Source of the DNA: Lepidodermella squamata
Lineage: Eukaryota > Animalia > Gastrotricha
Reading direction: 5' to 3'
NCBI GenBank assembly: GCA_047495785.1
Contig: JBLDXI010000026.1
Coordinates: 744,001 to 808,000 of the forward strand
Length of the DNA: 64,000 bases
A program made the translations under genes and the position numbers. Below, one piece after another: positions 1 through 64,000 of the stretch. The notes below the pieces were generated by a model. The model had not been told where the DNA came from. It ran no database searches and saw nothing but the letters and a program-made list of their open reading frames with translations. Numbering within the stretch: position 1 is the stretch's first letter; every line of letters begins with the position of its first letter.

Positions 1-818
1 TGTTTGACTTTTCAATAGCAACAAATGTTGATGATAGTCATCGTAGGCAAGCGTACAGAAATGCAGGACAAAAGCGAAAGTTATTGCTCTAAAGAACAGG
101 GACTGGGGACTGCCAAATTCGAAGTTTGTTCGTGGCACCTATGAAAATAGAAGTGCGAACCTACAGCTCAAACTAAGGGAAACAGTGAGACAGAAATGGC
201 CTTGGCTGACCCTGAGACTTAATTTGCAGAGAAAAGGAAAAAATTCGATGTTCTTATAGTCACATGATAGATAAAACGCGTGATGCCGTATTAAAAGTTG
301 ACCTGTTTGGGTTTTTAGTCTCCTATTACTAGAAATTTTCATCACCATAAATACGAAACTCAAAGTAGGTCCAATTAATAAACTGCGGGTTGTATTAGAT
401 TAGATACTGACTGATCAGTGACATCAGCGTCGAGCCAAGTAAGGAGTCAAAAGCATCACTAATGAGTATTCTATAGGTGTCTGTGGATTCGTCGCTAGCT
501 CTAATTAAATGCACCCTCGACATTTGCACCGGCTCAGAAGCATTGTAAATGGGCGTATATCATTAGTAAATTTGGGACATCTCTAATCTGATGTCATGAA
601 TCCTTTATAAGCTCCTGCCATTTTATATTGAAGCAAATACAAAGAAATCTCCAGCATTTCATTACAGTTAAGATTAAAATAACAGCTAATAGTTTGAAAC
701 GGTGGAACGCCCGTTGAAATTCACTACATCAGGTTCCTGTGCCCACCTTCAGACCAACTAGATCACTTCCGCAACAGAACTTCTCGTCGCTTCTGCTTTG
801 TTTCGAAAAGCTCATAGC

Positions 819-1622
819 ATGGAGGAAAACGCGCCTGTTTTATGTCAGGTATGTGATAACATATAAAACTAATGAGACTAATATGATGAATTGCGATGTT
901 TTGTCAGATTTGTTCTTCCTTAGCTATCAGACGGAAAGAATACCAACCTAGGACTTGTCAAGCATGCCAAAAATTCTTCAGCCGCCATCACTCCAAGCGG
1001 TTCTTGCTGTTCTGTATCGCAGAGAATCCCCCTTGCTCAATTTTCGGTGAATTACGAGCAACGTGCAAGAAATGTCGCCTTGAGAAATGCTTTGAGACTG
1101 GCATGAAGGGTAAGCTGCATTATCTCATCCTGCATAACTCTCGAACATGTCCCTTCTTATCTAGCTGGTAAACGAAGACGTTTTGTTGAGAAATTTGTCG
1201 TAGCTAGAGAGCCGCAATTCATCGATGGAACGGCGATTGAAGAAGCTATCAGCATTTCGATGTTGGCTTTCACACTCCTTCACGGCATGGAATCGGTGAG
1301 ACTTGAAAATGGTGGGGAATTCCAAACACTAAAAAGGAAGATCTATTAAGGAATTGGGGAAACCCAAACCCGGATTGAAAAAGTCTTCAAATTCTTCCTT
1401 TTTGGTGGTGTGAAGTTTTCAACTTCTTAAAATAACGATCAGTCTTCTTTTTTATATTAATTATCTTATAGCTACCGCTGAAAATGTTTTCTGGAGATTT
1501 TAACGCGGATAAACATCGCGAGCTATCGCAAACGCATCTTCGCCAAAGTATGAGCGTCGGAAAGAACTACGCATCCTTTTTCAAAGGTTTGATATAACTC
1601 CAATATTAGCTCAATTATTATT

Positions 1623-1665
<43 letters not shown>

Positions 1666-4015
1666 GTTTTATTTAGTCCTCCTCTCGATTAAGCATCTAT
1701 ACCGTAAAAACGGTTTTGAGCAGGGCGAAGGCAGGCGAAAGATGGAAATCACCCACCCCCACAGTTGAAGATTCTACTTTTTCCAAAAAATTCATAATCA
1801 TTCATTGAGTCAACAATGTTGCGCCATTCAATTTTATCAAAAGATAGTAATTCAGTCAAGTGCAGATCAGGAATAATTTTAATTTCAAATTTATTTTCTT
1901 TTTCGCCGGATTTTTTATTTTTAGCTGGCTTTTTGCCTTTCTGATTTTTGGGTTGTCTTTTCTTCCGGCGAACTTCCTTAACAATGCCAACCATGTGTAG
2001 ACTTCTGTTTATGCCGTTTATCCACCTAGTTCGAGGTCTGCCTCTCGGTGCGAACCACCCGAACGGAGGTGTCCACGTATAAATCAAGTTCAGAAGGCCG
2101 TCCTCATCGTAATCACGAGATCTAATGATGTGTCCTGCTAGATATCTTAAACGCTGTTTTTCAATGATGCGGCTGACTTCGATCAGACCTCCGCACAATG
2201 CCAATCTAATGTCAATGTTAGGAATATAATCCATCAGGTGTATACGTAGCCAACGATATTCTATAACATTCAACCTATTTTCCTGGCTTGAAGAAATATT
2301 CCAGGATTCGCAGGCGTAGATGATGGTAGGTACGATGACGCAAGTGAGTACTTTCAATTTGGTTTGTAATGACACATGATTCCTACTGCACATGAATTTA
2401 TTCATCGCACCAAATACGCTGCCAGCCTTTGAAATTCTATAATTTAATTCTTCGTCAATGCGACCGTCGCTGGTTATAATGCTACCTAAGTATTTGAATT
2501 TGGAAACCTTTTCCAGTTTCGATCCGCGCAGCTCTAGTTCATAATTTCTTACTGCAGCATCGTCCTGGAAATGATAATGTATTGAGTTTTTGCCATGTTA
2601 ATTTTCAATCCTAATTCTTCGCATGCCATGTCAAAAATTTCTAGAAGGCGCTTAATTTCGTCATGGTTCATGCCTAGGAGAGTTCCATCATCGGCGAAAG
2701 CTAATAAATTTAGATAATCACCGTTGTTCATAGGGAAACCAAATTTTGTGTCGTATAATTTTACGCAAATTTTGTTAAAAGTAGCAATGAAAAGCAGAGG
2801 GGACAGCGGGCAGCCTTGCCTTAGACCCCTAGTTACATAGAAAAATTCGGAGACCTCAGAATCCACTTTTACCGCAACTTTATTTACTTTATATAGACTC
2901 TTAATCGCGTCAATAAGGCTAGTTTCAACACCCATGTTTTCCAAGGCTGTCCAAACCTTTTCCCTATCAACCAGATCATAGGCTTTCTCGAGGTCAATGA
3001 AGACAAGATGAAGTTCTTCGCGAAAGAAAATAATTTTTTCAATTATTTGTCTAAGAACAAAAATGCAATCACGGGTGCCTTTAAGAGGCTGAAATCCGAA
3101 TTGTAATTTGGAGATTTTCGATCCAATCAAAGACCTTAGTTTTCTTTCGAGGATAACAGCATAAAGTTTACCTGCAACAGAAAGCAGACTGATGCCTCGA
3201 TAATTTTGACACTTGGATTTTCACCCTTATTTTTATAAATCCGAGTAATAAGGGCGGTGGACCATTCCTTGGGGACCTTCTTTTCCCGCCAGGCTTGATT
3301 TAAAATTTCACCTAACCATTTGATATTTGTTTCTGACAAAGCTTTGATCATCTCAAGTCTAATTTCGTCCGGGGCCTTATTATTTATTTACAGAGAAATT
3401 CGGTCTGGGCAAACAGGAAATCCAAGCAGCTTTCGTATCTGGCTGGCCAGCGATAGGATCTTCGCTGTCGTGTCTCCCTGGCAATGCCGTTTCCAAGCTA
3501 CACATAAGCAATGATGTCAAGCAATGGCTCCTCCAAGATCATCCCGAATTTAAGGTTAGGATTAAAAGATAATGAATCTATCCTATATATTATAACAAAA
3601 TGCAAAAGAACCCAGTTGATTCAGCTACAGAACTTGCTGCAGTTATGGAGAAATGGAATCCTTCGCTATTACAAGCATCAATTTTCTTCGCATTGCAGCT
3701 TTTCAACGGTTAGCCAAGTATATTTGTGTTTGATCGAGCTTTAAGCTTTACTTCATCTCAGTAAATGTCTGCAGCAAATTCCCGCAATTGGATAGTTTAC
3801 GGCGACTATACATGACTGCTTTCAAAATGATCGCCTCGCTCGAGGACAAGCAGCTTAGGCCGATCGATTCTATCATGTTTATGAATCAATCAAGCGCTGC
3901 CTCGGCTAAATTGGTCGACAGCGTGAATCAGCATGTTATTATATACGTCGAAAAGAAAGGGGCGTTGTCAATTAGTGAAAATCTACAGCTTTTGGTTGAA
4001 CAAGCTTTCATGTGA
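819..4015 (+). CDS. Divergent nuclear hormone receptor (NR-a): C4 zinc-finger DBD plus divergent LBD-like region; 7 exons (819-848, 908-1109, 1165-1295, 1472-1586, 3394-3554, 3609-3708, 3762-4015)
   Basis: Spliced reading MEENAPVLCQ|ICSSLAIRRKEYQPRTCQACQKFFSR...CIAENPPC...CKKCRLEKCFETGMK. GT-AG introns keep frame. C-terminal motifs (FTLLHGME, LPGNA, WNPSL) are shared with four paralogs in the window. Confidence 0.85.
1624..1663. repeat. (TAA)n microsatellite, the 3' tail of the LINE
   Basis: About 13 uninterrupted trinucleotide units next to the left TSD. Confidence 0.95.
1626..3376 (-). mobile_element. 5'-truncated, degenerate non-LTR retrotransposon (RTE-like LINE) in intron 4 of NR-a
   Basis: RT motifs QFGFQP, FIDLEKAYD, GLRQGCPLSPLLF, FADD, YLG and RTE-type C-terminus (YACESW, GRPRTRW). 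One frameshift near 3215 and one stop at 2549. AATAAA plus (ATT)n 3' tail. 11-bp TSD TTATTATTTAT at 1615-1625 and 3377-3387. Confidence 0.93.
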
Positions 4016-4061
4016 CATTCTGGCTCTGAAATAACTCGGAATAATTGTTGTAAACGTAACT

Positions 4062-4887
4062 TTATTCGCCGTCTTGAAAATGCTGAGGAAAAACAGTATT
4101 AGCCAGTGATGTAGATGTAGGACTTTTCAATGTTGAGTACTTGACCCTAAATAGTACTTGAGCAATTTCCGTCATAGCAAGATCTCGATTGAAAGAATTC
4201 ATTGTCTTTAAAGACTCAGCGACATATCGCCCAAAGTGATCCGCAGCAGTCACGACATCCCCAGGCAACTGAGGTCTTGAAGAATTGCTATTTGCTGCGC
4301 TGTCATCTTGGCTAGGGGGCAGCCTTCTCTTTCGCTGGGTCGAGAAATTAGGCGCTGATAGATTGAGAGCTGGGGACACTGGGGGCGATGGCCCAGGTTG
4401 CTCTTCATTAGCACTAGACGCCCAAAATGACATCGCGTTTTGGAAACTCTCGTCGTTGTCGAATTCCTGTTGAAGAAATCGTAATTTAACCCTCATGAAA
4501 TAATCTGAATTCTACCTTTTCCTCCTTATCATCGACCTCGCCCATAAAACGAAGGCGGTCATACCATTTCCAGGTAGCGGCATTATTCGGCCGTACAGCG
4601 ACTTTTTTAGATTCGCGATTGAACTGCGTCCGCAGCAAATTGACTTGACTCTTGATATCTTCAACTGAAAATGAAAGATTACGAGTATTTCAGACCAGGA
4701 CACAGTGAGTTTTCTTACCGTTAACGTTAATTTCAGCTGAAAGATCGGCCCATGCTTCTTGCCGAGTGGCCGTGCACTTGTACTCAGCTGATTTTGAATT
4801 CCAAAGAGCCGGTCGCCTTTCGTAGCCAGCAATAAGCTTCTCCTTCATCTCATCGTTCCAGACGTAAGACTGCTTCGTATTCAGCAT
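4062..4887 (-). CDS. MADF (Myb/SANT-like) domain protein with C-terminal BESS-like motif; exons 4887-4719, 4664-4516, 4466-4062
   Basis: WNDEMKEKLIAGYERRPALWNSKSAEYK...RQEAWADLS...NLLRTQFNRE...WKWYDRLRFM is a MADF signature. DHFGRYVAESLKTM...TEIAQVL is BESS-like. Canonical splice sites. Confidence 0.85.
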
Positions 4888-5602
4888 TTTTTGGAGCCAA
4901 AAGTAGCCTCAATTTTACGACTATTTATTCACTGCGAGAATTTTATACTTTGAGCTGTGTGAGCAGTTGAGAATAAAGAGAGTGAGTGAGAGTGTGTCTA
5001 GTAATGCATTCATTCAAACAAATGCGTGCTAAGCATAGACGAAGCACATAAAAACAGACACGCAGACATGCAGTCAAACACCGGCCTGCATTGAGTATGA
5101 AAACATGCATGGACGCTGCCATGTGCGCTGCGCGAGCAAACAAAACATTGCGCCAGACGCCCGCTGGGTATTGTGTATGAAATACACGCAAACAATGGCA
5201 ACACGCGTATTCACGCCGGATGGAAGCACCAAACTCATTCACAAACAAATACGGCATTTCGTTACCAGCGCAATGTTAACGCTGTATTACGTTGTAGCAC
5301 ACAGTCGTATTACGGATTTGAACTATTACCATAGTAAGACCCATCTGTTGTCTAACTATAACGATGAAAATTTGATAACAACTCGTTTCAATCGATGAGA
5401 TTTTTTATGTTGGCAATAGTTTATTGATGAATCAATGTCCGGACTAATGATTATAAGATTCTCCTCATATCAGAAGTCAGTTTTTCCCAAATAAATAAAG
5501 CCTAAATTACCCACAAATATGAGAAAATCATATTGCTGGTAAGAGGATCAACAAACGCCAGCTGACTACGAAGAACATTCTAGTTATGAAAGCTTCTAGC
5601 AA

Positions 5603-8140
5603 TCAACTTGAATCTTTGGCTTTTGTTTGCTTTTGCGCCGAGCTTTTCGATGAAGAGCTGCTCGTTTTTGATGAAACACGTGAGGATTTGCTTGTATCTC
5701 TCGGCGGTGGCGAAATGTATGATACACCATCATCGAACTTGACGTGCTTCGCTGGTTTCGGCGGAGTCTCCTTTACCTGTGGCTCTTGGTTTGTTACCAA
5801 TGAATCCTTATCGATCGTCTTTGCAGCTTTTTCCGCCTCCATTCGTTCCAGCCAGTCGTCTGTGTATTCTGGTAGATTCAACTGAGTCTCTAGGCTTTCT
5901 AATCTTCGAAAGGCCTGTTCTCGGTTGTAGTTCATTGTAGCTATCAGGTAAGCTATGCTATCCTCGGTGGTTTTCAAAGTATGTTCGATTCGGTCAACCT
6001 ATGAAGAACAGGGATACATAAGGACATTGCATGATAGATAGATTTCATTACCATTTTAGAGAAGGCTTTCGCTTCTTCATCTTGTTTAAGAATAGCCTCT
6101 TCGTCCAGCTTGTTTTCGCGCCTCAAAATTTGAGTTCCCTTGTCCACAATCTTTTGAATAGCTCCTTGATAGTCGTCCAAAACATCGTACAAGTCCTCTT
6201 TCGATAGTGAGAACAAATGGGTATAGCCTGAAAGTTCATGGAAGTGAAAGCTTGGGTTCTAGATTCGGATTCCTACCTTTGCAGCGAATGTTAGCTGTAC
6301 GTCTGTTTCCTGTGCGGCTTCCAGGGATACTCAGCAAACTGATCTCCCCGAAAACTGTCCCTTGGCCCAGAGTAACGAAAACCTTGGAACCATCGTCCGA
6401 AACAACTTCAAGCGATCCCAGTTTGACGACATACATCTCCTTCCCAATGTCGCCTATCAAATAGCTCGATTTTAGATATGAATTGGAGAATCAGTGGAAA
6501 TAAGGAACCTTTTTTGCAGACGTAATCTTGAGGACTGAAAACTTGCAGTTGAAATCGGCTGACCAACTCAATCAGAACTGTGTTGTCCATGTCAGCAAAT
6601 AGAGGGACTTTCTTCAATGAGTTCAAATGAAGGTCCTGTGCAAGCTCTATCGGCATGAACTGAAGGAATACAACTTTTTATGCAAAACTAGTCTCACATA
6701 CCTGATTTTATCCGATCGGATAAGGGTTTTATGGCCTGTAATTATTGAGAAAAACTTCAATTAAAGTTTTTGTCTGTGAATTTTCTTACTTTGTTTCCAC
6801 TGCCAAGCACATTGTTTTCGTTGGAGTAAACAAACCATTTCACGACCTTTGCGTAAACGTCCTTTGGAATTTTAGACGATGTGAGGTAGGATCTGACTCC
6901 ATCCAGCTGGCGATTGAAAGCATCGTCATTCACGTTGAGATTATCGATGATCTCACCAAGCCTTCCCACTACAACCGCAAAACCTTATAAATATCACTAG
7001 CACAATACACGATATCATACCGATAAAGCCAAATAAAGACATTCCCATTAAATAAACACCGATTTCGATGATGAATTCTATGGGTTTTTTTGGAAGTGGC
7101 TGTTCACCCATAAACGTTATCATCATGTGGCCCCATAATAAACATTTGGTGAATCGCGATAAGAAAGGCAACTCCGATTTCTCTTTTGACAAAGCGAAGT
7201 CGTCATCGGTTTCTCCCCATCCAACAGATTTAGAGTAGGCGTGATAGAAAGCAGTATTGTACAAGATGCAAACCACTGTAATGAACACGATTTGCCTGTT
7301 GAAGTACAATGACATATATGAGAACCTTATCCCAAAATCATTACCAAAATCGATATAAATTCGGTAGCGCCACAATCGTTTCAACGCGATCGTTCATCTC
7401 GCTGTAGACGCCCATTTTCAGCAATCGATTGACCCGGCAAATGACGTAATCAAACCCGTAAGGAATATAAATCAGGTCTGTTGGTAGGATAGCAAGCAAA
7501 TCGATGACGAAGGTTCGGCTTTTCAGGTAGTGTTTTGCTATCAGTTTGATGTCGTAGATTTGAATGCCTTGTAGGTAGTATCGCTTTCGAGTTTTAAGGA
7601 GCATTTCTATCAAATAGGTCGCATCAGCTACGTAGTCCAAAGTTAGCCACTGCGGAAAGTAGGCGTATCTGTTATTCCAGAGTTCACTATATACGAATGA
7701 AAACTTGCTATTTCGAGATATTCTTGATTAAGATCGGAAAAGGATGCTCTTATTGGAACGAAAACAGCGTTGTAGCAGAACGCGATCGAGGTTACGATCA
7801 TCCATGAAAAGTAGATTGGAGAATAGTAGTCCACTGTGTACTCATAAGTTAAGCTGTTGGAAAATTGAAAATGTCAAACGCATCTGAAAGACTAAAGACT
7901 CTGTCATACTAGCGAAGTCGGGCCAAAATTCGATGAGGTAGAGTGCTGGCATTCTCCCTTAATCTTCCGGCAATCCTTGAAATAGATTTAACAGATATTT
8001 TGGCCCAATCAGGAGAAAAGCACTCACGATGTGAAAGCTGCCAATCGAAGTATTGGAATCAGCTTGTCCAGGGTTCTTTTTAGGAGACTTCTTCCCGAGC
8101 CCTTATGGCTCGGACATGAGCAGAAGGCTGAGCAGACCAT
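5603..8140 (-). CDS. Cyclic nucleotide-gated cation channel, alpha-type subunit (CNG-1), multi-exon
   Basis: S1 [25 protein letters not shown]4 CRVNRLLK, pore [33 protein letters not shown]...[23 protein letters not shown]...LSKEDL, C-terminal coiled coil. Start codon approximate. Confidence 0.92.
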
Positions 8141-8393
8141 GATAGATAAAATTGACGCAACGTGTACTTGCCTATAATTTTTCAGGCTTTTATACCCGAT
8201 CTTTGGCTCTTATCAATTCATTACAGACATTTGAGACCGGCTAAGCTGATGAACTTGAAATAAAGTACATTCTGCTTGATTTAATCTATCGGTGCATAGA
8301 TTTTATTAAAACAGGTACAGAGTCGTGATTGGCACAATTTTCATCGTTCATAACGATATGAATATACTTGCACACGAATCTCGACAACAATCA

Positions 8394-11092
8394 TCAATTC
8401 AGTTTATCCCATTTTCGTGGCAGATTGTAGACTGGAGGTGAAACACTAGGCCCCGGTGAAGGAATAGACGGTGAAGGTGAACACTCAGATTGCAGATTCG
8501 GCGTCTTGGGAGTATCAGGTGTCGGAACATTTGGTGTTTCGACTATTTCCTCCATTGGAACTTCATCGACAAATCTTACCTTCTTCCTCTTAACTGGCTC
8601 CGTATCCGCAGCACCCTCATTCACCTCGTCTTTCTTATCTTCATCCTGCTTTTCCACGATCATTTCTTGCTCCACAGGAGGATTCTCAATGGCAGGCTCC
8701 TCTCGCGGCTTATCTTGAATTTCATCACTCGTTTCACCTTGAATAGAGGGTTCAGTCTCTTCGTCCTCGTCTCTTGGTAGTAGCGATATCTTTTTCATTA
8801 AAATCTCGAGCCTTTCAACTCTCTTGTAAGCCATCTCGCGATTGTATCGCATCGTGGCAGTCAAATAAGCAATAGAATTCTCCGTTCTTTGAATCGATTT
8901 GGTCAACCGGTCAACGAGAGCTGTAAATGCGGCCTCTTCCGCGTCCTTCCTCACAATAGCCTCTTCGTCCAGCTTATTTTCCTTACGAAGAATCTCAGTA
9001 CCTATTATCCGGATAATCTCACGGCTATCAGTAACTAAGGAAATTGTTTACCTTTATCAACCAGTTTTTGCATTGCACCTGGATAATCCTCAAGTACGTC
9101 GTATAGGTCCTCTTTCGATAAAGAAAACAAATTTGAGTACCCTGTATGGGAAAAATTAGAAAAGATCGAATTGAATTGAATGGCCATACCTTTGCTTCGA
9201 ACATTGGCTGTTCTTCTATTCCCTGTTCTGCTCCCAGGTATGCTTAGAAGGCTGATCTCGCCGAACACAACGCCTTGTCCCAGGGTTACAAAAACTTTCT
9301 TCCCGTCATCTGAAACAACTTCGAGAGACCCTAGTTTCACTATGTACATCTCCTTCCCAATGTCGCCTGTGAAATGCAAAGAATAGTTCATCTTTCCGAC
9401 GATAACAAGACTATTAACCCTTCTTGCAAACGTAATCTTGCGGGCTGAAGACTTGAAGTTTAAGGCGGCCCACTAGCTCAATGAGCAGGGTATTATCCAA
9501 GTCGGCGAAGAGGGCAACTTTTTTCAGTGAATCAAGATGTAAATCCTTTGCGATTTCTATGCAAAGACAACGACGTTTCATCCTAAAGGTAAGAAACGTA
9601 AGTAAACTAACCAGCTTTCAAACGGTCTGGAAGTGGTTTCAGGGCCTTGTTAGCAGTTCCGAGAACATTGTTTTCATAGGCATAACAGAACCAATTTACA
9701 ACCTTTAGGAGCACAATTCGTAAAAAAATTGACATTTATAGGCTGAATTTATCCCCATACCTTCGTGTAACAATCTTTGGGAACATTTGAGTTCTGCATG
9801 TAATCGCGAACATCGTCCAGCTGCCGGTTGAATGCGTCTTCGTTGACGCTCAAGTTATCAATAATTTCACCAATTCTGCCGACTAAAGACAGAACAATTT
9901 GATGCTGCTCATCCATTGCGTTCTGCCTTACCAATGAATCCGAAAAGAGATAAACCAAGAATGTAGATCACTACTTCGATGATGTACTGAACAGGAGTTT
10001 GTGGCATCGGCTGTTCGGCAATGAAAGTGATCATCATCGCTCCCCAAAAGAGACATTTGACGAAACTGATACATATCACATTAATTTACGACTTATTTGA
10101 GAGAATTTCCATACCGGTTGTAGAAGGGTAGTTCGGAATATTCTTTGGCTAGTGGGAAGTCTTGAGGTGAATTGCCCCAGCCTACAGCCTTGGAGTATGA
10201 GTGATAAAAGACCGTCGAATAGAGGATGCATAGCAGAGTGTAGAAAACTGTGTTCCTTCAAAATAAAACGGAGGACATTGCTTTCAATTTTTACTATAAG
10301 CTGTCTCTAACCAGAATCTAAAGGCGTTGGGAAAAGCCGCTGTTGACTCGACGCGGTCGTTCATTTCAGAAAAGCGACTGACTTTGAAGAGCCGGTTCAT
10401 CCTACAGATGACGTATTCGAGCCCGAATGGGATGTAGATGAGATCGGTGGGCAGAATGCTAATAACGTCGATTACGAATTCCCAACTTCGAAAATACCGT
10501 CTCCGGAGTAGCTTCAAGTCATAGATTTGCAGACCTTGCTGATAGTAGCGTTTTCTCGATCGTAGCAACATATCGATGAGGTAAACAGCATCACAAGCGT
10601 AATCAATCGGCAGCCACTGAGATGAGAATTATTTATGAATAGAAGTCCATAGCCGTGAAAAACAAACAATTTTTATGTTATCCATGTTGAAGTCAACGAA
10701 TGACGCTCGAAGTGGGATGAAAATAACGTTGTAGCAGAAAGCGATTGATGTAGCAACTAGCCAGTAGTAGTATATAGGAGTGTCTTGATCCAAAGTCGCT
10801 TCGAACACGAATCTGTTAGCAAATTTGTTGACATGACTACAATTCCTCAATTTTTCCTCAAACCGGTGAATATTGAGAGCAACTTCTTGCGGCCATTTGT
10901 GAAGTCTCTTCGCGGCATCGAGTGAGACTCTGAATGAAAGACAATTTAAAATGAAGCTGATGAAAATGCTAAATATGTAAACCTTTTCAACGCAGCGATT
11001 TGCAAACGAGGGAAAAGTTTGACTTTATCGATCGTCCGTCTTAAAAGGCCAACCTTGACAGCAGTTAATAGATTTTCGGGATCAGAAGCCAT
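8394..11092 (-). CDS. Cyclic nucleotide-gated cation channel, alpha-type subunit (CNG-2), tandem paralog of CNG-1
   Basis: Same motifs ([28 protein letters not shown], pore [36 protein letters not shown]) with an acidic, Pro-rich tail. Start codon approximate. Confidence 0.92.
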
Positions 11093-11866
11093 TCTCGACG
11101 AATGTCATGCAGGAGAGGCAAGGATAGCCTGCAATCAGTCCGTTGTTAGATTTGTTTACTTCTTTATAGATCAGTAATAGCTTTCATCTTACGCGTAAAC
11201 AATTGCTATAATACCTGCAATTAGAACTAATACTTTGAGGAGAAAACAACAGCAACAATGCTGTCCTTTATTGTTTATATCTTCGAAACGAGAGGTTGAT
11301 ATTTACACGAACAGTACAGAAACGGACAAACACACGTGTAGTAAGTATATTGGAAAAGACTTCCCGATAGTTCAAGCAACTTCGAAAAAGCTTCCTTCAA
11401 TCTAAATCATGATTCGATTCGAGAATATCTGGCAATGTTTGAAGTACTTTATTCGGAATGCGTTGAGCAGTTGCAAAAAGCTCGAGAATAGGCAGCGAAG
11501 TGATGCCCTTTCTTGTTCTTTCCATTCAAATTCACCATCTGCAAACAGCTTCAACATACCAACATGCGGCATAATGACAGCAATTGCCTGGTGTCTTCAC
11601 GGTTAGATGTCTTTCGTCAGATAGATCAGATTGCTACTGCGGAGATCTCAACATTTCTGATACCTTTCACATAAATTTCAACCCGCAGTCAAGATTTCAC
11701 TATCTTCATAATCAGATTCAGCTGGATTTTGGAGTTATATCTTTAGCAACTCATTTTACTCATTTTTTAACTTTTAGCGACTTGTCGGGGATTGAAAAAG
11801 AGACACGGCGAGTTTTGACAGAAATTCCGCTGATCAGATTATTTACTCCTCAATCGATTAGTAAAC

Positions 11867-13176
11867 TCAGACACCCTCCTCGCATTCAAGGTCCTGATTG
11901 AGAATCCGTTTAATTTGAGCGAATATCGGAGTCTCCCGCGACAGCTGTGTCACACCTTGTTGCGTCTGAAGTGCCACCTGTCTCGCCAACTGCAGCGCCA
12001 AGCTAAAATAACGCCAACGCTGATCAATCAATGCAAGATTTCCGCTTGTCATTGTGGACGTATACAGGCTAAAAGCCAACTTGAGCCTGTCACAGAACCG
12101 CTCAAAACGATCACTGCCCGTTCTCCCTACGCAAAAGTCGAAGATTAGGCAAAATTAGGCTATTTTTCAAGAAAATAACCTGTAAAGTACAAAACTGCCA
12201 TAAAAATGCAGCATTCCGGTAACGATGGCTTCCAAATTGAGAATAAATGAGCCAGTTGATGGCATAAATCATCCGTGATTCGAAACTCAGGAAACCACTC
12301 GAGGACCTTAGCACGAGACTCCTCGCTCAATCCGATGAAAGCTGACGCCTGAGATCCGGCTGTTGAAGGGAAAACAGTATTTATCGCTGCAAACGAAGCT
12401 GTACTGAGAGCCATAACGTGATGTTCTGGCAAAAAGCCATAATCGTCCTTAAATTGTTGTCCATACTCATTAACAACAGCTATCATTCCATGAGCGTGTT
12501 GAGCCGACATTTCACGAAAAGCTTCCAAATCAGCTAAAGGTTTCGGGTTCCGTTTCAAAACAAGCTAAAACAAATGAAAAATCAAGGCATGGTTCTTCAA
12601 ACTAGCAATACTCACGAATTCAAGGTTATGGAGATAAGTGAATGCGCTGATTGAGTTACGAACGAGATCCTCTATCATATCGCCGTCGAAAAGGGTTGGT
12701 TGTGTGAGCATTGCTGACATTGCTTTTAAATTAAAAGCTCCGTCTGGTGAAGCTTCACCTGGAGGCGACATCTTGTTTTCAACGCTTTCTTCAATCACCG
12801 TTTTCGAAATTGGCGAGCCGTTTGAATTTCCTTCTTTTGGCGAAGCGGCCTCCACGCTTGAAAAACTTCCCTGACTCTTCAAATGCTTGCATTGCATACC
12901 CGCGGATAAACATCGCTCGAAGCGGCATTTCGGGCAGTAGTTTCGCTTTTTGAAGTCATGGCACTGCCCGGGCGAGTTCTCAGACGTGCATTTCAGGCAG
13001 TCTATCCCGCGTTGGCAAGTTCGGCTGAAAAATTTGCGGCAAGCCTCGCAGATTGAAGGGTGGAATCTTTTGCGTCGCGGGACCGGCTCTTGGCACACCT
13101 TAATGCAAAAAACAGTACATAAAATCTGGGTTAAGACAAGCCTGTCTTTTACCTTGCAGAATATAGCCTTCATCAT
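11867..13176 (-). CDS. Divergent nuclear hormone receptor (NR-b)
   Basis: MMKAIFCK|VCQEPVPRRKRFHPSICEACRKFFSR...CPKCRFERCLSAGMQ...FTYLHNLEF|...WKPSL...|...QDLECEEGV*. Confidence 0.85.
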
Positions 13177-14422
13177 TTTGAAAAACTAGATAGGATTATA
13201 GATGCTTGTCTGCATTTCACTTAAATAAGACGTGTATAGTGTTTCCGTGTTAGGATGCGTTGGAAAAATCGATCGATGATAAAAGTGTGCGACCGACGAT
13301 AATTGGGGGTGGCAATTTTCCGGGGAATGTCTGCAGCTATCAATCAGATTGATTTGATTAAGCGTATAAAAAGTAGGGCTTATTTCATTGAGCCGTTAAA
13401 TTTTCACAACTTCCAGTATTATTTTGTCAAAAAGGTGACATCATACGCCATTCGCTACATCTTAATTGAGAATTTTCATGAATCGGGTGCTTTTAAGATT
13501 GATAGGGTGGTAATTTTATGCCTAATTGTAGTATGTAAACTAACATTTCTGACATATTTTCGTTAGAGCGAGCGGAGAGCGGAACAAAAATATAAATTTT
13601 TAGAAGTTTTAGGATTCCTAGGAAAAACCTTCACCAATCTTTATAGTTCACAAAATGTTTGATAAGTTGTCAGTAGATAGCAAAGATTTCTACATTGAGA
13701 TCGAAGACGCTCAGAAAGGTATCCGCTTAACCATAGACAACACTGCATCAGATAGGAAACTAACGATCTTTCCATAGTGAATTTATTCGAGCTATTATTG
13801 CAAAAAGGGCGGCACGCGACCACTTCTTATGCCAACAAACGCCCTATCCGTCCATTATAATTTTAATTAATTTCAAAAATAAAAAAGTCACAGGTGCTAC
13901 TTTCAAAAATTTCGACCTTCTCTTGGCTCTTTCGGAAATTTTTTGAAAAATTTGAACACATCCATTTTGAGAATTGTCTTTATCCGATGAAATTAAATTT
14001 GTCAGGTAAATAATTTATTTTGATTTTCCGATTTTTTCTGGACTGAAAAAATCGAAATTAAAATTAAAGAAGATATTTTTCTTGATAATGAAGCTTTTGT
14101 GGCTTGCAAACGTACAACTCAATTAGCTCGGTGTTAAACCAAAACGACAAACCGAAACTCTTAGCACCGTCGAACTATACTGCTTTATCAATACTTTTAT
14201 TGGTCGATGAAGGAAATAAATATTCGTTGTCAAGTTATAAATCAGAAGAATAATTAGGCAGATAAGCCACAGTTTTCAGGCCTTGTGAGGAAGCACTAGT
14301 TTATAATAATAATAATCTTTCGAAAATTGAGTGTCATGGCGTGATTATTGAAGATTACAAATCTTAACAGAATCCAAGCGATCCCGGTTCTTCTCGACGG
14401 CGCGAAACCGCTCAGTATATCA

Positions 14423-15127
14423 TTATTCTATCTGCTCGCAAATTGCGGTGCGGGAGAAACCGCAGGGGCTCCGGTAAATCATGGCATTGAGAATGACTGC
14501 GCCTGAAATAACAAATTCCGGTAAACGATCGGAAATTGACATTTTCGTTCACGGCTTACAGTGCAGCCTGTATGCATCATCAAGGTCTCTAGCTTGAAAG
14601 TCGAATTGCGAGTTGTTAAACGGTTCGCCGGAGAGCCAATGGTAGGCGGTCAGGCTTCTGCGAACCCCACCGATGAAAGTTTGATTATTTGCTTGAGGCA
14701 GCAATGCAAGAGAAGAGTTGTAGGTAATCGCGTCTGCAATCTTCACCAGTGACCTTCCGCCGTCTTGGCACGCTTTTGACGCGTTCATCCTAGCGTCTGC
14801 TTGTGAGGTTAGCCCTAATTGAGACGACATCTGGAACAAATCAATGTAATCTTTCATAATTTTACAAGACTCAATACTTACTAGTTCTGGCAATTGCTAG
14901 TGGATACGTGAAAAGCATTTGAAATAAGAATAGGTATCAATGTTAATGAATAATGAAAGATGTGAACTTACTGAATCAGCGCAAAGACCTTTTGCCAAAA
15001 GCGAGCATTGATTCTCTTGAATTCCGAATTGCGTCAGAATCAAACCTGAGCATTGAAGACAGAATGTTTCAGAATCACCCAACCGAAACCAAAGCGGCCA
15101 AGTTCGCATCAATATCGGCCTAAACAT
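14423..15127 (-). CDS. C-type lectin-like domain protein (3 exons; true 5' end uncertain)
   Basis: ASKACQDGGRSLVKI...TFIGG...YHWLSGEPF...LH|CAVILNAMIYRSPCGFSRTAICEQIE* gives the CTLD Cys/Trp framework. No EPN, QPD or WND motif. Confidence 0.65.
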
Positions 15128-15306
15128 TTTCCGGGAATACTGTTAAAAACCCCTTCGGTCTGGTTTTAGACAACGTTTCCAACACAGAGGGACTTATTCG
15201 TTTCAAATGGACGGGCTCTTATTTAAAATTGCGATCTCCCCCAGGCAAAACAAAAGTTTTCGCGTAAAAATGCAAGTCAAATAGGTTATACGCGCAAATC
15301 ACACAA

Positions 15307-18300
15307 CTACTCTCGCGTGATGTTTGAGAGTGCGCACACCGTCGAATGAGTGAACCATGGAGAATCCTGTGTTACTCTATGGAGAACGGAGAGCACGTAA
15401 AAAGTTGGTTGCTTCGAATATTTTAGGCCAGAACCCCATTCATTCGACAACAAGTACATATGAGACATGTGACACCAGCGCGCGTGGCCCAAATTTACTG
15501 AAAGGTTGTGACTTTGAATTTCGAATCTTGCGCCCAAGTGCACTTGCACAACCGGGACCTTTGGGTCAATCTGCAATGGGCCCGGGAGCCTTGCAACTTA
15601 CATTCGCCCAAGTCTTGAAAGCCAGTATAATTGCTGTACCAAAATGGCGAATCGACATCAACGAGACTGCCATCTTCCCATGTGAAATCAGCAAAGAGTC
15701 CGATATATCTCTGGATATCGCCAACGCTGTTATTGATAGTCAGCTTCCAAGCCGCATCTAGATCAGCCTGCGAAGAAAATGTCGCCAGCCGCCCACCTTG
15801 AGCTTTGCAAGTCTGAATGTGCTGAAGGAAAGTGCCATAGCCCTGGTCCAGGAAATATGACTTCACTGGTTTCAAGTCAGCCATGCAGTTTGCGTAATTT
15901 TCCGCAAATTTCGTCGCGTTTGAATACATCTTCACCTATTTTGTGGAAGGTGGAAGCAAGTGAAAAATCAAGCTTCGTTCTTGGTAATGTTGCTTAACCA
16001 TTGTTGAGCCACTCGGGCACGTGTTGTAACACTTTTTGCCATTTTGAGTCTCGCATTGAACAGCATACTGAAAATAAGTTATTTTCATTACAAACTTTCA
16101 TATATTTCCGAAAAGTTAAGACAACTCAGTTTTCTATCATCAAGCCTAACTTGCGTCTAAAGAGCCATTCTCATCGATCAAAACTGAAAAATCTCGAAAT
16201 CGAACAACCGGGAATCTCAAGTTTAGAGTGCTCGAACCTCAATTTCTTGTGGGCCAAATGGAGATTCGGACCCATTTAGACCCTCAGAACTGTATGCAAG
16301 AAAAGAAAAGATAAGAAGGTTGAATTACCCATGATAGACAGTTGGCTCTGCTTCTGTAGACACCAGTGGAAAATTCCTCGGTTTCATTGGCCAGACAGCG
16401 GGAGCTGCTCGGTCGGCAACCAGTGAATTCACGGGTAGCAGCATTGAAGCAGCGGATGTGCGGCTTGACAGCGTCGGCACGATCGCCTGAAACAATACAA
16501 GTTCCCACGTCAAGAATGGTACATATACCAACCACTATGGTTCGCTATAGGATAGAGTAAGGAGCGGCACGCGACAACATTGTAGGTCGCTTTTAGCCGA
16601 CAATAAAATGTAATTAATTTCAAAAATCGACAACCTCCATTGTTTCCCAATCGAATTTTTTATTTACTGCTAATAAAATACTAGAAGCCGCCCTCTATCT
16701 AATGACACATCAAAGGGCTATAATTGGCGATTTTCGGTAAAAATTCGATTTCTCACCCGGAAAAAATTTGAAATTTTTCGAAAAAATAGTTTATCCATGT
16801 ATAGAGTTTTGTCTATCCGGTAATATAAAACTTGATCAGTAAATATTCTATCTCGATTTTGCGTTGTTGCTAGATTATCGGCGATATGCAGCGTGTCCCA
16901 TAAGTAACGCAAACAAAAGGAAATGCACGGAAAAGGGATCAGAAACTCAAAAATGAGAGTTGAAGTCATATACCTATAATGGCCGGGAAAATCTTAGAAA
17001 CATCTAAAATGCCATAAGAAAAGTAATCAAGTATGTCACTTGTGCATGGTATTAAAAAAATTTGAAGAAAGTTGATTCAACCAGGTAAACACCGAAATTA
17101 CCGCACCAGTTACCATCGGGGTTTTCGGGATTCTCTCCGGTAAATTTTCAGTACTTTCGGTTATATCTTGTGGATATGGGATGAAAGATTCCCTCACTTA
17201 ATTTCAAAAAGTAGTTTAATTTCCTTAAAAAGTTTGCAAAATTACAAAATGGGACACACTGTAATGCAACACGGCCAATAAAGTCCGATTCGATGGCACA
17301 CGTCAACATAAATTCGGGAAATCTACATGTCGTATATAATGTGGACTTTTATCTAATGTCAACTTTACATAGCAAAAGTGCCCTATGTAATGTTGATTTT
17401 CATCCCGATTTCTGAAAGCCCTTGGAATCCCAAGTTGACCACAAATTAGAGTCGGCATCGAGGAATTCGAAAATGAATTTCTTCATTCACATGGGTGAAA
17501 CATAGCCGATGATATCGACTATATTCGAAAAATCGATCGGAATCTATTTTCGAAAATCGATCATTTTGGGAGTTTGGGTGATCGGTATTTCTTTCAAAAT
17601 ATCAGATTCGAATTCCTCGATGCCGACTCTAATTTGTGGTCAACTTGGGATTCCAAGGGCTTTCAGAAATCGGGATGAAAATCAACATTACATAGGGCAC
17701 TTTTGCTATGTAAAGTTGACATTAGATAAAAGTCCACATTATATACGACATACATAAAATATTTACCAGAACTTGGCTAGTAACCGCATCAGAAAATTCC
17801 TCAAGGTAGTGGAAAAAATCGAAGCAAAAAATATGTTGTCGAATTTTGATCAACTCACTGCTGATACTTCGAAGGCAGGCTTCCAAGCTGGTGAATGGAG
17901 ATCCCGGCACTTGAGGTTTCGACTAGATTCTCATCAGATTAGCAGGCAATAGATCATTGGTTGAGTTTCTCACCGAATTAGTTGGACACGAGAGGTCGCT
18001 TGGGGTGCAGGTGACAAAATTGTTAGTGGCATCAAAACATGGATCGAATTTGCGAGCCTGTTAATACCAAGAATGCGTCAATTGGAAAATCAGAATGGGA
18101 TCAATTTTACCGGAAATGAATTTTGCTCCGTAGTACAACTTGCCAAATTCGTCCGAAACGGGTAAGCGCCGTTGTACGTGCCGCCAATCTAGAGCGTAAA
18201 AAAATTATAAAAAAAAACATCAATTTTTTAAATTATTTTAAATTATTTTAAATTATTTTAAATTATTTTAAATTAAAAGCGAGAAAAATGACAATGGTCA

Positions 18301-18705
18301 CGCACCATGATTTCGGTTGTTTTTCCACAGCCAGGGCTTCCAGGTCGGCAAGTAGCTGCATAACTATCGAATCTGTAGCACAGCCTGGCAGTCTGAGGAT
18401 AAAATTAAAAATTAAAATTAAAAAAATTGAAAAAATTGCCGAGAAATTCTACCGCTCTCAAGCATGAAGTTTGGTCAGACAGGCTGATTCCAAGCTAAGG
18501 AGAAAAATTCGATATTATTATACGGCTATTAAAAATTAGTTCAACGACCTACTTGATACTCGCGTAATCGCTGACAGCCATTGGGCAATTCGCGGCAATC
18601 TGTGAATTTGTCATCGAATTGCGAGAAGCATCGAACCCATTCGCCACATTGCACCACGTCAGCGGCCGCCAATAACGCGGCAAATATCGTTAAAATAACT
18701 TTCAT
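15307..18705 (-). CDS. Secreted protein: signal peptide, 4-5 Cys-rich repeats and a C-terminal C-type lectin-like domain (about 11 small exons)
   Basis: MKVILTIFAALLAAADVVQC signal. Repeats such as CFDATNNFVTCTPSDLSC...FTSLEACL. CTLD TCKAQGGRLATF...YIGL...FTWEDGS...FW...C...TVCA. Exons join in frame via GT-AG introns. Confidence 0.7.
17328..17750. mobile_element. Non-autonomous TIR element (MITE) with ~144-bp inverted arms, TGT...ACA ends and 4-bp TSD TACA (Ginger-like termini)
   Basis: 17328-17471 is the reverse complement of 17607-17750. TACA at 17324-17327 and 17751-17754. Lies in an intron of the Cys-repeat lectin gene. Confidence 0.9.
18231..18274. repeat. 10-bp tandem repeat (AATTATTTTA)x4, intronic
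   Basis: Directly visible in the sequence. Confidence 0.9.
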
Positions 18706-19559
18706 CCCTGTTATCTGATTAAATTGGCGAAAATCTTTAGAAGCGAAACTTGGGAATTTGTGATTTTTTCAATTCAAGATAAATCGCTGTTGATAACAAT
18801 AACATGTTTATCGTTTCCACCCTATTGTGCTAGGACAGGTTATTATTGTTGAAAAAACAAAGTCAGTCACGCGTGAAATCTTTTGCGTGTATTTTTGCAC
18901 GCGCTGTCTCAGTTTTTTCGATGCGAAAATTATTTACGACTTTTATGAATTCCTTTGAAATGACGTTAATTCGAACATTTTTAAATGAAGGTGTGGATAT
19001 AATAATAAATTGATGGGATATTCTTAAACAGCAAATACCTGATTCTTTATATTCATCGAAATAGCGCCAAGTACTTGAAATAATAGAATGTTCAAATATA
19101 TATTTATCGATTAATGAGGGTTTTATATCAGTTGCTCTAAAACTCATTTTTTCCTCTCATGTTTGGAAATTTTACGATTCGGTGTGCACATAATACTCAG
19201 GTACCAGTGATTATGCATTGGCGTCATTTGCGCGGCGACATTTGCGCTAAAAACTGCTCTAAATTTGTAAACGACATAAGCGCTAACGACAATTGCGCCG
19301 AAATATATTAGTTATCCTTTTTCTCGCAGTCTTTTTCTGGTACGCAGCGAATGTCGGTGAACTGCATTGAATCGATATGAAAATTGCAAATCTTCGCCCA
19401 GGTAATACCCACTCGCCCATATTATTCATCCTGCGATAAGATGACCTATATTCGACAATAATTAATCCTTCGGCAAGAATACATTTATTTTCAAGTTATA
19501 TTTATTTCAGCTGTATCGTAAAAAAAGAATTATTTTTACACCTCAAATCACATTGAAAA

Positions 19560-21693
19560 ATGAATAGCTCATCTAGTACTGCCAACTCGAGCGGTAACTC
19601 GACTTGTACAGGCACCTCGCAGCCAGACTTTATCGTCGTAACCCTCGGCTACGTCATACCTGCGTTGAATATATTCGCAATTATCGAAAACGCAATGACA
19701 TTCGTTATATTAAAGGACGCTACAACCTTCAAATCTCCAGTTTTCGTATATTTAACATTTTTATCCGCCATCCAATTTTTCACCGCCATTGGCCAATTTT
19801 TGTTCGCCTTCTTCACGGTTCACTTCCGTGGGGCTGCTTGGAAATTACCGATATTGAAATACGTCATCTGGCCTTTGGTTAATTGGAGCTGTACCGAATC
19901 TCTGGTTTTCACAGTCGCTTTTACGATCGAGCGATTTTGCTTTGTTACAACAAATAAAACGCAGCGTCCGGATTTTGAAACGGTTCGGAAACAACGGCGG
20001 CAGGCTACGATAATTTGCGTCGCTTTGCTGGTAGCCGTGACAGTGCTTAACGGGCCGAGAATGGCGAGTCTGAACTTGTTGTACCAGGCCGAGTGCAGCA
20101 ACTTCAAGTTCGGCCGTGATTATAGCCAAATTTTCGAAATCTACTCTTTTGCGCAATTTTTCATCTTCAGCGTTGGTAAGCAACAAACCGGACTTTTTTA
20201 ATTCGTGAGTGAGCAAAATTCAGGGGAATATACGGGAATCTATTTCTCGTTGAAGAATTACTGGGAAATTTCGAATCTTTATTTAGATTCAACAAATTCA
20301 GAAAATGCAAATTTTATGAAAAATCGAAATTCCGTCCCTCTAATATCTATCAGATTCTATATCCAATCAATGCAATTTAGAAGAAATTTTTTATTTCAAA
20401 TTTTGAGAATAAAAATTTAGAGCGCAACCGCATTTTCTAATTTTGCAACGTTTGCGGGAAATTTATCTAGTTTACTAAAATTTAACCTAAGCATTCCTTT
20501 ATCCACGATTTCACCAAAGAAATAACAAATTTACCGGAAAAAAACCCGGAAAAACCCGATGATGGTAAGTGGTTCGGTGTTTTCGGTATTTCATCTGGTT
20601 TGATCCCATTTTCCCGGGTTTTTCTCTCCCCATTGACACTGCTCACTCGAATTGAGATTCTATAAGGAACGCTGAAGCCCGAAAAGCCAAGTTTATGGGG
20701 ACGGTTTGTGCTAGAACTTTGAATTTACCGTGTTCTATAGTCGACAAATTAAGAAAGAAATATTGTATTTCGAATGATTTGTCCCGTTTTAACAGGGTGC
20801 CTTGTCCTGCTCATCGTTTTCAACATCCTTCTCATTATTGCCGTGTACCGATCGAGTTATAAAAACCAAAACAAAAGCGATCGAAAATCTCGCCAACATC
20901 GAAAACAATGCCAGTTAAACATTACGCTGATTACAGCTACGGCAACGACTGTTCTCTGCGAACTTATGGTAATTTAACAAATTTTATTTTGATAAATAAA
21001 TAACTAATAGAGCATCCAGCCCTAAATTCGGCCACTTTTCGGGTTTTTCCTACTTTGCCGCAGCCAGATGAATTTTTAGAAAATATTCCACTATTACAGA
21101 ATTGTAGAGGTGTTCTTGGGCTATCGATTGCCGGTTTCCGCAAGTTCGGACGATTTTACCTTGATTTATGGCTAATTTTGAAGTCACCTAGACTGCTGGC
21201 CAGAATTAGGGAACCGGGCGCCCTAATTTCGGCCACCTCATCCAGTCACGCTAATACCTTACGTCTGATGCCGTTAAATTGATATCGGCGAGCTTAGTGT
21301 GGAAATTTCGGCCGGTGGTTGAAGTTAGATCGCAGCGGCCGAAATTAGGAATTCCTGCTCTACCCCATTTAATGACTGAAATTAATTTGCAAGAAGTTGA
21401 TTTTATTATGTTTATCCTTATAGCCTGCTCTTTTCAATCCAATCATCGGAATGTTGCTATGGGAACGCTACAACATTTTCGACCAGGCCTTTTTGAGATC
21501 TGTCCTAGATTTATTCGCCGTCTTCTACGTCATCGAGTACAGCGCCAATTTTTTCATCTACTTCATCGGAAACAGCCACTTTCGCCGATCTTTATTGCTA
21601 AAACTGAAACTCGACAAATTTATTACAATTCGAAAAAATTCGCTAGCATTAATTGCGTCATCGATAAAACCGGAACGAAGTGGTCGGTCATAA
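19560..21693 (+). CDS. Rhodopsin-class (class A) GPCR, peptide-receptor-like; exons 19560-20175, 20796-20968, 21424-21693
   Basis: N-terminal N-glycosylation sites, seven hydrophobic segments, TM1 EN, VFVYLTFLS, TM3 FTIERF, TM4 LNGPR, TM6 LCELMP, TM7 YSANFFIY followed by FRR. This pattern resembles FMRFamide/sex-peptide-receptor-like GPCRs. Confidence 0.88.
21008..21362. mobile_element. Degenerate MITE with TAGAGCA...TGCTCTA termini (hAT-like) in GPCR intron 2
   Basis: Terminal inverted repeats plus subterminal CCTAA(A/T)TTCGGCC in both orientations. No TSD recognisable. Confidence 0.55.
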
Positions 21694-24600
21694 CGCGAAA
21701 TTGGGCGACTGCTGCAACATTGGCACAGCGTCGGGGGCGGTTAACGCCCCTTGAAACATGAATTGTGTTATGAGCGACTTTTCTTTGGCGCTGTACGACG
21801 GGAAAAGTCGGCGGTTAATTTGCTCGCCGGCTTTTTGGAAACTCGCCACGACCCGGTCGGCTAGACTTACGGTCCGCCGCAGGTAGTACTGCGTGTCCTC
21901 CACGGATCGCCGCGATTGCCGAGATACGTACATGTTGAAGGCGGCTTTCAATAGTTGTTTCGTGTGTTCGACTCGAGGATCGTTCAAGCCATGAGCGCCT
22001 TGCGTATGGAAATATTTTTCGTTTTTTTTCAATTAATTGTTTGTAATAGTTTTACCGTGGAAAAATAAAATATTGAGCAGGAGAGAAAGTTCGACAATCG
22101 AAGGTTGCCATTCATCTCGGAGGCATGAAGCTAGCTCCTCGCCCAATCTCCAGGTTCCCTGTATTAAAAATATGAATTTGAGCATTATGGGTGTACCAAG
22201 TGCGCACCCTAACGCTTAGGGTTCCAGCACTAAATTTGAGACTCCAGCTGTAGATTTCCCCTAAGTATGGTTTTTCTAATTTCCTGATTTTCTAACCTTC
22301 GCAGTGAATTCTGAATTTTAGAAATTTATAACTCCAGAGCCGGCGATTGAAAATGTTGATCAAACTTCGGCCATTCCTTAACGCTGAGATTCTATGACCT
22401 ACCAGAGAGTTCTGAGAGTAAAGTCGTAAAATTGTATAAAGGACATTCATCAAGGGTGTCGGCTCAAAAGTTGAGCTACTCCGTGAGCCGGGTCTTCGAC
22501 AGAGGTTCTTGGTTGTATTCCTAGCCTCAAAACAGAGCAAGCTACAAAATATGCGCGGTCGTAAAATTCTGCTATTTTTAACTTTATATATTATCAATTT
22601 AGCGCGAGTACTACATTGCCAACGCGCCGAACTCTTTCTCAGTCAGATTTTAGTCAAAACAGGATGCTAAATTCTACAGGCTGGCCAAAAAGGGTGGTCG
22701 CATGGGGCAAAGTTCATTGACTGGAGTGCGCAAGAAGAGTTTCGAGAAATTGAAGAGTTTCATGAGCAAAAGAAATGCTTGAAATTTTTCAATTTCTTAA
22801 AGCTTTTCATTTAATTTATGCGCACTCCACTCAATGAACTTTGCCCCCTGCGACCACCCTTTTTGGCCACCCTGTATTATGGGATGAAGCGACTTTTTCG
22901 AATTCTTATCATACTATACAGCGATTCTCAAACCTGTTGTTCGGGGTAAGCTGCAAGGAAGCTCGGCAAAATCGAATCTCGCACGAAGAAAGCGCCAGCT
23001 GAGCTGTCGATCAGGGAACTAGCAATTCCGATAATTTGCTTCCACGAAGCTGCCAGCATTGCGGCGAGAGACACTTCACAAACTCCGAAATTATCTTTTC
23101 ATCAACAAAATGATAGGAAAGATTCTCGAGAACGGGAAAATATACAACCTCTCATGAAGTTAGCGTAGTTCCAGCCAATATTTGTAGCTCCCTCGAATTG
23201 CTCAACAATTAGCCGGAGAAAATTTTCGCCTTCGAAAATCGTCCTATCATACGTCCGCATAGGCAACTAAAATTCGCCAATGTAATTTACGGCAAAAATG
23301 AGATAAAAAATCATTTTACGTGTTCGAGGTCGTGAAGCAGGGTGAGTGAGTAAATTGATTTTCGAATAACGTCTTCTAGCGCTGCGCCATCGAAAATGGC
23401 TGGTTCTCGGGGTAACAAAACGACAGCAGTGTTGGAACATTCAGGGCTGTTTGGCTTCGATACGCTTTCACACGAATCAATAGAATCTTCAGCAATCGAC
23501 ATTGTTTCGGATTGCCTCGAAGACTTGTCGCTTTTTTTGCCTGAAAAAAAGTTGGGAAATATTTTGAAGGTGACGTAATATCAGGGTTAAATTAAATTGT
23601 TTCAGAAAATTCTTAGTCTCGTCGGTTTAGATTAACATTTAATTTATTAATTCTACTTTCATAAATTTGAATATAATTATGAGGCCATTGCATATGCAAA
23701 TGAGGGTCAAAATTAAGGTTTTAAATATCCAAAATGAGGTCAAATTATAATATGCATTATTTCTTGCGGGAATAACTATACCGTGGCGTGAGATAACTTT
23801 GCCGGCAATTTTCGCCTATGGTAACCTGTTTCTTTTTAAATTTTATACCGTAAAAATCCCGGTTCCATTCTCGATCGATTGGTGAAAACCCGGTCGACGA
23901 CCGATAACATCAATCGATTCTGTGGAGGTTAACCATCTGGCAGAAACTAGGTCGATGATTCATCACGCCCTCTCAACCATGTCCAGGCCAAAGGACAAGG
24001 GGCGCCCCTTGTCCTTTGGCCTGGACATGAGAGGTCGAAAGAGAAAAAAAACCAGAAAATAGTCCGCGAGCTGCAGTTTACGAATTAGGTGTGGCATGCC
24101 ATCTTGAACAGAGGAGAGCAAATGGGAGAAGAAAATTGCAGAAGATGACGAAAAATTCAAAAACCATCTCCAAACGTCAAAAACACGACTTTTGACACGT
24201 CAAAATAAATACAAGACAAATCAGAAAAACCCATAGGTGAAAAATGGCCGGTAAGGAAATTTGTCTCTAGACAGGAGAGCAACTGACATCACTGCAGAAA
24301 GTAAAAAAACCTCAAAAGTAGACGGCCTACTCACCCTCAATTTAGCACTAAAATTTGACAAATAAAATCTCGTGAATTTAAAAAAATGATATTTAATTTT
24401 ATTTAATTTTATTAATAAAATTAAAAATTTTTTATGTGAAGGTATAAAAGGCGCATTTTTTCTTCGTCAAGATTTTCCTACATGTTTATCGCAACCTAAA
24501 TCATCGCTTTTTGCTGCGCCAAGTTGTCAAATAGTTAAATCTTTACACGCTCACAGATCCCTCTGCGTAGTTTTTACGCGATAGTTGCAATGGACTAATA

Positions 24601-25440
24601 GATTCAGAATGAAAAGCTCTAAATGATGGGATTTTTTTAATTTCATTATTTTTTGAGCCGATTTTCCTTTACGCCCCTTGTCCTTTCGGCCAAGTTACCC
24701 CACAAAATACAGGTAATTACTGCTCGCGATTGCGACATCAGTTTTCCGAGTGTGTCATTCGAAAGGTATCACCTAGTGGAGTCATTAGGCGAAAACGGTG
24801 TTTTCCTCCGATTCCAGAATTCCTTGTTATAAATGCTAAAAATCTCAGCGCCTAAAATGAACGAGTTTGCACTGATCTTTCTTGTTATTTAAAAAAACGA
24901 TTTCCGAATTCGGTAAAAAATAAGTTGTAGCTCAGGTGGCAAGGAATGTTCCTATGAAAAAATTTTCGTGGAAAAATGTTGTTCTCCATGTGAAATCGGC
25001 CAGAATGCGACTTTCACGGCCCCACGCCACGGTACTTAATAATTTTTTGAAATTTTTGAAATTGTTACCACGTACCTTGCATTCCAGCAGCTACACATTT
25101 CTCAATGCGGCACCGCGGGCATGACCTTCGGTTGCTTGAATCTACCCGACAGGCCAAGGAACCGCCGATGCATTTCAGATCATCTCGAAAAATAGCTTTT
25201 CGCGTAAAAAATTTCTAAAAAATCCAACTTGATAACAAAAAAACCAAAGTTTTAGTGAATGACTGACCTCGCAAGCTCGGCATATTTTAGGATGGTACAA
25301 CTTTCGACGCTGAACAACTTTGCTGCAAACCTAAAATTAATAATTGAAATCAGTATTATAATTTTAAACCATGCAAAAAATTATACCCGGCAATATTCGA
25401 CGCGCTCGTTTTTTTGTTGCTCTGTGTAAGTTTTCGGCAT
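21688..25440 (-). CDS. Divergent nuclear hormone receptor (NR-c), 8 exons
   Basis: MPKTYTEQQKNERVEYCR|VCSKVVQRRKLYHPKICRACE|KFFTR...CIGGSLAC...CPRCRIEKCVAAGMQ|...SLTLLHDLEH|...WQPSIVELSLL...|last exon is the 21688-22000 ORF. Confidence 0.82.
22677..22874. mobile_element. Tc1/mariner-type MITE (TA TSD, ~60-bp TIRs starting CAGG)
   Basis: ta|CAGGCTGGCCAAAAAGGGTGGTCGCA...TGCGACCACCCTTTTTGGCCACCCTG|ta. Confidence 0.88.
23978..24029. repeat. Perfect 52-bp spacerless palindrome in an NR-c intron
   Basis: CATGTCCAGGCCAAAGGACAAGGGGC|GCCCCTTGTCCTTTGGCCTGGACATG, with a partial arm copy at 24672-24691. Confidence 0.95.
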
Positions 25441-26905
25441 TTTTTACGTCTCGATTATTATTTCACAAAAAGCTCATCAAAACGTTTCTATATGACATTA
25501 TAGAACTGTCAGATAGCAACTTATGTCGGCTTTAATAGGAAAAGTACGCGGTTGGACTTTGCCCGCTATCGATCCACGAGTAACAATAAGATGAAAAACT
25601 ACTACGTGTTAATCGATAACGCCCTTATAAAAGACACACACCTGTGATGAGTTGAGCGAGAACGTAGGGGGTTCAAAACCTGACTTGTGCGAGCGTGTGC
25701 TAAAAAGCTCAGACGTGAAGATGAATTCAATTTCACAGCGATTCGTCCTGATAATTAGGGTGACTTGAAAAATGTTATATGGGGCCACATACCTATATCG
25801 ACCATATCTACTTTTATTAGCGGCTTCAACACTGATTGATGTTGGGTGTTTTGTTCGAAGACTAAATTAACTTCAGCCGCGGCATTATTGTGGCGTCATA
25901 ATCGAGAAACGTATCTAATCTCTAATTTTTTCGAATTGTTGGTGTGGACAAATTTTCGCCTAAAAATAGATAGGTTTCTTGAAAGGTGATACCTTCTGAA
26001 ATCAGCGCGCTTTGAAATTATCCTGGGATAACCTGGGTGGGGAGAACATTTTTTTGAAGTTAATAGCCACTATCTAAATTTCAAGATACGCCAACGCCCA
26101 GATTTCTCTCGGGCCTAAAATAATTTTTATCCACGGGAAAGGAAAACCGCTTTTCGAATTCGGGCGAGTGGGGGTTTTAGCGTAGATTCCAGGTCAAATT
26201 TGCGACGAGGTGAGTTTTTCGGTCAAGTTACCAGGGCAAAAAATCCAATTTTTCATGATGCGGACAAATTTTAAATTTAATTAAATATGAGTTTTTGAAT
26301 CGGAGGCATTCCAGGTGTAGGATTTGGATGGGTTGGTTTTTTTGAGGCGCTAAATACCTTTGATTTCAGGTCAATAATCTAATGTCGATGAGCTGGCTCC
26401 TAGAATGGAATTCAGATCATATTTTTTAGGCTAATTTTCGCCCAAAGCTGTAAATCATTCCTTAGAAACTGATCGAAATGATGATTCACAGAAGCGCCGT
26501 GACTTCAAGGTGAAACTCTACTTATATAATCAGCGAAATTTTCTGAAATTCGCAGCAAATTTACAGCTTCTGGGTACAGAAAATATTTATCCTGAATGGA
26601 AATTTGATGGTTTAAAGAGGGCTTAGAACGATGGGCTAATTCGCGTTTATAGTATATTAAAAATTATACCGTGAGACAGCTGTCAAAATAAAACTTCTGT
26701 ATGTTTTGCAAATTTTATTCTTCGCATGCTGATATTGGCGGTATAGTAAGGTACATATACATAATATTATTCAGTTGTTTAATCCGGACTGGTCTAATCG
26801 GATGAAACTTTCTCTTCTGAGCCAGAAGACAAGCATGATTCAGAAATAATTTTCAAGCAAAAAAAGCATGTTTATTTTGCCATAAAAAAATATCCATCAG
26901 TTCAA

Positions 26906-27199
26906 TCAGAAGAGACTGTGATCGATGGCCAGTTTGCTTTCACTTGGATTCGTGTAATAGTCTTGCGACAAGCGGCGCCAAAGCGGGCCCAGTCCAATAA
27001 TGTCCCACTTTTTCTTTACTCGATCAAAATTTTGAAGCCTGATAGAAAAAAATGCGATTTTTTCGGAATATATTAGGAATATTTAAAAAGTGTCTTACGA
27101 TGAAGAATCCTCAAATGCTCCATTTTCTAAAGCCATTGCTCGTTCTAGATGAACGAGGCAAATAACCAGAACTATCAAATATGTCGCAGAAGATGCCAT
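26906..27199 (-). CDS. Small secreted prepropeptide (candidate peptide WDIIGLGPLW between KK and RR)
   Basis: MASSATYLIVLVICLVHLERAMALENGAFEDSS|SLQNFDRVKKKWDIIGLGPLWRRLSQDYY...SLF*; phase-2 intron. Confidence 0.72.
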
Positions 27200-27384
27200 T
27201 TTTTGCCAAAAATCGACAGCATGAAAAACGAACACAAATTTAAGTGACTCCGTGACGTGAATATTTCGTGACATTTTATCTTTCGATACTGCTAACTTGA
27301 TAATATTGACATATGGCATGGAGAATCGAAAGCTTTGGCGATGAAATTTTCTCACGAGATAATTCAGTTTATTTTCGATCAAAA

Positions 27385-27650
27385 ATGCGTTTAACCTGCT
27401 TTATCGGTGTCTTTTTAATTGTAGCGAGTCTGGTCATTTTCTGGCCGGGTGGTGGTACCAATCAGGTGGCAGCGTTTGCCGCCAGAAGCAGCCGCTTCCG
27501 ACTGTCAGCATTTCGCCCTCGAACGTACTTTTGAAATTCAGCTGAAAAAAATGAATTCAGCCTTGTTTTTTATATAGGAAGCGCATTAGAACCACATTGG
27601 TGCGACAGCGACTATTGCCAAGTAAAAGCTCGTGGCATTCACCCTCGTGA
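27385..27650 (+). CDS. Small secreted cationic prepropeptide with furin-type RTKR site
   Basis: MRLTCFIGVFLIVASLVIFWPGG...FRPRT|KRIRTTLVRQRLLPSKSSWHSPS*; phase-2 intron right before KR; head-to-head with the previous gene. Confidence 0.65.
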
Positions 27651-27777
27651 AGAGTCTGTAAACTTGATGAAAACCGGACAGTATATATATAAACGCCTAA
27701 TTTCATGAAAATAAAACATGACCTAATACTTTATTTTTCGCCAAGTTTTTTTTGTACAGGAAGCCTTTGCGTTATTA

Positions 27778-27924
27778 AACAGTGGACGTCTGAAAACGGA
27801 CCTGAAACGTCCATTTCACCATGAGAATGTCGTCGCTGATAGAACGTCCCTCGAACGTCCACTGCGCAAATCTCTCAGAACGTCCATACAATCTTCAAAG
27901 TTATCTTTTGAAGGTCCACTGTTT
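27778..27924. repeat. Small inverted-repeat element with internal (A)ACGTCC/GGAC repeats
   Basis: AAACAGTGGAC ... GTCCACTGTTT termini and repeated GAACGTCC. Confidence 0.55.
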
Positions 27925-29221
27925 TCAATTGAAACCTGATCACGAAACCGAAACACGTGATTCTAGACATGGTTGTAGACAGGAAAAGTTACATTTTTGT
28001 ACGTGATTGCGGCAGACACAATGGACGTATGGAACGGACTTGTATAAGGTCCATTCCTCCTTATAGAAATGTCGCTCGTTTTTCTCACTCGTCCGTTATC
28101 GATCAAAAATTGCACATCGCAACGTCCACATCGACACGTGAGAGCTAACGATGAAGATGTCCTTTTTCTCAGCGAAATTTCCGATAAATATTCCAAAAAA
28201 CCTTCTTGCCAAATAGTTGTTTATTCAAGAGCAAAAATCCAACGATCGATTTTACAATTCAGTGCTTATTTTTCTGATAAATCACCAGTCTTTGATGCCG
28301 ATATTGAGAAAGTGCATCGGTATCGATGAAAAAAGGAAAAAGTCAGATTCACAAATTGAACGCAAAAATTCAGTCCTGCGCGAGCTAAATGACTACCCAA
28401 GCAGCTGCTGACCGATATAGCAAAATCGATCTTAAAGGACTCGATCCATATATATTTCAATCATAAAAAACAAGCACTGTGTCTATGGCAACTCGATTGT
28501 TAAATTAGGCAGTCCACATTTTTAATAAATGTTTATCTCTCTATTAGACCCAAAAACCGAGTCCACAGGTCATTTTGCCTTCATGCATTTTAGATGCTAA
28601 TTGGAGTGCAAATTTGCGCTTCAAATATAATTGACGAGAAAATAGGTACATATACTTACAGGTATATCAAAGTGCAAATTTAGTTACGATTTTGTTTCAA
28701 AAAATTTCCGATATTTTTTTCTGCTAGCGATGCAACGATTTAGTCGATAATTCTTTCGTCCATGTTTGTACCTATTCTTGGAAAAATTCGAGAGATATTT
28801 TGAATAAAATCCACGCTGTCCCAGTAATGTTTTCTAGAATTTGATTTTCAAAATCAGAATCGTCGAATTTCAGCAAGATGAACTTTGCATAATTCAATAA
28901 CTACTTGAAATCCGTAGAAAGCAGCATAATCCAATATATTGCGTGGTATAACGTACATTGGTACACCTTTTTTTATCTGTCGGCCTACCTTTGCTTTGCC
29001 GATTTAATTTAGGAGAAATGCCGAAGCAACAACATGCCACATGCATAGTACAAAGCTGTCAATTTTTTATTCTGATCCAATCATCGATCGGGACTTCTTT
29101 CCAATCCAATGAAAATCCAATGAACCCTAGTCATACTTCTGTGTCTCCCAGCCTCTTTGGTTGCGGCTCTTGCAGTATGGTAGGGCAAATTTCGAATGCC
29201 CCCATTTCAGAGCATTAGGGT

Positions 29222-31692
29222 AAGTTCGTACCAGTAAATTCGTATCGTGGTCCTTTCGTACTAATACATTCTCATATCATGTCATTTTCATTTCGTGATC
29301 AATTTATGCCAGGAAAAGAGACCTTTTTGCCCGTGAGTTCGCCCGTGCTTCAACGAGTTGAGTTAAGAGCGGTTACATTTTCGATCACTTTGCGTACGTT
29401 TTGAGTGGAATCGGAACTATAAAATCTTACATTTTGGCCTCTCCTTAATCATAATTTTGCAATTACATACTAAATAAAAAATTTGTGAAACATTTAGGCG
29501 GTTCTATGACCTAGTTTCGGGCTGCGCGCGCTCAGCCAATTAGCGTGACCTCTATTGAGTTAATTATTACTTGAACTAGTCATTACTAATATGCTTGTTG
29601 CTAATTTCTACAATTATGTGCGTGTATTAGGGTAGGGTGAGATCATCGAAAGAAAGTCTAAAAATTCTGAAATTAATTTTTCGTAGAATTTTTATCGACT
29701 TTTAACCGGCGTGGAAGTTCAAAATCGCCGCGTCGCATATTACACAGTAGGTCTGCGCTTATGTTGGACTGTGCGCTTTAAAAGTTAGCACATTGCTTGG
29801 AAAACGCGTCCCTCGTGTTTATCAGTGCCTAAACGTGTCTAGCTGGGGGCGACTACACTGTAAAAAATAGGGTGCTGATTACCCTGGGTATTTACCCTTT
29901 TTCAATTTTTTGAGGGGTAAATGCTCTCGCCGATTCCTTTGTGGTAATTCGCTCCAAGGTAAAAGTGGGGTAAATACCCTTGGGTGGTAATTAACTGTGG
30001 CAATTCTTTTCTTGGGTGGCAATCTAAGGGCAATCACCCTCGCGCAAATTTGTTAATTCTATTTCAATAAATAAATTATTTATTTGATTTTTAATTATGA
30101 AATATTAGTGTTATAAACCTCTAAAACATGTTAGCATAAGTAAAAAAAGTTGAGGATAAACTCTGGTAAATGTCTCATGGTCGAGGATGGTCAAAACAAA
30201 ATGACATCCTGAGTCTGAATTTTACCGTATACCTTCGTATGTGCAGCGCTGATATGATGCGCAGTAAGATCCTTTCAGAGATTTTGATATCGATTTTGCA
30301 GCCACCTGAGCCAGGCAAAAAGGTCCCTTAATAAATTAGAAGTCCCTCCCTGATAATACGGTAGATACGGTATACCGTAGCCGAGTTATTTCAGGGTTGG
30401 ATTTTAAACATAAACAAAAATAACCAATAATCGCAGCTAATTGTCAAGATCTATGGGATGACGCAAAATTTCAGCTAATTTTAGTGCCGGCAACGTGGCT
30501 AGCATCGCCAACTCTCTAAAATCGTTCTTCAATTGGATTCTAGATTATAGCTCTCAATTAGTAACAGGGTCCTCGCTAAATCTTAATCAAATAAATCTAA
30601 ATGAAATGACTGGTTCAACTCAATTTAAAACTGCAATTCCTAAGCAATTAATCAAAGCAATTAAGAAGCTCCACCTAGTCAATAGTCAAGTCGGTTTCAC
30701 CTTTTTAAAATATCACCTCCACTCAATCAGCAGTGGCTTCCCAATTGAGCTAGCGCTATTCGGTGGTGCAACTTTGGAGTATCAACTTTATCGATTTGCT
30801 TTGCGAAATGACTTGCATTCAATCTCATAACTCAAATCAGCCGAATTCTAAAAAATGGCTGAACTCAGCCTAGTGCATATGCAAATCAGTCGATTCGCTC
30901 GTAAGCGCTGCTGCATAGAAAGGCCTCCTTGCTAAAAACTAGCTCTAATCATTCATTTGCAATGTGAAATGAAAAGAAGACAATTGAAAAAGTAAATATC
31001 GCGCGCAAGTCAAGTTGCAGGTTTCCGTGTTATAGGTGTGTTAAGGGTGTTACGTTTTCCGGTGTTATCAAAGGTAACCCGGTGGCCTTTGGTGCCATCC
31101 GGATACCTTGGGACCCTCCTTATTAATTCGAATAATTAATTATTTAATTGAATAAGTTAAAATAATTTATTTGAATAATTATTCAAAAATAAATTCCAAA
31201 AAATTTAATTGAAATAATTAAGAATAATTTCAGGTTAATTACCCCTCAGCAATGAAAGACATGCTGGAAGATAATTACCCTCTCTGTGGTAAATAATCCT
31301 TACGAAAAAAACTCAGAGGAGTAATTTCAATGCACCCCGTGTGCATTTTACCCCCCAAGCGCCATACAATTGAATGGAGTAAATTCGGGGTAATCACCCC
31401 CCTATTTTTTACAGTGTATAGGATTTATGCAGTTTTTGTATATTCCATTGTAATTATTGATGATGGTGAAAGTGATCTCGATGATCAGGGAGATGACGGT
31501 GATGACGAGTGATAAATGAATTATAAAGCGTTAAATAAACACGAGACGAAATGGTCGCTACTTCATCTTTAATTGTTATGAAAATCACGAAATTGCCGTT
31601 TAAATTAAAGTTTTAAATTTTATTTTTTTACATGAGAATTTTACCATCTTATTACGAAATGACCACGGTGCGAATTTCTGGGTACGAAGCTA
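29222..31692. mobile_element. Old TIR element that hosts a nested insertion
   Basis: 29222-29260 (AGTTCGTACCAGTAAATTCGTATCGTGGTCCTTTCGTA) is an imperfect reverse complement of 31653-31692. Confidence 0.55.
29856..31416. mobile_element. 1.56-kb non-autonomous DNA transposon with CACTGTAAAAAATAGG TIRs and TA flanks (CACTA/EnSpm-like ends)
   Basis: ta|CACTGTAAAAAATAGGG ... CCCTATTTTTTACAGTG|ta, many subterminal TTACCC/GGGTAA repeats, no transposase ORF. Confidence 0.85.
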
Positions 31693-32857
31693 CTTTTTGC
31701 CTGTGGAGAATCCTACAAACTTTCGAAAAGATCATCAGGAGCATCTATTAGGGTAAACACGGAGCTATTGTAGATTTCCTAAAAAATTTCCTAAGCTTTC
31801 TGATGGGGTCGACTCTTTTAAGTTCTGAATTTTCTAGATTCTTCTTACGGGTTGCTGAACGCTTTTTATGACAATCCGACTAAAATCTTCCTTAACATTC
31901 TGTGTAACAATGCTTCAATGCTTAGTTGCAAATCATCTCACGTTTTTATCATTTTTTTGAAATTTCAGAAATCTCATTTATGCAAGTGCAAAGCTGGTCA
32001 TGAAAAAAATCGGTCATAATTCAGTGCCAATCGGGTCAGTGCGCGGGCCGCAATAAATTTTTAATCCGCAATCCACGCAAACAACATTCCTTGAAATAGA
32101 AGAAATTAAAAATCGGTGTTTGCTCACGGAGCAATTCAACAAATGCCGTTGCGAATATTATTATCATGTAAAAACGCAAGTTGATGATGAATTTCATCGA
32201 TCGGAACTGAAAGATTGCCAGCATCCACGCCTGAGAATATTGCGAACACCGAATAATGTATTTCCTCTTAATGCATTAGTTCTCGGTTCTCGGACAGTTG
32301 TTTTCGACAGGTGTAGCTGTGAAAACCAAACTGAGCAATGCAATGCAATTCATTTCCCCCATCGTCGTCTGCCTATCATGCTAAGCGGACGATTTTTTTT
32401 GTGGGCTACTATTTTTTGAAAATTGATCTCTTATACGAAGCCCGTCTGCCTCGCTTTTCTATGAAGGAATTTCAATCGAGTGCTAATCGATGTCTATAAT
32501 ATATGAAGAGTCAAAATTCACTCTCAAGGACGGGTCAGATTTGACGGCGTATGGTCAAATTTTATTTCATTATTATCGGAAAAATGCGAAGAATATTTCT
32601 GATATTTATGATTATCAAATTATTTCTCTCAGATTCCTGTCACGGCCCTATTTGTGATTTGCTTTATTATTATTTTGATGTCGACAAATATTTTTATATG
32701 CTGATTTCTTGACCCAGGACCCGCTGCTTGGTAACACTTTATTGGGGGTACTAAATGACGCAAGTGACTTTATAATAGCATGTCCTACTTCCGAATAATT
32801 TTGCGTGCGATAAACAGGAAAAATCAGAATATTTCGTCTTTTTTCCAGGAATTTATT

Positions 32858-33212
32858 ATGGCTAGATTTTCTTTGTATTTTCCGATTTTTCTCCTGGCAC
32901 TGTTTTGCGCCATCGAAATTACCCTGGCTTGGAACGTTGCGTTCGGCGATACCGACGAGTCTGACGATGAAAACCTGCAAATAGTTAGAGATCGACCTGC
33001 AATGTTAGTAATTTCCAAAAATTTCGAAAAAAATCATTAAAATTTCAAAAAATTTCTTTAGTTTCGAAGACGATGAAGCAAGTGCCAATGATATCAGTGA
33101 CGACGGCGATGATGATGAGGAAATCCCGGCACCACTTTGGCTCGTCCAAAAACGCTACAACCCGTACCAAGTTCGCGTGCAGCCGGTTGGCTTTCGGCAG
33201 AAAATCGGCTAA
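32858..33212 (+). CDS. Prepropeptide: signal, very acidic propeptide, KR, then YNPYQVRVQPVGFRQKI-amide
   Basis: MARFSLYFPIFLLALFCAIEITLA-WNVAFGDTDESDDE...PA|IFEDDEASANDISDDGDDDEE...VQKR-YNPYQVRVQPVGFRQKIG*; upstream TATA-like site and downstream AATAAA. Confidence 0.85.
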
Positions 33213-33415
33213 AATTTGTCTATATTAATTAATCATCACGCGGCGAAAAAATCATGATTTTCAATTGAATTATGTCTTTGACAGTTTATGAGAATAAAAT
33301 TATGCTTCGCTTGTTTTAACTTGGAAATTCTTATTTTGAATCACGCAACGATTTTAAGAGTGAGATCCTCAATCCCGAGTCATTTCTACCAAAATTTAAA
33401 AATCATCAAAAAAAC

Positions 33416-33717
33416 ATGAAATCCACCTTATTTTGCGTTCTTTTCATTGCGGCCCTTCTGCCGGCTAATTTAGTATATTGCTTCGATTTTGTTGAGAACG
33501 AACTCAATGAACGGTAAGAAACTTCATATTGAAAAAATTCACTCATTTGGAAGGAAATAATACATTTTTTTACCACTACAGTACACCTGAGCTATTTGGC
33601 GAGACTTTTAAACGCTTTTACCCAGCTGCTCTTTACGGCAGTAGACCCCATATCGGCACGGCTAAGCGACGTTGGTCACCTGGACTGGCCGCATCTCTTC
33701 ATAAGCAATTTGATTGA
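33416..33717 (+). CDS. Prepropeptide (FYPAALYGSRPHIGTA; RWSPGLAASLHKQFD)
   Basis: MKSTLFCVLFIAALLPANLVYC-FDFVENELNE|RTPELFGETFKR-FYPAALYGSRPHIGTA-KR-RWSPGLAASLHKQFD*. Confidence 0.82.
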
Positions 33718-34136
33718 AAATGGGACATCTAATGCTAATGTCTACAAGTCGCAACTTTAACACTTAAAAAGTCTTGCTTATAAAATTATAATTAACTTTA
33801 ATAAACTAATTAGCAAATTATACTTTTTATCATAAATAAAATTACAGATTGAGACATTTATTATTTTTTTTTATCATCTCCGTAATGAGGACAGGATCTG
33901 GGACACATTTTGCATAAAATTCTCTGTCTCATTATATAGCCTTTTTGGATCGAAAATCGATTTTCGGAAAAAGTTGAATGCAGCGCGACTTCGGGCTTCG
34001 TTTTGGGAACCCCTAATATCTCTGTAATGACTCTGTGATGGTAATTTCGGGCAAAAACTGATTTTTGTCCTTCAACCTCAATTTATTTTACGATCGCAAA
34101 ACTTTGAATGGGCGTGACCTACAAAATATTTATATA

Positions 34137-34612
34137 TGACCGTGTTAACAAATGAAAAGTGGTTCTCACTCAGTTTGTCTTGGTGGGGATTTTAAAATTT
34201 AAAATTGCAGACCTCGGCTATGCTCTCATTCTCCTTTTATAGAAGACTGGAAACACCAAAGTGTCGCTTCCGACTAGCTTGCTTCCTCCTACTTTTCGAA
34301 TATCCAGCGAAATTCCTCATCTCAGATTACCCTAAAATATGTCGCGAAAAGTAAATGACATCGGAATTATTGCGTGGGGGATTATCAGTTGATGCAATAA
34401 AAACCTCAATTTGTTTATAAGCGCGCATTCATCAAAATTCGCATTTTTTGCTAATATAGTCAGCTTTGAAGACCATTTTCTCTTCAACCTCAATAGCTAT
34501 CAATAAATTTTTTATATTGTTCGACTCCTCGTTAATTGATCTCGAAATTGGCATCAAAATCTCCCCCTGTCCAAAATTTCGCAAAATCCCACTTTTCACT
34601 TGTTAACGGTCA
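34137..34612. mobile_element. MITE with TG...CA ends flanked by TATA
   Basis: tata|TGACCGTGTTAACAAATGAAAAGTGG ... CCACTTTTCACTTGTTAACGGTCA|tata. Confidence 0.75.
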
Positions 34613-34975
34613 TATATGACAGGGCGGTTGTGACGTCAAGTTCTAGATTTTAGGCTAATATGTTGAGCCTCTGTGTCCTAGTACCTTGTACCAACCAGCC
34701 TATCGTCTAGCCCAAGCGACATAAGGTTATTTCGTGTATGCGCCCTGGCTTTGAGATACGGGTTTCGATTTTCACCAATTAAATTCGCGTGAAATTTGGC
34801 ATATGCGACACTCTATTTGCGAATTGTAATTACAATAATGCAACATGCAATTATAAGCTTCTTATAAAAATAGCCCTAGTATAAATATAGAAGCATCTTG
34901 CTAAATAACCGCCCACAATTTTTGCTTTCTTTATCACTTGTATCACCACATATCGTAGGAAATTTTTTCTCGAAG

Positions 34976-35528
34976 ATGAAATCAGCTATATTTTGCCTAT
35001 TCGTCGTTGCTATTCTCCTGCCTAGCCAGATTATTCAAGCTTTCGACATGCTGGATGAACTCGAGGAAAGGTGAGATTAAAGATCACTCCCTAAAATATT
35101 TAAAAAATTTGAGAATTGCCAGAAAAATTAGAGAAGCTTGGCCAAAAATTTGATAATGCAAAATGTATCTCAAGGAGATTAATTTATTTTTAATTTATTT
35201 TGCCAAGCCAGTGCAGCCGATTTCTCTTTTCATTCTTTTCACTTTTCCTAATTAATCAATTCCTAATTAATAATATATTTTTATCACTGGCTTTCCGCAG
35301 TTTGACTAAAATAAATATCAAATTTTCTCGAATTTTCTCGTTAACAGGGATCCGGAATTTTTCGGCGAAAAGTTCCATAAAAGGTTCCTGCCAATGAGCT
35401 ACTACGACCCGAGAGCTGGAGCCGTTGCAGACGTCGGCAAACGTAAGCAAACGTCGGCAACCGTCGGCAAACGGCAGTGGTTTGCGACAAATAACAAAGC
35501 TATGCGCGACGCTCTGGTCGGAAACTAA
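34976..35528 (+). CDS. Neuropeptide-like precursor with two GKR amidation sites (paralog of the 33416 gene); exons 34976-35070 and 35348-35528
   Basis: MKSAIFCLFVVAILLPSQIIQA-FDMLDELEE|RDPEFFGEKFHKR-FLPMSYYDPRAGAVADV-GKR-KQTSATV-GKR-QWFATNNKAMRDALVGN*. Confidence 0.87.
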
Positions 35529-36651
35529 AATAAATTGTTCTTCCTATTTCAATGTAAAAGAATGAACTATAACGATTTTTTCATAGTAATTGTCGATTTT
35601 TTTTATCAAAAAGGAATTTCCTCTAATTTTTGCTAATTTAACTAAGAATGTCGAATAAAAAATGGCAATTTAATACGTAATTATTAATTTTCTTAGTGAA
35701 AGTAAGCAAGGTGATTCACCTGATCGGATATCTATTTCTTAAACTCCACTATTTTAAGAAAAAATTACGAACTTTTTCCTTATCGAAACATTTTATTTCG
35801 ATAGAGAGAAATCGCTGAAAACTCAATTTTTTACCATATACGTTACGACACCTGAGCGATTATCTCAAAAACGCTGATGGTTAAGAAGCCGCTCTCAAAG
35901 AAAAATGTCATCAACGACACGAGATCTACCTATAGTTATGCATTCAGCCTTTGTTGACGAATGATTGTTTTTTTTGCAAAATCGATCATTTTGATGACAC
36001 TTAATTTGGTGGGACAAAAAGTCATGGCTCATCGCCAAGCCTACGATGATGAGACACCCTGATTGTCTTACGATCAGCTCTCAGCTGTCCGCTGTCCGCT
36101 GTCTCTGAGCTGAGACGATTAGTCTCCCTACAGGAATTTCCGGATATTTTCGCGGTAGCTTTCACAGGCAAAATTGTGTCAACCGGACTATAAGATAGTG
36201 CCAGCAGCCGATAATGTCCAGGCTAAAAATGTCCAGACTAGTCGGGTTATAGGCAGCGTACTCGATGTTCAGTATAAGCATGTTTTCTGACGTGAACGAT
36301 TGATTTCAAGTCGAAATTTCACAGTGATGAATTTTTGTTATTCTCAAGTTTTATCAAATTTCACCCCCGCAACCTCTCCCCTATAGCTCGGAAGCGATCG
36401 AAACGAAGGTTGTAAACAGCCGGAACCGGACTTGCGAGCCTTCCCAGAGCTAGAAAAGTACGTTTTAACCGAGAAATGTCCACACTTTTTCTGCGAAAGA
36501 GAGCAACTAGGGAAGCCGTAAGATTTTACAGCAGAAATTCCGGTTTTTAGAAGACTGGACGTCAAACAAAACTATCGCTGTATTAAAATTAATAACGCCC
36601 AATTATTTATATTATTGCAATATTTTATTAAAACCCTTAGCGGGTCTCACT

Positions 36652-37037
36652 GGTTCTATGTCAATTGAGCAAACGAAAATTGAGCAACGAAAGTAGAGCA
36701 AGGACTTTTGAGCAACGATATTAGAGCAAACGAAATTAGAGCAAAACGACTTCTGAGCAAACGAAATTAGAGCAAAACGACTTTTGAGCAAAACGAGATT
36801 AGAGCAAAACGACACGAGAGCAAATTTTATTTAAAATAAACAACAGCTGCAATTAATTATTAAATTTGCTCTCGTGTCGTTTTGCTCTAATCTCGTTTTG
36901 CTCAAAAGTCGTTTTGCTCTAATTTCGTTTGCTCAGAAGTCGTTTTGCTCTAATTTCGTTTGCTCTAATATCGTTGCTCAAAAGTCCTTGCTCTACTTTC
37001 GTTGCTCAATTTTCGTTTGCTCAATTGACATAGAACC
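36652..37037. mobile_element. Young foldback-type MITE: 176-bp identical inverted arms built of ~14-15-bp GAGCAAA(A)CGA subrepeats, with 8-bp TSD GTCTCACT
   Basis: Arms 36652-36827 and 36862-37037; TSD at 36644-36651 and 37038-37045. Explains the twin ORFs MSFCSNLVLLK on opposite strands. Confidence 0.95.
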
Positions 37038-37242
37038 GTCTCACTTAGACTCCCTATTTGTACAGAAAAGTATTTTCAAAACTAACCCCAACCCAAACTG
37101 AGGAAAGCCCCGCCAGAATTAATAAAACAGCGTTCAATTTAAAAAATTCTGTATAAATCGTTGAAAAATAGTTAAAATATACCACATAATTATGTACAAA
37201 TAAGCACTTCGTATAATTAGTTAAATTTCAAATTCTTTCAAT

Positions 37243-37990
37243 TACCGTAACGAGTGGTAACTTTGGACAAAACGTGTTTTTCGAACATTAATAATCAGCC
37301 TTTGCTCCTAAATTTCTGAAATTATCACCAAAAGTGGGGGCGGTGATTTTTGAATTTAATGAAAATTTAAAAAATTTTGAGATTTTTACCTGACTTTTGG
37401 CAAATTGAAATGTGTTCTGCTAACTTTGGACAATTAGAGGGTAGTTTTGGACACTCATTTGCATATGCAGCAATTTCATTGCCATTTCATTGTGAATTAA
37501 CTGTTTTTCAGGGTTTCTCATTTAATCTTGGGTCAGATTTCGAAAAAAATTATGAACAGATGTGGCATCATCTGTTTCTCGGAAGTTGAATAAAAATTCG
37601 TTTCTGCGCACCCGCAAACAAACCGTCCAAAAGTGTCCAAAATTACCCCAATTTTCACCTGTTTTTCAGGTAAGTGCCCTGCTAAAACGCGCCGACGGAT
37701 TGCCATTTTTCCTTCAATTATAGGGAGAGTAAAGATAGGAGAATACTCTTGCCAACTTTTATTGAAAACTGTTGGATTTTTAGAAAGATAGAAGGGGGTC
37801 CTAAAACGGCACCCAAAGTCTAACTGCTTGCAACTTTTTCTGAAATCCGATTTCAGCTCCAAGCGTCTTGATTTTTATGTCAAACGAAAGCTGAAGAGAC
37901 GGAGAATTTTATGCAAAAACCCCCATGATTTAAACGTTCAACCCTGAAAAGCTAAACACCTGCAAAGCCGAAAGTGTCCAAAGTTACCGT
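37243..37990. mobile_element. Degenerate TIR element (GGTAACTTTGGACA ... TGTCCAAAGTTACC)
   Basis: Terminal inverted match plus internal copies (GTAGTTTTGGACACT, AGTGTCCAAAATTACC). Boundaries approximate. Confidence 0.6.
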
Positions 37991-40900
37991 GTCCACAATC
38001 ACCATTTGAAATTTCATTAATTTTTTTATAAGTATCACACACAAAAAAATCGATTTTTTTCATGCTAGCAAATATTCCACGAGCGCATGCTGGAAAAAGC
38101 GACGGCGCGGGTCCGTGGTAAATCTCAAAGACTTGTGTTTATTTTTAAACTTATAAACATAGACGCGAAAGCTGAGGGCCTGTCTAGGCTCGTGCACCAT
38201 TGAACGCGGACATGTGGCGCGTGTTTCACGGACACTTTTGGCTGATGATCAACTGATGATGTTATTCCAGTTTAAAGCTAGCAGACCCACGTGTCCTGGC
38301 AATACAGGACACACTGTCAGATAAACAACAATAGCGATGAGCGTTTTAAAGCCGCATTTTTTAGCTGAAAAATCATTTGATTGCTCTGCTATTCATATTA
38401 TTTCTCAGTCATTCAATCACTTACACTTAGAGCCGGTAATAAACCACTCGAACACATATTATGTAGTTGTTCGGGTAAAGACCTCCTATAAACCTCCTAT
38501 TTAGCCCGTCAAATTACCTTACGCGGACTAATTACCCATATTAAATTATTTTCGAGGAAATAACAAGAAATTTTGAAATGGCCAAGATTTTTGAGCGCAA
38601 CAACCATAACAGTATTTTTCATCCTACAAGCAAAATATGAAACGTTATTAGGGGACATTTAAAGGTTAAATAATTTTCGGCAATTTATCATATTTTATTC
38701 AAAATTTTATTTGAGCGCGTGCCATGACTTTTATTCGAGGTTCATGTCCACAGCATTACAGGAAAATGTTTGGTCATCGAATTGTTGAAAAATAACGCTC
38801 ATTACAGACATCTCTCCTTCTTTCCCTTCCACTTGAATTTTCTCTCTTATTTATTGAATTTTCCATCATCACCGTAGCAAACGTGAGGTTTGCTCCCATT
38901 TCAGGACATCAATCCAATACTGACTGATTCACGCAAAAATCATATTGAAAAGCGCCACTCGTAATATAACCGCGAAGATTGCTCTGCTTTGAATATTACG
39001 GTAAGAGACATCTGTCTATCCTAAGCCTTTTTTTACGTGGCTTCACGTGATTTTTTAGCGACCCATCATAGATCCATTTTGGACTTCTCGATAAATGTCT
39101 GACGATTTTAGCCTAATGATTTGTCTCGTTTCGTCCCGTGACTACTTTGTCTCCAGGTCGGAAATGATTTCCTACATCCTACACGCCTGCCCGTTCTGAG
39201 CAGAAAGCCGGTTCTTTTGATTTTTAGATTTCAGAAAATAATTACCTCTAGTCTACCATGTAATCGCCTCTTAATCATTTTTCTGCCGTTCTCGATTAAT
39301 TCGATACTTTGCTTTTTTCTGTCAAATTTGACCCAATTCTCAAAGACGAACATTGAAACTTTCAAGAAAATAAGCGTTCTCATTTTCCAGGTTATCTTAG
39401 AAAAGTCCCTAAATATTTGCAGGAAAATTTGTGATTTTTTCTAGTTCAAATTTCTTTGACTAAGCAAATGCTTATTTGAAAAACCGTTCATAACGCTATT
39501 GTCTACACAAGCTTTCTCTAAAAACGAGATAGTATTAGTAGAACTGTTTTTGTTTATTATATATACCTACATGAAAATAGCTGCACATCAAGTACTCATC
39601 ACGCCGAAGCAGCAGCCGGTTAATTATCGTGCTTGTGGGTATAATAAAACAACAAAAAGCTCATCATTCTCGTCACATTCTACTTGCGTACGTGCATATA
39701 CAGCGTCCTTGTAACCACCACTACCACTACAATATACGCCGTGCTATTATTTTTGTTATAATTCACCTTCATGGCTGTGTATGTGTTGGGTGTCCAGGCC
39801 GATGGTTAGACAGGTATAATACCGAGAACTACACCTAAAAAATTAAATTTATTTTATATTGATCTGGCTTTATTTTGACCTAGTTATTTTCCGAGGATTA
39901 TTACGAACGGCGCGCGTTCCGCTAATATGTCTGTAATATCGATGTCCCCTACACAACATCTTCTATTTATAGCCGCATTAATAATCTGCCGTCGAATCGC
40001 AGATTATAGCTTACATCTTACATACCTGATTTTCGTCGCGTTTTTCTAATCATATCTTTTCTAGAACGCTGTCAACGTCTGAGCTTGCTTTCGAATATTC
40101 TCATGGTCAACTTTTCCATTGATCAGTTGCCATTTTTATTAGAGTGTCTTTTTAATGATGTCATAATTCTCTTCGAAATACGAATTTAAAAGTCCTTGAT
40201 TTAACCCGTGCCTAGATTTGACATATTTTTTATAATTTGTGTTTAGTGGCATTGATTTTTTCACCTTTGATCTCTCCACGCGGTTCACGCTAAAGCTTCT
40301 GTCAATTTTTTCTTATTATTTTTCGACCAAGATCAATGTCGGTACATTTTCAATAGCTCAACACGTGCGTGGCTATTTTTTTAAGGTGGGCTTTTTGTAA
40401 TAAAATAACATGGCAATTAGCCGGCTGGTTTTCTTGTCTAAACTGACACAATTGCGGATGACCTCGTTTTGCTCCAAAATGGTCTTCGCTAATAATTAGT
40501 CCTCATAATGTGCGAGTTCGATTCGCAACAGACGCGATTTTCTATATAACGGACAAAAAGTGTCTAGGGCCTTAGTTCACGCGATTTGAATTATCTGGTC
40601 ACGATTTCATAATCCTAATCATGCGATCATCTCTCAAATGTCTGCGGTTTTTAGCAACTTGATATATCGAATGTCTATCTGCTTTTTGATGAAGTGGGAT
40701 GTAATGTCATCATTTGTGCACTTCATCCTCGGCTGCGATAGTCTAACTATAACCCGAGCACAGACTGTCTGTTCGCTCTCAATGACGTGCTTCCTTGCCG
40801 CGCAGGCGAGACGGCAGGTGAATCTCCCGTACGCTATTACCGAAAATAAAACGAATGAATAAGCTCGCGTTGTACGTGATTTCAATAGCATAGACCTTGT

Positions 40901-41150
40901 CCGTGAAAAATTCTAGCCCTTCGTCTGTCTCGCATGTATCGGCAATCGATAGAATAGGCGCGGGAAAACCGCTATAAAATGCACGGTGCTGTCTCTTTTT
41001 TTTCAAGTTATATTGAATTTTTTTTATTTATAGCCCCGCAGTGTAAACGCGCAAAATTCTTGGCAATAGCCAGCTGCTATACTCTCTTTATTTCTTTGTC
41101 TTGATAACTAGAATATTTATTCCTATATTTCAAACCTGTTGGCGGGAAAA

Positions 41151-43619
41151 ATGCCGAGAAGTTTTTCCAAGGAAGAGAAAGAAACACGCATAATGCATTG
41201 CAGGGTGAGTGAAAAAACATGTTATTAATATTTTCAAATTATCATGTTTTGCTTAACCTAGATTTGCGCCGCTATTGTGCCACGGCGTAAACGGTATCAC
41301 CCGAAAACCTGCGAGGCGTGCCAGAAGTTTTTCACGCGAAATTTTTCGCGCCGTTCTGAATTGTTGTGCTCGAGCGGCAAATTCAACTGCCCGGTCGATG
41401 TTGGCAATCGCCGATGCTGCCCGAAATGCCGCTTCGAAAAATGCGTCGCAATGGGAATGCATTGTAAGTATTAAAAAAATTAACAGAAATGCTTCGACTT
41501 TGAATTTTGAAAAAATGCTTTCAATATACTTCAAAATGTTCAACATTCAAAGTTCGAAAAATGTTGTTTTAAATCAATTTTTAACTGAAACCATAATTTA
41601 CAGATTTTTTTCCGAATTTGGACAATGTTGAAAAATATTCGAAGAATTTTTCTTAATTTATTAAACAATTGGTCAACATTTTGAAAAATTGTTTTAAATG
41701 ATTTTTAACATTTTCTCCAGCCAAGCAGCAGATTGCTCGGAGCGATGATTCGAAATTGTTGAAAGACGAGCCAAGATCGAGCGATTCAAACTCGTCAAGC
41801 TCTGCCACTGAAGATGCGCCAATGTTGGCGAAAGCGCCGGCGAAACACGTCGAAGATTACGATTCGATGCCTACTGCTATTCACAGCACCCAAACACCCC
41901 CGGCTAGAGTGTCTAGCGATGCTCCGATTTTCGTCAATGTTCCCCTCATGTTCGATGCTGCAACGCTCGATAACGCTGTTCGAAATTCATTCAACGCTTT
42001 CACAATTCTCAACGGCTTGGAAATGGTTAGCAGATTTAATTTAAATTTTAAATTAAATTTGTTGTAACAGCTGTTGCTCAAATTTTCCATTTTTTTTTAA
42101 TTTTTTCAACATAAAAAATAACGTGGTACCTTTTTCATGCTCTCAACTTTTATCCATCCTCGTGTAATTAAATCTAAAAAAGTGTGTAATTATGTTCTCG
42201 ACAAAAATTGTCCGCGAGCGCAGGCGTCGCGCTTCGGTGTCTGATGTCTATGCACGACATTAGTTGCGCGTCTGGGACAAAATTTGCAATTTCGCACTTG
42301 TATCTCGAGTGTCGGTTGCTACTTATTTCAATGTCTGCTGATGATTGATTTTTTTTGTCTAGCTCTCGCTGCCGAGCAGCAAAGCGAGTGATCACGCGGC
42401 TATCAAACAAGTTCACGACAGTCTCGAGGTTGGCATAGCCTACGCCACACATTTCGGGGGTGAGTACAAAAAATCAAGAAACAATGAGTCGAATTAAATT
42501 GTCGAATACGACAGATATTTTCAAGTTAACCCTCGATGAGACGAATACTATGCTGATGAAAAGCTGGCAGGCGATTAGTGCCGCTTATGCCTGTCTACCC
42601 GGTAATGCGTTGTCGAAGTTTGGCTCAGACAAAAATCTGCTGACAACCTGCATGCATCTCAATCCAGAACTTCGAGTTTGTATAATTAACAGACAAAATA
42701 TTTATTTTTAATTTCAATTTTTTCTCTAGAACTCAATCAGCTCTGCCTCTGAATTGTCTGCGCTTTTCGAAGCCTGGAACCCGTCCCTTGTCGAACTATC
42801 ACTATTTTTCAGTCTTCTCTTATTTAATGGTAAGAGACATTGTACTTTCGTTATATTATCGCTAATATTATTATTTATTACGCCGTTTTTTTTGTCTTTT
42901 TGTAACGTGGCTGTGCTGACGTATATGGGGTGCAAATTAATTGAAAAAACATTCACCTTACGTGTTTTTCTTTCGTTAAAATAATTTGGGACATGTGGAA
43001 ATAATGAGGTGGGGAAATTTCATAATTATTGCATTTTTCGTGCACCGAGCGTACGGGAAAATTAGGAGAGTGAGTAAAAATCCATAATGAATCAATAAGC
43101 GACCAAAACGGGGGCTACAACGATGGGGAAATTCATGTTTTTGACGATTAAGAATTTTCAGAAAAATTTCGAAGCTGATTTTCGATTTTTTAATTTCACC
43201 TGTTGTTGCATAATTTTGCATAATTAACGGGAAATTAATTTTTTTAATTTGAGTTTTTACCTAATTTTTGTACAGCTATTTCTATGCTGTCCAAAATTAT
43301 CTTACGATTTTTCCGATTTTTTTGCAATTTTTTGCAATTTTATTCATTAATTGATTTTTTCTCTTAATTAGCTGAATCTGTGCACGGAAACGAGCGGCTG
43401 AGTCTGTTGAGGCACCTGTTTCTAACCGCGTACAGTTTTTGTTCCTCCGACGAGTCTAAACGACCAGCCGTTGAATCGTGGCGCATGCTCATGCTGTGTC
43501 TGGACCTTTCTTTCAAAATCGTCGAAGCTCAACGCAAAGCTGAGCCGCATCTCATCGCTTCAATGCTTGCGAACAACAACGGCAACACCGGTTTCGTCGC
43601 GAGTTCAAAAGTAAATTAA
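41151..43619 (+). CDS. Divergent nuclear hormone receptor (NR-d), 7 exons
   Basis: MPRSFSKEEKETRIMHCR|ICAAIVPRRKRYHPKTCEACQKFFTR...CSSGKFNC...CPKCRFEKCVAMGMH|...FTILNGLEM|...CLPGNA...HLNPELR|...WNPSLVELSLFF|...VASSKVN*. Confidence 0.87.
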
Positions 43620-44218
43620 AAAAAAATATAACAAATAAACAACATTATACGTACCGGTTATTCATCCGAAAGTGGCTAACTTCTCAAACGTCCTGGAAAA
43701 AGCTGTTGTGAAAATGAGATATTTTTCTGAAATTTAATGTATAAAATGTGCTGATTGTTTCTTGTCGCTCAAAATATACGATGGCCGAATATGAAAAAAT
43801 GAATTTTTGTTCTTTAAATGTCACGAAATATTTTTTCTGAAGTTCGTGTAATATCGATTAATATTATCATTAATTATTATTATTATTGTAATGTTTTGAG
43901 CTAAAAAATCCCAAGTTGAGAATAAAATTCACTTGTTTTTGAACTTGCTGTCCGTTTGATCTAATTCGACAATCTGATTAAGGATTATAGCCTATGATAC
44001 AGGAAATTTTGTCGCAAATAAGTCCACGTATATGTCTCGAACGGAACCACGAGGCTGCTTATAGTCTAAATCTGTCAATTTATAGGTCCAAGCCAAACCT
44101 CAGGTGACATTGATATATGAAACCCGGAAATTACCGAAGGTCAAAAAGTGCGTTTTGCGTTTATTTGATTGCTCACTATTTTTCGCAGAATTTTAGTACA
44201 TCGTGTTTAGTGATCATA

Positions 44219-44519
44219 TTACACAGCCGTTTCGCCTCGCATTGCAGGCAGGTAAGGACGGACTTCTTTCACCTCATCCGGCGATTCGTCATTGCAATCG
44301 ACAGCAAACGTCTGTGTGTTCGGGTCCAATTCTTTCATATCATTCGAACTGAGAAATAAATGACTAAAAATAACACGAAATTCGCTAATAAAACACGAAT
44401 TACTTTATTCCAACATCGAAGTAGTCGTAGTCATCGGCGTTTGCTATCGGATCTCCAGCGGCAAAATTGATCAAAGTCAGAAAAAGCATGAAAAAATTGA
44501 GAGCAACAAAGAAACGCAT
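44219..44519 (-). CDS. Small acidic secreted protein or prepropeptide
   Basis: MRFFVALNFFMLFLTLINFAAG-DPIANADDYDYFDVGI|NSNDMKELD...RPYLPAMRGETAV*; phase-2 intron. Confidence 0.62.
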
Positions 44520-44729
44520 ATTTGCGTTTTCCAAAAATAGCGAAAAAATCGGAAATGATTGTTATTGAGATATTTTCATCCTTCCACCCTTTGCATGACC
44601 CAGAATTGTCTCGCCAACTAGTAATTAGCTCGCATATGTTTTTGCTAATTTAGGCTTGCGTGTCTTTTTTGCGACACCACGATGCACGTGATTTTCATAA
44701 TTTTTTATTTAAAAATATTTAAAAATAAA

Positions 44730-45082
44730 ATGAAGACCGGTTTAGTCCTTCTCGCCGTAGTTTTTGTGGCTCAGTTAGGCCTGATTGAATGCATTTTGAT
44801 GGGCTTTCACCGTTCATGGCCGTTCCAACTCGACGATGAAAACCAGCCGTACTTATACCGCCGGCTTTAGTAAGCAAAAATAATCAGGATTTTTTTGTTA
44901 ATTTTGTAATAATTTCCAGCAAAAGATCTCTGGTGTGGAGTAAGGCCGAGCGAACTGCTTTGATGCGATATTTTCGCGACAAAATGCGCGAAAAATCGGC
45001 GATCAGTCGAAAATCGGTTGAAAAGCGCCGGCCGAAAAACAGGAATCCTAATCGATATCGAGTCTCGCGCGTGCTAGGCTGA
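44730..45082 (+). CDS. Prepropeptide with several dibasic sites and C-terminal Gly (RPKNRNPNRYRVSRVL-amide)
   Basis: MKTGLVLLAVVFVAQLGLIEC-ILMGFHRSWPFQLDDENQPYLYRRLY|KR-SLVWSKAERTALMRYFRDKMREKSAISRKSVE-KR-RPKNRNPNRYRVSRVLG*. Confidence 0.83.
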
Positions 45083-45382
45083 ACGGACAACAATTCGAAT
45101 TCTTTGCCATATTGCGATGTCCACACGATTAATTTTTTCGCCATTAAATAAATTAAATATTTCCACGCCAAATTATTCACCGGTCATTTTATGTGAAAAA
45201 CGAAATCCTTGAAGCAATTTAATTAATCAGCTTAATATTGGCAGACCTCCTTATCGAAATTTGATGCCTAGTTTATTAATTTTCACCCACGAAAGAACAT
45301 TCCATGCGAGCCGTTAGGAACTATATAAATCAGCGAAAATTCGCCAGTAAAAATCGACATGATTCAAACATCGTGCTGGAAC

Positions 45383-45697
45383 ATGAAATTCACTACTGTC
45401 ATATTCTTGATTTTTGCAATTTTATTAGCCGAAATTTCCGCATCACCTCTCAGATTCGGCCCGGCTTTCGACATACCGCCAAGTCGAAAGAAGGCGGCAA
45501 TGTCATCTGTCGAACCGATTTACAACGATGGGTCAAGCCGGTATTGGTCTCTATTCAAATCATATGGCCGTTCTAATAAGCCGAAATCGATTGCAGAACC
45601 ATCGATCGAATCGATTAGTCCTCTCGTTGAATCAAAACAGCCAGTAGGCTTGAAACTTCGGTTGGATTTCAATCGCATGGGCTCATGGCCAGTTTAG
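45383..45697 (+). CDS. Intronless small secreted protein or prepropeptide (possible YWSLFKSY-amide)
   Basis: MKFTTVIFLIFAILLAEISA signal; RKK site; R-YWSLFKSY-G-R; TATA-like TATATAAA upstream and AATAAA downstream. Confidence 0.75.
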   Translation: MKFTTVIFLIFAILLAEISASPLRFGPAFDIPPSRKKAAMSSVEPIYNDGSSRYWSLFKSYGRSNKPKSIAEPSIESISPLVESKQPVGLKLRLDFNRMGSWPV

Positions 45698-46887
45698 CCT
45701 GGTAGTGATTTTAAGTGTCACGAAAATTCATGGAAAATAAAGTTTAATTTTTTAATTACTATGACCTTATAGCATACTGAAAATAATTCATAATTTTTTT
45801 ATGATAATTGATTTGCATTATTCTCAGAAATTTCTGACGATTTTATAATTATTTAAAACTCGATCAATTCGGCTTGCAGTAAATTGAATCACGAACTTCC
45901 GCAGCATCATTGAAGTCCTTTACCTGACCCTAATTGAGAGACATTTAAGACGTGCTCGGAGTCACCCCAACGTATAGTTCATTTTCTATTTTCAGATCAG
46001 TCGTGTTAAACTTTGTCGAAAAAACCACCCATTTCCAGCCAAATTGTTAGTTCTCTGATAGCATTGGTACATTGCCCTAATTTTTTTGAAGACGATAAAA
46101 ATTATTGCGTATTATATTGCATAGCACCCATCACCCAGTTTCTCTTGCGCGACAAATTATGCATAAGGGTGACATTCAATAAGAAGCCTGAGACCACGTT
46201 TTCGGCCGATCTTTCGGACAGAATCGATCAAACTCGCATTGTTAGTGAAAGCAAAACTTAAACAGACAATTTTATTGTCTAAGCGACTAAAATTCTCGAT
46301 CAATGAACGTCTGCCATTGATCCTCAAGATGGCTTCCTGCGCGGACATTTTTGAACAATAATGGTTTATTTGCAATTTTGTCCGATTTTTCAAAGATTTC
46401 TTCCACGCCTTTTATCATGGGAGCGAAGAGAAATTAAATTCCTAGTCCAACTCACATGATCGCTGTGCACCGCAGTTCATATGGGACATGTCCGAAAATT
46501 AAGAATAGCCTCATGTACGGTGTAAAACAGAGTTAAAATTCGAAAAAATCGTACACGAATGTGGGTATCCACGGACTGCGCTGGACTTTGAACGCAAGCG
46601 GACGTTTAAATAACGGACTATAATTATAATCAATAGTGTTCGTCTTTCGCTCTTTTTGCGATAAATAGGCGATAAAAGTCATTATAATATTCATAGATAT
46701 GTAAGAGTGACACGCGTGCCGAGATGATTCATCTCGATTTTTTATATTATGAATGCGCGACGGAAAAATCACTTGATTAAGAGTAATAATCTGTGCACGG
46801 CAAAACGTGCGCCGTAATCAACCGGAAATGGATGCCTATATTATCTAAAATAAGAAAAATTGAGAGATGAGCCGTTCATTGTTGAGT

Positions 46888-47127
46888 ATGAAAATGAATG
46901 CAATTTTCTTCTTCACTATTCTATTGTATTTTGCGCAGATTGGTAGCGTACGCTATTTTCCCTATTTTGGCCTATTTTCGAAGGTAAATTTTCAAATGAG
47001 CTTTACGATTTCTTTCTATCCTTAAATGAAGCAATTGGCTCGGATTTCCTGTAAAAAAGGGAGTATTAAAATAAATCAATTCGAAAATTCCGAAAATTCT
47101 TTCGGGATATTACCCCAGTCGGCATGA
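46888..47127 (+). CDS. Possible small secreted peptide gene (2 exons; exon-2 frame uncertain)
   Basis: MKMNAIFFFTILLYFAQIGS signal-like sequence followed by an AAG|GTAAAT donor. Confidence 0.4.
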
Positions 47128-47270
47128 GCAAACAGGATATCTTTTTTCCTTTCATTAAATTTCTTTTATTGGGTGCGATGTTCGTGAACTCAATAATTGC
47201 GGAATCAATTATGCGGAAAGAAAGTTCCCTTCCTGCTGCGGTTATTAGTCATCGAGTTGCGGGAGGCTAA
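47124..47270 (+). CDS. Possible small secreted peptide ORF ending in Gly
   Basis: MSKQDIFFPFIKFLLLGAMFVNSIIA-ESIM-RK-ESSLPAAVISHRVAGG*, followed by AATAAA. Confidence 0.4.
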   Translation: MSKQDIFFPFIKFLLLGAMFVNSIIAESIMRKESSLPAAVISHRVAGG

Positions 47271-47477
47271 ATAAATTAATGTAAATTGTTGTAGAATTGT
47301 TTCGATAATATCAATACTAGCAGTCATTTATATTCAGGTTCTCGATATTCATCGCATTTTTAGGTAAATCCCAAGAGATGCGTTTCATTGATTGGGACAA
47401 GGTAAAAGCTAAACCACAAATGTTTTCATTTACCTATTTTAGATTTTAGAGGGATATATAAATTTAAATTAATCAAT

Positions 47478-47823
47478 ATGTTGATTGCAGCAGTGGTTTG
47501 TTTTTCGTTAATTTCGGTGCAAATTGCTGACGCTGTAGCCGACGTTCCATTATCAAGGTAAGAAGCAGTTATTTTTACGAATTTATCATTTTTTTTAAAT
47601 TACACCGATTTTAAGAGGTTCGTATAGGTCCACATCAGCAGGTTCTTCAAATCGATTTGCTAATAGCGATGACGATGACGTTGCGGTGTCAGCTTGGCGG
47701 GAGATGATTCGGGATTCTTTGAAGAAAAACCAATTCGCTAAATCACGACAGGCTATTCGCCCAACACCGAGGCGAAATCCGATCAGAACCCTGAGCTGTA
47801 TGACAGATAACGCTGGGAATTGA
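47478..47823 (+). CDS. Small secreted prepropeptide
   Basis: MLIAAVVCFSLISVQIADA-VADVPLS|RGSYRST...SDDDDVAVSAWREMIRDSL-KK-NQFAKSRQAIRPTP-RR-NPIRTLSCMTDNAGN*; phase-2 intron. Confidence 0.72.
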
Positions 47824-48656
47824 ATTTTTTAATAAAAGATAATAATTTCTTATTTCGCAATATGGACTCTTTTCAAACATTATTCTCCTCGACATTGGTT
47901 GGTAAAAACACCGTCCAAGAAGTAAAAGGTTAAAGACGACCCTGAATAGTTTTTTTTCGCGGCGGTAATTTTTGTTGGAAAGAAAGGCAATAGAAAAAGA
48001 GCGCATCGAATTCAGACCGATATTTATTTTCATTATCGTTTGCAGATTTTTTTTCTAGGAAAGAGTTGGTCATTTGGGGTAGCAATAAAATTCAAATTTG
48101 TTTTTAAATATTTCTCCTTATTAAATATTTCTCCTTAATTTGTTATAGAATATTACCTCGCATATTACCTCGCGAACTTTGACCCCAATTTTAATATTAA
48201 CACCGGATTGTGCAAAATTAGTCCAATCATAACACAATAATACTTATAATAATAAAACGATAATATGTTTACCCATAATTATGTTCGAATATTTAGTTTC
48301 TCTAAGTGCATCTATTGTGGAAATGTGCGTTTTAAAATTCATTCACCTTGCAAATCGAAGCCAAGCAATCACGTTATTGTCCGTGATAAGTATGAATTAT
48401 CAACTTCATTTGATACGAGTTTTTTATTGATTCCTGTTACGAGATTTTATTGACGTCACCTCATCGATTTACGGGTAATGGCGACTATGAAGGCCGAAAA
48501 ACAGCCGAGGCAATCGAGAAAAAAAGCCGGTAGCGAGGCGGACCGCGCGGACCCGGAAGTATTTAGCAATAAATTACCGTTAATCAATTCGTAACAAAAA
48601 ATAACTATAAAGTCTCAGGTTTATTGAAACTGAAAACTCAAATAAACAGCCTTAAA

Positions 48657-49106
48657 ATGAAGGGCTTGAATTTGGTATTATGTATCTTCGCGCTCGCCGG
48701 CTATCTTTTCCTCGAAGTTATGGGTCGAATATCGGTGGAAAATCGGTAAATTCCGATACATTTTTTTCGAGGGATTTTTTTTATTATTATCATGATTTAT
48801 AGATTTGATACGGTCATCAAGCGTCGCGGAATTTCCGCCAAAATTGGTCGCGGTTCTAAAACTAACGAATGGCGCGTTATCCCCGCAGGCGGATCTGAAT
48901 CGGTTGAGGTCAAAATGAAGTTCGTCGATGTCAAAAGCCGCCTTATGAGAGCCGGAAACCGTGTCCCGAACCCTAAACAGACGGCTTACGTGCTATTCAC
49001 CCCTATTCCATCGACGTCGACGCCCAGGTCAAGAGTAGTACTGCCAGGCCGGACTTTCAGATTTGGCGATAAGAACAAGAGTAAAAAGCAATCTGGATAT
49101 TATTGA
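48657..49106 (+). CDS. Secreted cationic prepropeptide (KRR followed by ~90-aa basic mature part)
   Basis: MKGLNLVLCIFALAGYLFLEVMG-RISVEN|RFDTVIKRR-GISAKIGRGSKTNEWRVIPAGG...KKQSGYY*; TATA-like site at ~48606. Confidence 0.78.
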
Positions 49107-51141
49107 TAGCGTGGACAATTCGTGTATTTAGCTATATTATTTGATACTATCGATTAAACTTATTGAAATAAATTGACATTTATGAGGTATTTAGTAACCT
49201 GTTTATTCGAAGGTTAAACCTCGGCCTTAGCTCACCGGAAAAAAATCAAACTAATTGAGGTGGGATTTTTGCATGTGAACTCCTCTCAATTACGTATCCT
49301 TCCGAGAGGTTTTGAGTCCCACTGCTCGGTGCACAGCGAGCATGTGAGGATTTTTCCCGAGGAATTCAATTTCCCTCCGCTCCCGTGTCGAATAGCCCAA
49401 GTTCAAATTCAATTGTTCAAAAATTGCACGTAAGCTATTTTGAAGATCAATGACAGACGTTAATAGATCGAAAGTTTCAGTCGCTTGGACAATAAAATTG
49501 TCTGCTCTTGTTTTATTTTCCCTCGAGGTTGATCGATTCTGTCCTATAAAGATCGAACGAAAACTCGGTCTATTGAATGTCACCCTTGTGCATAATGTCT
49601 CGCATGAGGAACTGGGTGAGTGCAATATTAGGATATATTAGTGAAATGTACCGATTCGTTCAGCTTGGAAAAGAGTGAAGTTTCTATAAATAAGCGGTTT
49701 TTCAGACGAACCCCCTTAGGATTCCAAGAATCGCCCCTTTTCAAGTCAACACAGTTCATGCCATTAGCTGCAAAATGCAGAAATAAAAGGGAAACACGAC
49801 TTCTCATTTGTTCAATTCGGAAAATTCCGCCTTAATTTTTTTTTAAATCAATGCGTTATTTTATTGCGATTTGTGCGACGGTTTTATTTGGTTTTTAAAA
49901 TCTGTCGCCGAGAAATCGACCACGCCATCGACCTCTTCCTCAGTAGGCCATCGTCTAGTCAGCGCGGGGTAATAAAACGCGGCACAGGTCATCGCCGAAT
50001 AGGCCAGCATTCCAACGGCTAACGCAATCAGCTGATAATCAAACGCTGACCTATCAATAGCCAGCACGAGGATGGTTGTCGCAATAAAAATTATTGTTGC
50101 GCTAATGACAGCAATCCGCGTGAGGTAGCACTCGTAATTAATGAAAGTGGAAATCGCCAATTTGTTGCGTACCTCGTAAGCCGAGAAACATGACATGAAA
50201 AGGAGAAAAGCGTTAGCAGCGCCGATTGCGCCGATCCATTTCAGCTGATTATCAGAAGCGCAGTAACTTGTTTTGTACGCAAAATAACCTTCCATAGCTT
50301 CAGATGAAAATGTTGCCGATAAATTGGAAATCACGCTGAAAGGATCGGTAATCAACCAGATTGATACGAGTGTCGCAATTGCTAGTGGGAAAGCTAGCGA
50401 AAAAATGTGCATAAAAGGTCGGTAACGAGCCAGTTTTTCAGAAATAGCTAATTCGATTGCAATCAAATTGATAACTGTTCGATTTGCCAGGTAGCGCTTA
50501 GCTATGGCTTTCGACATGTGATGAAGGGCGGTTATTCTCGACAACAACACGCCGTTGCATGCAGAAATTCCGATGGCGAGAAAAATCGGCTGAATTATGC
50601 ATAATTTATGTCGGAATATTGACGCCTCCAGGGCGAAGACAACTGCGCCGATATTTAGCGTGAAGTACCCGAAAAAAGCCGTCAAATTAGTTGGTACGTC
50701 GAAAAAATACAAGAAATTCACTAAATCGCTATTTGCAAATGTGTTAAGCGCCGTGAAAATTTGAATTCCAGTCACCAAAACTGCGATTGCGATAACAATG
50801 GCGACGAAAAGAAGTGGAAAGCGTTTCTCGATCACAGTAATTTCTGTCAAATCTTAGGGTGGGTGGCCTGATTTTGTGAACCAAACAGCGCCTTCTGATT
50901 TGACTAGGTTATAGGTCGTAGTGTTCAGGACGGTTCGGTAGTCGGAAGATTTTCGCTCGACTTTGTAGGCGTATCGAACGGTGCCATTCAACCACTGAAT
51001 TATCCACATTTCCTCACTGTCAAGTTCGAGACGTTCGGAATATTTAAGATGGCCGATACGAAGGCCTAACATTAAAAAAGTGTAAATAAAAATTTAGAAA
51101 ATTTGAAAAATTTGAAAACTTAGTTCAAAAATTAAAATTTA

Positions 51142-51240
51142 TAATTTAAAATTCGATTTAAAATTTAAAATTCGATTTAAAATTTAAAATTCGATTTAAA
51201 ATTTAAAATTCGATTTAAAATTTAAAATTCGATTAAAAAT
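51142..51240. repeat. 19-bp minisatellite (AAATTTAAAATTCGATTTA) x5, intronic
   Basis: Directly visible in the sequence. Confidence 0.92.
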
Positions 51241-52182
51241 TTGAAATTTGAAAATTTTAATTTTAATTCTAATCGAAAAATTATGTATTTGTAATTTCTG
51301 AGTCAAATTTCCAACCTTGAAATTCCATTGAAGCCGCTGATTGGTTGGCAATGGCTTGTACCAAATCGGGATGCGTTCCAAAATCACGAATCGACGCATT
51401 AAATCGAGATTTGAGCACCAAATCTGTATTATGAAGCGTATAAACAGCTGCCATAGTCGCATCGTGGCATAAATGGCGCTGAGGATAGTCGGCGACCCGC
51501 GTGTTATTCAAAATACCTAAAACACGGCTCTCAAACCACGGCAAATCGTAACCGAGCCACGATTTGCCGAAATTTCTCGTCGCACCTAGCCAACTGCCGA
51601 TGTAAAACGTGATTTTCAACTGCTCAATCACGATTTCTCGACTGCAACCAGGCGGTAGAGATAACGTAGAGCTATCTGCCGAAAAATATGTGTAAAAATT
51701 AGCCAAGAACGCGTAGTTGGGCGCTCGCATTTCCGCCTGAAAACTCAGGCAGAGAAATTTGACGAGAAGTGAAACTTGGCCGTGAGCCAAAACAACGCAT
51801 CTCGCGCCGCTCTCCTTTATAGCCGTCATCGTTGCTTCAGTCACATCGTCCTCGCTGGTGTAGTACAACACATCGATCTGATTTTCGATCATCAATCGCT
51901 GCGTAGTTTGGGCTAGCATGTAGTCGTTTGCGTTGGGTGAAAATGTGAAAATTCCGGCCTGGCGCCATTTTCCGATATTTTGCATGAAGAGAACGGTGGC
52001 AACGGCGAGATTTTCGTAGGGCATTTGAACTCGGTATAAGGTTGAATAAAGATAGCGGCGGCCTATCAAAAACGGCCCGGTACAGCCCTCGGCGAATTGA
52101 ACAAATTTATTCATTCGAACAGTGAAAGCAACACCTGCAAATAATTAAGGTAGAAAAATTACAAATGGGTCACTAAAAATGA

Positions 52183-52564
52183 GGTTCCAGCATTAAATTA
52201 TTCAGATACTTCGCGATTTTGGCGTTTTCGTTTTTTTATCGATAATGATGCCCTCCCTGATCCTAGGATTCTAGCTCCATGGTGCCCTAAGCTACGTAGA
52301 AAATTATCGATGTCGGGTTATAGGATGGCTGATATCGGGAAAATCACTGATTTGTAAAATCGATACTTGGAATCGATATCGGCTCTATTGGGCGAAGTAT
52401 ACTTCTTAAACTGACCGCTCATATCGCGAAAGACGCGTAATATGAAGGTCTATCGATTAGGCATGATAAAAAAAAATGCGAGATCCTTGTGAAGACTAGA
52501 AATTCAAAAAAAACATATTTTAGGAGAAATCTAGCGCTGGAGTCTCACATTTAGTGCTGGAACC
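52183..52564. mobile_element. MITE-like element (GGTTCCAGCA(T/C)TAAAT TIRs) in intron 1 of the class C GPCR; related end at ~22190-22250
   Basis: Inverted termini. The same terminal sequence GGTTCCAGCACTAAAT(T/G)TGAGACTCCAGC recurs at 22221. Confidence 0.6.
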
Positions 52565-53966
52565 CTTAATTAAGGGTACGCACACCCATTAAAAATTGAA
52601 CAAAATCAGCTCACTTTGACAAGCGATCGATGTGCCGACTACAACCGGGGCTATGTAGTTTCGATTTCTAGGTCCGAAATTTTCAAAATCTCGTAGAAAT
52701 TCAACGAAGCTTTGAGGCGCTTTGTGCGCACTTCTGCCTTCGTCTTTCACCTTCAATTCGATGTGATAATCCGGCAGGAATTCGGCCTTTGAATTGGCTG
52801 CGTCGATGACGACTTGAGACGCAGCTTTACAAGCTCTAGCATCCGACGGTTCTTGGCCTGTTAACGGCATTAAACTCAACATTTCCAGGGTGAAAGGCTT
52901 TGCCGATGCTCCAATCGCCAGAAAAATTAACAAAATCGAACATCGGAACATTTTGTTTCAAATGAAAAATTGTTAGGTCTGACGTTGTCTTCGGAAATTG
53001 ATAGCGCCTTTTAACTTGATTAAAACGACTCGAATGAAAGTAAAACTAAGTAAAGCTATGTTCAAGAAGAACCTAGTATGTAATGGAAAATCTCAAAACA
53101 ATTCAATTTGAGCTGATTAGATTTTAGGTGCGGCCACGAAAATCTCATCTCGGGCTAAAAACCACTTTCCATCGATATAATTTTAGTGCCGATCAGACGA
53201 TATTGATTTTGATCGATAATCAATAGTCGATAATTGCGATTTTTGCCGATTTCAGGTGGAATACGTTAGTTTTATGAGAGAAACTCTAAAATCACAATGA
53301 ATTTTGAACAATCATCACCCGAATCGAAGAAATCAGTCACCGATAATCGATAATCGATAATCGATAACTGTCTATGTATTCAGTGCTATGATCTACGACT
53401 AGTCATTTTAGAGGTATTTTAGTGCGCTGATTCGATTGTACGAGTCAAAATTATATTTTCTGGCATCGATGTGAAATCGACCAGACGGCGACTTTTTTCA
53501 GACCGATTTCAGAAGGTAAAAAATGCCCACATCAATATTCATTCGTTTAAATTTTATAAGCTTAATAAGATGGGATCCCAAAGCGAAATCCTGTTTTTAA
53601 CCTTTCTCTGAAAATCAATTATTGCTCCTATCAGCCAGTTTTTTATTGTCTCCGCGCCATGAATGCCCGCCGCCAGTTTGACCCCGTTTATTGTCACCTT
53701 AATTAAACGGCAATGCAATTCATTTATTATGCCACCATAATATCGAGGGAATACAAAACGGGTCAAAAACATGTTTTTCTTTTCACAGTGGACGTAAGAG
53801 ACAATGAAACGGAATGATCAAAAACATTATTATTCATATGCTTTCACCAATGTCAAACATGTCGTATAACCCACCTTCCGTATATGCATCAATTTTCAAC
53901 CTTTAAAAAATATTTTCCATTTTTCTGCACTCAAATTTGAATTAATTGATCGCGGGAAAAAAATTG

Positions 53967-54025
53967 GTGCACTTATGAGTGTCATCCGCTGTTAGCCTAT
54001 AAAAACGCCCAGGCTTCGCTGACCA
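53967..54025 (+). promoter_or_regulatory. Conserved core promoter of family-A peptide genes (GTGCACT...AGTGTCAT...TATAAA(AA)CGCC)
   Basis: Same block at 58930-58985 and 61511-61545, each about 80-90 nt upstream of the ATG. Confidence 0.7.
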
Positions 54026-54084
54026 CCGGCAAAAAAAATTCTGAAATATTTTCTGTTCAGTTTGTCGAAAAATCAAAGTTATAT

Positions 54085-54598
54085 ATGCTGGCATTTCTTT
54101 TGATCCTCGCTCTTGCCGAGCAGAGCGCCGGAATTTCAAGCAGTACATTTCTTCGGAATAAGTATCAAAATTCAAACTCAAATTACGACATCATGAAATG
54201 GGGTGAAAATAGTCTCAACGATTTATTCCCCGAAGGCTATGTCTTAGAGTAAGTCATTTAATACTCGAATTATTCGGAAATTAATTTGAATTTGAATTTC
54301 AAGGAAAAGAAAATATCGAGCGGTTCCGCATCGCTGGTCGAGCGATCAAGCTGTGGATCTGTCGAGGCAAGTCAAAACCGGCGATGCTAGCCAATTCGTG
54401 CATTCGATATCATCTTCAACCAGCAACAGCGGCAAGCCTCGGAAAATCGCTTTGCCTGTAATGCTGAACTTACTTCGACCTAAGAACTCGGTTGAAAATG
54501 TGGCAACGACAGGGCTGAATACGCCGTGTAAAAGTAAAGCAGCTCTTCATCGAGCATTTGAACTGCTTAGAATTAAACAGCCGCAAAAAATCGAATAA
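54085..54598 (+). CDS. Family-A secreted prepropeptide, copy 1
   Basis: MLAFLLILALAEQSAG...YVLE|KR-KYRAVPHRWSSDQAVDLSRQVKTGDASQF...LNLLRPKNS...AFELLRIKQPQKIE*. Confidence 0.85.
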
Positions 54599-54836
54599 AT
54601 TTGCATATGAAGCTGAAAGTAAAGCTTTGTTAATTATTTGAAATGTTCAGATTTTGACGTCCCTTTCAAAATCAATCATGAACAGCTATAAAGCCAATCG
54701 GAAGATTGGGAGAATCGATTTTACATTTGAGCGTTAACAAGTGAAGAGTGGGATTTGGCGAAGTTTCTGTATTTTCTAGCGAAACGTATGTTGACTTGAA
54801 GAAGGACGACTCTCAGATTTTTAGATTTTCCAACTC

Positions 54837-54943
54837 AGTTTTTCTTGACGAATTTAAATTTACAAATTTCACACCTATCAAATTTCAAACCTCAAATTTC
54901 AGAGGTGTGAAATTTGGAAATATAAATTCGTCAGGAACAACTG
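54837..54943. repeat. Imperfect inverted repeat (MITE remnant or hairpin)
   Basis: TGACGAATTTAAATTTACAAATTTCACACCT ... AGGTGTGAAATTTGGAAATATAAATTCGTCA. Confidence 0.7.
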
Positions 54944-55176
54944 GATGCTTCCCTAGCATGTGAGAGGTCATTGGTTATCATAATCTAACGTTAGTTTTCC
55001 AGGCAAATCAACTGGTTTTATAATCGGATGGTTAAACTTTATTAAAAGCGCCAAATTAATGAAAATAGGTAATAGACACGGGAATGTATTGATTCCTCGA
55101 TCAGCACGCAAAGCGTGTTGCTGTCTCTACATTGTATAGCCGGTTTCGGAAAAGAGACCCTTCGACGCGTTAATCG

Positions 55177-56508
55177 CTAGCGAAGCAAGCCTGGGCTGAA
55201 GTTGAGCGTCTTCTCGAAAAATGCAAATCCTTTCGACGAGTCTTGCGTTCCGGCGAGCTGTTCCAGAGCACTTTTCTGCAAATTATACGTCGCTCTAACG
55301 CAGTCGTTGAATTTGTGAAGCCGAACGGCTACCAAGCTCTTGTTACCTCCCAGAGTGGTCATCATTGATAACTTGAGAGTCGCAAGTAACTTCCGCCGTA
55401 AGCTTCTCAAACGATCGTTTTTCCCTGTGGTATCTGCCAGACAAAATGCCAATGGAAGAAGATTCAATAGAGTAAAGGCTTACCGTGAAAAATGACGACG
55501 CTGAGCAGTAGTGCAGCTTCGATAAAAGACGGTGACAGTACATCGATTGCATCCTTTAAACGCTTTACGTTTTCTTTCACAGCCTGGTTATTTTTTGTAA
55601 GTAAACGTTCATCGTAGGTAAGAAATGACTCACAGATAGTTGAGGGTAAACTCGGTCCATAAGTGGGATCAAAGAGTCCGACATACCGAACCAAGACGGC
55701 CCACTTCCGCCGGGCAGATTGTGGAAAACTGCAGACATGTGAATTGTGGATGATGCTTGTATTTGAATCAAATCCTCCTCAGACAGCCCAACATCGGAAC
55801 CTGAAATACAACCATAACTTTAATCAGTTGAATTTAGGGCGAAATAGAAACTCACGGAGGAAGTAAGAGTTGTAGGCCTTTAAATGGTCCACAGCGTAAA
55901 CAACCTGGCTTAGGATCCGCTCGAAAAATTCCGACGGTTGCTTGATGGAGGAATCTTTCAACGGAACCTGGGCGGGGATACTTTTGAGAACTCGAAGGAC
56001 GGATGGCTACTATACTTACGAATTCAAGACCGTGTAGAAGCGTGTATGCTTGGAGGGATTTGACAAGAAGCTTACTCAATGGGCTGGTAGCAATCGTTCC
56101 CGGGGCAATGGGAGGTGATACGACTGGACCAGTAGTTTCTGATTTGGCCTCTTCCTCCTTAAATGGCTCTGGACTTTCTTCGCAATGGTCCGGAAAAAAT
56201 TTACCTATAGGAATGGAATACATCGGTTATTCACCCTGTGTGGTAAAAAGAGTCAAACTTTGCATTCCCGCGGCTACACAGAGGTCGAATCGGCATTTAC
56301 CGCACATTTTACGTGATACGTAGACTCGTTGCTTAGTGGGTAAGCCGAAGACACCTAGACGGCTGGACGGGTGTCTGCAGTGAAGTTGCTGATAACGATG
56401 GCAGTTCCTCCTGAAAAACTTTTGGCAAGCTTCGCAGCATGTTGGTTGGTAATTATTACGCCGCGGAACACGTGAATAGCACACCTTGCAAACTGTTTCT
56501 GAGGACAT
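55177..56508 (-). CDS. Divergent nuclear hormone receptor (NR-e), 6 exons
   Basis: MSSETVCKVCYSRVPRRNNYQPTCCEACQKFFRR...CGKCRFDLCVAAGMQ|...AYTLLHGLEF|...NLPGG...|LSPSFIEAALLL|...FSPGLLR*. Confidence 0.85.
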
Positions 56509-58266
56509 TCTTTTTCGACTGAGAGAGAAGAAATAATGCTACCAAAAATGATCCAGTGCTGTTTTTTATATCCAAATAATTTTGGACGAATTTTGTTAAA
56601 CTTCCTCTTTGTGCATGCAGTCGCCGAAGTGTAAAATTTCATAACACTTTGAAATAAGTACACCTGTACGGTGTACGGGATTATGTCTATAAATATATAC
56701 TAGTTGTACCGCTGTTTTTAGCACCGCGACAGCTAGCCAGACGTCCCATTAACGTAGATCCCCGACAGCTCAGCAACTAGAACGCGCATATTATCGATCC
56801 ATTGCCACTGATAAATGCTCAATTATACAGGCTTACTTTACTGAATTGTCAGCCCAAATCGACCATCATTAATACCAGCACTTCGACCTCGTGTCTACTA
56901 CGATGTAGACAGTGCAAATGATCGTTCTAGGCTTTTCACGCTGATAATCTGATCTACGCATGTCGCCAGCCAATCAAAGGTAATATTTCATCTCTCGTAC
57001 GTTTCGCAATGTCTAGGATAAATAAAAAGTCCGCGGTTTATAGCATGAGTTCAAAAAAGTGTCCAGCTAAATTAAAAGCGCGCAACCACGACACGCAAAG
57101 TACAGGCGAAGGTGCAGAGCGATATTCGATACGTGTGTTCGTAAACATCGCCAAATACATAAATGGATGCATCGTCGTTATGTTGGGGTTCATCTCCAGA
57201 ATTTTCATGTAAAATTGAATTTTACGAATATCATCACGTTCGTGGCGCGGAAGAACCGCAGCACTTCAAGCAAAAAAATATCCTATCATTAGCACTATGT
57301 TTTTTGCTTGAAGTGCTGTTTCTTCCGCGCCACGAACGATTCACAATGTTGGTATCACTCTCAATTGGATGAGTCAATATTCGCCAAAGCATTACAAGAC
57401 TTGATAAAGATAGATAAAGTTGTTATCGAAAATAAAGGCGTGGCTGGCCAATCTGATCAATGTCTTATTTTATCCGAAACCCAAACATGTTACTGAAAAC
57501 AAGGGTTACTTGCATGGAAAATGGACAATGGCAGCTATAGATACCTAACGGAACCTAGCAGCGGGTTTTCATCAGCACTAACTTCCAATACTCCGAGAAG
57601 TCTCATCATTTGTTATGGACCAATGCTAGTTGATAGAAACAAAAATTACATTTGCATCACCTTCCGTTGGCGTGCTGCCAACTTTTGCTGCTAATTTCAG
57701 TTTTTACCATGTAAAAAGGGTGCATGGATTTGGGACCCCATTTGTTATATCTGACAGCTGTGAAGATTTGTTATATAACGTAACAAATGGCGCTGATTGC
57801 GCTGGTGCCTTTTATTTTTCCATCAGCATCACCTGGACAGGTGTGGACCGAAAAAAACAGGTAAAGAGGCTTATACCTGAGCAGGTAGGATGCGTCCCAT
57901 GACCAGGTTCAATGCGGTCTATAGATCGCTAACGGCCAATGATCGCTACGTCAAGAATTGTTACCCGAACACTCGGCCGAAGAAGCTTTGAGCCTTGATC
58001 TGAGCGGCAGGCCCTGGGGACTTCATAGGACGGACAGGTTTGAAATCACTTCGAAACCTGAATCTTTTCTGAACTGTTGCGAAGCGACACTGGTCGAGTT
58101 GCCAACGTTGGAACAGCTCAATTGCCAGCATATGGATCGCTCACAATTCTCTGTCGATTGAATACGGGATTCTCGCCAGAAAAAATCAACAGTAAAAAGT
58201 TTACGCCCTTGGATTGCGCAAATCGATTGAACGCGCACGCGAATGACATTGCTTAACTCTCCTTCA

Positions 58267-58512
58267 TCCTTAGTAATGGTCTCCTTACTAAGCCAGCTAT
58301 CCTTAGTAAGGGCTTCTTTAGTAAGCTACCCTTAGTAAGGGTCACCTTGATGAAGTAAAGGCTATCCTTAGTAAGGGTTTCCTTAGTAAACGGTCCTTGG
58401 TAAGCATGCGGCATAGTAAGCTAGTAAGCATACTTAGTAAGTATGGGCAATCCTTACTAAGCTTAGCAAGGATGAACGTCCCGATTGCTTACTAAGGCAC
58501 CCTTAGTAAGGA
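58267..58512. repeat. Array of CTTAGTAAG/CTTACTAAG motifs in both orientations
   Basis: More than 10 copies separated by short variable linkers. Confidence 0.8.
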
Positions 58513-59039
58513 AGTTCAACATGACGGAACTACGAAGTTAATCATCTCCACCATAGCAACAGTTTGATTTTGTATCAATTATGATGCTAATTATCGCGCT
58601 TATTATCTGTTTACAAAGGCATGAGACTATGACCCCGTTCAGGTGACGGGTTACCTTAATTAAATTACAATGCAAATCATTTAATATGCCACCATAATAT
58701 CGAGGGAATACCTATAAAACGGGTCAAAAAGCATGTTTCTTTTTACAGTGGCAAGGCATTTAAACAGGAAAAAAACATTATTATTCCTACGCTTTTACCA
58801 AATGTCAAACATAATTTCGTCCAATAACCCACCTCCCCTCAACTGGTCAATTAATTAAATATGCATTAATTTAAAATAGCATCGGTTTTAATTACTTTTT
58901 TTTGCACTCAATTTTGCAGCAAAGTATTTGTGCACTTATGAGTGTCATCCGCTGTTAGCCGATATAAACGCCCGGCCTCGCTGACCGCCGTCAACGATCC
59001 TGAAATATGTTCAGCTTGGTATTTCGAGAAATCAAAATT

Positions 59040-59539
59040 ATGCTAGCGTTCATTTTAATCTTCGCTTTTGCCGAGCAAAGCGCCGGTCTTTCAAAGACTG
59101 GCGATCTTCCTGGCAGTTACATCATTAAATCGGGTGAAAGTATTTTCATAGAATTCCAACCCAGCGTTGATCAGTCGCCCGAAAGCTATGTCTTAGAGTA
59201 AGTGATTTTCCTCGAAATTTTTCAGAAATTAATCGCATTTGATTTTTAAGGAAAAGAAAATATCGAGCGGTTCCGCATCGCTGGTCTAGCGATCAAGCCG
59301 TGGATATGTCGAGGCAAGCCAAGTCCGGCGATGCGAACCAATTCGTGCATTCGATATCATCTTCAACCAGCAATGGTGGCAATCCTCGAAGAATAGGAGT
59401 ACCTGTTATGCTGAACTTACTTCGACCTAAGAACTCGGTTGAAAACGTAGCAACGACAGGGCGTAATACGCCGTGTAAAAATAAAGCGGTTCTTCGAGCG
59501 TTTGAACTGCTTAGAATTAGGCAACCACGTAGAATATAA
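59040..59539 (+). CDS. Family-A secreted prepropeptide, copy 2
   Basis: MLAFILIFAFAEQSAG...YVLE|KR-KYRAVPHRWSSDQAVDMSRQAKSGDANQF...RQPRRI*. Confidence 0.85.
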
Positions 59540-59744
59540 TAAACCGACGAAATTGCAAATAACTGCTGAGCGTTTTCTTTTGAAATTTGCATATTTTTCT
59601 TTCAACTCAATTTTCTCAGGAACCCTGATGCCTTGTGATGAAAATCTATCGAAACTGGCTCGAAGTATATAAGAAAATTCCGCATTGGTGTAAAATTTCA
59701 CTGCCCTCCACGCAATTTTTATTTCAATTTTTTTGTGATTCATA

Positions 59745-59880
59745 AATTTAATGAGGTCATCAAGCGTCGCAAAATATCCGGCCAAAAGTGGCTGCGGTTT
59801 TAAAAATAGCAAATAGCGTGCTATCCCAACCGGATGTGATTCAGTGAAAGTTTTCAAGTGCCACCTGACCGGCCGGGCGT
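59745..59880 (+). pseudogene. Decayed paralog of exon 2 of the 48657 peptide gene
   Basis: GAGGTCATCAAGCGTCGCAAAATATCCGG...GCGTGCTATCCC matches 48811-48885 (FNEVIKRRKIS versus FDTVIKRRGIS) but carries a frameshift, a stop and no intact acceptor. Confidence 0.7.
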
Positions 59881-60306
59881 AACAGTTTTGGCAAGGGGAA
59901 AAACGTAATGCGAACAAATAGCGCAGACAATTTACATAGGCGAGGGAATTTATATTAAAACAACAACTAATGAGACGATATTTATTCCCATTATTGATAT
60001 ACGCTTCCTCCGAAATGTCAAATATGATTTTTTGCAAGCCCACGTTCCGTCAACTGGTCAATTAAATAATTGTGCACTAATTATCTCTCTGAAAAATAGC
60101 GACGATTTTTCAGCACTCAATATATTATATCGCGGGCTTTACTGACCTGAAATGCGTGAAATTGCGTCACGTCGAATACACCAGGGTACTAAAATGCAAA
60201 CTATCATCCCCGTGGGAAATTATTTTCAAAAATTAATCGTTTTAATTAGTATCTCAATTATGACCTCTAAATATTGTATCGGTCATTGTAAAAAAAATCG
60301 TCGAAT

Positions 60307-60938
60307 ATGAGCGTAATTACTATTTTTTTGTTAATCGCTTTAGCCGGGCAAAGTGCCGCTTTTTTGCAGGCCGGCAATTTTAACAGTATATTCGGCCCGA
60401 ATAAATATTTATTCTCGAATTATGGCATCGTTAAACCGGGTGAAAATAGCTTCCAATCAATGATGGGTGAGGAATCTAACGAGCATTTCCACAGCAATGA
60501 ATTCGCTCAGTTCTAGTAAGATAATAACCAAAAAATAATGTTCGAAAAATTCCGAAATCTTGTTATTTTATAGCGAACCGGTCCCGGCCGGAGACCGTTT
60601 TATGAGGTAAAATTATTTCAATATTGATCACCGATTCGAAAAAATAGAATTTAAGGAAGCGAAAATATGTCCCGCATCGTTGGATGAGCGATCAAGGCAT
60701 GGACCTGGCCAATTACAACAAGAAAAGCAATTCGAACCGATTTTTGGGATCGCATGCCTCGCAGCGCCTGGCTTCGCCCAGCGGCGGCTTGAAGCCTCGA
60801 ATTAATCAGAAGGAGAAATCTGATTTGAACTCGCTTCGTCCTCGAAACTCGGCTAGAACCATTTGGGTAGCTCCGAATAGTCGCTATCCATCACGCACTA
60901 ATAAGGGACAATATTTTCCAAGAATTCGTGTCAAATAA
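60307..60938 (+). CDS. Family-A secreted prepropeptide, divergent copy 3 (3 exons)
   Basis: MSVITIFLLIALAGQSAA...NYGIVKPGEN...QFY|EPVPAGDRFMR|KR-KYVPHRWMSDQGMDL...LRPRNS...IRVK*. Confidence 0.82.
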
Positions 60939-60995
60939 AATAATTAATTTAATTTTAAATTTATTTTTAGAAATAATTTTAAAATAAATTAACCG

Positions 60996-61360
60996 ATGGA
61001 TTTGATCAAATATTTTTGTTTTGCTATCCTCGCCTCGGCAATGGTCTTCGACTCGTCGGCGCACATTCCAACTTTTGTGTGAGAAATTTTGAAAAATTCG
61101 GGAAATCTGAAAAATGATATAATCATTATAGAAAAAGGCGTTATATTACTCAAGCTGTAATGTATCCGTGGCGAGGCGGCGGTGATCAACCCGAGTCGTC
61201 GAAATTTCAGGCTAATTTAAGCCAGCTGGTGATGAAAAATAAAGGAGCTTCTTTGGTACAAGGCCGCCTACGCGTCGGTTCGCCTAGCACCTTCCAACAA
61301 TCTATCGTTTTAGCGAAAAAGCGGCCGATGAAAAAAAATATAATTAATCATCATAGTTGA
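60996..61360 (+). CDS. Family-B secreted prepropeptide, copy 1
   Basis: MDLIKYFCFAILASAMVFDSSA-HIPTFV|KR-RYITQAVMYPWRGGG...NHHS*. Confidence 0.8.
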
Positions 61361-61622
61361 CCTGTCTAAAATCTTATGTTTGATGATCTGTAAAAAAGTA
61401 AAAAAACGCACGGACCTATAAACAACTCTTTTTTTATCGATTAAAATCACATAGCGAGGAAAATTTCCAGGTCACATCATCATCATGATAATTTAATCGC
61501 AAAAAATACGGTGCACTATTAGTGTCATTCGCCTATAAAAACGCCATAGCTTCAAGCTGACAGCTGACCGGCGACAAACATCATTTCGTTTTTCAGTTTT
61601 TTCAATATAAATCAAAGTTAAA

Positions 61623-62129
61623 ATGCTGGCATTTATTTTAATTCTTGCTTTAGCCGAGCAAAGCGCCGGCTTTTTGAAGACAGCCGGTCTTGGCAATATA
61701 TTTAGGCCGAATAACTATGCATATTCAAATTACGGCATCGTGAAACCGGGCGAAAATAATTTCCATCATAGTTATAACGATTTCAGCGCTGATTATTCGG
61801 CCGAAAGTTTAGCCTTGGAGTAAGTGATTTTTCTCAACATTTTTGAAATGAATAGCATTTGAATTTTAAGGAAGAGGAAATACCGGGCGGTTCCACATCG
61901 CTGGTCGAGCGATCAAGCCGTGGATCTGTCGAGTCTAGCCAAAACCGGCGATGCTAGCCAATTCGTGCAATCGATCAGTGGAGGCAAGCCTCGGAAAATC
62001 GCTGTAAAGCTGAACTTACTTCGGCCGAACAACTCGGCTGAAAATGTAGCCAAGACAGGGCTCAAAAGTAAAGCAGCTCTTCTTCGGGCGTTTGAATTGC
62101 TTAAAATTAAACAGCTGCAAAAAATATAA
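61623..62129 (+). CDS. Family-A secreted prepropeptide, copy 4
   Basis: MLAFILILALAEQSAG...NYGIVKPGEN...LALE|KR-KYRAVPHRWSSDQAVDLSSLAKTGDASQF...KQLQKI*. Confidence 0.85.
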
Positions 62130-62192
62130 TAAAGTAACAGTTTTGCTAAAAATTAAAAATTCGATTTATAATTTTGTAGATATATTTAAAAA

Positions 62193-62591
62193 ATGAAAAT
62201 TCATACGATTTGTTTGCTTTTCTTGATCGCCTCGTCAACACTTTGCGAGCCGTCGCATCAAATCGAGTAAGTTTTTTCTGTAAACAAACCTATACATGAT
62301 AATTTTTTATAATTTTTCAGGAAAAGGAGGTATATAACGCAAGTTGTGATGTATCCTTGGTGGCGCAATCGGGCGAAATTCACAAAATTTCTGGAAAATT
62401 CTAACAATTCGACTATCACTACTAATGGTACTATCAACGATCAGCCGATCGCAGTTTTTCAAGATCCTAAGCCAGTTCCGGGAGCTATCATTGGCAGGAA
62501 CAGGCTTCTGAGTAATGACATCGTCAAATTAAAGATTCAGCACAAATTGAAATTAGACAGGCAGCAGGACATTTTAAACCGAAAACTTTGA
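62193..62591 (+). CDS. Family-B secreted prepropeptide, copy 2
   Basis: MKIHTICLLFLIASSTLC-EPSHQIE|KR-RYITQVVMYPWWRNRAKF...ILNRKL*. Confidence 0.82.
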
Positions 62592-63682
62592 TTTCAATAA
62601 AGCTATTCGCTATATTAGAAATAAAGCTCAACCGGTTGAATGTTCATTTTCCAGAGAACGCCTCAATTCAGCTGAGATAGAGTCAACTGAAAGTGTTGAT
62701 TTTTAGCCGAATCTGAAGCGTGCCCCATGACCCATGAGTTGCGCAACCTTTTTACATCACAGATTTTAGTCGGATGAAGGTTTGAAACCTGATTGATAGG
62801 CGCAAAATTGTTTTTTTCTCTCACGATTACACTTTTCAACAGATGCATTCGTTCCCAAACCTTCTGACTTGTATGACACAGTAGTGTCCTATTATAATCA
62901 TGCCGCGTAAGACACCGTACTAAAATTCAGTTGGGGATGTTGAGCAAAAATTAGATGCTTCCAATTAAGAGTGATCTATAGCTCGACTATGGTCCAAAAA
63001 TGCCTTGTATCTTAATATTCTGGATCTCTATTAGTCTGGAGTCTGAATCCTGTCATCTGATTCCCATAGGACACAAGTTGAAATTTCACATAGTACGCGC
63101 TGTTCTGAAAATATGAGCTAATTAAAAAATTATGGATTTTCCAGTCCTCCGATTTTTTTTCGAGTCGCAAAAGTGTCTGCCACTGGAAAAAAAATAAAAA
63201 AAATGTACGTGAATTTGAAAATAATCATGCTTTCTTCTATTTTTCGCTTAGCAGTGGTTTTGCTTTGTTGTTGGATGAGGTAGGATGAGATAGGAGATAG
63301 TTAATTAATGCGCGGTAAAAAAATTTTAATCCTTAAAGCCTAAAAAGTCTTCGACGCTGTTCTAGGGGAAATGTCTTTTTTATTCCTCAAAATTTTTCAA
63401 CGGTTTTAATAAGTTGTGTATACCTCTGAGCGTGGTCCGGCGAGTGGGGAAAAATCGGGGGATTTTCTCCGTCCGCACTTTTCGCCATTCATTTTTCTAA
63501 AATTTAGTCTTCATCCATCTTCCGCGATTTCACCTAATACCGAGTATATTTAAAATTTACCGGATTATTACCCATGTGGTAACTGGTTCGGTAATTTTTG
63601 ATATTATCCCCTTTTAACCCAAATTTTTTCATATATTTCATTCTTTCACTTTGCATCTACATGATTATCATTTTCATGGTAT

Positions 63683-63958
63683 TCAACATGTTACCGCGGC
63701 GATCAAATTTTGCCACTCATCCCGTTTCTTTTTTCGCTTATAACTTTGCGTAGGATCGACGCATTGTTTCTTGAAATAAACTCGATTATTGATTTTGCTC
63801 AAGTAAAAGTTATTTTTCAAAAGTGCCGGATTTGGCTTGATGAAAGTACCTATTAGCCTTTGGGCCATGTGACGTAGATCTGCGTAAAGTTTCCCAAAGG
63901 TGACTCGAGAAACTCGAAAAATCCTGATATTAGTGCCAAAAAGTAATGCTTTTGACGC
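63683..63958 (-). CDS. Possible terminal exon of a gene starting beyond the window
   Basis: Acceptor-like TTAACGTAG followed by a ~90-codon open frame ending KRKKKRDEWQNLIAAVTC*. An alternative phase-2 frame ends ...VTWPKG*. Confidence 0.3.
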   Translation of the reverse strand, partial: ASKALLFGTNIRIFRVSRVTFGKLYADLRHMAQRLIGTFIKPNPALLKNNFYLSKINNRVYFKKQCVDPTQSYKRKKKRDEWQNLIAAVTC

Positions 63959-64000
63959 CTACGTTAATACGTACTAGTAAATAATTGCATAATTTAAATG

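Follow-up and report, generated by a model that had tools for sequence, protein, structure and literature searches.

The window, 64,000 nucleotides of a contig from the gastrotrich Lepidodermella squamata, contains between 26906 and 62591 a series of small gene models that a first-pass annotation had read as a cluster of about 18 micro-genes for secreted prepropeptides with one exon layout. At each of the 18 starts claimed there, the sequence has an ATG and then a hydrophobic N-terminus. Splicing of this 36-kb stretch rebuilt 17 gene models of 48-174 codons, listed here with a trailing minus for those on the reverse strand.

g27199-, 26906..27199, reverse strand: exons 27199-27099 and 27038-26906, 60-nt phase-2 intron (GTAAGA..CAG), 77 codons
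g27385, 27385..27534, forward strand: one 49-codon ORF, hydrophobic at its start
g32858, 32858..33212, forward strand: exons 32858-33003 and 33062-33212, 58-nt phase-2 intron
g33416 (family C), 33416..33717, forward strand: exons 33416-33513 and 33582-33717, 68-nt phase-2 intron, 77 codons
g34976 (family C), 34976..35528, forward strand: exons 34976-35070 and 35348-35528, 277-nt phase-2 intron
g44519-, 44219..44519, reverse strand: exons 44519-44404 and 44348-44219, 55-nt phase-2 intron, 81 codons
g44730, 44730..45082, forward strand: exons 44730-44869 and 44920-45082, 50-nt phase-2 intron
g45383, 45383..45697, forward strand: one exon of 104 codons with RKK and GR sites and a signal-like start
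g47124, 47124..47270, forward strand: one 48-codon ORF that ends in GG-stop
g47478, 47478..47823, forward strand: exons 47478-47557 and 47616-47823, 58-nt phase-2 intron, 95 codons
g48657, 48657..49106, forward strand: exons 48657-48745 and 48803-49106, 57-nt phase-2 intron, 130 codons
g54085 (family A), 54085..54598, forward strand: exons 54085-54248 and 54304-54598, 55-nt phase-2 intron, 152 codons
g59040 (family A), 59040..59539, forward strand: exons 59040-59197 and 59251-59539, 53-nt phase-2 intron, 148 codons
g60307 (family A, divergent), 60307..60938, forward strand: exons 60307-60515, 60574-60606 and 60656-60938, two introns of 58 and 49 nt, both phase 2, 174 codons
g60996 (family B), 60996..61360, forward strand: exons 60996-61078 and 61132-61360, 53-nt phase-2 intron, 103 codons
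g61623 (family A), 61623..62129, forward strand: exons 61623-61819 and 61871-62129, 51-nt phase-2 intron, 151 codons
g62193 (family B), 62193..62591, forward strand: exons 62193-62266 and 62321-62591, 54-nt phase-2 intron, 114 codons

Shared layout and gene hallmarks

The exon layout is as uniform as had been proposed. In all 14 spliced models a predicted signal-peptide exon, with a length of 2 mod 3, is followed by a phase-2 intron, and in 13 of the 14 the first intron is 50-68 nt long. Such uniformity of phase is a hint that families without visible relation today share an origin. In 15 of the 17 models an AATAAA lies within 156 nt past the stop, where the background is 0.19 (p 1e-9), and an upstream TATA[AT]A is present in 7/17 (background 0.14). 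A common promoter motif was not found, the best 7-mers, in 5-6 families, falling within the null range. NHR-like genes and one class C GPCR-like gene are interspersed among the small genes. Words of the segment 44300-49300 are shared with two sequencing runs, 8% with a run labeled 'RNA?' and 68% with a run of unstated kind.

A crude signal-peptide rule (a hydrophobic 10-residue core with small residues at -3 and -1) is passed by 15 of the 17 models and fires 47 times in the real window. Since shuffled windows give about 17 firings each, hydrophobic starts alone are weak evidence. None of the other signal-like ORFs of the region, at 39927, 43004, 56398, 57787, 60755-, 39772-, 32362- and 41546- (the last antisense to an NHR exon), carries a coding signature.

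Constraint between two copies of the locus

A second, diverged copy of the locus on contig C49 is 90-98% identical to the window by pairwise BLAST and haplotype alignment; positions 44694-44737, which take in the first 8 bases of g44730, are masked to N in the haplotype alignments. Over the 17 models the two copies differ by 176 substitutions in 5,418 coding bases, distributed 39/23/114 over codon positions 1, 2 and 3, with Sd 116 and Nd 60 and hence a pN/pS of 0.15 (binomial p 1.7e-34). A single coding indel, in frame, was seen. Introns and flanks have 126 indel events in 5,141 bases, and at this local non-coding rate the coding sequences should have about 133. GT..AG is kept in both copies for 15 of 15 introns. 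Of the 60 residue changes, 21 fall within the first 22 residues and mostly swap one hydrophobic residue for another, as signal peptides would be expected to do. These data show purifying selection on the predicted reading frames, on their splice sites and on their stops. Third-position periodicity is present too in the antisense frame with which wobble positions are shared, so the strand was assigned from ATG, signal, GT..AG and AATAAA.

The comparison is informative for 15 models and supports 14 of them individually, with Sd/Nd of 12/4 for g32858, 5/1 for g33416, 5/1 for g44519-, 9/1 for g44730, 6/1 for g45383, 12/1 for g47478, 14/6 for g48657, 10/6 for g54085, 9/8 for g59040, 10/10 for g60307, 6/3 for g60996, 7/7 for g61623 and 8/6 for g62193. 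For the remaining one, g34976, Sd 2 / Nd 4 is uninformative, and its support is the lack of indels (6.8 expected) together with kept GT..AG sites only. The coding sequences of the 14 are free of indels apart from one in-frame 3-bp insertion in the C49 copy of g59040 (for g54085, no true indel); 12.9 would be expected in g60307 and 11.2 in g61623. Splice sites are kept in g32858, as are both GT..AG pairs of g60307. Further hallmarks include an AATAAA 54 nt past the stop of g44519- and, for g45383, a TATA at -60 and an AATAAA at +39. At least 14 mini-genes for short, putatively secreted proteins are, by this comparison of copies, real and selectively constrained.

The initial estimate of about 18 is thus backed for 14 and fails for candidate 46888 (46888..47022, forward strand), which carried a question mark from the start. 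In C49, 1-bp insertions along with deletions of 2, 9 and 8 bp put this candidate out of frame, and its sole plausible donor is GC there, not GT; it was rejected as a conserved gene. The copies show zero differences in g27199-, so the constraint test says nothing about it, and a paralogue search was negative. It has an AATAAA 30 nt past its stop and is likely a real gene. For g27385 there is no variation between copies, no AATAAA within 156 nt and no paralogue found. Only two substitutions fall in g47124, within a segment (47100-47500) that is nearly invariant as a whole, and this model does not pass the crude signal-peptide filter.

Predicted products and gene families

Three precursors have the classical amidation layout: g32858 and g44730 end in KR-peptide-Gly-stop, and g34976 carries KR-peptide-GKR. 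In g32858 the order is signal, long acidic spacer, KR, the 17-residue YNPYQVRVQPVGFRQKI and Gly-stop (..QKI-G-stop), and all four residue changes between the copies lie in the signal or spacer. The C-terminus of g44730 reads KR, RPKNRNPNRYRVSRVL, Gly-stop (..RVL-G-stop). In g34976, KR is followed by FLPMSYYDPRAGAVADV, GKR, KQTSATV, a second GKR and a tail (..ADV-GKR and ..ATV-GKR); the second GKR falls within 10-bp repeat units. Its neighbor g33416, with KR and KRR sites, is a paralogue by eye, with the signal, the intron phase and an ...ELxER / PExFGExF..KR F.. motif in common. The predicted mature peptides of g32858, g44730 and g34976 are invariant between the two copies. The rebuilt spliced models reproduced the three amidated peptides that had been predicted at the outset, as well as the outer coordinates 26906 and 62591, and the substrate pattern of convertases, carboxypeptidase and PAM (signal, spacer, KR, peptide, Gly) is indeed present in several models. 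C-terminal Gly or GKR had been noted for several genes; it holds for these three and is absent from the other validated genes, the amidation Gly being confined to 3-4 genes of the set.

Six genes belong to family A (g54085, g59040, g61623 and the divergent g60307) or family B (g60996 and g62193). In all six a KR[KR]Y opens the last exon (KRKY in g54085, KRRYITQ in g60996), with the tribasic site exactly at the last-exon start. Cutting there would free a C-terminal product of 75-97 residues, conserved and probably disordered, in place of a short peptide. An AlphaFold model of the family A product, from a six-row alignment, was of low confidence (pLDDT 54, pTM 0.18), which fits disorder but may stem only from the small alignment. 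Paired A and B genes recur at two further genome loci, C26:948.6-950.7 kb and C42:4.930 Mb, where g62193 has paralogues at C26:950414 and C42:4930289. The family A copy on C42 has ACG where others have ATG, and one family A paralogue outside the window has KNIL in place of KRKY, with loss of the KRK site, so cleavage there is not universally required. A likeness of the family A motif LNLLRPKNS..ENVA to PDF had no support from Pfam and was dropped. With eight of the 17 models in families A, B and C, the description of the mature regions as mostly unrelated is only partly right. Among the other models, g48657 is basic with a KRR site and g44519- is acidic without a dibasic site.

Homology searches returned neither a match to a recognized peptide family nor clear orthology to unrelated known genes, in agreement with the original reading. 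Word-seeded protein searches with family A exon 2, g48657 exon 2 and g45383 gave no match, and Pfam at E up to 1 gave nothing relevant for 10 exon products. An exhaustive profile search with family A gave 0 matches among 1.84 billion representatives; metagenome scans with families A and B gave none, and a language-model protein atlas gave no usable match for family A. Exact look-ups found the proteins absent from public protein collections, which may not include this genome's annotation. For g44730, the query sequence in these searches began at 44921. Among named language-model clusters, those closest to g45383 are precursors of PDH, DH, NPY, galanin, urotensin and PBAN, each scoring under 0.9, and are a weak lead to a hormone precursor. 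The view of these as real, lineage-restricted genes that code for small proteins whose starts resemble signal peptides is supported.

Interpretation and comparison with known systems

On balance we favor a model in which the cluster is a loose, mostly co-oriented neighborhood of at least 14 lineage-restricted genes and each small gene would encode a secretory-pathway precursor of 77-174 residues. Exon 1 would supply the start codon and signal peptide and, after the short phase-2 intron, the remaining exon or exons would supply the product. We infer that the proteins enter the ER and are then cut at basic sites by furin/PC-type convertases. Convertase P-domains occur at at least 10 loci in this genome (PF01483 P_proprotein, 10 matches over the cut-off), and the PHM/DBH-type domain Cu2_monooxygen (PF01082) has 39 matches, the best at 141 bits, in putative PHM-like monooxygenases. 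For g32858, g44730 and g34976, with its paralogue g33416, the likely products would be short peptides, three of them C-terminally amidated through the Gly donor, which might act as secreted signaling (neuropeptide or hormone-like) or host-defense peptides. Signaling appears the most likely single function.

Some turnover (candidate 46888, the ACG copy and the lost KRK site) agrees with a birth-and-death arsenal, as first suggested, but selection on the genes is purifying and there is no obvious arms race. We think it possible, though clearly less probable than the model above, that the products are secreted non-messenger effectors: antimicrobial, gland, mucus, cement, egg-coat, mating or seminal products. 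The succession of signal, strongly acidic spacer, KR and cationic amidated peptide in g32858 is typical of frog-skin antimicrobial precursors, the predicted RPKNRNPNRYRVSRVL-amide of g44730 is very basic and Pro- and Arg-rich, and effector families are typically clustered, orphan, tandemly duplicating small secreted genes, as would fit the absence of detected homologues outside this genome. However, the pN/pS of 0.15 and the invariant predicted mature peptides are more typical of conserved signaling, and neither a cysteine framework nor an amphipathic-helix signature has been established. The secretory-precursor model also has a bolder extension, which we regard as improbable. The signal-exon/phase-2 layout spans at least eight sequence-unrelated lineages of the window and, with the 39 monooxygenase matches, might mark an ancient, hyper-diversifying precursor superfamily, a massively expanded, partly amidated and lineage-peculiar signaling or defense system, perhaps with partly co-transcribed A-B pairs.

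It is very unlikely that the small ORFs are instead parts of larger or polycistronic units, such as co-transcribed A-B pairs or upstream exons of neighbors. The B genes do lie close behind A genes, with the ATG of g60996 58 nt downstream of the g60307 stop and that of g62193 64 nt downstream of the g61623 stop; they have no upstream TATA, and the A-then-B order is repeated on C26 and C42, tightly again on C42. Yet each model has its own ATG, signal and stop, most have an AATAAA, and a gap of about 1.5 kb separates the pair at C26:948-950 kb. Upstream of the ATG, acceptor-like sites show only modest enrichment (6/17 models against a background of 0.14), and a trans-splice-like acceptor was dropped on the same numbers. 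Chance ORFs in AT-rich DNA, joined by free splice-site choice, would fit the roughly 17 signal-like ATG starts per shuffled window, the unconserved candidate 46888 and g27385 and g47124, with no positive evidence beyond the ORF itself, but are refuted for 14 models by frame-specific purifying selection, near-zero indels, kept GT..AG and the AATAAA excess, and for families A and B by conserved paralogues at two further loci, and we give this reading almost no credence.

According to a 2024 preprint (10.1101/2024.07.20.604414), an AKH-like precursor was the only one described in rotifers until its own HMM survey, which covered conserved families. The window yields at least 14 orphan genes for predicted secreted precursors, validated on evolutionary grounds, and three concrete predicted amidated peptides that are open to synthesis, mass spectrometry and orphan-receptor tests. 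Comparing two diverged copies of a locus can validate micro-genes that are invisible to homology-based annotation.

In bilaterians, neuropeptide and hormone prepropeptides are processed by PC1/3 or PC2, by carboxypeptidase E/D and by PAM. The secretory-precursor model places g32858, g44730 and g34976 close to them, with predicted signal, spacer, KR/KRR-flanked peptide and Gly or GKR, with mature peptides invariant between copies and with families of processing enzymes in the genome. Unlike these prepropeptides, the cluster has no sequence relation to a known peptide family, most of its genes are without an amidation signal, and six encode conserved products of 75-97 residues. The frog-skin-type layout of signal, acidic propiece, KR and cationic amidated peptide is complete in g32858 only, a resemblance and not membership. 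The cationic, Pro/Arg-containing amidated end of g44730 is like that of amphibian and insect antimicrobial precursors, but its propiece is basic. The genes of those precursors, like the cluster, are clustered and tandemly duplicating; the cluster is under purifying, not diversifying, selection, and signal peptides are not conserved across it as they are in frog families. The Drosophila Bomanin genes, which are immune-induced, and accessory-gland genes are tiny, with a signal in exon 1, an intron of about 55 nt and the product in exon 2; they are clustered, lineage-restricted and easily missed. The cluster described here is similarly organized, with signal exon, short intron and product exon in clustered, lineage-restricted genes, although it is unrelated to them in sequence and its intron phase is uniform across unrelated-looking families.

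A cluster of small genes with a common exon layout

The region from 26906 to 62591 contains a genuine cluster of orphan genes for predicted secreted precursors, at least 14 in number, whose predicted transcripts share one exon layout. The first-pass annotation had put the number at about 18, and at all 18 of its start coordinates there is indeed an ATG that opens a hydrophobic N-terminus. By reading the DNA and enumerating combinations of donor and acceptor sites, we fixed 17 gene models of 48-174 codons, which recover both of these outer coordinates as well as the three amidated peptides that had been predicted. Fourteen of the 17 are spliced, and the layout proposed for them is found in every one: the start codon and predicted signal peptide occupy exon 1 (74-209 nt), and the intron that follows is in phase 2, since the length of exon 1 is 2 mod 3 in all 14. 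Introns in the window, which spans C26:744001-808000 and has a G+C of about 39%, are very short, and the first intron measures 50-68 nt in 13 of the spliced models and 277 nt in the other. Intron bases 2-4 (GTAAx or GTGAx) supply an in-frame stop in 13 of the 14, which makes the exons readily noticed by eye and an ascertainment bias possible. A search of the region for ATG starts of the signal-like kind brought up no additional candidate with a coding signature, so the uniformity of the layout is not due to missed genes in other phases.

Signals outside the coding sequence are also enriched. AATAAA lies at most 156 nt past the stop codon in 15 of the 17 models (background 0.19, p = 1e-9) and TATA[AT]A lies upstream of seven (background 0.14, p = 0.006). 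A crude signal-peptide rule matched 47 times in the window versus about 17 times in shuffled windows; because it fires in these as well, hydrophobic starts by themselves are weak evidence.

Coding constraint between two copies of the locus

Decisive evidence that the predicted genes go beyond chance is the comparison with a second, diverged copy of the locus on C49, a 132-kb contig of the same assembly (eukaryotic, 121 Mb in 151 contigs). The C49 sequence, a haplotype or else a homologous copy, is inverted and collinear, with window 18767-63277 corresponding to C49:12025-60000, and is indel-rich at 90-98% identity. Across the 17 models (5,418 CDS bases, with 44694-44737 masked in the haplotype alignment) there are 176 substitutions, which fall 39, 23 and 114 on codon positions 1, 2 and 3; 116 are synonymous and 60 nonsynonymous, giving a pN/pS of 0.15 (binomial p = 1.7e-34). 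The sole true CDS indel is a 3-bp in-frame insertion, two apparent start-codon indels having been set aside as ambiguous alignment in A or TA runs. Over 5,141 bases of introns and 150-bp flanks of the same genes, the copies differ by 126 indel events and 4.7% mismatches, from which about 133 indels would be expected in the CDS. All 15 introns, with predicted junctions such as 33003/33062, 44869/44920, 54248/54304 and 62266/62321, retain GT..AG in C49. When each gene was tested by itself, 13 models passed on substitutions (P between 2e-7 and 0.02) and all 14 that we regard as validated (32858, 33416, 34976, 44519 on the minus strand, 44730, 45383, 47478, 48657, 54085, 59040, 60307, 60996, 61623 and 62193, named by start position) passed on indels (P(0) between 3e-6 and 3e-3), the only one of the two tests that g34976 passed. 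The antisense frame with common wobble positions has the same periodicity, and strand assignment is therefore based on the ATG, signal, splice sites and poly(A) signals.

The remaining candidates fared less well. The one at 46888, queried from the outset, has several frameshifts in C49 and a GC donor there, and is not a conserved gene. The similarly queried 47124 is doubtful: its 48 codons lie in a stretch nearly invariant between the copies, and it failed the signal rule. Two others, 27199 (minus strand) and 27385, lie inside a 3-kb tract (25814-28800) that has only three differences between the copies and looks like a recent patch of gene conversion or loss of heterozygosity. A paralogue search returned none for either; 27199, which shows every element of the layout seen in the validated genes, is probably real, and 27385 is doubtful.

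Predicted products and paralogous families

Three precursors have predicted layouts ending in amidation-type sites. In g32858 a long acidic spacer separates the signal from KR and a peptide of 17 residues that runs up to Gly-stop; the C-terminal end of g44730 consists of KR, a strongly basic 16-residue peptide and Gly-stop; and in g34976 KR precedes a peptide of 17 residues, which is followed by GKR, a second peptide of 7 residues and a further GKR. The predicted amidated peptides are YNPYQVRVQPVGFRQKI-NH2, FLPMSYYDPRAGAVADV-NH2 and RPKNRNPNRYRVSRVL-NH2. The long predicted peptides of these three genes have no differences between the copies, and the residues that do change belong to signals and spacers. 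Those of g34976 cluster at four 10-bp repeat units (CGTCGGCAAA-like, 35430-35474) that create its second GKR, with two in the short second peptide and one in the adjoining basic site.

The first-pass view that the mature regions are mostly unrelated stands for six validated singletons and fails for eight models, which fall into three families of paralogues. Family A comprises 54085, 59040, 61623 and the divergent three-exon 60307, with extra copies at C26:948629 and C42:4930712; family B comprises 60996 and 62193, with extra copies at C26:950414 and C42:4930289; and family C comprises 33416 and 34976. The last exon of families A and B opens with KR[KR]Y, and cleavage at KR[KR] would set free a conserved C-terminal product, 75-97 residues long, the expected N-termini being YRAVPHRW... 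and YITQVVMYPW...; AlphaFold did not fold the family A product with confidence (pLDDT 54). A precedes B at all three loci, and the A stop lies 58 nt from the B start in the pair 60307 and 60996 (60938-60996) and 64 nt in the pair 61623 and 62193 (62129-62193), so that A-B pairs may be co-transcribed. The family A copy at the C42 locus (L007, G000:C42:4929212-4932487, minus strand) has ACG for the ATG of all others, with both exons intact and splice sites kept, and is either a fresh pseudogene or has a non-AUG start. The copy at C26:948629 has KNIL in place of KRKY, and we take these two changes as signs of turnover in family A.

The genome encodes at least ten convertase P-domains, and the profile of the copper type II monooxygenase domain found in PHM/DBH (PF01082) matches it 39 times, which makes the needed processing chemistry plausible. 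Most of the PF01082 matches form one large tandem array (C13:1.99-2.36 Mb), with others on C7, C12, C15, C20 and C32. The array is an unusual expansion, and might accompany many amidation-type precursors of the genome.

Neighbouring genes and likeness to known precursors

The ordinary genes of the window include exons of a cNMP-binding channel and the following features.

Neighbouring features in the window
896-1171, plus strand: NHR-like paralogue, zf-C4 and common ...F..L.GLE.VS motif
12565-13176, minus strand: NHR-like paralogue, same domain and motif
41262-42067, plus strand: NHR-like paralogue, same domain and motif
55852-56508, minus strand: NHR-like paralogue, same domain and motif
1749-3130, minus strand: retroelement reverse transcriptase ORFs (RVT_1, E 5e-28)
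49861-52951, minus strand: class C GPCR-like gene between g48657 and g54085 (7tm_3 by language-model features)

Four paralogous NHR-like genes within 64 kb suggest a lineage-specific NHR expansion. Antisense to an NHR zinc-finger exon lies a 97-codon secreted-peptide-like ORF with an NLG-stop end (41253-41546, minus strand), which we rejected as an artefact because position 1 of its own codons is where the substitutions lie. The class C GPCR-like gene, which Pfam did not recognise, combines a 7TM exon of 329 codons with exons that resemble a ligand-binding domain, and carries a signal peptide of its own at 52951.

The cluster genes had been said to match no recognised peptide family, and this was borne out with single exons as queries: nothing matched in Pfam, in three word-seeded searches against 5.8 billion clusters, in exact protein look-ups, when the family A profile was run exhaustively against 1.84 billion representatives, or in two metagenome scans. 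Because nothing matched in these comparisons, we place the genes outside every known family. For rotifers, the literature searched describes conserved neuropeptide families only, and it contains no account of such clusters. Among named language-model clusters, those closest to g45383 are the hormone precursors PDH, DH, NPY, galanin, urotensin and PBAN, with scores all below 0.9 that make this a lead rather than a test. Judged by their sequence, the genes are predicted to act like prohormone or defence-peptide precursors, and for four of them a prohormone-type reading is plausible.
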